Assembly (NCBI RefSeq): GCF_036588685.1 | Contig: NC_086373.1 | Span: forward strand, 106,454,001-106,518,000 | DNA: 64,000 nucleotides | Direction: 5' to 3' | From: Mytilus trossulus | Lineage: Eukaryota | In this document: positions 1-64,000 of the stretch, one piece after another | How positions within the stretch are numbered: the first letter of the stretch is position 1 | Layout: each line of letters begins with the position of its first letter | Position numbers and translations under genes: made by a program | The notes under the pieces: generated by a model | The model's input: the letters and a program-made list of their open reading frames with translations, nothing else | Databases searched by the model: none | Told to the model about the DNA's origin: nothing

Positions 1-1171
1 AACATGCCATTGCATACCGGGTTCCTGAAAACAGCTGTCTCAAGTTTAGCCTTTGCAAAATAGTAGTGATATTTTAATAACATTTATCTAACATGGGTAA
101 TGATGTTATATTGAGTACATAATTAAAACTGATGTCCCTATTAGACAAAGCATTTAACATCATAATCTTTTAGGGTCTGGATGAAATTTACAGATAACAG
201 GATAATGAGCAAAAAGTTCAGAATGCAGGGCAAAATTTATAGATAGAGAAAAATAGGCAAAATATAAAGAATAGAGAATAATGGGGTGCCAAAATATAAC
301 GAAGAGAAAAAAAAATATATTGAGGTCCCCAATCCAGACCCTTTTAAAAAATTACATTAAAGTGATTTTCCTACCTAGATTGTACATTATGATATTTTGT
401 TTTAAATACAGGAGGGTAAAATGTAACTTAAAATAATGCCTACCATAACATAGTGTCCTTCTCTACGAAATTATTGTTAGGTTCTTACAGATAATATATT
501 GTCTGTGAAATAATGTATGTGAAAATAAAATTTCATTATGACTGTCTTTCTGTCCATGACAATATTTCACCATGAATTACATTCCATGAAAATATTTCCT
601 AATGGAGTTTGCTCTGAAGAATCCTAATCCATGAAATTATAAAATGATTTTTGGAATCTTTGAAATAATGTTCTTCAAATTATGTGTCAAATTTGTTGAA
701 ATGCTACATCAAATAATTATCATCTATAGTATACAAGCATGCTGTTTGCACATTTTTAAATTCATAAGTATTTTGTATATATCAGAAAAACATATATTTT
801 ACCAAAAGCTAATTAAAAAATTGCATTTATAAATCATTAAAGTTAAATATGTTAATACATTTATGTGTAGTATTACATTACACCATTTAGAATAATTAAA
901 TACTGCTAATCACTTGCAGTATATGTTTGTTATTATCAATATAATATTCATAAGACAAAACTGAATGACACTCCATCCATCTATGAAATAATGTCCAATA
1001 TAGACATAATTCTATATATTTTCTGGCCATTTTACATAGATAGGGACAAAATATCATGATATATAATGATGAAGTATTGTCTTGGTGGACAATATTTTAT
1101 AGGAAAATATTTTACTTTACAAAAATACAGGATTTGAAAATAATTCAAGTTATCTCCCTTCCTTTGCAATT

Positions 1172-4100
1172 TCAGTGCACCCCAGCTGCTCTATTTTGAA
1201 CAAACTGTCGATATATCAATGTCACATAAATAGCTAACAATAAAATAATAAAGAAATCGTCAAGAAATCCTAAGACACCAAACACAGCTTCTGGTATTAT
1301 GTCTAAAGGTGAAATAAAATAAAGTAAGGCAGCGAGAAAACACACAATCACACGTAAACGAAACATCCAAATTAATCCTCCAACCGTGAAAAATTCATTG
1401 TAAGTGTGTCTAAGTAATGTTGGAAGGTCTCTTATATAATCCATCAACTGAAATAGAAACGTAAAAACATGTTATTCTGGGTATGGCTCTGATGAAAAGT
1501 GAGTTTATAAATATACAGTAACATCATAGAATAGTAAAAACATGTTATTGTGGGTATGGCTCTGATGAAAAGTGAGTTTATAAATATACAGTAACATCTT
1601 CAGCAACATTCATTTACTGTGACATTGGTTTTAAGAACATCAACTCTAAATATTTCATTTGTTGATTCTTTGATGGATTCAAACTTGTAGTCTAATTCAC
1701 TAACCAATGATATAGGCCAAATAATAACTTTTTTGTTAAATAAATTTATTAGATGTCAGTTTTTTGGGGGAATTTTAATACATAATGTGCAATTATAAAT
1801 AGTTAATACTTTATAATAATGATAAAAATAATAATTATTTGAACTTACAGGTCGAGGAGCACCAGAAAATCGTCTATTATATTCATTAACTCGTGTTGAA
1901 ACATTTCTCTTTTCTTCTGTTTCATTATTATTTTCTTCTGGCGTAAAATTCACCAGCAGGAGTGTTACCTGAAAATATATCAAGCAATAAAATCCTCAAA
2001 GATTCATGAATTTGACAGCAGCAGTTAGAGAATATGCTTGTCCTTGACCTTTAGTGCAAACATGAAACAAGATTTTGAAATTCGTCTACCACAGTACTTT
2101 TTAAATTAAATATTTACATACCATAACTGGTTTGAGTTATTATTCTTGGAGATTTGAAGGAATAAGAATGATTACCATAATACTACCGACAGCAGAAAAT
2201 AAGACAAGAACAATACAGTTTTGCTTAAATCTGTTTCATTTAGACTTTGTTATATGTTGTCTTATTGGCATTTTTACTATAACTCCATATTCTATATATA
2301 AAGTGGTTCAAAAATCTTAATTTTTACAAACAAATTGAATTCAGAATCAGATGGTTCTGTTTGTAGTTTTATTTAAGTCTAAGTTTGCAAGGATCCCATA
2401 TACCAAATATAGTTATTCTATTTCTCATAATATATTAAGAGGGAAATTCACACACCAGTTTGTTTCGGCAGTTCTGAACAATGGAGATGTGGTCAATCAT
2501 ACTAGACATATGATGGATGGAAACCTTATAAGGCATCTGTATACAAGGTAAGAAGCATTTTAAAGTCTTCTATCCTCTGAAATATAAAGCCCTATACAAA
2601 TTGCTTACACTGACAACACTGCCAGATAAGTAGACATATGTCTTCCATTCTGCAACTATTGTTGCAAACAAGACAAAGCCATGCAAAAAGTAAAGTTTAA
2701 CAATCAATCCCATCATTTCTTTTAAATATGTGATAAATATTTAACCCTGATTCTATAACAAACACAGTCAATCAAACTACTATAAGAAGAGAAAAGTAAA
2801 AACACAAAAATACTGAACTCCGAGGAAAATTCAAAAAGGAAAGTTAAAAATCAAAAGGCAAAATCAAAAGTCCAAACACATCAAACGAATGGATAACAAT
2901 AGGTCATATTTCTGACTTGGTACAGAAGGATCACTAAGGAATTTTTCACCTGAAGATTTTATGTGACAAAATGAGCTGCGTCGGATGGAAATCAACTGTT
3001 CAAAACAGACCAACACATGAAAAATTCGTCTTTGATTTTGATTTCAATGTTCATAAATCTGACAATGAAAGTCTTACTCATATACATGAATACTTCCCCA
3101 ACTTGCATACGATCGATTTCTATCCAACACAGCTCAAATCAAGGAGATATAAGCTCATGAAAAGAGACAACCTTAAGTCTATAGATGAAATCATGAAAGC
3201 ATTATGACAATTCAGCATTTAAAAAAAAAGAGTCATGAACCTTTAACCTTAAAGTAAAACCTTGAACTACATTCAGATCTTAATTTTATAGTAAGGAACC
3301 TTTATCTTTATAGGTTAGGAATTCTTTGACCTTTACTAACTGAAAGTACAGAGAATAAGAGACTTTTTTTAAACTCATTCTTGTGTTTTAGCTGAACTGA
3401 AATTGAAATGGTGTAAAAGTTTATCTAAGAGCTGTGTAAGTACAGCCATGAGCCATTATGGAGTAAACTGATATTTTACCTGTTGTCTACAGACAGGACA
3501 AGCTATAGCTCCCAACCATCTACTACCATGCTGCCAATATGTAACTATACAAATACCTGAAAATAATTAAACAGTTTCTTACTAGTTATTGCCCCAACCA
3601 ACTACTATCTTGCTGCCAATTCGTAACTATAAAACATAAATACTATTCTATACTGTACATTTGCTGTGTCAACAGCAGGTAACATATCTTTACATTTTTA
3701 CTGTCGAACAGCAGTTTCATATAACTTTACATTTGTTCTGTCAACAGAGGTTTTACTCATTGTTGAAGGCCTTACGTTGATCTATAATTGTTAACGTCTT
3801 TGTCATTTGGTCTCTTGTGGAGAGTTGTCTCATTGGCAATCATACCACATTTTCTATTATAGATATAGGAAGATGTGGTGTAAATGCCAATGAGACAACT
3901 CTCCATCCAAATAACAATTTAAAAATTAAACCATTATAGGTTAAAGTTATGTTATATTTGTACTGTCAACTGCAGTTCACAAAATTGTACATTTGTGCTG
4001 GCAACAGCCATTCCCATAACTGTACATTTTTACTGTAAACAGCAGTGCCCATAACTGAACATTTGTACTGTCAAAAGCAGTTAACAAAACACATAGCTCT

Positions 4101-5369
4101 CCATATTTGTACTGTCAAAAGCAGGTCACATAACTGTAAATTTTTCCTATCAACAGCAAAGCAGTTACTGGTAGTCTATTCTTACCACAAAAACAATGGC
4201 CACAATTTGTTTCTACCCCATACTCAGCATTATTTAGACAGATTGGACAGGTAGCACTCCCATCATTGGCATTACGTCTGGGTAGTTGTTGCTGTGGATG
4301 ATCATGCCCAATTACCTCCCTTGTAGCAGTGACGCTGGCAGCACTGTCAGGATGGATCCTCAATAAACCTTGTCTTTGGCTGCAAATATTTTACCTTATT
4401 AATTTTTTTTATCTTTACTCTGAAATATGAACAGATGAGTTACTGTCTATCTTTGTTGGTTTTTTTTTAACTGTACATTACTTAGTTGTAAAACTTGTGT
4501 CTCATCAGTTGTGGTTTTTTTTTAGTTTTGGTCCATAATATGTTTCTTCAATTATGCTTGATGTTTGCTTTATTTACAGTGGCAAATATCTCATCCATGT
4601 CAAGGATGAAAAAAAGTTAACAGTTTGTATAATTGGTACAGCCCCTGGCACTCTATACAAGAGGCATTAGATTTATGGTCCCCATCCTGGCATGACTTGC
4701 TGCACATTTATACTTCCCCATGGCCAAACAAATGTCCCATTTAAGCAAAGGTTTTACTAACTGTGAGAGTTGACCATAGGATTACATATTTATATACCTT
4801 CAGTCAATCATTTGCAAATATGATTTTTCTAGACATGTATATTTCTTCTGACAATTATTTCAATCTTGCTTTACAGTTAATATCTTCAACTATATTTTTT
4901 TCCCAAAAGTTTAAATAAATGTGTCTTTTTGTTAACAATAAATTGATCTCTTATATTAAGACCTTGGGACTATTTTTATGCCTGCAAAAGACATTAAGTG
5001 TTACCTTTGACCCTCTTTCTGTCCATCCGTCCCATTTCAGTTTCAGACTTTAACTTCAGTTTTTCTCATCAAAATTATGTTATTTTGTAAGTCAATATCT
5101 GTTTTTTATACTGCATTTATTTATCAGAATTAAAACGACTTAATTTGACAACAAAACATCATCTCAATATCGGCAGGTATGTAATTATTGGTAACGACAT
5201 GGTGGTCACTCATCTTAATATCATCAGATAATAGACCAGTGGTAACTCACCTTAATCTGATCAGGTACATGACCAGTGGTACTATAAGGGCAAGAAGAAC
5301 AATAAATGCATATATCAATTCATCACCAATACCTTCTACCATTGTAGCTTTTCTAAAATATCCACCCAT
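1172..5369 (-). CDS. RNF170: RING finger protein 170, ER-membrane E3 ubiquitin ligase (261 aa, 5 coding exons)
   Basis: Minus-strand exons 5369-5251, 4379-4186, 3556-3480, 1968-1849 and 1447-1172, all GT-AG, total 786 nt in frame. N-terminal VEGIGDEL plus a hydrophobic TM segment; C3HC4 [50 protein letters not shown]; [11 protein letters not shown]; C-terminal DUF1232-like [22 protein letters not shown]. These are all RNF170 hallmarks. Confidence 0.95.
1453..1597. repeat. 72-bp tandem duplication abutting the RNF170 last-exon acceptor
   Basis: GTAAAAACATGTTATT.TGGGTATGGCTCTGATGAAAAGTGAGTTTATAAATATACAGTAACATC at 1461 and 1533. Confidence 0.9.
3650..4170. repeat. Degenerate about 37-bp tandem repeat in an RNF170 intron, interrupted by an interspersed repeat
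   Basis: Recurring ACTGTACATTTGTACTGTCAACAGCAG; an insertion at about 3750-3945 contains two inverted GCCAATGAGACAACTCTCCA cores. Confidence 0.75.
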
Positions 5370-6587
5370 CAAAAATAGAAATCTAGCAAAAAAAAAAGAG
5401 AAAAATATGTATTTCAAATAGTTTGTTGGTAAATGTAGAAGTTTATCAATGATTATAAATTATACATGCAGTTTTATTATTTCAGAGTCTTTCACAAGTA
5501 CTAAAGCTTTCTAATGTATTGGCAAAGTACAACTAGAAACACTGTTTGAAGTTTATTGCACATTTAAACGTACATGGCATTGCTAAAACATTCACTGATA
5601 AAACCGTGACAATTTTTCCCTGTTCTTTCAGTAATTGATAACATTTTAACCTGTTTGAGAGACAGGTTCTCGTCTCCTCTTGTAAGTATTCCTTTTGTTA
5701 AAGATATTTCAAAAAAAATTGCTCAAAACAGATTTCCAAACTGTTCCAGGACATTGCTGGTAAATATAATCCTATCAAATAGGTTTCATAAAATTTTGGC
5801 AATTATTGTACACATGAGAGAGCTAACGATGCAATTTCCATGAAATTAATGTTTCCAAGGGGCATAACTTTTTTACAAATGATTAATCAGCACTGATTTT
5901 CCAACAAATCCAATTTCATTATCGATCTTAAACAATGATATACATCTTAGTTTCATAAAAATCTGGCAAGAATTGTACATGTGAGAGCGCTAACAACACT
6001 TGAAGGATGGACTGATTAAAGGAAAGAGCTGAGTATTTTCATGTCTCCTGCAAATGTTACTCAGATAAAGGTTTTTATTAAACATCATTACATGATAAAT
6101 CTGACATATGTATACACAACCCACATGTCAAACACAAGTTTCATAAAAGTGCTTAATATTTAAAATTCCAATGTCCCTCTGTTGCACATATTTTATCTAT
6201 CCAAAGTACATGGGCAATAAAGCAAATTATAAATATCTTAGAGAAATGATGAACATGTATTCAGAGCAAAAACAATGTGATTTCTGTTAAAATCAATTTT
6301 TCCAAGGGGCATAAGTTGATCTGCCACCTTTAAAGAACTTGTCTGTGATATAGCTGATATAAAACTACAGTATAAGATTTATTAAAATCTGGCAAGGATT
6401 GTACCTGTGATAGTGTTAACAAGACCAGATAGACAGGGGAGACAGACGCTTGGATTTCTATGTCCCTACAAAGGTGTGAGCATGGGAAAATTAGTGGTCA
6501 AACATTTCAACAAATTTGATTTCTTTACTCTGACAAAATGTGGTTGCAAATGAAACATTTCAAACAATAAAACAATGCTGTATTTAA

Positions 6588-7402
6588 GGTCAAGTTACAG
6601 CTGGGAACAGTATATCATATATGTTCCTGGTTACAGTAAATGGGCTATATCACAGATTTCAGTAAAATTTGGCATACAACTCTGGCTTGATGAACTTCAA
6701 CTGAAAATCGAAATAATAATGCATTTATCTCAATTATCATTTGAAATATTACTGATTGAATTTTTACAAAATGGGTCAACATTTGTGTAGAAAGCACATA
6801 AAATCGTCGAAAACCCTTCTACAATTTGTCTAAAAATCGCTAAATCTCTAATTCTACTCCATAGATTTTTCTTAAAAAACTATATGTTGGTGATACATAA
6901 ATTTCCGTTATAATGATGCAAAATAAAGATAGGGTCACCGACTTCGTTCTTACGGTATACATCATTCAAAGTTGCGGTCTTTGTGAAAAAATTCAACAAA
7001 ACGTCGAAATAATCATAACGTTGATTTTTGACTTTTTCACTACCAACAAGGTTACAAATTGATTGTTAGACAAAAAACGAAGTCGGTAACCCTATGATTA
7101 TTTTATATCATTAAAACAGAAATTTATGTTTCAACAATATATAGTTTTTTAAGAAAAATCTTTGGAGTAGAATAAGAGATTTGGCAATTTTAAGACAAAT
7201 TTTAGAAGGTTTTTCGCCAATTTTATGTCCTTTCTATACAAATATTCACCCATATTAATAGAAATCAATCTGCAATATTATTTAGATAATAAAAGAGATA
7301 AATGCATTATTTTTTTGATTTTCAGTTGTAGTTCAACGAGCCAAGGTTTTATGCAAAATTTTAGCAAAAACTGAGACATAGCCCATTTACTGTTCCTTGA
7401 CC
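6588..7402. mobile_element. Foldback MITE with TTAA target site (Kolobok-type termini)
   Basis: TTAA|GGTCAAG ... CTTGACC|TTAA. The arms (about 6630-6950 and 7075-7395) are imperfect reverse complements over more than 300 bp. Confidence 0.8.
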
Positions 7403-8238
7403 TTAAGCACATTTTAAATGTCAGATTGAAGAAGTCAAGGGATAAATATATTTCTATACCAAGTGTCAACCTTCTTGGAAACAGAATAGAAAACTTTCTA
7501 TTTCGATGAATTTCTGTCAAAATCTTTGGTTTAATTGAACTTCATTCATGCCTTTAGGGGCATCGTTACTTCCGTTCCAATGTTGAGCCAGTGGTTAGAA
7601 AACTATTATGCTATATTGTACAAATTCATCAGCAAACCGAATTCTCGTAATCGACAATCAGCACTGCTGTCATTCGGGAATTGTGATAAAGTACCTACAG
7701 AACATCCATTACTTCTAGTTTATCCTGCACAATGATGATCACTAAGATGCTTGGTGTGGTGAACATTAAAAGTGCAGAGATACAGGAGATCCCCTCTTTC
7801 TGGTTAAAAACATCATAAAGGCACGCATAATTGACAAGTTTTTTCAGGTGACGGACAAACTCGAAAGTGGTCTATTAGTAGTTTTAATTACACCTTATGT
7901 AAGAATCTTGGGTTTTGATTGGTTGATAGCCAGTGTATTTTTCACCAATTTACTGTTTTCAAAAGAATATTGTTCATTTTTTAACAGTGTCCGCGGGTAT
8001 ATGCAATAAGGATCATTGGTAATGCCTTTTTTTCCCCTCTCTGCCATGGTATTTGCCAAAAAATACTCTATTGGACTGGACGCTTGTAATGTCACCATCA
8101 TCAATGCATTTTTAAACTTTAAAATTCTGTATTATTTAACAGATATAGCATGTTCTTGAGGGGTATTTGCGAAAAATACCAGTCTTGAGAATGAATTTCC
8201 CTCGCCTTATGGCTCCTGAAATTTAACATGATATATAG

Positions 8239-8724
8239 TGTTGTAGACCTTGAGATATTAAGATAGTCTAACTAGTTGAGTTAGGGAAGATATTCTTTGG
8301 CTCAATTGGTTAGAGCGCTGCCTTTAGCGGCCGAGATTGAGGGTTCCAACTCCGCTGGTACCATCCATGGCGCTGTGAGTAATTACTGGCACTACTTGTA
8401 CAAACTAGTGTATATAGGTGCCAGGCAGTTGATTTCGGGTCATGGTGGTTGACCAGCGGTCATAAGATGACAATGCCAAATCTCGGTGGAACTGCCCAGA
8501 AGCTTTCCAAGTAAATGTCTCAGGTGTACACTGGTAGTGGACCTGTGAGTTGCTCGGATGGATGGCAGCAGCCCAAAAAAAGAAAAGAGGGGAGAGTGTT
8601 GTAGACCTGAGATATAAAGGTAGTCTTACTAGTTGAGTTAGGGAAGACCTTCATTGGCTCAACTGGTTAGAGCGCTGCCTTTAGATCCCGAGATTCAGGG
8701 TTTGAATGCCGCTGGTACCATCCA
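8239..8724 (+). mobile_element. TRIM (miniature non-autonomous LTR retrotransposon) with tRNA-like LTRs, Helenus-like
   Basis: Two about 128-bp direct repeats with TG...CA ends (8239-8367, 8597-8724). PBS-like TGGCGCTGTGAG directly after LTR1; polypurine tract AAAAAAAGAAAAGAGGGGAGAG directly before LTR2. Each LTR carries an A-box (TGGCTCAATTGG, 8298-8309) and a B-box-like motif (GGTTCCAACTCC, 8342-8353). No clear TSD. Confidence 0.8.
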
Positions 8725-9092
8725 TGGATTTTTCCCTTCAATATGTTTAAAATACCTCTACACGAACACTGATTCTTTAAAATAAATATAAAAATATATG
8801 ACATACTCTATGAATGTTGGAAAAATAGGTCCTAACCTCAGTCCTGTCGAATAACCTGACCAAATGAAGAAATGAAACTTGACACTTCTGACTGTTCTGT
8901 CAGTTCTGACACTGACAGTGACACTAGACTTGGTTATGTCGTATTAAAGAAACAAGTGGTTTGGAAGAACATGCTTTACTTTTTGTTGCGTTCAAAAAAA
9001 TAATTTACCAACCTTAGAATTAATCGTCATTACTTAAAACCTGCATTAATCATCAATATTTTTATCACAAGCAGAAGAAAAACAAAACGAAA

Positions 9093-9106
9093 CCGGAAGC
9101 GGAAGT
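9093..9106. promoter_or_regulatory. Tandem ETS/GABPA-type sites in the putative RNF170-HOOK bidirectional promoter
   Basis: CCGGAAGCGGAAGT about 70 bp upstream of the HOOK ATG, in a locally CpG-richer patch. Tandem CGGAAG sites are typical of bidirectional housekeeping promoters. Confidence 0.6.
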
Positions 9107-9174
9107 TACGAGTTGCAGCCCTTGGTTGAACTATTTACTGTTTTTGACAGAACTGGGGCGTAAAAAACAGGAAA

Positions 9175-12100
9175 ATGAATCGTGAAGAAGTCTGCGATAG
9201 CTTAATTATATGGGTATTTATTGATTTTGATGAACACGTTTGCGTGTGTTCCACATTAACATTTCATGTGTTCATTAATTGTAGCACAAAATCTATATCA
9301 CATTTGCTGTTCGCAAATCTGCCATTTTTTGTAAATTATGAAATTACACATGCAATTTATAATTTAATGCAAAGTTTAAATGCCATGTAGTCAGGTGTGA
9401 TAATATACTCAAACTTAATTGGGACTCCCTGTAAGAGAATATATCTATATACAGTGGAGTCCCCGGTGTCTGTGCGGCCCGTGATACCGCGCATTAGGTG
9501 ATTTCGTCATATCAACACAGTAACACAAGTAAAATGGTTCTTGTTATTGTTTTAGCATCCCGAAGGGATAAAAAAGAATAAAATCGATAAGTTCAAGAGT
9601 TAAATAATAACTTGCAATCCCGTGATTTACAATATTTGGCCAATTTCCTTTAAAAAAAATTACATCATCAGATAAAATTTGTTTTATTGAAGTCAAATTT
9701 ATATCAGATTGAAATAATTTTTGCTCTGCATCCTTTGCAGTGTTCTTGATTCAAATTCAGCTATATTTCGTTTCCAAAAATCTTTTCTTTATTCAAAATA
9801 ATCTATTTTTGGAAGGCATGCGCGAAATCACCGGACATTGGAGGAACTCTCAGAACAGGGGTTTCCCTAATTTTGGTCACAAATTACACAAATTCTTGGG
9901 GGTGAAACCATACAAACAGATGCTTCTATTAAATAAAAGTATATTATGAATATTATCCAATTATTGGTTTTATCAGTTGAATGAAGTGAAGCCATAAGTC
10001 TTAGGTGCGCGGATACACCGGACTGCACCGTACACATGTTTTTAAACGCCTTATTGCTATTTAGATATAGGAAGATGTGATGTGAGTGCCAATGAGACAA
10101 CTCTCCATCCAAATAACAATTTAAAAAGTAAACCATTATAGGTTAAAGTACGGCTTCAACACGGAGCCTTGGCTCACACCGAACAACAAGCTGTAAAGGG
10201 CCCCAAAATTACTAGTGTAAAACCATTCAAACAGGAAAACCAACGGTCTAATCCATATAAATAAAACGAGAAACGAGAAACATGTATATATTACATAAAA
10301 AAACGACAACTACTGTACATCAGATTCCTGACTTAGGTCAGGTGCAAACATTTGCAGCGGGATTAAATGTTTTAATGGATCCAAACCTTCTCCCTTTTTC
10401 TGAAACAATAGCATAACATCACAACATAGAAAAACATACGATAAAATATCAATTGGCAGACTTAACTCAATCAAAAAAAATTGTCTGCCTTAAATTATTT
10501 GACATTGCTAAAGTTGCTGTAAAATTTGGACACAAGCCACATCACAAATGAAAATATCTGACACCACAATGGTTACATGATATCAAAAGTTCAATCAGCC
10601 CAGATCCCGGGGTCAAGCAGAACAGATCTCCAAATAGCGATAAAATGTATTAAATAAGAATCCTGTTGCTTTCTAGTCCCTTATCACTATTCGGAAATCT
10701 GCAACCCTTGCCACTAGAATCAGCGCCTTTTAAACAATTGACATCATATAACAACTCTTTTCCTTTATGGCATCAGATATTTTCTAGTACAATGTATGAC
10801 ATCAAAATTTTATGGCAGCCTTTGTGATGTCCAGTAATGGCGTACAGAAGCTGCCGCAAAATTTTGACTTTAAAAAATAAAATGTCTGACGCCACAAAAG
10901 AAAAGTTATTGTTGTGTATGATGATAATAGTTCAAGTGTAGCAAATCCTCAAATAGCTAAAAGGTTGATAGAAATATTTACATAATTGGGTATAAAGCTG
11001 AACTGTGACTCAATATGGCCCTAAATCTGTCTGAAGAATCTTCTGATGACATCACATGATTCACATCAAATGTGAAGAAAATGCTCCAACCTAAATGTGA
11101 ACCCCTGTTATTAGCTGAATATTGTTTCTTATAAAAATCAAGTGATCAATCATTTATCGAAGATTATTTGTGGGGGTTGACTTCAAAAACTGATTTATAA
11201 TTTTCAAGGTAAAAAGAAAAATCACATCCATAGGTCACCTGAGATCCTTAAACATTAACCAAAACTTCAGAGCAAACTTAACCAAGTCCTAACTAACTGT
11301 AAAACAATATACATTTGTAAGCCTAGTATCTTGTACGAGTTTTAAAGTAAGGTATAAAATGTAACTTGATTTGTTAGATTGAATGACCTTTTATTGTCTA
11401 CAAATGTAATTATTGAATATACACTAAACAGTAATGAAAAGTTACATTCTTTCTAGTTGAAAGTTTTATCAAACAAATGTAAACAATTCTACAGTGGAAT
11501 ATACAGTGATATATATAAAATTCCTATTAATTATTTCAGATGCAGACATTTGAGGTAGAGGCATCATGTAATTCAGCAGGAGATCTAAGTGATGGTGTGG
11601 CTATGTCTCAAGTTCTTCATCAAATGTGAGTATTATTGTGATATGATTAACGATGTGACTGTGAAGTTCCTTTTTCTTCCAAAAGCAATTACAGGTATTT
11701 TATCTAAAAATGATGAATATTGTCAGTAATGAAAGATGATCAAGTAAATGCAATGAATACCTTATGTCTCACAAATTATTATAAAACATATGTTATTTAA
11801 AAAAATGTCATGAATGTTTTGTGATAGCTTTAAATTAATTACTAAATTTCTTTTGCAGAAAACTAAAATCCACAAAATGTAACTTTTGCTCAAACCACAA
11901 AAATTGATACGTACCCACAAGTAAAAGTACTTTTACTGTTTTACAGTATTAAGAGGTGATACATACTTGTTATTGTGCAATATGTTTACTCATTTATATA
12001 TCACAACAACCTTTTGTAGTAATGAAATTTTTTCACATTATTTTTAAGGTAATAAATAATAAAGTAAAACATAATTGCAGAACATAAACTGAAAGGCAAT

Positions 12101-15100
12101 TACATGTGAATGCTGTGGTTCAGGTGTTATAGGAACACTATTCAATAATATATTAATTTAAAGGGAATGAATTTAGATGATATACAATGTGAATAAAGAT
12201 TTATTTTCTGTAGAGCTCCAGATTATTTCGATGAGAGCTGGTTGACAAAGATAAAACCTGATGTCTCAACAAACTGGAGGCTGAAGGTAAGTAAAAATGT
12301 ACATGTATTTATAATAGATTAATACATCTGACACGAGGACATAGATATAAGAAGATGTGTTATGAGTGTCAATGTGACAACTCTCCATCCAATCACAATT
12401 AGTGAAAGTAAACCTTTATAGGTCAAAGTACGGCTTTCAACGTGGAGTCTCGGCTCACACTGAACAGCAAGCTTTTGAAGGGTATCAAAAATGACAAGTG
12501 TAAAACCTTTCAAACATGAAATCATACATGTACAGTGAAACCTGGGTAAACCGAAAACTGATAAAACCGAATTTCAGTTTAAACCGAACAAATTTCAAAG
12601 TCCTGAAAAAATTTCCCTATCAATTAACGTTAATCTTACCTTACAAAACCAAACCCTGTCAACACCGAATTCTGAAGGCTTTTTGAAAGCTAGTTAGTAA
12701 ACTTGTCTTAAAAAATTACCTGTCAAAATCGATCAATAGCAATCAAAACAAAAAAGCAGTTTTAATTATTTCATGCATGATTTAATTAAACAAACACAGG
12801 AAGGCAGAGTATTCCCGTGGGTATTTGAGATTAATTAACTGGTGAGTTGTAACTATTTAGCATGTTTGTGTCCATGTCTAAAGAGATTTTTTTGTAAAGA
12901 AACGTTAAACTGGTCAGCTACCACCATGGCCGATAATGAAAAGGCAGAAACTTTCAGATCAATCAAATGCACCTTACTCTAATAATTACGACAACAAAAT
13001 CGTAACTGCAATTTTGTAGCTTAACTGTTTAATTAGATAATTGTTTTAAAATGTTTCACTGGATTAAGAAGTCGTGCAACACAACAAGGTCAATGGCTTT
13101 CGATTGTCAGATACCTGTTAGAGGCCCTATATATTTGATTCGGATGCTCCCAAAAACTTCCGTTAGCTATTCAGCAACAATAAAGTCCGAGAATAAACTG
13201 GACCCCTGCTGTTGTTTCACTTTTATCGTGTGCCGAAGTATCAATCAGCGGGTGACCAGTTTAGTCCGAGAACTCGTGTGAACAATGATGTTCCGGATTC
13301 AACTACAGAATCATCATTTGACAGTGACTGCAAACTTGAATTAGTCAGTGCATAAATTATAGGTGAGAAAATAATTATCAAAAGCAAAATCCCTCTATGT
13401 CGGACATCTCACAAAAACTAGCGTGATTGACGGAGTGGCGTTTGATTTATTAACAAAAATGAAGCAATACGTTTATCATCATCTACTTATATTTTTTACA
13501 TTTACATCTTAATCAACACAAAAATAAATTGCCGTCTGTTGTGTCACCTATAATCCCTTGTCAGTAAGTGCCAAAATTATTTTGGTGTCGACTTCCTTTT
13601 ACCTCTATAATCCGAACACCTGTGAAAACTGAACAAATTGCAAAGTCCTGTGGGTGTTCGGTTTGGACAGGTTTCACTGTATTTAGAAATTATTCACTGA
13701 ACGGAGCATGTTATAATTCTGAGACTAATCCTTTTGCAATAAGTGAAAAAAATAAGTTCATGTGTAGACAGGAATTACAAGTGAGAACTTTGTATATTTT
13801 TTTATTTTAGGTCAGTAACCTTAAGAAGATCCTTAAAGGAATCTTAGAGTTTAATGTGGAGGTGAGTTTAATTGTAGATTTCTGGACGTCATTTTAATTG
13901 TAGATTTCTGGACGTCATTTTTAATTGTAGATTTCTTGACGTCATTTTTAATTGTAAATTTCTGGAGTCATTTTTAATTGTAGATTTCTGGAAGACATTT
14001 TTAATTGTAGATTTCTGGACGTCATTTTTAATTGTAGATTTCTGGACGTCATTTTTAATTGTAGATTTCTGGACGTCATTTTTAATTGTAGATTTCTGGA
14101 GTCATTTTTAATTGTAGATTTCAAGAATTCATTTTTAATTGAAACTGTTAAATACAAGAAATAAATACATCTCTTGATTCAGACAATACATGCATGTCAA
14201 AGGTGAAAGATTTCACCACTTTAGGTTTACAGAAGAAGCTGTGCGTTCCTCTTAAAGAAGGAAGAATTCTTACTCAGTTTCTCTTTGCTTACTAGTAATT
14301 TATTATATAAAATATGAGAATTGTTATGCAATATTTTGATTTTTCAATGTCTTGAACTTTTTTTTTTGTTACTTACCAACAATTGTGCATTTCACTTTCT
14401 GTATCCTTCAGATAATGTTTAAAAAATTGTTTTAAATAGATATAGGAAGATGTGGTGTGAGTGCCAATGAGACAACTCCCCATCCAAAATAAATATATAA
14501 AAGTAAACCATTATAGGTCTTCAACACAGAGCCTTGGCTCACACCGAAAAAAAAGCTATAAAGGACTCCAAAATTACTAGTGTAAAACCATTCAAACAGG
14601 AAAACCAACAGTCTATTCTATATAAAAAATGAGAAACACATATAAATTACAAAAACAAAATACAAGTACTGTACATCAGATACCTGTTGTATTTCCTTCT
14701 TATTGGGCAAAAAGTACACAAATAGCCAAATAGGATAAAGGATCATTGATTGATAGAAAAATTTTGAAGCATATTTGAAAAATAACTATATGGTCTAAAT
14801 ACTCAGATTGTCTGCCCTTAATAACCAAATCCATTTTGTATACTCATGGTGCAAAAAATATGTATAAATTATAAGTTTGATAGTTGAATCATTATTACTG
14901 TTGCAAAGTTACGTATAGTTTCAGTTTTCCTTTTAATCCTATAAAGAATGGATGTATGATTACTATGAATGTGATAATATATTTATTTTAATATTTTATA
15001 GATACTTGGAATAGAGATACAGGATTTCCAGATGCCTAATGTTAATCACATTGGTAAGTTGATAGTTTTCACCCTATATATAATGACAACAAAATAAAAA

Positions 15101-18100
15101 TAAATAGAAACTTTTGATAAAAAGTAAACTTCACTAAAGTGTCATACCTGTTCTCTGTACATGTTAATGTTTTACTACAAAGTTTATTTGTCAACTAAGA
15201 TGTTACGTAATTTCAGGTGAACACTGTAACACGTCAGAGCTGTCCTCTACGTGTAAATGTTTTACTAGAGTTTATTGTCAACTAAGATGTTACTTTAATT
15301 CAGGTGAACACTGTAACACGTCAGAGCTGTCCTCTACGTGTAAATGTTTTACTAGAGTTTATTGTCAACTAAGATGTTACTTTATTTCAGGTGAACACTG
15401 TAACACATCAGAGCTGTCACGCTTGTTACAGTTGATTCTAGGGTGTGCTGTAAACTGTGCTGACAAACAGGAATATATACAGAGAATTATGTCCATGGAG
15501 GTCTCTGTCCAACAGGTTGTAATGAATGCCATACAGGAGGTAGGTTTTACTCAAAATAATGTATTTTGTATAGGAATTTCTAATGTTGTGAAATTATTGA
15601 CTTAACATTTAAAGAAAAATCCAAAGTGTAATTCTCAATAAGGGGGAATTTTCTTACAAAAAAACATAAATTTTGTATCCAGTTTATATAAGTCTACTTT
15701 GCATTTAATACTACATGTATATAAAATATGCCATAGATATTGTTTTAGATTTTATTTACAATCACAATTTATTATTTCATTATGTTATTTAATGTAGCTG
15801 ATGATGAAAGAAGTGTCAACCAATGGGGATGGGGATTCTGAAATGGCTGATCAGGTGAGTCCATTCTTTAGGTAGGGTTATTCTAAAATTGCTGATCAGG
15901 TGAGTCTATTCATTAGAGAGGGTGATTCTGAAATGGCTGATCAGGTGAGAATAACGAACATAATCTCCCTTTTACCATGCAGTGACATTCATTAGACAAT
16001 GTATCAGTTTGGGAGAATTTACATGATTAGTTTATTTCACCAAAGAATAAACTACACTTGATATTAACCATATGTTATTATCTGTTTACTTTTTCACTAC
16101 AATTTCATACAAACGTGGATAAGTCTTTGTCTATAAGACCATCAGTATTTTTTTACTCATTGATTTGTTTATGTATAGTTGAAGAAAGCAGTTGATGATT
16201 TAAACTCAGCACTTGAAGACAAAGAAGACCTCACACAAAGATGTCACGAACTAGATGTACAGGTATGTATACATATATTTAGTGTAAAATTGAAAATGGA
16301 AATGGGGAATGTGTCAAAGAGACAACAACCTGGCCAAAGAGCAGACAACAGATGTTTTGTTGATGCTTTGGGATTTCAGTGGCATTAAATATATATTCTA
16401 ATTCAACATTGTTACTAAATGTTCCTTTTGATTGGATTGGTTGGATTTAACGTTGTTTTCTGTCAATTTACTGTCTCAACTAGCGTGTCACCATTAAACT
16501 TAATTTGCAACCATCAAATAACCAATTGATGCTGTCAGAACAAAAAATACAATACAGTTACTTATCTCCTAATTCTTGTCTGAATGACAGTGTCCATTGT
16601 ACACAATATATTCTTGTATATATATTATAAAAGCAAACTTTGACAGACCTTTGGATGACCTCAAAACAATATGTGCCATAATTATTTCAGTTTGACATAT
16701 CTTATAACAAATATATAATTGTTTATAACAATTTTAAAACAAACAGGACTTTTATGGTGTGTTCACACATAATTCTAATTTGATTCGCATTAACTAATTT
16801 GAATTAGTTTAATTCGCATTCTAAACGTTTTACCTCCAAATGTAAATTCTAATTCATTTCAAATTCGATTAACTGTTGGAACCACGTTGACTTTTTATTC
16901 GTATTAACAAAAACGCATTTCTAATGCAAATTGAATAATTGAATCAATTCAAAATTAAAACAGAATAGTGTGTGAACATTACTAATCAATTCGATTCGCA
17001 TTCGATTTCAAATTCAATTCAAATTAAATGACTGTGTGAACAAGGCATTATTATGTATAAAGGCATACATATTTTTCTGTGAATTGCACTTAAAAGTTTG
17101 TTTGTCTATAGTTGTTTATTTTTTTATATCAACTGATGATACAATATAATTCAAAGCAATTTATATTGTTAATTAAAAACAGTGAAGGCTGTTTGTTTTT
17201 GGTTTATATCATGTAAGAATTTATGATGATTTATCTATAGTTGATCCCTAAGAAGGCTTGTAAGGTACTAATTAGATTGATGGTAACTTTTAAAGGTTGC
17301 AGGCCTACTAGAGGAGAAACAAGTTTTATTCAGTGAGAATGAAAGACTGCAGGAGAGGGTGAACCAGGCAGAGAACCTGGACGAACCTAGGTAAGATTAA
17401 CATAAATTTTAATAAAACAAACAAAATGTTTGGTTCATCATATGCAAGGCCTGGAACATCTCTTCTGTATACTATAGATTCAGAAATTATTACGATGTTT
17501 TTATTATTGTGAAAATGCGACAGGGTCATAATCGCAATAATTTAAACTCGCAATTTGAAATTTTTCATATGAATTAAACAGGATTTGTCTCAATATCCCT
17601 AAAATAAAAATCGTGTTTTAGTCGAAAATGTCAAAATCACAATAATAAATGCACGCAATAATATCTGAATTTACAGTACTTGCAGTTAGAATTAATAAAG
17701 TAGGGTACATTTATAATACAACATATGTAACTAGTCAAATATACAGTTGGATCACTTTGAAATTTTCTACAAGTACGTTTTATAAAACTTAAATGACAAA
17801 TGTCTCTTATAAATATTAGATTGGTACTTCATCCAAAACTTACCCACAATGCACAGCAATATACAAAATAAACCACAGATGATGTTGCCCATGAGAGGTT
17901 AAAACCCTCTTAATCAAATTAAAGACAAACTTGTTTTTTTCATATTTGGATTGAAACCAACTGTTGCAACAAAATTAATAATGGATTACATCTGATCTAG
18001 TAAAGTTAGTTTCTAAATTTACATGTCCAACCAGAGGAAGAAAGTTGCTGGAAATTGGTTAAGACACCAAAATGTCTAACATCCAAGAAGCTTTATGGAT

Positions 18101-21100
18101 TGTTATATTTAAGCACATTGAATTAGATTGTAGGTTATATATTAATTTGCTGCTCTGTTTCTAGCCTGTTTCCTAGGTAAGTTGATAGAGAGCTAAATAT
18201 TATTGCACAATGTATAAGTTCTACTAATACAGACCATGAGATTACTCAGGGCGTGTCTATGCATGCTCATAACTCATTCTATGAAGTAAGACAAAACTGA
18301 TTAGGAGTTGTAAAAAGAGGATGTGTCAGAGCATGAAGTAATGCTAGATTATTTTATAGAAAGTAAATGTTTTTGTTTTTTTCTCTTTGTATTTAATACC
18401 CTTTCTATTTAGCTAAAGGAAAAATTTAAACGCAATGCAATGTTTTGCATGTTATAATTTGTTATGAATTCAAAAACTTCTGATGAAAGTTGAATTGTAG
18501 TAGAGTTTGATTAAGTTAAACCTGTATCATATTTTCTTCTATCATATATCTAAACTTTTAACTTTGATAGACGTTAGTATTTTGCCTAAACACCATACTT
18601 ATTTAGTCTTTAGAAGTCAGAAAAAACATATTCCATTCTAATATATCCATCATGTATCTGACAAGTTTAACATCTGTGCTCTTGTAAACATGCTTTGTTG
18701 ACATCAGTATAATATGTATTTATCTGGTAGTGGTTTCTTCTGGTAAGTCTAAATATATCAAGTCACATGTGATATAGATAGCACCGGTTATAGATATTGT
18801 CAGGAATCATTGTAATTCAAGGCTCTTCATTTTGTATTTTTGAACTCCTGATTTCAGCATTCACATAAAAAGACCCACTTTTACAGTTTTGGAATTGTGT
18901 GCCACTATGACACATGTATGACAACCACACAATACAACAAAAATATTGACAACTTTTTTTAATTTATTTAAAAAATATTAATAGAAACATATTTTTTTAA
19001 TATTTAATTGACAAATTTCTGCTGCATTCCTTAATTGCAGTTTTACTCACTTCTACAACAGGTAGGTCACTATGACCTATATGTAATACCTGAATGACTT
19101 CCTTTTTTCTTGCATGCCTTTTGAGTCGATATGTCAAAACTTCAATGTTATGATTCATATCTGTTGACCTTGACCTTGATATTACTAATTGCAACTACTT
19201 AACCTTTATGTACAACTCTCTGGCATAACCTTGGTTATGATGAAGGTCAATTGTCATGTTTTAGAATCCAAGAATATCTTTTTTTCCGAAAGATTTTTTA
19301 AAATGGAGCTTCTATATTGAAAATATATGTCTAATTTAAAGATGGTTCCCGGCTAATAATCTGTTAAGCCCAATGTATATGCATGCAATAACTGAAACTA
19401 TAACTGACTGAATATTCATGAAATGAGTACCAAAAAAAATGGTGAAATCACATGTTTCACTTCATAAATTGTGTACTAACAGTATGTTTGCCTTATATTG
19501 TGTGCTGGTTTGTGTTTTGTGATTTTGTGTGAACTGCTGTCTTGGTATGTTGAAGGGTTGCCCTGGTGTATTTAAAAGTGTGCCTTCCCAAATGTGTAAA
19601 GTGTTGCCTTGGTATGTTAAGAAGTGTGACTTGCCCATATGTGAATGGTTACAAATTTCCTTGGTGTTTTTAGAAGTGTGACTCACCATACAGAGTTAAG
19701 TGTGTGACTTTGCAGCATAATATAAATTATTGAAATTGAAAATTTGTCAAACAGGATTAATTCATTTCATACGTGATGAATACAGGGTCAAATTTAAGTA
19801 CTCTATGCAGCATTGGATGTATATAAATGGATTGAAATTTTGAGGAGTCTATTAAAATAAAAAAGAATATTTTAGTTTTTTGTCACAAATACACGATTCT
19901 TGTATGATATTGAAAACATCTGTTTTATGCATGTTAATTTTCATATATTAAATTGGATTAGTACACACAGCAGCTGCAGTACTAAGATGTGTTTGTTTGT
20001 GTTTTCAGTACACCAGCAGGTAAAAGATATCAGCAGTTACTTCTACAGGTAGAAAAACTACAGGAAGAAAATTTTAAGATAGATGCTGGTAAGTGTATAA
20101 ATAGAATGTTTACATTATAGTTGTCAAACATATTTACATAGTTATTTAAAATAATTTGCTCATCAATAATATTTTATAATTTAAACTATTAATGTGTTGA
20201 ATTCTATGGCAATTCAATTCAGTATTTTAATTACGTACGACCTTATGTATAAAATTACACATTACAATTATAAAAGATACATTTTGTATACATTAGCCAA
20301 CCTGTACAGATTTATGAGAGACAATAACAACTGAAAAAACATGTATGTTCTTAAATATTAAACATAAATGGTAAAATTATACAACATGATTATTTATTTA
20401 TTATTTACATTATAAAACTTCTCTGCGTCTTTTTAGAATACAATTACAGGTTTTGGCACATATTGATATGATATCTTGAAAAATAGTCCATTGGAACTTA
20501 TAAACTCTCAAAGTTTTACAAATCAAAAATGAATTAAATATACTTACACAATTTAGTTGAAATGTTTAAGTAGATCTGGAATTGCATAGTCATGCTGACA
20601 AGTGTTGCATATTCCAAATAGGCATCAGGTCCATATATTCTAGCTCTAATTTAAAAAAAAAACCAATTCTAATGTCAATTGACACAACCTTTATAAGTGT
20701 TAGTTATGGATCTTTTTCTTTTTCAGCAAGAGACGACTACAAGATAAAGCTGGAATTAATGACAAAAGAATTCAATGACATCAAACACAAAGTTAGTTCT
20801 TTTTAATAAACTCATGTTTCTAAAACAGCAGTTTATTATTGTTCAAAATTTCTCCCCTTTATTATATGTATCTTTTTCCTATTTAACATATACTGAAAGA
20901 AGTTATGGGTAAAGATAAGCATAGAATGGAATGATTCATAAAGTTTTATTCTAATGAAAGGTCCAAAAGGGATGATTCTTTATGTTTGATAACTGCAACA
21001 AAGTGTGTTACGATATTTTTTCCACTCGAGACAGTTCAATCTTAATATTTAAAGTATGAGGCTTGTCAAGCTTTTGAGATAATGTGAATTTAACTGTTGA

Positions 21101-24100
21101 GTGAGGAGAAATATTTTTCTCCCACCATCAAGAAATGTTAAAATAGCATGAAAATTTGAGAATAACTTTTCCTTCTTTTTCTTTGACATTTTCCTGAAAG
21201 TTATATTGTCATTTAATGAGTCTTATTATTTCAGAACACAGAGTTAACATCTATAGCTGAGGAAGCCAGAGGATTAAAAGATGAATTAGATGTTTTACGT
21301 CATACATCAGAACAAGTTGTAAGTTCATACATTTTACACAGTTCTACTACACTTTGGTCATTGTAACCTACATTTTACACAGTTCTACTACACCTTGGTC
21401 AGTGTAACCTACATTTAACACAGTTCTACTACACCTTGGTCAGTGTAACCTACATTTTACTCAGTTCTACTACACCTTGGTCAGTGTAACCTACATTTTA
21501 CACAGTTCTACTACACCTTGGTCAGTGTAACCTACATTTTACTCAGTTCTACTACACCTTGGTCAGTGTTACCTACATTTTACACAGTTCTACTACAATT
21601 TGGTCAGTGTAACCTACATTTTACACAGTTCTACTACACCTTGGTCAGTTTAACCTACATTTTATATTATGAAAGTTTGAGGTTAAGATGAATCTTTGAT
21701 ACTGTTTTCACCTCAATATTACTTAAAATGACAACATCAATGATATAATTAATTATATGTCAACCTTAAAGTGTAACACTTACTTATTTTTCAGACAAAA
21801 TATGAAACAATGATTGAATCATACAAGAAAAAGTTAGGTGAGTTTGTGTGAATTATTCCTATGAAAAAAGGTAAATGTCCTGAATTATTTGAGCAGAAAA
21901 GAGGTCTACTGAAGTTATTTTTTTATAAATATGAACATTAAGTTAATCAAATTAAACATTACCCTTGACTCAAACTCTCTAAAATGATGCATGGTCAGAA
22001 TAATACCAATTAACATATAATTTTAACACATTTCTTTACATAATCTGTTAAAAGAATCAAAATTTAGATATTTATTTAAGAATTGAATGCCTCTTTTTGG
22101 GTTGTAAAAGCATTGACCAAAGTACTTTTTGTATGAAGCGTGGAAGCCTTCATTCTAAAAATGGTCAATACTTCTACAACCCTATGAAATTGCTTAAAGT
22201 AGCATTCAATACTTATAATTATGTTGGCTATGATCATGAAAACATGACTACTATCAAGTTTTTCTTTTTATTTACCTGTGCACTTTATTCTGGAAACTTG
22301 TGTCATCATTGCATGTTACAGTTCATGCAATTCATTTTGAAATAAAGAATGATGTGAGATTGCTGTAAGCCAATCAAAATAGCATATAACACTGTGTATC
22401 ATCAGTTCAGCGGATATAGGTACTAACCAAGCGGGCATAATCGATTTTGACCTTACAAAATAATGTGTATAATAATGAAACATACATCTTATATTATTAT
22501 TTTACTTAACAGATGAAATGGGAGATTTAAGGGTACAAGTGAAACTGTTAGAAGAGAAAAATACAAAATACATGCAGGAACAACTAGAGATGGAAGAGGT
22601 AATAACCTGATATCATACCTTACATATATGATAAACAATTCTATTTGTTAACACAGTATTATGTGATGTGGAATAGTGAGTTAATTTCATTTTAATACAA
22701 GGAAGGATGATCTACCATGAAATTTTACTCTCAGTAATGAATAACCATAGTATTCACTGGTTGAGCTTATTGATTATATTTATACATAAGTTACCTCCCA
22801 TTACAATGAAGTGACAGAAGTATGTAAACAAAGTGGCAACAGTCTTGTTAGAAATGTAGGCAAAATTTCTGAATAAAACAAAATGTATAGGGATTTTTTC
22901 AAAAAAGAAATATGTCTAATGAATTATTCTTTAACAATAAAAATGTGTATTTTCTAAAGGAAATAAATTATTGACTTTATTACATATTTAATTTGACTAT
23001 TTTCAGGAAATGAGAAAGTCTGGTTCTATGAAGCAACAGTTTGATATGTACAAACGTCAGGTCCATGAGCTTCAGAACAAGCTGTATGATGAGACAAAGA
23101 GGGCTGATAAGTCTGACTTTGAAGCTAAGAGAGCTGTAGATAAAATGGCAACACTACAGAGAGAAAAAGAGGTAAACAAACATTGATTCTGGTATGGTAA
23201 TACTATGACAAATGGTGCTTTGTGCAACATAGTGGACTCTTTTGAACATGATTGAAACTAATTATTCTGTTAAAGTTGTCATTGTCAATTTAGTGTATGT
23301 AAACAAATTTAGAAAAATCGTATAGTTAAACACACACTTTTATTTGATCAGACTGGCTCATGAAAACATTAGATATATATTAATCATATAATTCGCCTTT
23401 TCAGAATCTAAAGGAATATGGGTGATCTAGTTGTTTGTTCACCAAAAGGAAAATAACGTTACATCATTGGTTGAATATCTATTGTTTGGAACATTTTAAA
23501 CAAATCACAACGTTTTAGTGTACACTTTCGAAAATATTACCCAGAATGCATAAGATTCTAAGGACAAATTATCCAGGTACAAATGTACATTAATAACTGA
23601 ATGCTTTTCTTTCTTTTTTCTACAGAGAATAGCAACAGAAAGGGATTCACTCAAAGAAATGAACGACGAAATGAAATGTACACAGCTACAGACATTAGAT
23701 GATAATGAACCAAACGATCTAACATCCACGCCCAGAGTGGAAATGTTATCCCTACCCCCAGATATTAAGTATGTTTGTTTCGATCCTTTCCCCTGGATAT
23801 TAAGTATGTTTGTGTAATAGTATGCAGAAAACATCTTTGCTTTATAGTTTTAACAATGATTGGACTCTTTTCATCAATCTTGGAATATTTTGTTATCAAG
23901 AGGCTTTTGTGAAAAGAACATCTTTAAAATACTATATTCACTCCAATGCATCTATTAAAATCTTTGTTATTGTTTCGTTTCAAGCAGCTAAGTTTTAATT
24001 TTTATAAATCTTGAAAGATGTAAATAGAGGAGTTGTGAAGTCACTATGAAGCATGTCAAAAAGATGTGACACAATTTTGGTATTGCAAAGCACTCTAGCC

Positions 24101-27100
24101 ATAGACTATTTCAAGTCCATTGTTAATGTATAATAATAATAAGCCCTGTTGTATTTAACTTAAAGTGTTGTGTTTGTCTTATTATTAATTTTAATTACCT
24201 GAATCATCTAATAAGATGTTAAAAAAAAAAGTGTTTGGATTTTGTACAATGAAATATACATATGAAAAAGAAGATGTGGTATAATTGCCAATGAGACAAC
24301 TCTCCTCAAGAGACCAAAATGACACAGAAAACAGAAATTAATAACTATAGGTCACTGTACGTCTTTCAACAATGAGCAACGCCAATACAGCATAATCAGC
24401 TATAAAAAGCCCAGCGATGACAATGTAAAACAATTTGTATGAGAAAACTAACAGCTTTATTTATATGAAAAAATTAACAAGAAACAAATAAGTTTCACTT
24501 AAACAAAGGACAACCACTGAATTACAGACTCCTGACTTGGGATAGACACATACATGCATAATGTGGTAGGGTTAAATGGCTGCAAGTGTTCTTTTTAAAG
24601 AATACCTCCAACATAACTGAGGCTTATTTGCAGCCATAATTGTGTCAGTGTGAAAGGTTGCAGTGTGCCCGAAATTATTGTCTTGTTATTTTTACAGAGA
24701 GAAAATTTTACGATTAGAACATGAAAACAAGATGTTAAAATTGCGATCTAACAGTACTGATGGAGGTGACAATGACCAAGTACTACAGTCCATGCTGGAT
24801 GACACAAACTCCAGAAAGAATGAACTGGAAACAGAATTAAGGTTAGTTATCATCATACAGTGTGGTCAATATTACGATTAGCCAATATGTAAAAATAGAA
24901 AACAAGGTCTATTTATATAGGTCACAGTTACTACATTTATATAGAACAAAGAAAAAATATGAATTTCATAATCTTAATCAAAATGCGAAAAATTATCATA
25001 AAACAAAAAAATAGAAAAATTACCAAAAAAACAATCTGCAAGGAATGTTTACAAACCTGTAACACATATTATTTGAAAACAGTTACAGGTAAAGAATAGA
25101 AAATCTGACTTAAAATGTTTGAAATATTTAATATTTGGCATTAATGCTGTATTCTCACTCGTAGGTTATTACAAGGAAAGCTTGCAATTGCATTTCAACA
25201 CCCCTTTGATGGGTATGTCTTTCACCTTTATAAAAACTTTCCTTTTCTTTTATTTCCAATTTTGGTAAAATTGATGTTTTATTTTGTTATTTTCTTTCGC
25301 TATTTTTATTTTTTTTGCTGGTATAATTTATGGATGCATATCATCCTCAGCTTTTTTGCTAGAACCAATGATTTATGGGTAACCATATTATTATAATAAG
25401 CTGTATTTATTATTCCACATATTACAAAAGAGAAGGGATAAACCAAATGAATATTTAAACAAAAGTAAAAAAGAAACTTCCAAAAGACTAACAACAGTAC
25501 ACAAAAAACAACATAGAAAACAAAAGACTGAGCAACACAAACCACACAAAAAATCAGGGGTGATTTCAGGTGCTCTGAAAGGATAAGCCAATCTAGCTCT
25601 ACATATGGCACTGATTGTTTTTGTCATGTAAGAGCAAAGCTAGGGTACCCCTCTGCTTTAAAGAGTGGTACATAGTTAAAAGCTGTCAGTCTATTCCTCA
25701 CTGAATGCTCAATAAGATAGTTTATATTGAATAGCAACCTTACATAGATATATGGTCACATAAAATGAAAGTGATCCCTATTGATTTTCAAGTTAATATC
25801 TCTAAGGTCATGGTCACTTAATATGCCAAAAATAGTATTGGAAAGTGGTTTCATAATAAAAAAAATATAATTACTTTTAGCTGTGTTCCGAAGGTTAAAA
25901 TTTGGAATCAGGAGCTATCAGGTTTATAAATACGTAGTGTTTATTTGTTTATCAAATTTATCAATTCAGTTAACTTTGAATTCTACCAAGAATTATTCAC
26001 AGCTATGAATACATTATCTTGTTTTTTATATAAATGTTGCCCAGGGAAAATTTCTTGCTTGAAGGGACTTCGCTATAGATTTTCAAGGGTCGACCTCAGC
26101 TATTGTTGTTTCAAGATATATTTTGTAAAATAGCTTTGCACAGAACTTAAATAGAATTGTAAGGAAATTGGTTTATACTCTTATATATTTTAACACATCT
26201 CTTTTGGGTATATTCTCAAAAATATATTTTCTAAATATCTCATCACCAGAATTCATGAGAGACATATTAAAAGTGCCAGACTGTTGTTGCTTTAAGATGA
26301 GTACAGTGTAACCTGCTAAATCCAACACCTGAGAATACCAACATCCTGCTTTAACGGACACATGTTCCTGGTCCCACAACATGTCTATCCTTGTAGATCA
26401 AACCTGAGTATTTCGACACCCTGCTTTAACCAATACATTTTCTTGGTCCCACAACGTGTCTATCCTTGCGGAATAAACCTGAGTATTCCATCACCCTGCT
26501 TAATATGACATTTTTTTCTAGTCCCCAAGTGTGTCAGTTTACACAGGTTACACTGTACCTTTAACCTTGTAAGTGTTCTCTGTCATACACACTGAACAAA
26601 CATCAAATTTATAAGTATGTCTCGACAGTTTAAATCTTTCAGATTATTCATTTATTTTCATAATAACCGTGAACTTATTTTGACATTTTCATGTGCGATT
26701 ATAAAAATTCACTGAATATCTGTTTCTAGGATAGCCAACCAGAAAATAATGGAGTTAGAAAGCCAAGTAGAGGACTTACAAGAAAATCAAAAGACAGTTT
26801 CTAATGAAGAAATAATTGTGATGAAGAAAAAGTTGAATGAACAGATTCAGAGGACACAAGAAAAAGACAATCAGTTAACTAAAATAAAAACAGTTCAGGA
26901 TGAACAAGAATCAAAACTCAGTGCTAACTCAGATAAAATACAAGAACTACAAGATCAGTTACATAAAAAAGAAGATGAAATTAAATTGATGGAGGCAAAA
27001 TATAAAAAATATCTAGACAAGGCTAGATGTGTAAGTATTGAGAGCTTGATTTAACAATGTCTGGCTTAGTAAAAAGGGAAATATATCAAATACAAATCTC

Positions 27101-29512
27101 CAAGGAAAATTCAAAACAAAATCTGTCACCAAATGGCAAAATCAAAAAGTCAGACACAGCAAACAAACTGATATTAAAAACTGCCATATTCCTGACTTGG
27201 TACAACAATTTCCTAATGTAGCAAAGGTGGATCTACAAATTGTCAGTGATGTAATAAAATATTACAGTAAATTGTATTTCATTTTTAATGATTTCAGTGT
27301 CAATCTTTTCAGGGACTCTCCTTGTTAAAAGATTGCAATTATTAAATAATTCGTAATAATTTAATATTTGATTGGACTATTTTTGTTTAAAGATTGCCTG
27401 AAATGCAATCAAAACCCTATGGTACTCATATAGACAGTGGCGGGAAACAATTTGGTATAATCTATGACTTAAATTCAGCAATGCATCCTGTTTCTACACA
27501 GAATATTTTAACACCAATATGTATATATATGATTGTAGGTTTTAAAAACTTTAGACCCTAGACAGAATGTAGATACTGGCCCTGAAGTCCAGGCTCTGAG
27601 GAATCAGCTCTCAGAAAAAGAGAAATATATAGAACATATGGAGGTAAGATTAATACCCTCTGATTGAGTCAGCTTTTAAGCATGGTTTAAACTTCATGAG
27701 TCAATAAACAGCTGTGTGAACACTTATTATCAATCTGTTTTTTTACTAGACACAAGAAAACAACAAAAAATTATTAAATGGGAAATACAGTCTTTGCAAT
27801 GTTAAAAAGGATTATTTAGCCCAGGATAATATTACTTAATGATATGTAGGTGAAATCAACAATTCATTGACATGCAGTGTATATGCCAATTTTATTTAAG
27901 CTGACATTCATGTGATGACAGGGATTTACATAAAAATAAGAGATGTATCGTTTACATTTATGAAACAAAAGCCTATCATATAAACAGAATCTAGAGGTAA
28001 ACATCTAGACAAGTGTATCCACAATATATCAAGCTCTAAATCGCCAGTGAATTAGGAAATAAATACAACAGACTACAAAAGATATATCATTTGCATCTAA
28101 TAACCTCATTGGCAAAACATTGATAACTCAAGCCAGCACTGACTCAGAAGTACCACATCAACATAAGGCAGATTTCAACTAGTATATTGAACACTGAACT
28201 CTTCTGTACCTAAATTTACAGTAAAAATTAAAAACTCTTCTTTATATAAACTCAATCTGAAAATTATCACAATAATTAAAAGCAAGATTTGTTTTTTTAT
28301 TTACAGGAAGAAAACAAGAAATCCAGACTTATACGAGAAGAAGAAGAGAAGTATATGGTATCTTCATGGTATAATTTAGTAAGTATGCTTAAAATGTCTA
28401 TATATGACATTAAACAAATTTGACAAATAGTGGTTTTTTTTGTCTTGATTGCATAAAATGTTGCAGAATGTTGAATGCAGAAAGTATGGATGCTAAAATC
28501 ATTAATGAATATCTGTTTTGTATTAAGTATTAATAGTTTAAAAAAACAAATAAAGCCTCCTTGTCTTTTAACATCTGTAAAGTACTTGATATCAATATTG
28601 CAATGTTGGTAATTATACTATTTGCTTTGTTACATTTAAAGGGGCACTAGCTGTCAAATTCATGGTCACCAATTTGACTCAAATTCTCATAATTGATTAA
28701 TTACAATGTAAAACATTTATCCAATCTATCAAACGTTTAAAATAAACAGTTTACAAAGCATGGGGTAGATGATATGTAGGTTCGTTTCGTGTGTATTTAA
28801 ATCCAGATGCCATCTAATTAACTATCGATTTGACCTCAGATGACCATATAAGCGATGTAAACACAAATAAAGATATGAATAGGTTAAACCAGCACGTGCA
28901 ATTGGATTTTTATAGGTCTGTTTGATTTGAATTTATAGATTAAAAATATAAGTTTCTCATTGTTTTTAACCGTATAAGAATAATTTATGTGGATCGAATT
29001 AGTAATCAAATGATTTACCGTAGTTTCACTTTCATTGTTGACATTTTTTTTCTTTAAATAACCAGTTCACGTACAATGCATGCGTTGTCAGTCTCTAGCT
29101 AGGGGTTAAATTGAAGTTCACATGAATACCGGTTAGAATGATGATGACGTTTTCACTTGCAAGTGAATCAGTCAAAAATTATGTATAATCGCTTATTTCA
29201 ACAAAAATAAAGCAAATTGATTGCTAAAAGCAAATTATTATTTCATTATTCCAATTTAATTAATGATTAATCTAAAAAAAATCATACTTTATTTTTTTAT
29301 ATATATCGTAGCTAGTGCTCCTTTAAGCAAAAATAATAAGAGATATTTATTAACTGTTATTTTATTTGTAGGGCTTTCAATTACACAGACAAGCAACAGA
29401 AGAGCGACTTAACAACAGTACCAATGGCATGTCCTTCTTAGCTCGCCAACGACAAATTAATTCACGACGAACTCAGTCTATACCAAATGCTCACACGAAT
29501 TCATCTCGATGA
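9175..29512 (+). CDS. HOOK3: Hook microtubule-tethering protein / dynein activating adaptor (HOOK1/3-like, 704 aa, 21 exons)
   Basis: Exons 9175-9213, 11540-11625, 12214-12286, 13811-13861, 15002-15053, 15391-15539, 15798-15854, 16179-16262, 17296-17390, 20009-20088, 20727-20791, 21235-21318, 21795-21837, 22513-22598, 23007-23171, 23626-23768, 24698-24841, 26730-27030, 27539-27643, 28307-28378, 29372-29512; 2115 nt, all phases consistent. Hook domain motifs CDSLIIWMQTF, DLSDGVAMSQVLHQI, NWRLKVSNLKKIL, LLQLILGCAVNC; long coiled coil; EKILRLEHENKML; C-terminal YMVSSWYNLG and SFLARQRQ. It is likely co-orthologous to HOOK1/2/3; the symbol reflects best resemblance and synteny. Confidence 0.95.
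10063..10480 (+). repeat. Abundant interspersed repeat (AGATATAGGAAGATGTGG..GCCAATGAGACAACTCTCC family)
   Basis: Related copies at about 3861-3945, 12340-12520, 14439-14690 and 24265-24575, and inverted at about 3750-3858. Confidence 0.8.
12533..13679. mobile_element. Non-autonomous Tc1/mariner-pogo-type DNA transposon
   Basis: TA|CAGTGAAACCTG ... CAGGTTTCACTG|TA terminal inverted repeats with a TA TSD; no transposase ORF; lies in HOOK intron 3. Confidence 0.8.
13867..14140. repeat. 27-bp tandem repeat, about 10 copies, beginning at the HOOK exon 4 donor
   Basis: Unit TTTTTAATTGTAGATTTCTGGACGTCA. Confidence 0.95.
15167..15418. repeat. 87-bp triplication spanning the HOOK exon 6 acceptor
   Basis: TCAG|GTGAACACTGTAACAC recurs with exon-like starts at 15217, 15304 and 15391. 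Confidence 0.9.
15833..15949. repeat. 45-bp triplication spanning the HOOK exon 7 donor
   Basis: GCTGATCAG|GTGAG recurs with GT at 15855, 15900 and 15945. Confidence 0.9.
16755..17047. mobile_element. PIF/Harbinger-type MITE
   Basis: TTA|TGGTGTGTTCACAC ... GTGTGAACAAGGCA|TTA; 3-bp TTA TSD; internal AATTCG/ATTCGCAT repeats. Confidence 0.65.
17472..17676. mobile_element. MITE with TA TSD
   Basis: TA|CTATAGATTCAGAAATTATTACG..TTTATTATTG and CAATAATAAATGCACGCAATAATATCTGAATTTACAG|TA form imperfect TIRs. Confidence 0.7.
21328..21663. repeat. 41-bp tandem repeat, about 8 copies, just after the HOOK exon 12 donor
   Basis: Unit TACATTTTACACAGTTCTACTACACCTTGGTCAGTGTAACC. Confidence 0.95.
26304..26555. 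mobile_element. Tc1/mariner-pogo-type MITE with internal about 75-bp tandem repeats
   Basis: TA|CAGTGTAACCTG ... CAGGTTACACTG|TA; the internal ACCTGAGTATT..CCTGCTT..GTCCC unit repeats about 3 times; TIR is related to the 12533 element. Confidence 0.8.
28640..29322. mobile_element. Kolobok-type non-autonomous DNA transposon
   Basis: TTAA|AGGGGCACTAGCT ... AGCTAGTGCTCCT|TTAA, in the last HOOK intron, 50 bp from the acceptor. Confidence 0.8.
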
Positions 29513-32510
29513 AACTCTATAGCCTTTTAATGACATGTGCAATCTATTTATAACATACTGTATTTATACCTCATAAGAGTCAAGGTCATATATTTTTGTT
29601 TTCCCTAAGGTCATTTCATTTTTTTCATAGAATAGAAGAAACTGCATGAAACCTGCAAAGATGACCAATGCTTAGATTTGTGTCATTAACAAATATTTTA
29701 TTAGTTTTAACAAGTTATCATTAATAATATAAACATTAGGGCAAAGTTAGTTTTTTTTTGTAATGATAAACGCAACTGATGTGATTGAATGTCTGTCAAT
29801 CACAGAGAACACTATTGTAATTTTAATTGGTATAACCAAAAATATTATACCGTCATAAGATATAGTTTTTAAAAGATATTAAAATGATAATGTCTATTTA
29901 AGTCTTAGATACTTTTTAAGGAAACATCAACATTGAATGATATTGTGTCAGTTTTTTTAAACCCATTTTTTTCTTCATTTGTATGTCATCTGTTATGTAT
30001 GTCAGATTTTGCTGTGATTTGTTTATACTAAACTGTTGTGAAAGTAAAAATATCATTATACATAGATTTATTTTTCAAATATTTCTCAAAATTCTTCAAA
30101 TGTTCATTTGGAAGAAATGAACAGAAGGAAGTTAGCCTCTTATAGTTAGCTATTACGCTTTCTCTATAACTATTTGATAGGTGAAAAGTGTAGAAAATAT
30201 TCAATTTCAACTTTAAAAAAAAAGTAAATATTTGTATTCTCTGGTTTTGGTGTTTGTAATGTTTGATTTAGAATATTATTCATCCTTATTTGTCAGTTTT
30301 GTTTATATGTATCAACTATTATTCAATCCATAGTAGTCAAGTGTTAATTCATATGTAGCTAGAATCTGCCTTAATTATATCTTTTACAATATCTTAATTT
30401 TGAACAACAATCCTAATCTTAAATTGTATGGAAAGTATTTTATGATAAAAATTCGTTTGATATATGCTATGTGTTTTAAGTGAAAAGTTAAGCTCCATTA
30501 TTGTCACTTATGTAACTAAAAAGACAAGACACACATTTTAAATACTCAGTTTAACTAAGCAAATGTTTAAGTATTAGCCAAGATATGAATAAAAAGGTTT
30601 TTATTTGTCAAAGTGTGTAATATATTTATAATGATATTCAATAACTGTGATTTGCATATTTGTGATATGGACGAGAGAGAGATATACATATATAAAACTA
30701 TAACTGCCATCACTGTAAATAGATTTTCTCTAGTCATAAAATATCAAAATGGTTGTATAGACAAGGGTTTATGTTGTCCTAGTAGCATATTAATTAGAAT
30801 TTTGCTGATATATATTTCTATATTTAACTTCAAAACTTATTATTTTATTTTAGAAAACATATTTTTGTAGTCAATTCGTCTGTGCCAACTTTGCCTCATT
30901 TACGAAAGTCACATAGGTATGCTTTTTAATTACAGAATACCTTGCCTCTCCAGTATGATAGGAAAAACTAAACATTTACTCATTTTCACAGAAACTGGCA
31001 TGTACTTTTTGTAAATATTTTAATAACAATGACTTACCAGTAGATATGTTTTTGATATTCATAAAGACATATTTATTATATCAGATACTTTCTGTTATAT
31101 AGTTCATGTAGCAGATCCAAATAAATTCACAAATATTGTACAAGTAGAAGATCCAAATAAAATTTCTAAAAATGTAGCACATGTAGCAAATAATTTTTAA
31201 TTAAAAGTAGAAATGTCAGTGACATATGTTTTTTGTTAAATATATAAAAAAAAGATGTTTTGTTACTCAAGGACCATTTTTAATAATGATGTCGCTAATT
31301 TTTTTGAGTATTGATACATTATTAATACACTCATGATAACATTGTGTTGTATACATAAGGATGAATCTCGAGTAGATGTATTTATTTTGTCGTTTTGTAT
31401 ATACACATAGATCATATCCAACTTATAACAAATGGCTTATATTGTAAATAACTAAAAACATTTATAATCATATTACTAACACACTTATCAGTATAGAAAA
31501 CAATGCATTTGATATATTTACTAACTGCCACTATAAAAGACTGTATTTATCCCATGCTTATATTTATTTAACCCCACTTAGTGCAATGGAATGATAAATT
31601 ATCAAAGTTTCATTGAATTCATCTGTCCATTTGCACTGTATTTTAAGCAACTGCTCTAAAATCCAGTGATCTGAATTTTCAATAAATATTCAATATCTGT
31701 GTATCACATACTTTTCTACATTGAGCATTCCCCTAAGCAAATCGTTGACTTTTCGACATCATTTTATATATGGGTATACAACTCTCCTTAGGAGTGATTC
31801 CCTGTTTTTATAGTCAAAGGGCCAATTGCATATTAAAAAAAATTCAAATCAGATATAATTGATATACATCTAAAAACATCCAAATTTGAATTCTACCACA
31901 TTTTTATCTGGCTTGAAACTTCATATCTATTTATGAAGTTATGTCTTTAGTCACAGTGGGAAAATGGTAAGAAAATTAATAAAGTAAATGCAATGCTACA
32001 GTTAAACAAGTTTGTTGATGCTAAGTATATGAGTATGAGCATACTCATGCAGTAAAACTTATATGATTTTGACAATATTTTTCCGAAAAAGGGCATCAAC
32101 TTTTAAGTTGTATCAAAATGACCGAAATTAGGTGAAAAAAAATCCTGATCTTTGCTTCAGTGTAATGTGTAATAAGTTAAAAGGACATTATTTGCTTATT
32201 TAAATTCCATCAGTTTATTTTTGATAATTCAATTGGTTCTATCATAGAGGTCAATTGTTTGAATAAAATTTTAGATTTTAAAATGTCTTGATTTGTCATC
32301 CATGAGATTTGCAAGAAAACAATATATTCTTTTAAACATTGTGTTTCTTTGTTAAAATATTTTAAACAAACTCTTTCTAATGCAACGTTGACAGTTTTGT
32401 AGAAATATAATTTTTTTAGAAAAAATATTTTTTTTGCGGGAATTTGCCCCAAAGAGGGTCATTAGATGCAAAAAGCGTCAATTTTGCCGATTTTTCACCC
32501 CTTCTCTTAA

Positions 32511-33074
32511 CCCAGAAGGCCCAGGGTTGCTGGTTAAGGTATCCAGCTGTAGCCTACGTGTGGAGTGGACCCTTGTGAACAAATTGACCCCAACAGTTGT
32601 TAGATCGGAGTGAATCTGATCTTGATTCATCAGTCTACAGAAGGTCATTTGGACCCAAAATACCGAATTTCACGATTTTTGCCGATTTTGGACTTCGAAT
32701 GGACCCAAAACCGGAAGTAGTTGTTTCCTATGCGTATTTCAATAATAATAATGATCAGAAGTTATATGGCCGTGAGTTTGCACTATCTTTGCCAGTTTTA
32801 TGCCTCTGAACTCCTTGTGTAAGATACAGATGTGAAGCCTACCCCTCCAGAAAACCGAGTTTTAGCCAATTTCAATTTTCCAAGTCCGTATTTGTGCTCA
32901 AAATGCTACTTATACATGAGAAACGTGAATATGGATAGCCTCAGGTTGACGGGACATACATAACTTTCAAAATAAGTATCATAAAGTGGACTTCTAAAAG
33001 TATGGAACGCCATTGGAGCCAAATAACGGTTATTAGGGTCCACCCGTCAAAAGACGGGCACCGCATGGTAAGGG
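32511..33074. mobile_element. Possible piggyBac-type element fragment
   Basis: TTAA|CCC ... GGG|TTAA with a GC-richer interior and a subterminal hairpin CCCGTCAAAAGACGGG. The TIRs do not match beyond CCC, so the left end is uncertain. Confidence 0.4.
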
Positions 33075-34149
33075 TTAAGGAAATGTCATTTAGATGAGTC
33101 ACCATTTCTTCCCGAAAATGAAATTAGAAATAGATATTTTTTTTAGGATTTATAGGAACAATTTTGTTATACTGGTTATTTTAAAAAAATGTTTATCCCA
33201 GGAATGTTGATGGCATTATTTTTATATCTTTTCTTTAGCATTTTATTATAAAGTAGAACATAAATAAACTCATCATAGATACCAGATAAATTCTAAGGAA
33301 AATATACTAACCAAACTAGATTTAGAGCAAATGAACATAATATGCTGTAGACATCTGTGAATTGTATGAAAACAAAACTTATCTTAATTCATGAATCATA
33401 TTGTACCTTTAGGTTTATTTACATGTGTTCAATAACAAATTTGTGCTTTATCTGCATTTTATATGTGCTATATTAATATTCTAATCACTTTTAAATACGC
33501 TGCTTTCACTTATAATGTCCAGTGCTTTATGATATGGATGTGTGTGGTCATTGTTGACAGAGACCACAATAGTATAGGGGTCAGGGACTGAGACTTTGGA
33601 GGGACACTGTCAATCACTCCCAAGTAAAGTTAGATTTACCTGTGGAATCCTCTTTCAGTTTGCTCACTAAATGGCAATAAATCTCTCACTTTTCTGTGTT
33701 CAGGACATAGAAAGGGTATTTGTTTTGCACATTTTAGAACGCATTATTAATTTAGTTACCATTATTGAAGTGAATTTAGATGAATGATTTGACTATAAAT
33801 GGGAAAGGACTATTTTATATTGTATTTTAATACAAATGTCAATTGTTATAATAAACCAGTTTTTATGAATATTACTTTGTTGTTATGGATTGGTCCGATC
33901 TTAATGAGTTGTAATGCTGTCATTTAACTATCTCTTGACCAAATATATTTAAACTCAGATAATTAAAACATTGGTTACTTTAGTTTTCAAGCTCCCTTTA
34001 GTTTTTTAACAACACCCTGTAATACATTGCAGTGCATTCCAAACTTCTGGTTGTAAGTTTTCTTGTTGAAAAACATCTTTAAAAAAGTACTATCAGTACA
34101 GAAAAACCAGTATGACTTGTTTCAACATCACAATTTACAATATTGATGA

Positions 34150-36080
34150 ACCTACTCTTCTCAAAGGTATCATCAGCTGATTAAGGGAAACTATTGTCTT
34201 TGAGGATAACATTAGCTAGTACAGGTGTACTCAATGTTCATTGAGCTCATCATTAGATAGTGCTAGGGACGTTATTTCTTCTTTTCCCAGTCACAATAAA
34301 CTGACCACTCATTTGACCAAAAGTACAGGAAAAGTGGATATAATATACCGAAAAATCAGTAAATATGTACTTACATCTATATACACCAAATACCGGTATC
34401 CTGCTGTCTAGTTGGCATATGACATTATCTAGGAGATGGGGTTCATTGTGTCCCTAAAGCCCATTATGATTCCGCTTCATATTCTAGTAATTTGTTCCAT
34501 TCACTTGTTGTTCTCGGTAAGAAGGCATGATATTAGATGTCTCTTCTGAGTTTAGCTTGCCTTTAATTTGTTATTTTTGGTCCTACTGTTACCTTGTGCA
34601 TTGGGCTGGATATATGATAAACAACTATTGTTTGAACTTATGAGACAGCACCAAACTCTGTTCCCAACACCTTTGCTGGAGCTATTACCACTGAAGTTGG
34701 TCTAAATGCTGCTTCACATCTTAGAGTGTTTGCTTGATAGAAGCTATAGACAAAGTATCTACACTTGATCAATATCTTGTATGATGGTAATTTGAAGTGG
34801 GTCTTATACTAGAGAAGCTTATTCTAGGTTCGGTCTTACTAGGGTGGAATATTTACTGTAGTACACTAGCCCAAATTTCTCCTCAAGAAGCCAGGTGTCT
34901 TTTAAGTTAAGTCGATGGTCTGGTTGATGTGTTTTGGCCTATTCAGGTCTTTGTTAGCCAAAGGTTATTCCCGATGTTTATTATTTCTAAATTTAGGAGA
35001 TAACTGTATTGTATTTTAAGCTCCGACGGCATCAATTGGGGATTTGATGATCGCAGATTAAGTTTACTGGCGACGCGTTAGCGGAGACAGTAAACGGGTA
35101 TTTGTGACCATCAAATCCAAAATTGATGCCGTCGGAGCTTAAAATACAATATTGTTATCTCCATTCTAATGAAACTGACAGAAAACAACGTTAAAACATG
35201 TATTTAAAATCTGTCAAATGCCGTCTGCGCTTGCGCGTTCGTCCCATAACATAAATTGTCAATTGATGCCATGTAAGAAAGTGGCGTTATCCAATCAAAA
35301 TGAACGTTACAAACGCTGTTGCATTAGAATGTGTCAATGTATAGTAGGACATTGGGTGTTGATGTTGATGTGAGACGCAGATAAATACTCTTTCCTGGCT
35401 GGAAACACATTAGCCACTTCCATTCTCATTCTTTAAACGAGACTAGACATTTTTTGCATCAATGTGAGGATCAGTTTACAGTCATTGGCAGGCAGTGAAG
35501 CGGATAATGGTGCTTCTGGAAAATTGTTAGTTTAAGCCCCATCTCATAAGAAACCACCTATCACAGTATCTGGGGTATTCATGAAACCACACCAAGAGGG
35601 TCAGACTTGTGATTTTCACGGATCTTTTGTCGGATAGTTATTGCTTATCCATGCGAGTCATTCGATTGAATAGCTATGACTCCATAGAAGTCAATAATTT
35701 TTAAGAAGTTGGGCATGTGCTACCTTATCACAGGCCTTGGTAAAATCTAGCAGAATGATGACTATGTCATGTATAGTTATTAGCAGCTTGAAAATGATCG
35801 CTTTGTTCTGAACCCTTCTTGTTTATTGCAGACTAGTAGTATCTTGTTTCAGTCGAAGTGCACTTAACTGAACTGCAGACTGTGTGCTGTAGTAGCTTAC
35901 ATGTAATTGATGTCGAGGAGCTTTTTGACGAATCTTTTTCACCTTTCTTATAATCTGGGACGATGGTGCATGTGCTCCAACCTACAGTTATGAATCGATC
36001 GATTGGCAGTTGGAATAGTTTAGTTGGGTTAGCTGTAGTATTCTTTGAAATTGGCTTGGGTGTTATTCCTGAGATTACCA
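34150..36080 (-). mobile_element. Decayed LINE (CR1/L2-like) reverse transcriptase relic
   Basis: Minus-strand frames give frameshifted RT motifs: W..CTIVPDYKKGEK..TSITCKLLQHTVCS, GFRTKRS, LLITIHDI, IILLDFTKACDKVAH. Boundaries are approximate; the relic is interrupted at 34997-35330. Confidence 0.7.
34997..35330. mobile_element. Hairpin-type interspersed element nested in the LINE relic
   Basis: GGAGATAACTGTATTGTATTTTAAGCTCCGACGGCATCAATT at about 34997 and its reverse complement ending at about 35162; a second inverted pair ATTCTAATG/CATTAGAAT (35163-35330). Confidence 0.6.
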
Positions 36081-38115
36081 CTAGCTAGTGATGATATCTG
36101 AATACTCCTTCCTGTGGTTATTACCAACTAGTGCGTGTGGACCAAATATTCCCGAATGTTTCATCATCTGTGTTAGAACTTTCTGAAAGAACCATTTGCT
36201 ACTGATATTCCTCCCGGTGTCACTATCAACTAGGGCGGTTGGGCTCAATGGTACCGAGGATATCATTAGCTAGTGCAGATGGAATTCTGAGAAAATCATC
36301 AGCTGTTGCTGCTGGGCTTTCACGAGAATATCATTAATAAATATTTGGGGTCTGATATCATCAGTTAGTTGATGGGCATCTGCAGAGTATCGGGAGCCAG
36401 TGCTGGCGGAATAACTGTTCTAGAGATTATCGTCAGCTATCTGTTCGTGGTATAATCACCAGTAAGTGTAAGTAGGCTTACTTTTCCTAAGTGCATACTC
36501 ATCTTGTGCTGGTGGACGTGCTGCTCCAGAAGATATCATCAGCATGCCCTTTTTACTTTTCTTTATTGGCGCTGACAAGTTATTCGGTGGCCGAGCAATC
36601 TGATATATGACCAACACGTTCGAGCAAATATGACTGACACTCCATACCAAAAGAATATTAATCCAGTGAAATTTTAATCCCGTTGCTTGATTTTGAGTGA
36701 ACACTTGTTGTAATCTATTTATATGTTTAAAGTTTGGGAAATGATAACATCATCAACATAGATTAAGCAAATGTTCATGTAAAGGTATTAATCTATCCAC
36801 AAAATGATCTGCTGACACTATGCTGAACTGTTGAACAAAACAAATGACATAAGAATACATTTGTTTAATCCAAACGGACCAACAAGTAAACGCAAGTGAC
36901 TCTTATATTTAATGCCCCTCGGTTTTGGTTTGTTGCCCCTATTTTGTTTTTTGTCCATGGATTTATGAGTTTTGAACAGCGGTATACTTCTGTTGCCTTT
37001 ATTTGTCACTCGATATCAATATACATCTGCTGGTAACCGCTTTTTAAATCGATGACACTGAAATAATCTTTTCTCTGAATGAATCGAGTAATTAATCGAT
37101 CTTCTAATTAATCTTGGAGAGCACGAATCTTTTCGTATACACCGCTTGAGTTTATAAAAACAAACTATTCACAGATTATCTTATTTTTTCCTACCTTAAA
37201 CTATTTTTTAATACCATGAGAACTAAGAAATCCATCTGTAAGTATTTTTAAAGATAATAAATGACGTCTTGTTTAATTGAAGATGGTATTTTTCTATGAA
37301 CTCTTGTCTATAACATGTATCTGATGTTTCACTGATTTCACTGATGTTGTATGGTAAATATCAAGCGTCAATTGTATAAAAGAGGATAAAAATATACAGG
37401 CTTTCTCTGACTTTATTTGTTGTTTCACGGGTTTGTGGAAATTTTAATGTCACGAATGAAGCTGGGTTTTTTGTAGTAACTGGACATTTACTGGCTGAAA
37501 CTGTTATGTAGTTCAGTTTTTTTTATCAGGACGACTTCAGAGATGAATCAAAGTCGTCGCATAACGGAACAGACAGTCTTTTGAAGGTATAACAGCACAC
37601 TGTCGGTGAATATGTAGCTTTTTATGGTAATATCTCTTTATTGCAACTAAGCTTTTGGGGTTATCATAACCATTAGCGTCTACACTTCTGACTCAAGTCA
37701 TATCTGATGTTACATCGATTCAAAACAGTTGAACCGCAAAATCAATGCGAATTTGAAGAGCAATATTAAAACTTAAACCTATGTAGTCACAGCTGAGTTG
37801 GAGAAATTTTTTTTTGTAAGGAGCAAACCCATGTTTATAAATACCTAATAGTATAACAAGCATATTGTATAAACTGAGATATGTAAAAAGTAAAATAACA
37901 AAATTACCGAACTTCAATATCATGCGATGCATCATAGGTATGATATAGAATACATAGACGACAGTGCAGTTGTTCTTTAAACATTGTGCTTTACAAGCAA
38001 ATGATGCTTTGACAACAGGATAATTTCTGGTCTTCAGTTTACACAAAAAATACTTTGAATTGTTCAGTAAAGAATTGAAATTAGTTATCAAAGGTACCAG
38101 GATTATAATTTAGTA

Positions 38116-38157
38116 CGCCAGACGCGCGTTTCGTCTACATAAGACTCATCAGTGACG
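38116..38157 (-). ncRNA. Minimal type I hammerhead ribozyme (intact core)
   Basis: Minus strand reads cgtca-CTGATGA-gtct(tatgt)agac-GAAA-c(gcgc)g-TC-tggcg: helix I, II, a minimal palindromic helix III and a GUC cleavage triplet. Confidence 0.8.
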
Positions 38158-39081
38158 CTCATATTAAAATATTCATAAAGCCAAACAAGTACAAAGTTGA
38201 AGAGCATTGAGGATCCGAAATTCCAAAAAGTGTGTTCTTAATAATGTGGTGTCAATGTTTCAAAACCATGGTCCCTTTGAGTAGTATTACGGTTCAGCCA
38301 TCTATTGTTCCTTCTTTAATTTCATATACATTGAGTTACTAGCATTAGTGTGCCAACTTCTTAATATCATTCAGAACTTTCAGTAATACGTTAAACTTCA
38401 TGTAGTTATCTTGCCAGAATGTTTTACATTATTACTACTTAAAAGTGCATACCAATTCCTTTTACATTATATCACAGACATATCTGATGGCACCTTTTCT
38501 ATTTTCTAGTTAATATTTACTAAAATTATTAGACCACCAATATAGTGCCAGATAAATAGATAGATAATATTGGAGTGCTTTGTGTCCCGTAAGTAATCTT
38601 TATGCATCAGTTGGTATATTTAAAAATGCACTGAAATATGCCTACACTTGTAGTGTGATTTTCACGTTTGATTACCTTGTTCTATATAAAGAAGATCAAA
38701 AACTAAAATAATAACGTCTTGTATTAGTGTCTCAAGCCTTTTGAGTTATTGATTTTCATAAGAAGAACAAAGTGAACCTATTATTTTCACTTTTAAAATT
38801 CGATGACAATTGTAGCACTTATAAAGGTACATAAATCACGACGTTAGCATTGTTATATAGTTTAACTTTATTGATCGCGTATGTATTTTAACGCATTATG
38901 TTTTGAAAGGATAGTTTTTCATACCTTTTGAATGATTTGTACTGAAGAAAAATTATGTATGCAACACAACCGTTATATAGTTTAAATATTTGATTTTGTG
39001 ATTAAGCTGCTGACTTCACGGATGTGAATAAATTATCTTAGAATGATTGTGTTTGCACATGACATAATCACAGGATAAAAC

Positions 39082-42000
39082 ATGGAATATAGAAGAGACA
39101 ATGGACTAGTAGTAAGTGATGAACCAGAAAATGACAGTAATGAAAGCAAACGAATGGACAAATATCGCGTATCTGATGAACAGTGGAAACTTATAGAGGA
39201 ACGACTAAATGGAGGTTCAACAAATGCTGAGAGATCAGGCTCTCAAAGCAGTAATAGTAAATTATCGAAATATAGAATTTCCGGCGAACAATTGGATCAT
39301 TTAGAAAAACGAATGAAATCCAATGGAATTGATCCTAGTCAATCGTCTACACCTCTACGACAAGACAGGTCAGCTTCTTTAAAACAGCACAATAATTATG
39401 AACTTCTAGCAAGACAAGATTCAGCGGACAGTGGTTACGCCAAACTTGATCACATTCGAAATGGATTACATCCGCAAGATATTCCTGATTATGAAAAAGT
39501 AAAGAAATCACCCCATCCTAATCGTAAAGAAAGGTTAGTTTATATTATCATCTTAACAGTTAAATAATATCAATAACTTATTTACATGTATTTTCGTGTT
39601 CATCATGATCCCTTTAAAAGTCAACACATCTTTTTCTCGAAGTATACATACATGTTATTTTTCTCGTTATTACTTTCTTCTAAATAGAGAATTATTGGTA
39701 TTGCATATTGGAAATGGTATCATGATTTATCTTTACATTCAAACTTCTAAGCAACAGTATGTCATTTTTGCAATTTATAGGTTATGAACGATTCCTCTTT
39801 CTGAAATATATTTAGTTCCTTTAATTTTTGTTTTGTTTACCTTGTTGTTTTTGGCTTCCAGTATACCTTGGCGTGATCGTACCTTTCAAATTTAATTCTG
39901 TGTAATATCGCAGTTTGATCGCGATTAGTATGTCATGTGTTCATATATTATACTTCTTGTGTATCTGTTAAATGTATCAAGGATTTTTTGTAGGTTAGCT
40001 TGTTAAAAAATATGTTCAATTATTTGAACATTTGATTTAACTTAAAATTTCAGTCAACGTGTTTAGCATTCCCTTATCTGTCAGGGCATACAATATCAAC
40101 GGACTTCTGATATTAGCCATTTTCTTCTTGTGGTCATTGCTTCATTCTGAAACCAAACAGTTGGCTGGATATTGTTATAAACAAATTTGTCTGTCGGGGA
40201 GTTACTGCATCATCTAAAATAATTTTACGGGTGGAGAACTTGTCATCTACTGTATAAAATGCAGCAAATTCAACGTCTAAATTCCTGTCCGACTCGGCTT
40301 CAAACTCAAACGGACGCCTCTCGAGGGGTTCATGTGACCGAGGAGTCTAAAGTTCATCTACATTGATCCTTTGCCTATCAACTCTTGTCTTGCTTGTGGC
40401 GAGGTGTGCTCGACACCAATCTCAATCTGCCAACTTTGCAAGTTTTCCTGTCGGCGGATCTCTGCAGTTATCCAACCAACTTTTTACTCATTAGATCTCA
40501 AAACAATTATTTTATTTAAATATTTCAAAACTAATATTAAAGTTTTTTCTACTTTAAATTGACATTTTCTTAATACAAGCAATGGTGTACATCAAGTTCA
40601 TTTGAATTTTGGTGAATATAGTGTCTCATTGACAATCATACCAGATTTCTTTATTTTATATATGTAAAATGTATGTAACCTTTTAAAAGAAATTAGAAGT
40701 TACTTTCAATTTTACTGTTCGTTTTATGAGATTTAAATTAGAAAAATTGTGTAATGAATATCTGAGAAAAGATTTCTTCCAGTTTTCACAATGACTTAAA
40801 TACGAAAAAGTCAATATAATAGGTATGCACTGTTATAAGTTATTAATAAAAGAAATATATATTAACTGCCACATTCCTTACGTCTTTTGCCATATCGATA
40901 TATTTTTTAGAACTTGATGATTTCATGAACGTTGTTTGTATCTGATACGTTGCCAGGAACCCGAAATTACAAAAACGATGAGACATAGAAAGTTCACACC
41001 TCATTTTATAAAAGAATAGATGTGAATAAGGAGTAAAATATTTCTTAATTAGGAAAAAAAAGCAGGTTGGCTCTCTTTAAACTGGAACTTAAAGTCTGAA
41101 TCACAATCCTTTAAAGGCATTATGTATAATTAGTTAATGACTAACAGCGTAAATCGACCTGTTTTAAATGTTATAGAGATTTACTCTGACAAAGAAATAT
41201 CAGGATCATTGAATTCTACAATCGGATCATCGATCATTGTAGTAAACAATTTGTATTTAAAATTTTGAATTATTTTCATTTAATTGGGAGAGAAAATGCC
41301 ACATAAAAGGTAGGATTCTAATTTCTCACAATGTTGTATATATGAGAATAAGGGTAAAGAGATAAAACAGTAACATTTTGGCAAGTTTCTAAATCTAATA
41401 TTGTTAAAACTTGTTAATTAACTAACAGAGGAGTGACAAGCGTGTGTGAAATGTATTTTTAAAACTTGTTAATCAATAGTTTTTTGTACAGTTAACAAAT
41501 AACATCAATGATCTTTTGTATTGACGGATTTTCCAATAAAAATCTTTGTGACTTTTTTTTTTGACGGTATTTGCATATACTGTTTATCTTCCAAGAAAGA
41601 TTTCAAAAACATCGTTTGTATAGGGATTTGCCAGATTGTGACATCGAAAACAGTTATCAAAGGTACCAGGATTATAATTTAATATGCCAGACGCGCCACA
41701 CGCGCCAGACGCGCGTTTCGTCTTCAAAAGACACATCAGTGACGATCAGTTATAAAGCCAAACAAGTACAATGTTGAAAAGCATTGAGGACCCAAAATTC
41801 CAAAAAGTTGTGTCAAATACGGCTAAGGTAATCTTTTCATGGATAAGAAAACCCTTAGTTTTACGAGAAATTAAAAGTTTTGTCAACAATAAATTTACTA
41901 AAATGACCATACAATTGGTATTCATGTCAACACCGAAGTGCTGACAACTGGGCTGGTGAAAACCTCGGAGACGAAACGTCCACCAGCAGTGGCATCGACC

Positions 42001-45000
42001 TAGTGGTGTAAATAGTTATCAAAGGTACGATTGACTGCTATTGCATCTATTCTGAATATCAAAAATGTGGTCATTTTTATAAATTTCCTGTTTACAAAAC
42101 TTTGAATTTTTCGAAAAACTAAGAATATTCTGATTCCGAGAAACGAATACCTTAGCCGTATTTGGCAAAACTTTTTGAATTTTGGATTCTCAATGCTCAT
42201 GCTCTTCAACTTTGTATTTGTTTGGCTTTATAAATATTTCGATATGAGCGCCACTGATGAGTCTTATGTAGACAAAACGCGCGTCTGGCGTACTAAATTA
42301 TTATCCTGGAACCTTTGATAACTATAGGTAAAGCTACCTAGATTTGTTTAGGGATTTAACTGATTTTAACATCGATAAACTATTATTACCTCTATTTTAT
42401 AGGATAAATTACTTAGATTTATATAGCATAGGGATTTACTACATTGTAACATCGATAAACTTCTATTGCCTCTATTTTATAGGATAAATTACTTAGATTT
42501 ATATAGCATAGGGATTTACTACATTGTAACATCGATAAACTACTATTGCCTCAATTTTATAGGATAAGATACCTAGATTTGTGTAGGGATTTACCAGATT
42601 GTAAATAGTTATCAAAGGTACCAGGATTATAACATCGATAGCCTACTACTGCCTCTATTTAATAGGATAAGATACCTAACATCGATAAACTTCTATTGCC
42701 TCTATTTTATACGCTAAGATATTTAGATTTGTATAGGGATTTACTAGGTTGTAACATCAATAAACTTCTATTGCCTATATTTTATAGGATAAGATACCTA
42801 GATTTGTTTACGGATTTACCAGATTGTAACATTAAAGAACTGCTATTGCTTCTATTCATTTAAGATACCAAGAAGGCATTAATCAAAACGATAAAAAGAA
42901 AAAAAGGACAACTACATGATCAAACGAAAAAATGGCTAAAAGACCCGCAATAGGTTTGGCATGTCGTCATTTAACCAGGTTCCATACACCATTTTTTCCT
43001 TAAAATGTCCTGTACAAGTCAGTAATATGTTAGTTCTTACCAAATAGTTCGTTTCTATGTGTGTTATATCAACGTTTGTTTTTTGTCGCACTTCGGTGTT
43101 CCTGTTGTTCTTTTGTTTTCCTCTTATAGTTGATGTGTTTTCCTCGGTATTTGTTTGTAACCGGGATTTGTTTTGTCTCAATTGATTTATGACTTTTGAC
43201 TGGTATACTTCTGTTGCCTTTATTTGAAAACAGTCAAGATATAGCACGTATTTCAATCTGAGTACTACGTGCGTCAATAGGATAAAAGAATCTCGTGTGA
43301 CTGCACAGTCAGTAAGAACATAATACAGACAAGATCATTATGCAGGGTGGACGATGTCGGATAGACGCTAGAGTTAATAAATAAGAGGAAAGTATTATTG
43401 CCATCAACGTATTATTGTTTATGTAATGGTTTGCAAAGTCTATAAAAAAATAGACTTCAAATAAAATACCTTTACCGTTATCTGTTTATTGAATTTTCCT
43501 TTCAGTTCATTACAACAGAAGATTCAGCATAGAAAAGAGTTGTCACAAAGTATACAGTCTTTATCATCTGAAGGTAAGAATGTATTTATAGAAGGTTAGA
43601 ATACGATTCTGAAATGTATATTTTCATATTTTCATATTTCAAGATTGACGACACGATCCAAATTTCGAATATGCATTCTATAAAAAGGGTCAATATATCG
43701 GGACATAACAGTTAAAAAAATATTTTAAAAACAAGAATGTGTCCAAAGTGCACGGATGCCCCTCTCGCACTATCATGTTCTATGTTCAGTAAACCATGTA
43801 ATTTGGGCCAAAAATCTAATTTGGCATTAGAATTAGAAAGATCATATGATAGGGAGCATGTGTATTAAGTTTCAAGTTGATGGGACTTAAACTTCATAAA
43901 AAAAATACCTTGACCAAAAACTTTAACCTTAATCGGGACAGACGGACAAATGGAAGAACGAACAGACAGACGAACAAACGGGGGCACAGGTCAGAAAACA
44001 TAATGCCCCTCTATTATCGTAAGTGGGGCATAAAAGTGATGATTTTGACAATTTTAGTATTGGGTAAATTTCTATTTTATCTGTGTTTATTTAAATGAAC
44101 AAAAGGAGATGTAGGATAAATCATAATAAACCAATAGGCTAGCGATATATGTTTGGATATTTATGGATAAATCAAAATAAAATGAGTTAGATTTACAATT
44201 TACGTTTAAGAAAATGAACACTTTGTTATAGTTATCTTAAATAAACTTTGTGTACCGATACCAATAATGTTTTCATAAAATGTTCCTATTTTCTTCGAGT
44301 TAATGGTGACACTTTTTTCTTGGAGTTAATGGTGACACTTTTTTCTTGGAGTTAATGGTGACACTTTTTTCTTGGAGTTAATGGTGACACTTTTTTCTTG
44401 GAGTTAATGGTGACACTTTTTTCTTGGAGTTAATGGTGACACTTTTTCTTGGAGTTAATGGTGACACTTTTTTCTTGGAGTTAATGGTGACACTTTTTTC
44501 TTGGAGTTAATGGTGACACTTTTTTCTTGGAGTTAATGGTGACACTTTTTTCTTGGAGTTAATGGTGACACTTTTTTCTTGGAGTTAATGGTGACACTTT
44601 TTTCTTGGAGTTAATGGTGACACTTTTTTCTTGTAGTTAATGGTGACACTTTTTTCTTGGAGTTAATGGTGACACTTTTTCTTGGAGTTAATGGTGACAC
44701 TTTTTTCTTGGAGTTAATGGTGACACTTTTTTCTTGGAGTTAATGGTGACACTTTTTCTTGGAGTTAATGGTGACACTTTTTTCTTGGAGTTAATGGTGA
44801 CACTTTTTTCTTGGAGTTAATGGTGACACTTTTTTCTTGGAGTTAATGGTGACACTTTTTTCTTGGAGTTAATGGTGACACTTTTTCTTGGAGTTAATGG
44901 TGACACTTTTTTCTTGTATTTCAGCCATACAAGACCTCAAACCACTGACAATTCCAAAAGATGGAGATCTACAAGGATTTTCTGTGGAAGAAATGTCAAC

Positions 45001-45181
45001 ATTCTTTCGGTACATGCGTATTGAAGACAATATAGTGCAAAGACTTAGCAAAAAAAATGTTGACGGAATTAAATTTTCCAAATTAAAAGATACAGACCTT
45101 GAGAATATAGGAATAAAGAATCCAATTGTCATGCATTTTAGAGACAGGAGTTGTAAAAAGAAAATTCCATTCATGTTATAA
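39082..45181 (+). CDS. SAM-domain adaptor A (258 aa): disordered N-terminus with tyrosine motifs, C-terminal GAREM-type SAM domain
   Basis: Exons 39082-39533 (phase 2), 43506-43573 (phase 1) and 44925-45181, 777 nt in frame. The last exon encodes DLQGFSVEEMSTFFRYMRIEDNIVQRLSKKNVDGIKFSKLKDTDLENIGI, a SAM pattern resembling the GAREM C-terminal SAM. Additional small exons cannot be excluded. Confidence 0.75.
41703..41744 (-). ncRNA. Degenerate hammerhead ribozyme copy
   Basis: Same fold as the 38116 copy, but the core reads CTGATGT instead of CTGATGA. Confidence 0.6.
42249..42290 (+). ncRNA. Degenerate hammerhead ribozyme copy
   Basis: cgcca-CTGATGA-gtct..agac-AAAA-cgcgcg-TC-tggcg; the catalytic GAAA is mutated to AAAA. 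Confidence 0.6.
42330..42865. repeat. Degenerate about 71-78-bp tandem repeat
   Basis: Recurring AACATCGATAAACT.CTATTGCCTCTATTTTATAGGATAA..TACCTAGATTT..TAGGGATTTAC. Confidence 0.85.
43730..44033 (+). repeat. Interspersed repeat with internal (GACG/GACA)n microsatellite
   Basis: ACAAGAATGTGTCC..CACGGATGCCCC..GCACTATCAT..CTATGTTCAGT.; a reverse-complement copy lies at about 53240-53526 in the equivalent last intron of adaptor B. Confidence 0.75.
44297..44916. repeat. 26-bp tandem repeat, about 24 copies, ending in the acceptor of the SAM-A exon
   Basis: Unit GAGTTAATGGTGACACTTTTTTCTTG, with the T-run 5 or 6 long. Confidence 0.95.
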
Positions 45182-45469
45182 TACATATTTATTGACTTAA
45201 GCGTTCTTTTTTCGCCTTCTTTTTTTCACATACACTCACTGGTTTACCAGGTTATCTTACAAAACACATCTATCAGGTTCAGAATATAATGGAAAATAAG
45301 TAGATGTGCTTTGTTTTCCAACGAGACAACACTTTTCACATAAGTCCAAAAATTACATGGATTTAAGCAATTTCTTACTGTTATAGGAAACAACAAGAGT
45401 ATAATACCGCAATGTGTGTAAACAGTAATAACAATACATCAATGTTTCTTGAATTTAGATTTAGAGGTA

Positions 45470-45740
45470 GTAAATAAAGGCAAAAATAGTATACCACTGT
45501 TTAAAAGTCATTAATCGATTGAGAGAAAACAAAATAATCTGAGTAACAGACCAAAACCGAAGGAAACACATCAACTATAAGAGGAAAACAACAAAACAGC
45601 AGAAACACTGAAGTGCAACAACAAAAAAAACGACAATGCAACATACATACATAGAACGAACTATTAGTTAATAACTGCCATATTCCTGGCTTGGCACAGG
45701 ACATTTTAAAAACAAATGATGAGTTGAGTCTGGTTTGTTA
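45470..45740 (+). repeat. Interspersed repeat (AATAAAGGCAACAG.AGTATACC family)
   Basis: Reverse-complement copies at about 42940-43225 and 36915-37003. Confidence 0.7.
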
Positions 45741-46501
45741 TACAGTACAAATGCATGCAAGAAACCTCAGGACAGACAGTGTCACACGAATATATCAACA
45801 CCACAAAAAGTAACGTTACAGGTAAACAAAAAATTGGATATAAATAAAGATTAGGTTTGTTATTTGCTACAAACAATAGGATACAAAACAATGTTCGATT
45901 AGATTTTCAAATAAGACATCAAACATAGCTCTCAATTCGACAAAAACGGTGGACTCGAATGTGTTCTATTGTTCCTGCTATAGGGAGGTTCTGTTAGAGG
46001 AAAGATCGTTTATTTACTTTCAATTACACCTATTTTATAAAAAAAAACAACACCTAAGGATAAAATCGAAACGGACAAAAACGATGTTAAATGTAGAATA
46101 TATATGAAAAGTTATATGATACTGAAAACAGTTACTGTCGGAATACATAAATTTCTGGTTTAATACGTGTGTTGATATAACTATGACTTGACTGTTCCTA
46201 TTGCAGTTTATTCAAAATTCTTACCAAATCGCATTTTGTTTTATTAAGCCAAACTGTTCAACTGGTCAGAAATTGTAACGAACTGTTACATAGAAAACCA
46301 AAGTAATGTTGTGAAAGTGTAAGATGATAAAACTTACATTTCTTCCACTTCATTCATTATTATTATACAAAGAAAATATATAATAAAACTTATAAACATT
46401 CTTTTATTGTTATTGTCATACCAAAGGTGATAGGTAGTAAATTTCTAATTGCTAATATATCCAAACTAAGCTTTCGTACAAAGTTCGTATTTCCTTGGTG
46501 T

Positions 46502-48358
46502 TGTATTATGTCTTTGGGATTGTATTCTGGTGGTACACTTACTGTCTGTTTTATGTCTTTGGAATTGTATTCTGGTGGTACACTTACTGTCTGTTTTATG
46601 TCTTTGGAATTGTATTCTGGTGGTACACTTACTGTCTGTTTTATGTCTTTGGGATTGTATTCTGGTGGTACACTTACTGTCTGTTTTATGTCTTTGGGAT
46701 TGTATTCTGGTGGTACACTTACTGTCTGTTTTATGTCTTTGGGATTGTATTCTGGTGGTACACTTACTGTCTGTTTTATGTCTTTGGAATTGTATTCTGG
46801 TGGTACACTTACTGTCTGTTTTATGTCTTTGGGATTGTATTCTGGTGGTACACTTACTGTCTGTTTTATGTCTTTGGAATTGTATTCTGGTGGTACACTT
46901 ACTGTCTGTTTTATGTCTTTGGGATTGTATTCTGGTGGTACACTTACTGTCTGTATTATGTCTTTGGGATTGTATTCTGGTGGTACACTTACTGTCTGTA
47001 TTATGTCTTTGGGATTGTATTCTGGTGGTACACTTACTGTCTGTTTTATGTCTTTGGGATTGTATTCTGGTGGTACACTTACTGTCTGTATTATGTCTTT
47101 GGGATTGTATTCTGGTGGTACACTTACTGTCTGTATTATGTCTTTGGAATTGTATTCTGGTGGTACACTTACTGTCTGTATTATGTCTTTGGAATTGTAT
47201 TCTGGTGGTACACTTACTGTCTGTTTTATGTCTTTGGAATTGTATTCTGGTGGTACACTTACTGTCTGTTTTATGTCTTTGGAATTGTATTCTGGTGGTA
47301 CACTTACTGTCTGTTTTATGTCTTTGGAATTGTATTCTGGTGGTACACTTACTGTCTGTTTTATGTCTTTGGAATTGTATTCTGGTGGTACACTTACTGT
47401 CTGTTTTATGTCTTTGGAATTGTATTCTGGTGGTACACTTACTGTCTGTATTATGTCTTTGGAATTGTATTCTGGTGGTACACTTACTGTCTGTTTTATG
47501 TCTTTGGAATTGTATTCTGGTGGTACACTTACTGTCTGTTTTATGTCTTTGGAATTGTATTCTGGTGGTACACTTACTGTCTGTTTTATGTCTTTGGAAT
47601 TGTATTCTGGTGGTACACTTACTGTCTGTTTTATGTCTTTGGAATTGTATTCTGGTGGTACACTTACTGTCTGTATTATGTCTTTGGAATTGTATTCTGG
47701 TGGTACACTTACTGTCTGTTTTATGTCTTTGGAATTGTATTCTGGTGGTACACTTACTGTCTGTATTATGTCTTTGGAATTGTATTCTGGTGGTACACTT
47801 ACTGTCTGTTTTATGTCTTTGGGATTGTATTCTGGTGGTACACTTACTGTCTGTTTTATGTCTTTGGAATTGTATTCTGGTGGTACACTTACTGTCTGTA
47901 TTATGTCATTGGAATTGTATTCTGGTGGTACACTTACTGTCTGTTTTATGTCTTTGGAATTGTATTCTGGTGGTACACTTACTGTCTGTTTTATGTCTTT
48001 GGGATTGTATTCTGGTGGTACACTTACTGTCTGTTTTATGTCTTTGGGATTGTATTCTGGTGGTACACTTACTGTCTGTTTTATGTCTTTGGGATTGTAT
48101 TCTGGTGGTACACTTACTGTCTGTTTTATGTCTTTGGGATTGTATTCTGGTGGTACACTTACTGTCTGTTTTATGTCTTTGGAATTGTATTCTGGTGGTA
48201 CACTTACTGTCTGTTTTATGTCTTTGGAATTGTATTCTGGTGGTACACTTACTGTCTGTTTTATGTCTTTGGAATTGTATTCTGGTGGTACACTTACTGT
48301 CTGTTTTATGTCTTTGGGATTGTATTCTGGTGGAATACTTACTGGCCATTTTATGTCT
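46502..48358. repeat. 45-bp tandem satellite, about 41 copies
   Basis: Unit TTATGTCTTTGG(G/A)ATTGTATTCTGGTGGTACACTTACTGTCTGT(T/A), near-perfect. It is the source of the three overlapping about 650-aa ORFs. Confidence 0.97.
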
Positions 48359-48385
48359 TGGACATTGTATGTTTGTGGTATGTGG

Positions 48386-48595
48386 CACCGTTAAAGTCCA
48401 CAATTCCTCTAAAGTCCACAACACCGCTAAAGTCCACAACAATTTTCCGCTAAAGTCCACAACGCCACTAAAGTCCACAAACTTTCCGCTAAAGTCCACA
48501 AAATGACCTCCGCTAAAGTCCACAAGAAAACGCCGTTAAAGTCCACAATAACAAGTTCCGCTAAAGTCCACAAAAAAGCACCGTTAAAGTCCAAA
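48386..48595. repeat. Irregular array of CCG(C/T)TAAAGTCCACAA motifs (about 10 copies, 18-24 bp spacing)
   Basis: The AAAGTCCACAA core recurs with short variable linkers directly after the satellite. Confidence 0.85.
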
Positions 48596-50808
48596 CATTT
48601 TTTTTTTATTATCAAAAGATCAATTCGCTGTTTTTTTACTCCCAATAGTATATATATCTAATAAAAAGCATGAACCCTTGTTTTTTCAAAGTATTTCTTA
48701 CGAAAGCGTATTAGGGACATAGTAAACATAAAATTTGTAATGAAATATTCAAAGTCGAAATTTAGACATTCCAAATTTTAAAAGTTCGACTTAATCTCGA
48801 ATTTTTTGAATTCCGACTAAGTAAAAATTCAAAATTTTGATTTATTTTTTAAACTCGAAATTTCGACTTTTCTCAAACGCGAAATTTCGAATTTTCTCAA
48901 ACTCAAATTTCGACTTTACTTTACTTTTACAACTTTTGATTTCTGTTGTAATTCCTCTTTTCCTCGAATGGGACATAACTGAATTTTGATATGCACACGG
49001 ATGCAACAAGTGGACCAGGATCTGCTTACCCTTTCGGATCAACTTATATGACGTCTGGCTTTTGATGAGGTTCGTGTAAATAGTTTTCTATGTTGTGTTG
49101 TGTAGACTAATTTTCCTTGTAACCTTTCAAGTATAAAATATTTCAAAAAATAAACATAAAATAGGGCGATGTCTTTATGTTGAAATTGCTAATCACGAGT
49201 TGTGAGCGTATACAGAATAACAAAATCTTTGTTCTGAAAACCAAAATAGTGTCATTTAAGAATAATTTTTTTTTCAGCGTCTGACGAAGTAGTCTTTCAT
49301 TACAATTTTTGTTAAGATGAATGGATCACGAAACGTCTGTGAACAGTAACTTTAATGACCTAGAAGAGCACATGGAGTCCTATTATTTAATGTGTTTTGC
49401 AGTTTATCAGGGGGAGTAATGTAAATATTCATCCCATATTTGTAAGATGTCTTAGTCTATTTAATATCTTTTCATGGAACTTTTTACCAAAAAATAATTT
49501 AAAGTAGAATAGGAAGTATCTAGATCAATGGTATTTATGGATATTGGAGGTCAATGATTTTTTGTAAGTTTTGAATGGAAAGTTTAAGCAAATATTATGT
49601 TTCTGTATTGTTATGGATATGAAAAGAAATAAGTAAAGAAGTGTATACACATTCGACAAGAGAACAAGAGACTACGTTCACTCCCTGTGTAGAAAATGAA
49701 TAACATTATTCAAACTCAGAATTGTTATTTGATCTTAAGAGTTAGTCGTGCAAAGAGTATTATCATAGAATGGAAATGGGAAAAGTGAAGTATCTATTTC
49801 ATTTTATTTTTATTTTGAAATGGTTCATTAATTCTCATTTTTAATTGTTTTATAGTTATTTGATGATAGTTTGGAATGTAAAATCTTTATGCAACTATTG
49901 GTGTGTGAAAAGGTATAAGGTTACTTCCTTGTGTAAAACGCACATTAATGCCATGAATGGCTGATATCAAAACAAGGAAAAATTTACTTAATTTATATAA
50001 AAATGATAAATGTAGGATGATTAACAACATGGATCCCGTAAAAGGCTAAAAGACAAGGAGTCCGCCGTACACAACGCTTCGTCAATGAGCAAAACTCATT
50101 TAATTCTTCGTTCATTTTTTATTTGCAAAATTTCTCTCTTTTCTTAATTTTATCTTTTTATTATGAAGTTTGAAAGCCCACAACAATAGGTCGGCATTTT
50201 GAATTATTATTCCTCTTGATGCTTCTTGAAAATTTAAATATTACCAAGGTGTACATATCTTTATTTTAATGTTTTATGTCACTTTGACATCACAATTGCC
50301 AGGTTTGTACGGTATTGTATATATTGAAAAACAAATTTGTCAAAATAACCGTTTGTCAATTTATATTGAGAAATTCAAGGATAAAATAAAGACAACTTTA
50401 TGCAGTATTTAATATTTCTATTCAAGTATGATTACAATTTTCTGCACGCGATTCTCAAATTACCATGCGACATGTATGTTAATTTTGATTTTTCATGATA
50501 AAAGGCTTTATTGAAACATGATTATAAAACATCGTTCAAATGGAAATTAAATTTGAACCAGTAGGAAACAGCGCTATGGTAATCGAAATTAAATAAAATC
50601 ATGAACTGCTACAAAGATGTAAGGTATACCGCAGATCTTTTTTCTCTGACCGATTTTTTAACCCATTCTTTGTCATTCTTCCGTGTTAAATATATTATTG
50701 ACAACATCTGAATTTTATAATTAACAATAATAACTAGCAGGTAAACGGACAGGTAACGTTACGCATGCTTAGACAGAGTTTAAATGATTATTATTTATTA
50801 TAAACATC

Positions 50809-53800
50809 ATGGCAGAGGAGGACGATAATTTTGTCAGTAAATTTACTGATTTGTCAACACTACCAGTCAATGGTCACGGAGGGCCAAACAGTGGGTCATC
50901 ACGACTGACTAACGGTCATGACAGGTAAGGCCAGTTACTCATTTTATATCATTTGAACTTTTCTGACCATCTCTAGATTCAATTCAAGAGGCGAGATAGG
51001 ACAATGCTCTCATTATATCTTTTTTCGAAAGTCCTATGCATTTCTTAAATAGCATTGTCCATAAATTAAAAATTCATAGGATGAGAAACAAAACTATTAA
51101 GGGAACAATAAAAAGAACTAGATAGTAGAGGAGGCACGAATACACGGACAGTGTACAGATATTAAGCAATCAAACGGGAAAAAATATATATAGAAAAACA
51201 CAAATTAAGAAAAACCACAAAACAAAACATACAATATAGATAAGTACAATAAAAAAAACATAAAAAAGAGAGAGAATGAAATTTGTACGATGCTGAAATT
51301 TTATGGTCCAGCTAAACAAACTAATACAAAATACACAGACAATGTATCAATATGACTTTATTTCTTTTCATTGATTATGAATTACTTTCATCAGTACCTA
51401 ATTAGTAGGCACTTTTTGTTCTATACTATTCAATATTGATCGTCTTATGTTAAGAGAGGGATTATTTTAAATCTAAGTTTCCTCGTATAACAAAACTTAA
51501 ACCGACTTATAGACAGACAGTTTAAACTGGACATTGATTTGTTTGAACTTGACCAGCTTTAAGGTAGGTTTACATCTAACATGTTGTGTATTGGTGTTTT
51601 TTCACAATGAGTGAGCAGACTTTTTATCCTTTTTCTGAAGTATACTATATTTTTGGAACATAGACAATGTAACACTATCTATATTTATATTGTTGAAATA
51701 CCAAGAGTGGATGTTTTAGCCCAACTACTCAAAAAACAAACACAAGACATTCACACTGTCCTTGTATTATTCTGATACAAAGCAAATGTCTACATGACAC
51801 ATATCTATGAAGTATAAAATATCACAAGATTATTTAGATTTAAAATTTCATTGAATATTTCCAGTTGACAAAATCTGTAACATTTTACCTACTCCTACTT
51901 TAAATGAATCATGTATTCTATTGGTTCATTCTATTTATAAATGAAGATTTAAACCTTTTATAGCTTATTAAATTGTGAATATAGATTAAAATCATAATAG
52001 TTAAAAACAAAGTATTTGGCTTGATAAGACTGAGGATCACATTAGTTGTGGGTGTTAGGAATCTTACTACAAAGTATATATAGTATTATATATACACATT
52101 TTATGGAATAATTTAGTCTACCTAACTGGAACAGAAATACATCAGTATGACAGGAGATTACAGGTATTTTCAAATATTTTAGTTTTTTATTTATTTATAT
52201 GATTGACCTTTTTTTTTTTCTCTTTTATGTGATGGACAATATGTTGATGATAGATCAGTCTAATAAACAAAATCAGAGATCTATAGTATTTTAAGTAGAT
52301 TGATGATAGATAAAACAAAATTCAGTGTTATGTTTCATTTCAGTACCAGAGAACTTCCACCAGTGCCAAATGACTTTCGTCCATCACTTCCAGTTAATCC
52401 ACCAAGGATGATTCCCCCACGGATAACAGTCAGCAGACCCCCATCAGGTAGATATAGAAAGTCTTAACTACTCTTTATGTTTTATTACGAGTCAGACTCT
52501 ATACTCGAGAGTAAATTAGGAATATCTCAAATAGACATTTATATTCGTTAACCAACGGACAATAGTCTAGAGACAAGCAGAATTAAATCAACATATATAC
52601 ATATAAAATATAAATAAATGAAAACAAATATAAGTATAAATAAAAGGTAGCTAACATAACGTGGTTACGCATTTTTTAACTCCAGTAAATGTTCAAAACT
52701 TCTTTAGTTCAGAGGGATTGATCATCATGTGATCTTTAACTTTATATGTAAGATATTAGGTCTGCTGACAACAGGAAATATAAATATATTTTTTTCTACT
52801 TTCGTCCAGTTATAGCAAGGTACGTACATAGAAAAAACAAATACCTGTCTGTTATTGTAAATTGTTATTACCCCAAGATGCCTTTTGGTTATTTTTGTGG
52901 TAGATTTGCTGTCTCATTGACATGCATCTCATATCACTTCTTATTAATATGTATTTACATTGCATTGATATTACACACACATGTATACTATAGTTTTCTA
53001 TATATCAAAATGATCTTTGAATATTTCGGATAAATGATATATTCGTATAAAAATTCAACAAACCAGAAATATCGAAGAAATAAATCACCAATAGTTTCTA
53101 TAACATCGCAGACCCAGTTTCCAAATTACCGTGACCTAGTATCCAATTGAACCAATTTTGTTAACAAATGCAGCCATAAATCTTTTTTTTTACAGATTTT
53201 TTTTAGAGAACAAACCATTTGTGTTGTTTTGTATGACCAATTATGGGCATTATGTTTTCTAGTGTGTGCTTTTGTTCGTTCGTGCGTCCGTTCGTCCGTC
53301 CGTCCGTCCGTCTGTCCCGCTCAGTCAAGTTAAAGTTTTTCGGCCGCTGTAGCTTTTGATGAAGTTGAAGTCCAATCAACTTGAAACTTAGTACTCATGT
53401 TCCCTATGATATAATCTTTTAATTTTTAATGCCAATTTGATATTTTACCCCATTTTCACGGTCCACTGAACATAGAAAATGATAGTGCAGATGGGGCATC
53501 CGTGTATACTATGGACACATTCTTGTGGGTTTTTTTTTATTATTATTTACCATTATACACGTCACTCAGTTTAGTTAAAAAAATAATTTCCACGAAATGA
53601 TCACATTATTTAACAACAAATAAAGTATTCAGTGAAAAAAAAGTAAAATCAATGAAAATGTCTCCTGCGACATTCACAAAAGTCAGCTGAAATTTGTCAC
53701 AAGCATCTATTTCTTACAAAGTGCACAGCATGGACTAATGTCAAATTGTTATGAAATCTGGACAAATAAAACAAAACAATCTTTTTTTATTTTTTATGGA

Positions 53801-54345
53801 TTTGTAGTTAAGCATGGCTGCAATTTAGATTTATGTACTTCTTATTATACAGACACATGGGTTGTACTGAGATCGGTCCAAACACATTTTTTTTCTGGTT
53901 TCACATGTATTCAAAATTAAACTTATGGAATTATATACTTTTATATTCAATAAGGATTAAAAATCTTCTCTTTTTCTTGAATAGACATAGGTGTTAACAT
54001 TGTCAAATGAGTATACTTGGATATATGTACACACACAAGTTCTGATTTACCCTAATGTTTATTTTTTCAGTAATTTCCAAGTTTATCCCAGAACATGAAA
54101 TAATCATTCCAAATGACGGGAACGTATCAAAGTTTACAGTAGAAGAACTCTTAACGTTCCTCAAACATATGGGAGTTAGTGATAGAATAGTTAACCATTT
54201 AAGGAAGAAAAGTGTGGACGGTAAAAGATTTTCAAGACTTAGTGATTCAGAATTGGAAAATGTGGGGATTAAAAATCCCATAATAATATATTTTAGAGAC
54301 AAAAGTAGTGCCAAATCTAAAAAGTCAGCACCATTTATGTTGTAA
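50809..54345 (+). CDS. SAM-domain adaptor B (about 164 aa), paralogue of adaptor A with a proline-rich middle exon
   Basis: Exons 50809-50924 (phase 2), 52344-52447 (phase 1) and 54071-54345, 495 nt in frame, with the same intron phases as adaptor A. The SAM exon aligns with A (IP.DG....F.VEE..TF...M...D.IV..L.KK.VDG..FS.L.D..LEN.GIKNPI...FRD.S....K..PFML*). The middle exon reads TRELPPVPNDFRPSLPVNPPRMIPPR. Confidence 0.75.
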
Positions 54346-57269
54346 CTCATAAGTCCCTTATAACATTCTCATACTTACCATATACTTTTGTTTTGTTATA
54401 TGCTATCGTTACATAACTCACATGTATTGTTTTATCCTAAAATATGAATACTTTTGGAGTTTCTCGTCACAACGAAGAAGATAAAAATGACCAGTATTGG
54501 CCAAATCCATGTGTTAATTATATATCATATATACATATAGTGACAGCATGGACGACAAATAATCAGCATTTATTTATGTAAACGGGTATACAAGTACATT
54601 CATAAAATACATGGTGGTTTAAGACTATGCATTTTGTGATTTGTGAGTGTATTTTTTTTTAATTGACTTAAACATACATTGATCTGTATTTTATCATTCG
54701 GCCAAGATTTGCATTGGGTTTATGAAAAGCAGAAAATGTATAATTATTTACAAATAACTATGCAGGGTTTCTATATATAATTATTGTATATGTTTATTAA
54801 TACCGCTATTTATGAATTTGACTAGGTTATATATAATGTTGTTAGTAAATTTATCTTTCTGAGTAACGAATAATGAATTTGTTAATGTACTCTATCATAA
54901 TAATGTATCATGGTACAACTTGACATTAGATGAGGAAGAATTGAGCCATGTTGCTCTCACATTGAAACAATTGATCTCCTGTTGTAGACCTAATGTATTT
55001 ATATAACCATATCCATTCAAATTTCATAAAAAAAAGTTGCTGCCACTTGACTGTGTACTGTCGGTCAATACAAGCTTGGAAACAAAAAAGTAAATTATAT
55101 AGGTTAACTATTCTAATATATATAGATATGTTGTTAATTATTACACATATGGCAGTTTTTGCTGTTAAATGTTAAAACTAAAAGGTTTTTGTCCAAGCAA
55201 TTAATGTATTTATTAAGTGCGTATTCCGTAATTCTGTGTATCACGGCATAAGAAGTTATTATTCGTTATCCTCCCACCTAAGTCAACTTGAGTCGTCTGA
55301 AGAATTGCTATTTTTCAATTTATGTTACTCGTTTTTTGTATGATCTTCAAATCTAGACAAAAACTTCGTTATAAAATAATATTTCGTGTTGCTAGTTTTC
55401 ACTGCTGACTAGAAGCTGTACTTATAAACGGCCACTCAGACCATTTGCATATTTTAAAAGGGTATACATTTAACACGAAAATATAAAATATACATTGTAT
55501 GTAATTTTAATAGGCTGTTCTCCTTCAACAAAGATAAATATACACAATAAAGGATAAATGGTACATATATCGTTAGTAAAATCGACCTAGAAAAACTGAA
55601 AAATGATATCAAACCTGTATTCAACACACGAATTTGTCACAAAGGAACGGATGATATTACACTACAGGTATAGACATAATAAATAAAATTTTCTTATTTA
55701 AATGCGAGATCAAAATTCATCTGTTCTATTTGAAAATCCCAGTCCCATTTATCCTGCTCCGGGGCAACACTCAAACGATGGCTGTTGTCATTTACTTAAA
55801 GATGCTTCAAATTAATTTATCATAATCAAAAATTAATCAAACCAAAGATGTGTTCCACTGATATTCTTACATAAAAATTTCAGGTTTCTGCCATCATTTG
55901 AAAGTATTTTACATTAAAAATTAACTTATGTGATAGTTTCGAAAACTGTACATGTTTCATGAAGGGACTATATCGAACATTGTCATTATGATGAAATATT
56001 GTAGTTGGTAAAAAATGTCTACATTAAATTTCGATCATATTTTACAAAAACATATATAATTTTTGCCGATTTCAATTTACTCTTTGTAAGTTTGAACTTT
56101 GGTTTTTGTTTATAAAAATTGTTAACTTTGTTCATGTATAAAATATGATGTTATTTTTATATTTAAGTATGTCTTTACAATGCATTTACTATTGTTTAAA
56201 ATTAATAAAACGTGTTATAATATTTTTCTTCTAGTAATGCCTACGAACTATGGTGCATCTCGTAGGGTTGTCACTTGTTTTAAGAGAATCGCTATTTGTC
56301 AAAGAAGGGATGTAGTGTTTTGACACATGTTATAATATCATCATATCTACATGCAGCGTACAAAACTCAAAGCAAGGAAAGTATTGGTCGTTGTTTTATT
56401 TGTTGTTGTTGTTTTTAATTTGGCAGTTTGTCGTCTCAAAGTCAGTCATCGGAGACTTCTCCAGGAGCAGAAGTTCACACCTCGCTGCAAGGTCAAGACG
56501 GACTCTTTCAGTCCCGTTGTGTGGAATTCGATGTCTCTTCGCCATTCCTGTGCATTGAAGACTTTCGTACAACATACGCAGGGAAATAAAATAGAAAAAA
56601 TCAGACTAGAATTACATCACAATTAGTCCGATAATCTAATTCAAACATGCAAAAGCTATGCAGACATTTAGACGATCACAGAACACATAAAGTGTTGCCA
56701 TCGAACAGGTTTGATTAGGATCTTATGTATGCATATGATAGTTTTGGTGAATACACAGACCTAAAGCGAAGAATTAAAGTAGTGCATGCAACGAACATTA
56801 GCAGTGATTTCGTCTAAACACCATAAAGCTTAACTGTCAAATTAACTTTATAAGGCATCATGACACAAACTGCGTACCTGTACTAAACAACACCAACACG
56901 AAGGGAAACGTGCTATACATTGTGGTTTTTTTTTCGGTGAACCTTTCAATACGATGAAAAAGCTCGAATAATACTGCAGGTTTGAAGAATTATATATTCC
57001 ATAAATTATTTTGGGATAAAATCTTTGCTAGATGTCGATAATGCCAAACATGCGAGGACTGTCGCATACATATACAATTCAGCAATAAGGGTAATAGTAA
57101 TTTGTCTTGATCGGGCTTGATCGAGTTGACCTGATCGGCAGTGTGAACCTAGCTTTATGCAACGCTCTATTTCCTTGCCCGATTTTGACTATGCTTTTTG
57201 TCTTTTTTTTGGTTTGAAGTGGTTCATCTCTTTAATTGTATACTTAATTTTAACATATTTTGGCCTTGA

Positions 57270-57313
57270 GCATCACTGACGAGACATTGGTTGTCGAAAT
57301 GCGCATCTGGTGC
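57270..57313 (+). ncRNA. Minimal type I hammerhead ribozyme (intact core, different subfamily)
   Basis: gcatca-CTGACGA-gaca(ttggt)tgtc-GAAA-t(gcgc)a-TC-tggtgc, with compensatory stem changes relative to the 38116 copy. Confidence 0.8.
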
Positions 57314-58622
57314 AGTACCATTGGTACCATTTATGTTATCGAATAAATTAAATGCAGAAATGGTTTTATGGTATGACAGGTGATGTATAGCCGGAGAATC
57401 TTTCTCGGTCGAGGTACATTTCAATTGACATTAGTATAGTACCAACTTTCATTTTCCTGACATTAAAGAATCGTTCTCTGTGATTTGCAATTAGTACTTT
57501 GCAACACACATTTGTATCAATCTAAATGATAAAAAGAACATAATGTAGTCACTGAATCAGCATAATTGATAGGTAGTGCACTTGGCAACTCACGATTAAC
57601 AAGGTAGACAAACTCATCAATTGATTTATTTCATTCACATATTCGTCAACACAGCATTGCATGCATCTTTCGTGAAACATGAATAAATACTCATGGTATT
57701 GAGCTTATAAAACATCGAGCATATGCTAAAAATGCAGAGAAAACACTGCCTAGCCTTTACACAATATGATATCATTAGGTACCTTATGGTTGGTTTTGTC
57801 TGTGTCTTTATGTTTTTTCCTTTTAAGATTTATTCACAACTTGACGTATGTTTTGTATAATTTATAAAAGATTTAGTGTGCAAACCTAAAGACTAACACA
57901 ACTGTTGCTACCCAGGTCACAAAACTGGTTACGTATTCACAGACGAAAAAGAACACTTAGTCTAATTAGATACCTAGTATTAGGTTATCCCTATACTTAA
58001 TATATTTAAATAGGGTTCGATTAATAATATTTTCTCGAAACTTCATAAGAGAAACTTTTAAAAATGTTTCAATCTTTTAATTCTGGTCATTACAGTAATT
58101 TAAATGATCTGTTTAATGATAATTGTATGTGACATATTTAACCGATGGTCATTCATGTAACATTCATGACCCATGGCAATTCATTATGTCAAAATAGATT
58201 TGAAATGTTGCCATATGATAGATGTACACAGCTAATATTCTCACTTCTACAGCGTGTTTAACCGATGTTATAATAATTGCTTCATGTCTTACAAATCTCA
58301 GAATCATAATTCGCATATTACAAACACCTGTTGTCAAGGAGACAAAAATTATCAAAATACTAACTAACATCTGAAAGTGATCAGTTCATTAATACAAACG
58401 TCGAAATGATCAGAACATCTCTGTTTGAATTCATGCTTTTAACGCATTTTCTTTTCATATATCAGTTTCTGAGATTCTGAGATTCCATCATCATCACAGA
58501 ACAAGTCACATTAAGCTGACATGGGAGATAACCGTACTATAATAACGGGCGACGTTTACCTTGATAAATGTGATATCTGAAAAACTTAAATATTGTTATC
58601 GGCCAGGTAATAAAAACAAAAC

Positions 58623-61600
58623 ATGGCGGATAATAATGAAAGGACTAAAAACAGCACAGTTTTTACGCTGAAGGATTTCACGGAATGTTTCACACCACCT
58701 AAAACATTCAAAGTTCTAGGGGGACGTGGATTGTACAGTAATGCCCATACTACCGCACTCCGAGTGGGTGACTCTTTATACCTACATACCTTAGCGGTTG
58801 AGTGGATATGTTTGTCATTTTTTGACACAGACACAGGTATACGACGTGAGGTAAAGGTCCCTCCAGACAGTCACATTAAATTCAATATCGTACACAGATC
58901 AGAAGAAGCTTTTCAAAGGATTTACACTACAGTAGGTGAACTATTAGAGGCCTGGCCGACAAGATTTCAAGCCAACTATGGACGAGAGGATCCCTATCTT
59001 CCTCAAATATTCAGGAAAGGTGAACGGTTTAGATTCATTCGGAGAGCTCAGAATCCAAAGGACAGGAAACTGTGTTTAGAATGTGAGGACGAATCTGGAC
59101 ATATTTTGACCTTACCCGGTAATTGTAGAGGGGATTTCACTGTACTGGACGATCCCAAGTCTTATAATCTCCAGGAAATTGTGGCCTTCGGGGATACGGA
59201 AAGGAAATTAAAATTTTCAGAGGAAAATATTCAGTTAATAGCTGTTGATAACGATGAAAGTTCATTCTATACAAATGTAGGCAATAACGGAGAAATTTTA
59301 ACCAAGCTAACAGGACTACCTCTGACTTATAAAGGTCTGATTACTATGCGCAAACCTAACTTCTTTGTTATTGTTTCACCACAAGATAATCACGATATAA
59401 AGTGGAAAATATCACTCGAAGACGAAATAGAAGTGATGGATCAGCTAGACGACTTTCTACCATCAACCAGAGACATGCCTCTGAATGAATTCATAGACAA
59501 TTTCGAGTTAGACCTTCCTGTTATTGCAAGAATCTCTAATTACGGCAATAAAATAACTCGTTTCGAAGATCATCTTTCTCCTGGAACTGAAGTAATTATT
59601 CATCGTTTTGATAAAGATGTTGATAGAATTCTTGCAAGTACCAAATGTGATATATTTAGTTTAGGAAGTGATGTTCAGGGTAAATTCGACAAATGTAGCA
59701 GACGTTTTAATTCCGTTCAAGCAGTTTTAGACACACGAGAAAAGATCAAACTCAAAGTAACAGAATCAATAGCATGCGATGTTCCAGAACCTTTCTGTTT
59801 AAAATGCGGCGACATTCTTAAATGCACAAATTTTAACATACAAAACGTGAAAATAAGATATGGCAAAAAAGTATATGGTGAATGTCAAGTTGTTCAGTGG
59901 GACATATTAGATGACACTGGTGGTCGTGCAATAATTAAACTACCTGCAGATCTTGAAGTGACGTTGCTAGAAATTGCAGAAGACGACGGTTTTGATGTGT
60001 CGAACATTTTACAGTATCGCGTTGAAGTGCCTATGGACGCTTATTCATTAGATAGTGATAGCTTTGTGCCATTTAATCAAAGTATCCGTTTCGAGCATTA
60101 CGTTTCTGACCCTCTTGTACTCATTTCGCCTATACCTCGCAATTCTGATACAAAACACTCATGTCTCGATGCCAAAATTGACCTTTGTTTAATGGTGCCT
60201 TTACGTCATGACTTGACATTACATCTCAGAGAACGATTGCATTTCCCACCTAGTTACTTCATACTGCCAAGACGGAAGAAATGGCTGTCAACGGGACCAG
60301 AGAAAATATCACTTGAAATATACAACAATTTAATAAAATATAATGATCAAGCTTACGAAGATTATGAATGCAAAGATGAACAAGTTGATACTGCCTCAGG
60401 AAATACTAATTTTGTCGACAGGTAAATTCTTTTGTCATGTGTAACAATATATTTGTTTAATAGTATATTTACTATATATATTTATGCATACAAAGGTATA
60501 GTGTACTATCAATGTACTATCAACACTTAATATCGACAGCAAAAGAAAAGTTATTGGCCAAGATTGGTGACCCTATAGACCGAAGAGATAGCCGAAAACG
60601 AAATATACTTAAGCAAAATAAATAAATATCCAACATCAAAAAGAAAAGACTGAAAGAAATATGGTCTTCGCTTCATTAAAAGCAACCGAATAAATGGTAT
60701 CCCGAGTTTAAATTGTCTTTCATATTTGCACTTGAACTTATAATTGACATTATTTACATTGAACCACTGATAAACCCTTTTACGTGTTATTCATGAATTA
60801 GAAGTGAAAAAAGTCTCGAAAAAGTCCGATTGTCATTTTTATTCCACACTACTGTCATAAGTGTGATGTAGTCTTATTTGTGCTGTGTAGTGTTATAGAG
60901 TACACTTAGATGTGAATTTCTATCTTATATATATATATATATATGACTCTTGTACATTTTTATACACTTGTCTGTCTTAGGATAATAACGTCTTTTTTCG
61001 AGTATTCGAATTTCTTTTCTAAGGACAGTACAACTTATCATTAACAAATTTGCCGTTTGCTCGTTTTGAATTTTTCTCGGAGTTCGGTATTTTTGGGGAT
61101 TTTACTTTTTAAAATCAAATGGAAATAACTCTTCATTTCGTTCGTTTGAACAACACTCTAAACGAATAACTGATATAACATCGTCTACTGTTATTTATTT
61201 ATAGGATGAGGGATGGCGTTCGACGTTTATCTAAATTATCACTGAAGATGACAAGGTCAACAAGTCAAATTAATGTACCAGACGAGGAGAAAACACCTGA
61301 CCTTAGACGAAACTACTCTTTCCAAAGCGAAACAAATATTCCTGGAGTATCTAACAATTTATATGAAAGTGACCCCAGATACAACGGTTTGTTCATATAA
61401 AGTCACATGCATGTCATAAACTCTATCTAGAAATAGTAATTTGAGACTCATCTAAAACTTCTCCTTAACACATCTAACACTTCTCCTTAACACATCTAAA
61501 ACTTCTCATGAAATCATCTAACTACACTTCTTAAACACTTAACACTCATCCTGAACACATCTTGTACTTCTGAACACACCTAACACTTCTTCTGAACACA

Positions 61601-63065
61601 TCTAACACTTCTCCAGAACACATCTAACACTCATGAATACATCTAACCCTCTCAAGAACACATTTAAAACCACTCCTGAACCGTCAAACACTTCTCCAGA
61701 ACATATCTCACACTTCTCCTGAACACATTTTACACTTCTGAACACATTTTGCACCACTCTTCAACACATCTATCACTTCTCCTGAACACATCTTTAACAT
61801 CACTCCGAATCACACCTCACACTTCTCCTGAACACATCTTTTACATCACTCCAAGGACGTATAACTAACATCTAATATACGTCCTTGATCACGCCTAAAC
61901 ACATCAAACATCACTCCTAAACACGTCTAACACCTTTCCTGAACACATTTTACACCACTCTTTATTACATCATACACCTTTCCTGAACACATCTTACATC
62001 ACTCATGATCCCATCTAAAACTTCTCTAGAACACTTCTAATACTTCTGAACACATCCAACACTTCTCCTGAACACATCCAACACTTCTCCTGAACACATC
62101 CAACACTTCTCCTGAACATCCAACACTTCTCCTGAACACATCTAACACTTCTCCTGAACACATCTAACACTTCTCCTGATAACACACCTGACACTTCTAC
62201 TTCTCCAGGAACACACCTGACACTTCCACTTCTCCTGGACACATCTAACACATCTAAACACATATTACACCACACTCCTGAAAACATCTAAAAAACTCAA
62301 TATAACGCTGTTTCTGTCAATGTAGTAAATAAATGATTAAATAACGAAGACCAAAATTGAAAAAAAACACTCTTGAAAGACGAAAATCATCCGATACAAT
62401 TTTATTTCATATGCCAGTAATAAATTAATTCTTGAAAGCTACTGTCTTTTGGCACAGTGTTAATATCACACTGTTGGAACATGTCATATTGTGAAGACCA
62501 ACTTGAATTTTGTTTCTTCTCTAAAATGTGTAATGCAGAATAATTTTCGACTGTCAAATTAAATCATTCTAATTATTTTTTTCAGATGACAATATCTATG
62601 AAGATTACTCAGGTGCTATTCGACGTCCAGAGAAAAATAGTAAGTATATAATACACACAAAGTACCAACAGACAATAACAAGACAAACAATATTCATCAC
62701 AGCATTAAATCGAAATATTAAGATTTAGCGTTACGAACCTCACATAAACCTGGGTGTCAACATGTTACAACCCATCATTGTGATGAACCAATATGAATAC
62801 ACTCTGCGTCTGAGAAAAGGGGGACAAGATGTGTTAGACTAACATAGGGAGACGGAAATGATGATTGCAATATAATGGGTACCGACAAGTTCTATGTAAC
62901 ACGAATAAAAAGATGTATAATAACTGACAAATAGTACTTTATTATGCGATCAATTTGTTTGCTATTCAGAAATCAATTGCTGAAATAATTTATTTGAATT
63001 GTTTTACAGAACAATCCGTTGGTAGAAAACTTCTACGGAGACTGTCCAAGAGAGGGAAGAGGTGA
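58623..63065 (+). CDS. THEMIS-like protein with two tandem CABIT domains (696 aa, 4 coding exons)
   Basis: Exons 58623-60421, 61205-61386, 62586-62639 and 63010-63065; 2091 nt, phases consistent. CABIT1: FTLKDFTECFTPPKTFKV..LRVGDSLYLH..YTTVGELLEAWP..KGERF..LECEDESGHILTLPGNCRGDF..YNLQEIV. CABIT2: LNEFIDNFELDLPVIARI..LSPGTEVIIHR..RILAS..GKFDKCSRRFNSV..LKCGDIL..IKLP. Domain call is from remembered family motifs. Confidence 0.85.
61448..62290. repeat. Degenerate about 22-bp tandem repeat after exon 2 of the CABIT gene
   Basis: Recurring AACACATCTAACACTTCTCCTG with strong CA/CT strand bias. Confidence 0.9.
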
Positions 63066-64000
63066 CATTACTGCAACGATCGTGCACTGACATTCCATTC
63101 AGATACCAGCTCGTCATAATAGACTTCACACATATATAATTGTTTTAAAATATATACCTAAGGACCTTTAGATACCAGCTCGTCATAAAAGACTTGAAAC
63201 CAAATCTATTTGTTAAATATATACCTAAGGAACAAGACAAATCAATCGGACCACATTGTATTGGAGCTATTTTAATATATGTTATATATTAACACTATAC
63301 AGGGAAAATGTGTGTGTTATACAAAGAGTAAAAAAAAAAAGGAAATATTTAGACTAAAATTATTAATTAGGCGTATAAATCGGACATTATATTTAAATTA
63401 TATTACAAATAAAAACAAGAGTATTTAATACAGATACAACTTATACAAAATATGCAAATCGGACCAAAGATTTGAATGCTTTAAGTTAAATCTTCTATGC
63501 CAAAGCAAACATACCATACATCGAAAGATATGTATCGTGAATTTTTTCTCGTTTCTTATCAAAACCCTTTTCTGTTAGTTGTTAATGAGTTGATAGATAC
63601 CAAGAAAACCTGTTAATACATTTTTCAAGTTATGAAATGTTTTTTAATTGCTTTACTACTAGTATGATATCACTTCATGGTTTCGATAGTGGTCTCCGCT
63701 GCAAGCATGCCAGTACTAATCTAGTCTAAATTGTATCATTAAATAGTATTATAATTCTTTGCCCTCATGTTATATATACAAAAGATATTATCTAACTTAT
63801 GTTTGTTTGTGTTATTTAGTTGCAAATAAATGGTCCTCACATTTTATAACATGTGTATTATTTACAATACTTGACCTCTCAGCACTATTGTCTTCTTTTT
63901 GTCTGATTGGAAAAGGAGTTTAAGTCACTTTCTATAATCTGCCATGTCAAACCATATGCGGCATGCTCGGGCTTTGCTCTTTGTGAAAGACCGTTTAGTG

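What the first reader, a model, noticed from the sequence alone, without database searches (positions are those of the whole stretch)
39082..63065. Three-gene cluster that looks like a THEMIS/GAREM signalling module split into separate genes
Seen: three adjacent co-oriented genes. Adaptor A has tyrosine motifs plus SAM, adaptor B has a proline-rich SH3 ligand plus SAM, and the third gene has a double CABIT with no SAM and no obvious PxRPxK-type motif. Known: vertebrate GAREM is CABIT + proline-rich GRB2 site + C-terminal SAM and recruits SHP2; THEMIS is CABIT-CABIT + proline-rich GRB2 site + C-terminal tyrosine and regulates SHP1 downstream of the T-cell receptor. Inference: the parts that vertebrates carry on one chain are encoded here side by side as separate proteins and may assemble in trans. 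SAM-SAM pairing of A and B could join pTyr docking sites to an SH3 ligand, giving an invertebrate, possibly haemocyte, phosphotyrosine signalling system. The SAM genes lie upstream of the CABIT gene, so ordinary cis-splicing cannot make a GAREM-order fusion.
Basis: partly seen in the sequence, partly recalled or inferred. Interest (0 to 1): 0.85.

Follow-up and report, generated by a model that had tools for sequence, protein, structure and literature searches.

The report
Two SAM adaptors beside THEMIS-like gene
Three real, separately transcribed mussel genes sit side by side: two small adaptor proteins with an unusual SAM domain, and a THEMIS-like double-CABIT protein. The idea that they work together as a split THEMIS/GAREM signalling unit is plausible but rests on thin, indirect evidence.

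Summary
The window is Mytilus trossulus chromosome DNA. The three co-oriented genes match RefSeq models exon by exon at 100% identity:
- A: 258 aa, tyrosine cassette plus a SAM-like end.
- B: 164 aa, proline-rich exon plus a SAM-like end.
- C: 696 aa, tandem CABIT, with no SAM and no PxRPxK motif.

A and B are old paralogues. They belong to an uncharacterised family of small proteins found in molluscs and a leech. These proteins carry a divergent five-helix SAM domain (IPxDGN motif) and nearly all end in -FML. C aligns collinearly with solved THEMIS (E = 2e-15).

The split-module reading is only partly supported.
- For: in 1.8 billion proteins, the only protein in which this SAM type is joined to another recognised domain is a brittle-star CABIT + proline-rich + 2xSAM protein. 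It nests inside the family tree. The locus also lies in a CABIT-rich chromosome region.
- Against: a separate GAREM-like CABIT gene with its own weak SAM-like tail lies 145 kb downstream. B's proline motifs are Sos-type, not THEMIS-type. PDB comparisons do not single out the GAREM SAM. A-B-C adjacency is shown only within mussels. Nothing shows physical interaction or haemocyte expression.

RNA contigs show B and C as separate transcripts. Interest is moderate.

The parts
39082..45181 (+). Gene A (LOC134695962, 258 aa). Exons 39082-39533, 43506-43573, 44925-45181.
   Evidence: GT-AG splice sites and phases. Exon-wise 100% to P0112 = XP_063413539.
39157..39279 (+). Two copies of a K-Y-R-[VI]-S-x-E-Q motif in gene A (DKYRV 39157-39171, SKYRI 39265-39279).
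   Evidence: Coordinates. The same motif (LSKYR, KAKYRV, MNKYKV) recurs in A-type and long-type relatives. Function unknown.
39397..39501 (+). Tyrosine cassette of gene A: YELL (Y106) - 9 residues - YAKL (Y119) - 14 residues - YEKV (Y137).
   Evidence: Related Y-E-K, YxxL and YDNL motifs occur in A-type orthologues of oyster, scallop and unionids.
44925..45178 (+). SAM-like domain of gene A, ending in the C-terminal ...KKKIPFML.
   Evidence: Family model 119.8 bits. About 52% identical to B's domain.
50809..54345 (+). Gene B (LOC134696060, 164 aa). Exons 50809-50924, 52344-52447, 54071-54345. Isoform X2 (131 aa) starts at the alternative first exon 52147-52163.
   Evidence: A spliced exon 2-exon 3 junction is seen in an RNA contig of run X6 (loose end at 54067).
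52344..52447 (+). Proline-rich exon of gene B: RELPPVP (class I form), PVNPPR (class II PxxPxR), IPPR, SRPPS.
   Evidence: The RxLPPVP and PxxPPR motifs are conserved in Mytilus, oysters, Tegillarca, Solemya and Mya. PSIPPR or PRIPPK occur in other members, Haliotis among them.
54071..54342 (+). SAM-like domain of gene B (IPNDGN motif, DGKRF, NPIIIYFRDKS), ending ...APFML.
   Evidence: Pfam SAM_1 E = 5e-4, below the cut-off. AF2 gives five helices at pLDDT 82. Foldseek matches SAM structures. Family model 124 bits.
54346..56078 (+). Probable long 3' UTR of gene B.
   Evidence: RNA-type contigs of X1 and X6 run on from the stop to about 55076. Further pieces reach 56078 (table 8). Contigs only, so the true end is not fixed.
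58551..63065 (+). Gene C (LOC134696053, 696 aa). Transcript contigs begin near 58551-58554. Coding exons 58623-60421, 61205-61386, 62586-62639, 63010-63065.
   Evidence: Exon 1 is 100% and exon 2 matches (apart from intron-derived ends) to P0142 = XP_063413691. Exons 3 and 4 rest on P0001, the GT-AG sites and the length sum.
58656..59430 (+). CABIT1 of gene C (approximate bounds), with the conserved cysteine in LECED (59076-59090).
   Evidence: Pfam CABIT best stretch at residues 44-188. Aligns with THEMIS 129-191 around its CABIT1 cysteine. C154 is invariant in 16 bivalve sequences.
59472..60300 (+). CABIT2 of gene C (approximate bounds). The position of the CABIT2 signature cysteine is W in mytilids (VVQWD, 59889-59903) and C in other bivalves.
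   Evidence: Profile positions 269-531 align with THEMIS 241-497, E = 4e-11 for the stretch. Alignment columns 401-500.
60351..60365 (+). AYEDY motif just after CABIT2, where THEMIS has its proline-rich sequence.
   Evidence: D575, Y578, E579 and Y581 are invariant in 16 bivalve sequences. Coordinates. The positional match to THEMIS comes from a non-significant alignment stretch.
62586..62639 (+). Exon 3 of gene C, encoding DDNIYEDY. This second tyrosine motif is conserved as IYE[DS][YV] in clams.

Best explanation
These are three independent protein-coding genes for non-enzymatic signalling adaptors.

A and B are ancient tandem paralogues of a family of small cytosolic proteins found in molluscs and a leech. 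Each has a disordered N-terminal part carrying short docking motifs, then a divergent SAM domain, then a basic stretch and a nearly invariant C-terminal F-M-L.

Most likely mechanism (inferred, not shown):
- The SAM domains pair or chain with each other, A with A, B with B or A with B.
- Phosphorylated A offers YxxL/YEK sites to SH2 proteins. The spacing suits tandem-SH2 proteins of the SHP2 or Syk kind.
- B offers class I/II proline motifs to SH3 proteins. These are of Sos1 type, so a GRB2/Drk N-terminal SH3 or similar.
- The -FML tail is a further docking element with the form of a class II PDZ ligand.

C is a bivalve THEMIS-architecture protein with tandem CABIT domains. It has lost, or never had, the proline-rich GRB2 site, and instead carries two conserved YE[DS][YV] tyrosine motifs.

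Shown here: the genes, their transcripts, the folds and families, and the conservation of the motifs. Not shown: that A or B acts with C. If they meet, it would be through shared SH2/SH3 partners, not SAM-SAM contact, because C has no SAM.
For: Gene models: exon-wise matches to RefSeq proteins of the same species.

Transcription: B and C lie on separate contigs, the B exon 2-3 junction is seen, C contigs start at 58551-58554, and there are no joints between the genes.

Family: 80 hits in 1.8 billion proteins. Nearly all are small proteins with IPxDGN...DGKxF...NPxxxxFRD...FML. Named members are bivalves, gastropods and Helobdella.

Only two copies of this domain exist in the 1.3-Gb genome.

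SAM fold: AF2 pLDDT 82, five helices, Foldseek probability 1.0 to SAM structures.

Age of the paralogues: A groups with oyster A-type (100/94) and more loosely with scallop A-type (94/79). B groups with scallop B-type (95/84).

Motif conservation: RxLPPVP and PxxPPR in B-types; YEK, YxxL and YDNL in A-types.

C against THEMIS: E = 2e-15, both CABIT domains in order. C has no PxRPxK and only one PxxP. AYEDY and IYE[DS][YV] are conserved.

SH3 preferences of GRB2 are taken from PMC13381594.
Against: No binding, phosphorylation or oligomerisation was tested.

Short tyrosine and proline motifs arise easily in disordered regions. The Mytilus PVNPPR has N where Sos1 has a hydrophobic residue.

The SAM scores lie below Pfam's cut-off. 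Some SAM domains bind RNA or lipid, or stay monomeric.

The -FML tail may have a function other than PDZ binding.

In runs X9 and X11 only C contigs were found, although contigs cannot show absence.

The tissue of expression is unknown.
Confidence: 0.55

Rival explanations
1. A, B and C assemble in trans into the functional equivalent of a single-chain GAREM/THEMIS adaptor, and the adjacency reflects that shared function.
For: A brittle-star protein joins CABIT, a proline-rich stretch and two SAM domains of exactly this type on one chain.

All seven CABIT hits of the genome lie on this chromosome. Three of them lie 130-145 kb downstream (finding s1-827212).

The neighbouring 1333-aa CABIT ORF has a tail that aligns in register with the A/B SAM (hhalign P = 4.7e-4).

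C lacks the proline-rich site that B has.

B and C contigs are found together in two of four runs.

The gene order A-B-C is kept in five Mytilus species, and an A-type and a C-type gene probably share a 167.5-kb contig in another mytilid.
Against: C has no SAM, so SAM pairing cannot recruit it.

B's motifs are not of the THEMIS PxRPxK kind (PMC13381594).

The CABIT domain of the brittle-star protein resembles the single-CABIT genes at 82 Mb, not C.

The GAREM1 SAM is no closer than Polyhomeotic SAM in PDB searches.

Conservation within one family of mussels is what descent alone would give.

The A/B family is found more widely (gastropods, leech) than C-type genes have been seen (bivalves only).
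Confidence: 0.2
2. The three genes are neighbours by chance and have unrelated roles. A and B serve some PDZ or SAM scaffold unconnected to CABIT proteins. C works like Drosophila Serrano, in cell polarity through Dishevelled, and not in phosphotyrosine or immune signalling.
For: Adjacent genes in animal genomes are usually not functionally linked.

Serrano is a CABIT protein that binds Dishevelled and controls planar polarity (PMC2776533).

The nearly invariant C-terminal FML of A and B points to a partner of its own.

The long-type SAM gene and the C-type gene of Mactra lie about 1300 locus tags apart on the same chromosome.
Against: The brittle-star fusion argues for some CABIT-SAM connection.

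C keeps conserved tyrosine motifs in the place where THEMIS has its tyrosines and GRB2 site.
Confidence: 0.22
3. B and C are one transcription unit that encodes a SAM-then-CABIT fusion protein, as in the 862-aa M. edulis model CAG2193553.
For: That deposited model joins B residues 1-137 to C through short intergenic exons.
Against: The model uses a donor inside the SAM exon, so it destroys the domain and drops the conserved FML end.

RefSeq models in five species keep the genes apart.

No contig in four runs joins them. Nothing covers 56200-56999, where the bridging exon would lie. C contigs begin at 58551-58554.

Transcript contigs of C and B orthologues from other species are 2.6-2.9 kb and 1-2.5 kb, which fits single genes.
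Confidence: 0.03

Closest known systems
THEMIS / THEMIS2 (vertebrate tandem-CABIT adaptors)
   Same: Gene C has two CABIT domains in the same order. A profile of the bivalve family matches solved THEMIS chains at E = 2e-15. The CABIT1 cysteine is conserved. A helix rich in tyrosine and basic residues follows CABIT2.
   Different: C has no PxRPxK proline-rich sequence. In THEMIS that sequence is needed, together with the CABIT domains, to bind the GRB2 C-terminal SH3 domain (PMC13381594). The CABIT2 cysteine is W in mussels. The tail carries YE[DS][YV] motifs. Identity to THEMIS is low, and orthology to vertebrate THEMIS rather than independent CABIT duplication was not tested.
GAREM1 / GAREM2 (CABIT + proline-rich GRB2 site + C-terminal SAM)
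   Same: The same three kinds of part are present in the locus. The GAREM1 SAM (PDB 2dkz) is among the top matches of the A/B SAM by sequence profile and by fold. A brittle-star protein with GAREM-like order carries the A/B type of SAM.
   Different: Here the parts lie on three proteins, in SAM-first gene order, and C has two CABIT domains. The match to 2dkz (E about 0.01-0.02) is no better than the match to Polyhomeotic SAM. A separate GAREM-like ORF exists 145 kb away.
HYP/Aveugle with CNK, and SAMD12 with CNK2 (small SAM-only partners of a SAM-bearing scaffold)
   Same: These are small proteins that consist of little more than a SAM domain and work by SAM-SAM heterodimers in Ras/MAPK signalling. 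The CNK/HYP SAM complexes are among the best fold matches.
   Different: A and B carry extra tyrosine or proline docking motifs and the FML tail. No SAM-bearing scaffold partner is identified. No significant sequence similarity to these proteins was found.
SLP-76 (LCP2) and Gab-type docking adaptors
   Same: They share the logic of a SAM or other targeting domain plus phosphotyrosine sites plus SH3 ligands on a disordered chain. The SLP-76 SAM is a weak PDB hit.
   Different: Domain order differs, with SAM at the N-terminus in SLP-76. A and B have no SH2 or PH domain, are much smaller, and split the tyrosine and proline functions between two paralogues.
Drosophila Serrano (Sano)
   Same: It is an invertebrate cytoplasmic member of the CABIT family (PMC2776533).
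   Different: It has a single CABIT architecture and acts with Dishevelled in planar polarity. No link to SAM adaptors is reported. It was not compared by sequence here.

Membership tests
THEMIS-type tandem-CABIT proteins (gene C) | Two CABIT domains in tandem, collinear with THEMIS | tested here: met
   Pfam CABIT with two stretches, E = 1e-15. The bivalve profile against PDB THEMIS 9i3p_B gives E = 2e-15. The CABIT1 piece aligns with THEMIS 129-191 and the CABIT2 piece with THEMIS 241-497.
THEMIS-type tandem-CABIT proteins (gene C) | Conserved cysteine in each CABIT domain | tested here: inconclusive
   The CABIT1 cysteine (C154) is invariant. At the CABIT2 position mytilids have W, while clams have C. 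The residue is a buried structural one in THEMIS (bioRxiv 10.1101/2024.10.01.616165).
THEMIS-type tandem-CABIT proteins (gene C) | Proline-rich PxRPxK sequence after CABIT2 that binds the GRB2 C-terminal SH3 domain | tested here: not met
   No PxRPxK or PxxxRxxK. There is one PxxP, inside CABIT1, and the tail is 3.7% proline. The same holds in four of the five bivalve sequences checked; P0007 has one PxxxRxxK-pattern match in its tail.
THEMIS-type tandem-CABIT proteins (gene C) | Binding of GRB2 and regulation of SHP1/SHP2 | not testable with these tools
   Needs pull-down or co-immunoprecipitation.
GAREM family (gene C, or the trio as a whole) | One chain with a single CABIT, a proline-rich GRB2 site and a C-terminal SAM | tested here: not met
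   C has two CABIT domains, no proline-rich site and no SAM. The SAM domains sit on separate upstream genes that end in stop codons.
SAM domain (genes A and B) | Sequence score above the Pfam SAM_1 or SAM_2 gathering cut-off | tested here: not met
   B scores 20.8 and 19.7 bits against a cut-off of 23. A has no hit at E up to 0.1 as an exon, and its M. edulis orthologue scores 14.1 bits.
SAM domain (genes A and B) | Five-helix SAM fold | tested here: met
   AF2 model of B's domain with 28 family sequences: pLDDT 82, helices at 24-33, 38-46, 51-55, 59-65 and 70-81. Foldseek's top 50 are almost all SAM structures, at probability 0.93-1.0.
GAREM-type SAM (genes A and B) | Closer to the SAM of GAREM/CABIT proteins than to other SAM families | tested here: inconclusive
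   For: the brittle-star CABIT protein's SAM domains score 43 and 33 bits against 16-31 for ordinary SAM repeats, and the first nests inside the family tree. The tail of the neighbouring CABIT ORF aligns at P = 4.7e-4. Against: human GAREM1 SAM 2dkz scores E = 0.0096-0.024, level with Polyhomeotic at 0.019-0.024. No set of vertebrate GAREM, EPS8 or other SAM sequences could be fetched.
ITAM-like tandem tyrosine motif (gene A) | YxxL/I, 6-12 residues, YxxL/I | tested here: met
   YELL - 9 residues - YAKL at 39397-39447. Saccostrea A-type has YEVL - 8 residues - YDNL. It is met as a pattern only. A is a soluble protein, not a receptor tail, and phosphorylation is untested.
SH3 ligands (gene B) | Class I [RK]xxPxxP and class II PxxPx[RK] consensus, conserved among orthologues | tested here: met
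   RELPPVP and PVNPPR in Mytilus. At least one of the two patterns matched in 13 of the 15 B-type and related sequences checked; for one of the two without a match (Ylistrum P0017) the scan was cut short before its proline-rich stretch. Binding is untested.

The most novel reading that the evidence does not exclude
The small SAM-FML adaptors are the ancestral, trans-acting partners of CABIT proteins across bilaterians. On this view the SAM of GAREM and the two SAM domains of the brittle-star CABIT protein are the fused form of the same partnership. In mussels the pair A/B then supplies tyrosine and SH3-ligand docking sites to the THEMIS-like protein C, which lacks a proline-rich site. This would be an invertebrate CABIT-SAM phosphotyrosine signalling system built from separate chains.
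Probability: 0.2. Interest if true: 0.75.

Novelty: new variant of a known kind. Interest (0 to 1): 0.45.

Why it matters
THEMIS and GAREM are studied almost only in vertebrates, and how CABIT domains work is only now becoming clear from structures.

A bivalve THEMIS-architecture protein that lacks the GRB2-binding proline-rich sequence is a natural test of which CABIT functions are ancestral.

The A/B proteins define an unnamed, conserved family of invertebrate adaptors: a divergent SAM, the IPxDGN motif and the -FML end. Nothing is known about them.

If the single fusion seen in a brittle star reflects a real partnership, the locus would offer a simple system for studying how SAM pairing, SH2 sites and SH3 ligands are combined with CABIT scaffolds. 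If not, these are three ordinary uncharacterised adaptor genes that happen to be neighbours.

Tried and rejected
I fell back on accession order and equal contig lengths. This supports adjacency in five Mytilus species, an A-type and a C-type gene probably on one 167,503-bp contig in another mytilid, and A-type and B-type genes on one 3.9-Mb scaffold in Saccostrea. It says nothing about C elsewhere.

2. The search for homologous proteins with the brittle-star protein found only the protein itself. With a family alignment it gave 12 hits, and none shared a contig length with a C-type gene. No vertebrate GAREM sequences could be obtained, so the SAM tree has no GAREM, SLP-76 or EPS8 rows. It is rooted at the midpoint, and the ordinary SAM repeats added as reference rows fall next to B-type sequences.

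3. PDB profile searches with 28 and 69 family sequences did not separate GAREM1 SAM from Polyhomeotic SAM. The brittle-star protein alone hit nothing in the PDB.

4. The AF2 model of gene C from 16 sequences was poor (pLDDT 59, pTM 0.37), and its Foldseek matches are meaningless. The THEMIS relation rests on the sequence profile alone.

5. The Atlas searches gave only generic SAM leads under 0.9.

6. Rejected: B supplying a THEMIS-type PxRPxK in trans, because the motif is absent. Rejected: B isoform X2 lacking the proline-rich exon, because it only uses another first exon. Rejected: an upstream 5' exon of C near 56.5 kb, because no contig covers it.

7. No paper in the library mentions CABIT together with molluscs.

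8. Spliced models were not joined. All searches used single exons by reference or RefSeq proteins returned by the tools.

Full report
**What the window is.** The region is AT-rich animal DNA. The CABIT ORF is 94% identical to a Mytilus californianus protein. The window lies at C1:106454001-106518000 of a 1.3-Gb genome. Its 113,486,924-bp contig has the same length as the Mytilus trossulus RefSeq contig that carries LOC134695962, LOC134696060 and LOC134696053. Each exon that could be aligned matches those three proteins at 100%, apart from residues at the exon ends. The species is therefore M. trossulus, and RefSeq already annotates the three genes as 'uncharacterized protein'.

**Observation.** All three genes are on the + strand.

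| Gene | Size | Coding exons |
|---|---|---|
| A | 258 aa | 39082-39533, 43506-43573, 44925-45181 |
| B | 164 aa | 50809-50924, 52344-52447, 54071-54345 |
| C | 696 aa | 58623-60421, 61205-61386, 62586-62639, 63010-63065 |

- All introns checked have GT-AG ends, and the exon lengths sum to the right number of codons.
- B has a second isoform of 131 aa. It starts at an alternative first exon (52147-52163) and keeps the proline-rich exon.
Each exon was used by reference, or the RefSeq proteins returned by the tools were used.

**Transcripts.** Contigs of four public runs were laid on 54000-59999. The runs hold about half of the sampled words of C's exon 1, and they behave as RNA assemblies.
- In run X6 a contig carries the end of B's exon 2 directly before 54067, which is a spliced junction.
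- B's last exon and a long 3' stretch (to about 55076, with pieces to 56078) are present in X1 and X6.
- C's exon 1 is present in all four runs, and its contigs begin at 58551-58554, about 70 bases before the ATG.
- No joint links B to C, and nothing covers 56200-56999.
- The 862-aa M. edulis model CAG2193553 fuses B to C through a donor inside the SAM exon. It is therefore most likely a prediction artefact.
- Contigs show presence only. They give no levels, and the samples are coded, so tissue is unknown.

**Genes A and B.** The two last exons are about 52% identical to each other.
- A search of 1.84 billion representative proteins with B's exon gave only 80 hits at E up to 0.001. Nearly all are small proteins of about 90-370 aa with the domain at the very C-terminus.
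- The shared pattern is [IL]PxDGN[LIV]xxF, DGKxF, NPxxxxFRD[RK]S, a basic run and a final F-M-L.
- Named members come from bivalves (Mytilus, oysters, scallops, Tegillarca, Solemya, Mya, Mactra, unionids), gastropods (Haliotis, Plakobranchus) and the leech Helobdella.
- None has a functional name.
- Pfam sees the domain only below its SAM cut-offs.
- The AF2 model built with 28 family sequences is a confident five-helix bundle (pLDDT 82). Its best structural matches are SAM domains: Scm/Sfmbt, Ph, GAREM1 2dkz and CNK/HYP.
- The mussel genome holds only these two copies, plus one broken fragment on another chromosome.

In a maximum-likelihood tree of the domain (79 rows, 91 columns, many forks unresolved) two groupings are supported:
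- Mytilus A groups with Saccostrea A-type (100/94), and more loosely with Argopecten A-type (94/79).
- Mytilus B groups with a scallop B-type (95/84).

The duplication is thus older than the split of mussels, oysters and scallops. In Saccostrea echinata both types lie on one 3.9-Mb scaffold and have close accession numbers.

**Docking motifs.**
- B-types have few or no tyrosines before the SAM domain. They carry a conserved RxLPPVP (class I form) and PxxPPR (class II, PxxPxR). In Mytilus these are RELPPVP and PVNPPR, followed by IPPR and SRPPS.
- According to PMC13381594, PxxPxR is the Sos1-type motif preferred by the N-terminal SH3 domain of GRB2. The C-terminal SH3 domain favours PxRPxK or PxxxRxxKP. 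B has neither of those.
- A-types have no such proline motifs, but tyrosine motifs recur. Mytilus A has YELL - 9 residues - YAKL - 14 residues - YEKV (39397-39501). Saccostrea has YEVL - 8 residues - YDNL. Y-E-K recurs in scallop, unionid and long-type members.
- The first pair in Mytilus fits the ITAM pattern as a pattern only.
- These are consensus matches in disordered sequence. Binding and phosphorylation are inferred.

**Gene C.**
- Pfam finds CABIT in two stretches.
- A profile of 16 bivalve sequences matches the solved THEMIS chains (9i3p_B, 9uou_B, 9iaz_B) at E = 2e-15. A CABIT1 piece aligns around the conserved cysteine, and a 260-residue CABIT2 piece follows in the same order.
- The CABIT1 cysteine is invariant. 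The CABIT2 cysteine is W in mytilids and C in clams.
- Right after CABIT2, where THEMIS has YY-MM-RR and then PPPRPPKHP, the bivalve proteins have a similar helix (E-K-I-S-x-x-x-Y-x-x-L-I-[KR]-[YH]-N-D). It is followed by the invariant A-Y-E-D-Y and no prolines. That part of the alignment is not significant in itself.
- The tail exons add a second conserved I-Y-E-[DS]-[YV].
- C has one PxxP, no PxRPxK, 3.7% proline in the tail and no SAM.
- C therefore meets the architecture of THEMIS but not its GRB2-binding feature. In THEMIS that feature is required together with the CABIT domains.
- The AF2 model of C was too poor to use.

**Is there a CABIT-SAM link?** Three points speak for one.
1. Among the 80 hits, the only protein that joins this SAM type to another recognised domain is Amphiura filiformis XP_072016742. 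It has a Pfam CABIT domain (E = 4e-28), a proline-rich stretch and two SAM domains that carry the DGN motif. The other hits with more than one domain stretch are tandem repeats of ordinary SAM or an unrelated repeat protein. Against a family model built without them, the two Amphiura domains score 43 and 33 bits. Ordinary SAM repeats score 16-31 bits. The first domain nests inside the family in the tree, on a long branch.
2. All seven CABIT hits of the mussel genome lie on this one chromosome.
3. One of those three is a 1333-aa ORF with a CABIT domain and a long tyrosine- and proline-rich middle. Its C-terminal 60 residues align in register with the A/B domain (hhalign P = 4.7e-4). They are also the best non-family match among about 1600 open stretches. 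Pfam and the PDB see nothing there.

Five points speak against the stronger claim.
1. That same ORF shows that mussels have a GAREM-like single-chain protein of their own.
2. The Amphiura CABIT domain resembles the single-CABIT genes at 82 Mb, not C.
3. Human GAREM1 SAM (2dkz) is the first or second PDB hit, but at E = 0.01-0.02 it is level with Polyhomeotic SAM.
4. The order A-B-C is documented only in M. trossulus, edulis, galloprovincialis, coruscus (B and C only) and californianus (B and C only). An A-type and a C-type gene probably share a 167.5-kb contig of another mytilid. Common descent explains all of this.
5. C has no SAM with which to pair.

**Verdict.**
- The best-supported reading is three separate adaptor genes: an old pair of SAM-FML adaptors, one offering tyrosine sites and one offering SH3 ligands, next to a THEMIS-architecture gene without the proline-rich site.
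- SAM-mediated pairing of A and B, and docking of SH2 and SH3 proteins, is the most likely way A and B work. This is inferred from fold and motif conservation.
- A functional module with C is possible. I put it at about 0.2.
- A haemocyte or immune role is untested. The one studied invertebrate CABIT protein, Serrano, acts in planar polarity through Dishevelled (PMC2776533).
- No paper in the library deals with mollusc CABIT genes.

Noticed in passing
G000 chromosome C1: 82.09, 82.13, 99.59, 106.51, 106.647 (-), 106.660 and 109.316 Mb (loci L004-L010): All seven Pfam CABIT matches in the 1.3-Gb genome lie on this one 113-Mb chromosome. That is far more clustering than chance would give, so the family seems to have grown by intrachromosomal duplication. 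The count is a lower bound.
   Followed up: partly
L021:574-4575 (C1:106659573-106663574), + strand: A single 1333-aa ORF with an N-terminal CABIT domain. Its middle is long, acidic and repeat-rich, with PPPVCSPPPLP and many Yxx motifs. Its C-terminal stretch is weakly SAM-like. It looks like the mussel's GAREM-type gene.
   Followed up: partly
window 46502-48370; 44289-44916; 61449-62198: Three minisatellites. A 45-bp unit in 41.5 copies (98% matches) lies between genes A and B and gives long false ORFs in three frames. A 26-bp unit in 24 copies ends 8 bases before the acceptor of A's SAM exon. A 22-bp unit in about 35 copies lies in intron 2 of gene C.
   Followed up: no
C-termini of A (45167-45178) and B (54331-54342), and of nearly all family members: The proteins end in a basic run followed by F-M-L (variants FLL, FIL, FVL). 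This has the form of a class II PDZ ligand.
   Followed up: partly
M. edulis CAG2193553 (P0146): This deposited 862-aa model fuses genes B and C. As a result the 90% protein cluster of the CABIT gene also holds the 164-aa SAM proteins. It is an annotation artefact that could mislead domain-architecture surveys.
   Followed up: yes
window 1172-1447 and 4115-4363 (- strand); 26749-27054 (+ strand): Upstream of the trio lie exons of a RING-finger gene (CPICL...NCGHCFC) on the minus strand, and a glutamate/lysine-rich coiled-coil exon on the plus strand. Neither was examined further.
   Followed up: no
G000:C3:24279223-24279429 (- strand; L020): A third, broken copy of the A/B SAM-like exon with three in-frame stops (profile E = 0.26 genome-wide; 16 bits against the local family model). 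It is probably a pseudogene fragment.
   Followed up: no
window 57097-57157 and 57271-57328: Short pieces of unrelated contigs from several runs land here and continue into sequence unlike the window. This is probably a dispersed repeat between genes B and C.
   Followed up: no

What the first reader, a model, noticed from the sequence alone, without database searches (positions are those of the whole stretch)
58623..60421. Invertebrate tandem-CABIT (THEMIS-architecture) protein with an asymmetric signature cysteine
Seen: two CABIT-like repeats in one 1.8-kb exon. Repeat 1 keeps the signature (LEC-x7-LTLPGNCRGDF, Cys at 59082). Repeat 2 reads VQW...IKLPADLEVTL, with Trp (59898) where the Cys is expected and no GxF, yet it keeps the THEMIS CABIT2-like PG..(V)IIH..RILAS..GKF....R.F segment. 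Known: the double-CABIT layout characterises vertebrate THEMIS, while GAREM has a single CABIT. Inference: either the THEMIS architecture predates adaptive immunity or it arose convergently, and the second module has diverged in function.
Basis: partly seen in the sequence, partly recalled or inferred. Interest (0 to 1): 0.7.

Follow-up and report, generated by a model that had tools for sequence, protein, structure and literature searches.

The report
Split ancestral THEMIS gene in mussel
This mussel gene encodes a two-module relative of the T-cell signalling protein THEMIS, likely descended from the same ancient animal gene, whose lost tail likely survives as two small genes next door, while its odd tryptophan is likely a harmless packing swap rather than a new function.

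Summary
In detail: two CABIT modules, Cys at 59082, Trp at 59898. The 1.8-kb ORF is exon 1 of a spliced four-exon, 696-aa gene, 94% like a Mytilus californianus protein. A module tree puts 39 first modules and 39 second modules (molluscs, annelids, hemichordates, vertebrate THEMIS types) on separate branches (98/87, 100/99). AU tests reject separate mollusc or vertebrate duplications, so the tandem likely predates adaptive immunity and is not convergent. The Trp occupies the THEMIS Cys413 column but occurs only in 7 mussel-like rows of 67, always with a new Cys on the preceding strand: likely compensated packing, not functional divergence. New here: the protein lacks the proline motif and SAM tail of annelid-type relatives, and the genome's only two SAM domains of that subtype are separate genes 4-14 kb upstream (55 and 50 bits against at most 8 for 40 other SAMs). 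This points to duplication and fission. Function is inferred: a phosphotyrosine scaffold without THEMIS's Grb2 site. The scan earlier noted the unsplit form in another genome. No paper on this was found; the founding 2009 paper was unavailable.

The parts
58623..60421 (+). Coding exon 1 of the tandem-CABIT gene (aa 1-600), ends at a phase-2 GT donor
58656..59450 (+). CABIT module 1 (about aa 12-276), canonical core motif intact
59082..59084 (+). Cys154, signature cysteine of module 1 (column of THEMIS Cys152)
59469..60347 (+). CABIT module 2 with end helix (about aa 283-575); predicted core plus inserted SH3-like head
59823..59825 (+). Cys401 on the strand before the signature site; a large hydrophobic residue in most other modules; likely compensates the Trp
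59883..59885 (+). Cys421 (the upstream Cys); not the canonical site
59898..59900 (+). Trp426 in the column of THEMIS Cys413
60354..60365 (+). Proximal acidic tyrosine motif (YEDY) where THEMIS has its proline motif
61205..61386 (+). Exon 2 (low-complexity tail)
62586..62639 (+). Exon 3, distal acidic tyrosine motif like THEMIS2 Y660
63010..63065 (+). Exon 4 coding part, basic C-terminus and stop; contigs run on to at least 63557
50809..54345 (+). Gene B: exons 50809-50924, 52344-52447 (proline-rich), 54071-54345 (SAM-like); 164 aa; separate spliced transcript
39082..45181 (+). Gene A (predicted only): exons 39082-39533 (tyrosine motifs), 43506-43573, 44925-45181 (SAM-like); 258 aa
   Evidence: no reads were laid on it

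Best explanation
This is a spliced four-exon mussel gene for a 696-aa protein with two CABIT modules, likely the single mussel counterpart of vertebrate THEMIS1-3, likely cut loose from its ancestral SAM tail by duplication and fission, and predicted to work as a phosphotyrosine signalling scaffold. Shown: gene structure, two modules, module-by-module grouping with THEMIS, no PxRPxK motif, no SAM, two adjacent genes with the matching SAM subtype. Inferred history: a CABIT-CABIT-proline-SAM gene existed before protostomes and deuterostomes parted; vertebrates kept the proline motif and dropped SAM; in this lineage tandem copies lost opposite halves, leaving two SAM genes upstream and one CABIT gene. 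Inferred for the Trp: Cys426 to Trp was offset by a large residue to Cys at 401 in the same hydrophobic core. Inferred mechanism (about 0.4): Src-type kinases phosphorylate the two acidic tyrosine motifs, SH2 proteins dock there, the basic C-terminus holds the protein at membranes, and the CABIT pair modulates an SHP-family phosphatase as in THEMIS and GAREM, without the constitutive Grb2-SH3C clamp.
For: Tree: 39 first modules one side of a branch at 98/87, 39 second modules at 100/99; 90 and 98 on a second alignment and model. AU rejects mollusc D1+D2 (p 4e-6), deuterostome D1+D2 (p 0.0033), vertebrate D1+D2 (p 0.030). Vertebrate-only profiles cross-match by position: first-module profile 19.6 vs 3.1 bits, second-module profile 38.4 vs 1.1. 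Only tandem gene among 7 CABIT matches in the genome (a lower bound). Trp in 7 of 67 rows; Cys in 27 of 27 other mollusc rows and 18 of 18 vertebrate-type rows. Cys at 401 in 7 of 7 Trp rows, in 0 of 75 modules with the canonical Cys and in 4 of 7 with an aromatic there, one of them an unrelated row. Module 2 model pLDDT 92.9 has the same weak structural neighbours (FeoA 3E19, IdeR, ScaR, 3G1J, Hck SH3; Z 4.8-7.4) as reported for THEMIS CABIT2. Fission: P0119 (two CABIT, PxRPxK, SAM) finds 3 matches in the genome, the CABIT exon and the two SAM exons; Owenia P0125 ranks the same three first of 4; a SAM profile built without mussel rows scores them 55.0 and 49.6 bits against at most 8.3 for 40 other mussel SAM loci; gene B is a separate spliced transcript. 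Distal acidic Tyr-Glu motif in 19 of 19 full-length mollusc members and 11 of 11 vertebrate-type ones listed; PxRPxK in 0 of 19.
Against: A vertebrate THEMIS (P0078) as single query found nothing in the mussel genome. The tree lacks vertebrate GAREM, Drosophila Serrano, amphioxus and echinoderms, has long branches (warning) and no known root; the vertebrate AU test is only p 0.030. Module 2 is somewhat less conserved than module 1 among close relatives (70-79% vs 78-89%). The Cys401 pairing was noticed after looking, rests on two independent events, and contact was not measured. Only three SAM-bearing tandem proteins define the SAM subtype, one of unknown species. Gene B has a proline-rich exon but no PxRPxK. 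The THEMIS Y34 site needed for SHP1 binding has no conserved counterpart: Tyr38 lies in another column and is absent in clams. No function was tested.
Confidence: 0.7

Rival explanations
1. The tandem layout arose twice, once in lophotrochozoans and once in deuterostomes or vertebrates, by separate duplications of single-CABIT genes.
For: Vertebrate first modules sit on a long branch (1.2) and support for D1 as a group is moderate (98/87). Single-query search with vertebrate THEMIS finds nothing.
Against: AU p 4e-6, 0.0033 and 0.030; second modules group at 100/99; positional cross-match of vertebrate profiles; shared end helix and tail tyrosine motif.
Confidence: 0.07
2. The Cys-to-Trp change marks a new function of module 2 in mussels, for example a new binding surface or loss of a redox role.
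For: Trp is fixed in 7 of 7 close relatives; module 2 is a little more divergent than module 1; mollusc module 2 lacks GxF.
Against: The site is buried in THEMIS and its Cys is reported dispensable in vitro and in vivo (review passage). Stem branches to the mussel group are alike for both modules (0.43 and 0.47). 13 of 88 aligned modules lack the Cys, in either position. Reciprocal Cys401.
Confidence: 0.1
3. The upstream SAM genes are not a split tail: they were separate adaptors beside the ancestral gene, and annelid-type proteins gained SAM by fusing with such a neighbour.
For: No mollusc or vertebrate tandem protein examined has SAM; the SAM genes lie upstream, not downstream; only this genome was examined.
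Against: SAM tails occur on tandem proteins of an annelid (Owenia) and a hemichordate (Ptychodera) and on single-CABIT proteins, so fusion would be needed more than once; genes A, B and the CABIT gene share intron phases 2 then 1 (weak).
Confidence: 0.13

Closest known systems
Vertebrate THEMIS / THEMIS2 / THEMIS3 (PDB 9I3P, 9IAZ, 9UOU)
   Same: Two CABIT modules in the same order and descent; end helix of CABIT2; acidic tail tyrosine like THEMIS2 Y660; top Atlas clusters named THEMIS, 0.93.
   Different: No PxRPxK; Grb2 hot spots R544/R545 are Ile571/Lys572; Trp for Cys413; no GxF in module 2; both modules in one exon; extra tyrosine motif after the end helix; basic C-terminus.
Mollusc orthologues labelled uncharacterized or CABIT domain-containing (Mytilus californianus LOC127735047, Mercenaria, Mactra, Lottia, Babylonia, Physella, Argonauta, Liolophura)
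   Same: Same two modules, no GxF in module 2, tyrosine motifs, no SAM.
   Different: Outside the 7 closest rows they keep the second Cys; four gastropod-type rows lost the first Cys instead.
Annelid and hemichordate tandem-CABIT proteins (Owenia, Paralvinella, Ptychodera; Saccoglossus 'protein THEMIS-like' in RefSeq; unnamed P0119)
   Same: Same two modules; their SAM subtype matches mussel genes A and B.
   Different: P0119, Owenia and Ptychodera carry the SAM-like domain on the same chain, and P0119 has PxRPxK after CABIT2.
GAREM1/2 and other single-CABIT proteins
   Same: CABIT domain; scaffold role with SHP phosphatases reported for the family.
   Different: One CABIT, then proline region and SAM. 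Invertebrate single-CABIT rows fall outside both module groups and have another SAM subtype. Vertebrate GAREM itself was not in my set.

Membership tests
CABIT domain superfamily (PF12736) | Whole-protein score over Pfam's cut-off | tested here: met
   58 bits against 24, two stretches
CABIT domain superfamily (PF12736) | Core motif hydrophobic-x-C, 7-26 residues, hydrophobic-x-LP-hydrophobic-x3-GxF in module 1 (motif from PMC9250082) | tested here: met
   Cys154, Pro165, Gly170, Phe172
CABIT domain superfamily (PF12736) | Same core motif complete in module 2 | tested here: not met
   Trp426, Val446, Leu448; Pfam 20.1 bits under cut-off; yet 105.6 bits with a non-mollusc second-module profile
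CABIT domain superfamily (PF12736) | Fold: discontinuous core with inserted SH3-like head | tested here: inconclusive
   Model pLDDT 92.9 with core matches spanning 2-256 and SH3 matches spanning 86-173, all Z under 8; no THEMIS chain was listed, so no direct superposition
THEMIS subfamily (THEMIS1-3) | Two consecutive CABIT modules of the CABIT1 and CABIT2 lineages | tested here: met
THEMIS subfamily (THEMIS1-3) | PxRPxK proline motif after CABIT2 (Grb2 site 1) | tested here: not met
   No such motif in the 696-aa protein; one PxxP only, inside module 1
THEMIS subfamily (THEMIS1-3) | Arg544 and Arg545 of the end helix (Grb2 site 2) | tested here: not met
   Ile571 and Lys572
THEMIS subfamily (THEMIS1-3) | Acidic C-terminal tyrosine motif (THEMIS2 Y660 type) | tested here: met
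   Present in exon 3; 19 of 19 mollusc members; phosphorylation not tested
THEMIS subfamily (THEMIS1-3) | Tyr34-type phosphosite in CABIT1 for SHP1 binding | tested here: inconclusive
   Tyr38 lies in the same loop but 4 columns away and is absent in clam orthologues
THEMIS subfamily (THEMIS1-3) | Binds Grb2 and SHP1/2 and tunes receptor signalling | not testable with these tools
   needs biochemistry
GAREM subfamily | Single CABIT, proline region and SAM on one chain | tested here: not met
   Two modules, no SAM

The most novel reading that the evidence does not exclude
The ancestral bilaterian THEMIS (CABIT-CABIT-proline-SAM) was split in the mollusc line into a CABIT gene and linked SAM adaptor genes that have stayed together for hundreds of millions of years and still act in one phosphatase-tuning complex, giving a natural dissection of what THEMIS did before T cells.
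Probability: 0.25. Interest if true: 0.75.

Novelty: new variant of a known kind. Interest (0 to 1): 0.5.

Why it matters
Papers read here describe the double-CABIT layout only for vertebrate THEMIS proteins and leave the function of the CABIT domain open. A single pre-vertebrate origin means THEMIS was recruited to T cells, not invented for them. The mussel locus separates the parts naturally (CABIT pair without Grb2 motif, SAM on other genes), which makes the Grb2-independent job of the CABIT pair testable. The Cys/Trp swap supports the view that the name-giving cysteine is structural. Tempering this: databases already label such proteins CABIT-containing or THEMIS-like, and no function is shown.

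Tried and rejected
Foldseek against PDB gave no match at E 0.001 for either model, and VIA-align listed no THEMIS chain; absence is not evidence on the fold. The full-length model was poor (pLDDT 65, pTM 0.36). phmmer of the single protein against PDB sequences found nothing; the family profile did. Complex prediction of the CABIT pair with the proline-rich exon of gene B gave no answer (score 0.01); it is no evidence either way. A homologue search from the Ptychodera protein returned only itself. The search for single-CABIT outgroups returned 18 invertebrate-type proteins and no vertebrate GAREM or Serrano. A check for a neighbouring receptor phosphatase gene (THEMIS-PTPRK linkage, recalled; nearest listed match about 3 Mb away among many on this contig) was uninformative. 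No SAM or CABIT exon in 60 kb downstream. No run was on record as RNA; splicing in contigs is the evidence used. Gene A could not be checked against reads. The Atlas could not be searched with the SAM tail. Rejected: Cys421 as shifted signature; a Grb2-SH2 YxN site at Tyr567 as a conserved feature (it lies in the end helix and is absent in clams). Nine paper searches (listings only, top rows) showed no paper on invertebrate tandem-CABIT genes; Johnson et al. 2009 was not held and may cover this.

Full report
1. Observation. The frame 58623-60422 is open for 600 codons, with Cys154 at 59082 and Trp426 at 59898. Pfam CABIT scores 58 bits in two stretches; split, the halves score 42.6 and 20.1 bits, the second under the cut-off of 24. 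A profile of the protein and 16 relatives finds human THEMIS as its only 3 PDB sequence matches (E 1e-15) and aligns THEMIS Cys413 to the Trp426 column. The exon ends at a GT donor; exons 61205-61386, 62586-62639 and 63010-63065 complete a 696-aa protein matching Mytilus californianus LOC127735047 (94% over exon 1). Contigs of 4 of 4 laid runs (4 studies, close relatives, none on record as RNA) skip the three introns. The animal is therefore likely a Mytilus mussel.

2. Family range. A profile search of 1.84 billion representatives gave 92 hits. Vertebrate-type rows were recognised by their PxRPxK motif; one, P0078, was checked against human THEMIS (842 bits). Labels such as 'bivalve', 'mussel-like', 'annelid-type' and 'vertebrate-type' for unnamed rows come from their place in the tree, not from records.

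3. One origin of the tandem. I aligned 59 tandem proteins, kept 39 (dropping near-duplicates and forms lacking the CABIT2 head, Owenia among them), cut each into two modules, added 12 single-CABIT rows and realigned. With 230 columns and LG+C20, all 39 first modules lie on one side of a branch (98/87) and all 39 second modules likewise (100/99); another aligner mode and model gave 90 and 98, with a long-branch warning. AU tests reject grouping both modules of molluscs (p 4e-6), of deuterostomes (p 0.0033) or of vertebrates (p 0.030). Profiles from vertebrate rows alone match by position. The root is unknown, so tandem duplication and fusion of two older single-CABIT genes are both open; either happened once, before protostomes and deuterostomes parted. 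Vertebrate GAREM and Drosophila Serrano were not obtained. This is the only tandem gene among 7 CABIT matches in the genome (a lower bound). Against: a single vertebrate THEMIS query found nothing there.

4. The tryptophan. Of 67 rows, Trp occurs in the 7 closest; 27 of 27 other mollusc rows and 18 of 18 vertebrate-type rows have Cys, as do 7 of 15 remaining rows. Ten of the 27 carry both Cys421 and the canonical Cys, so Cys421 is not a shifted signature. GxF is present in 18 of 18 mollusc first modules and 0 of 18 second modules: an old mollusc trait, separate from the Trp. All 7 Trp rows have Cys at 401, five residues after a conserved Gly on the preceding strand, where most modules have Phe, Ile, Leu or Val; 0 of 75 modules with the canonical Cys have it, against 4 of 7 with an aromatic, one from an unrelated lineage. 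This was seen after the fact, and contact is inferred from SH3-like strand order (my knowledge), not measured. THEMIS Cys413 is buried in the SH3-like head (10.1101/2024.10.01.616165, parts 1-2 of 4 read; PMC13381594, passages and sections 7-8) and is reported dispensable (PMC9250082, passages). The module 2 model is confident (pLDDT 92.9) and returns the same weak neighbours as that crystal paper (all Z under 8). Branch lengths to the mussel group are 0.43 and 0.47; module 2 is modestly less conserved. Functional divergence is not supported by the Trp.

5. The split tail. The protein has no PxRPxK, and the Grb2 hot spots Arg544/Arg545 are Ile/Lys. None of 19 full-length mollusc members has PxRPxK or SAM, while P0119 (unnamed), Owenia and Ptychodera tandem proteins end in a SAM-like domain and P0119 keeps PxRPxK. 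Two SAM-like exons lie upstream at 44925-45181 and 54071-54345. Searching the 1.3-Gb genome with P0119 gives 3 matches: the CABIT exon and these two exons; Owenia P0125 ranks the same three first of 4; the second exon finds only itself and the first. These searches score few candidates, so I fetched 40 of 49 Pfam SAM_1 loci: a profile of the three tandem-type SAMs scores the two exons 55.0 and 49.6 bits and the 40 controls at most 8.3. Gene B (164 aa, proline-rich exon, SAM) is spliced in contigs (intron 1 in 1 of 4 runs, intron 2 in 2 of 4) and has its own 3' end; no listed contig joins it to the CABIT gene. Gene A (258 aa, tyrosine motifs, SAM) is predicted only. Tandem duplication followed by loss of opposite halves explains order and linkage; fusion elsewhere is the rival. 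Only this genome was examined.

6. How it likely works. The tail keeps an acidic Tyr-Glu motif in 19 of 19 mollusc and 11 of 11 vertebrate-type members listed, like THEMIS2 Y660, which binds Lyn (PMC2903609, passages). A second motif stands where THEMIS has its proline motif, and the C-terminus is basic in this protein and several, not all, orthologues. Human CABIT proteins associate with SHP phosphatases (10.64898/2026.06.24.734275, passages). I infer a kinase-switched scaffold that recruits SH2 proteins and tunes an SHP-type phosphatase at membranes without the Grb2-SH3C clamp; about 0.4, wholly untested, and the Tyr34 site is not conserved.

7. Known and new. Passages of PMC3931654 and PMC4082722 describe double CABIT for mammalian Themis proteins and trace the family to cnidarians. 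Nine searches (listings only) showed no paper on invertebrate tandem forms or a split; Johnson et al. 2009 was not held (nothing seen) and no supplements were read. Verdict: a CABIT-superfamily protein and likely counterpart of THEMIS, not a THEMIS by the defining proline motif; new variant of a known kind; interest 0.5.

Noticed in passing
window 1172-4390 (-) and 15168-27054 (+): An RNF170-like gene (DUF1232, RING) lies head to head with a HOOK gene. The same pairing of RNF170 and HOOK3 in human is recalled, not checked.
   Followed up: partly
window 15158-15418: An 87-bp unit in 3 copies contains a splice-acceptor-like site and the start of a HOOK exon; it could give alternative acceptors.
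   Followed up: no
window 46502-48370 and 44289-44916: A 45-bp minisatellite (41.5 copies, 98% alike, open in several frames) lies between genes A and B; a 26-bp array (24 copies) ends just before the SAM exon of gene A. The long ORFs there are repeat artefacts.
   Followed up: partly
proteins P0057-P0066 (7 rows incl. Owenia P0065): These tandem proteins lack the whole SH3-like head of CABIT2, signature site included, so the head can be deleted.
   Followed up: no
proteins P0032, P0033, P0036, P0039: Gastropod-type orthologues (Physella named) lost the signature Cys of module 1 and kept that of module 2, the mirror image of the mussel case.
   Followed up: partly
L001-L007: All 7 CABIT matches of the genome lie on contig C1; two single-CABIT loci are 130-145 kb downstream of the window.
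   Followed up: partly
L020:3989-4330 and L022:1923-2336: Exons 30-55 kb downstream resemble NOL4 (recalled); Pfam gave no match.
   Followed up: partly
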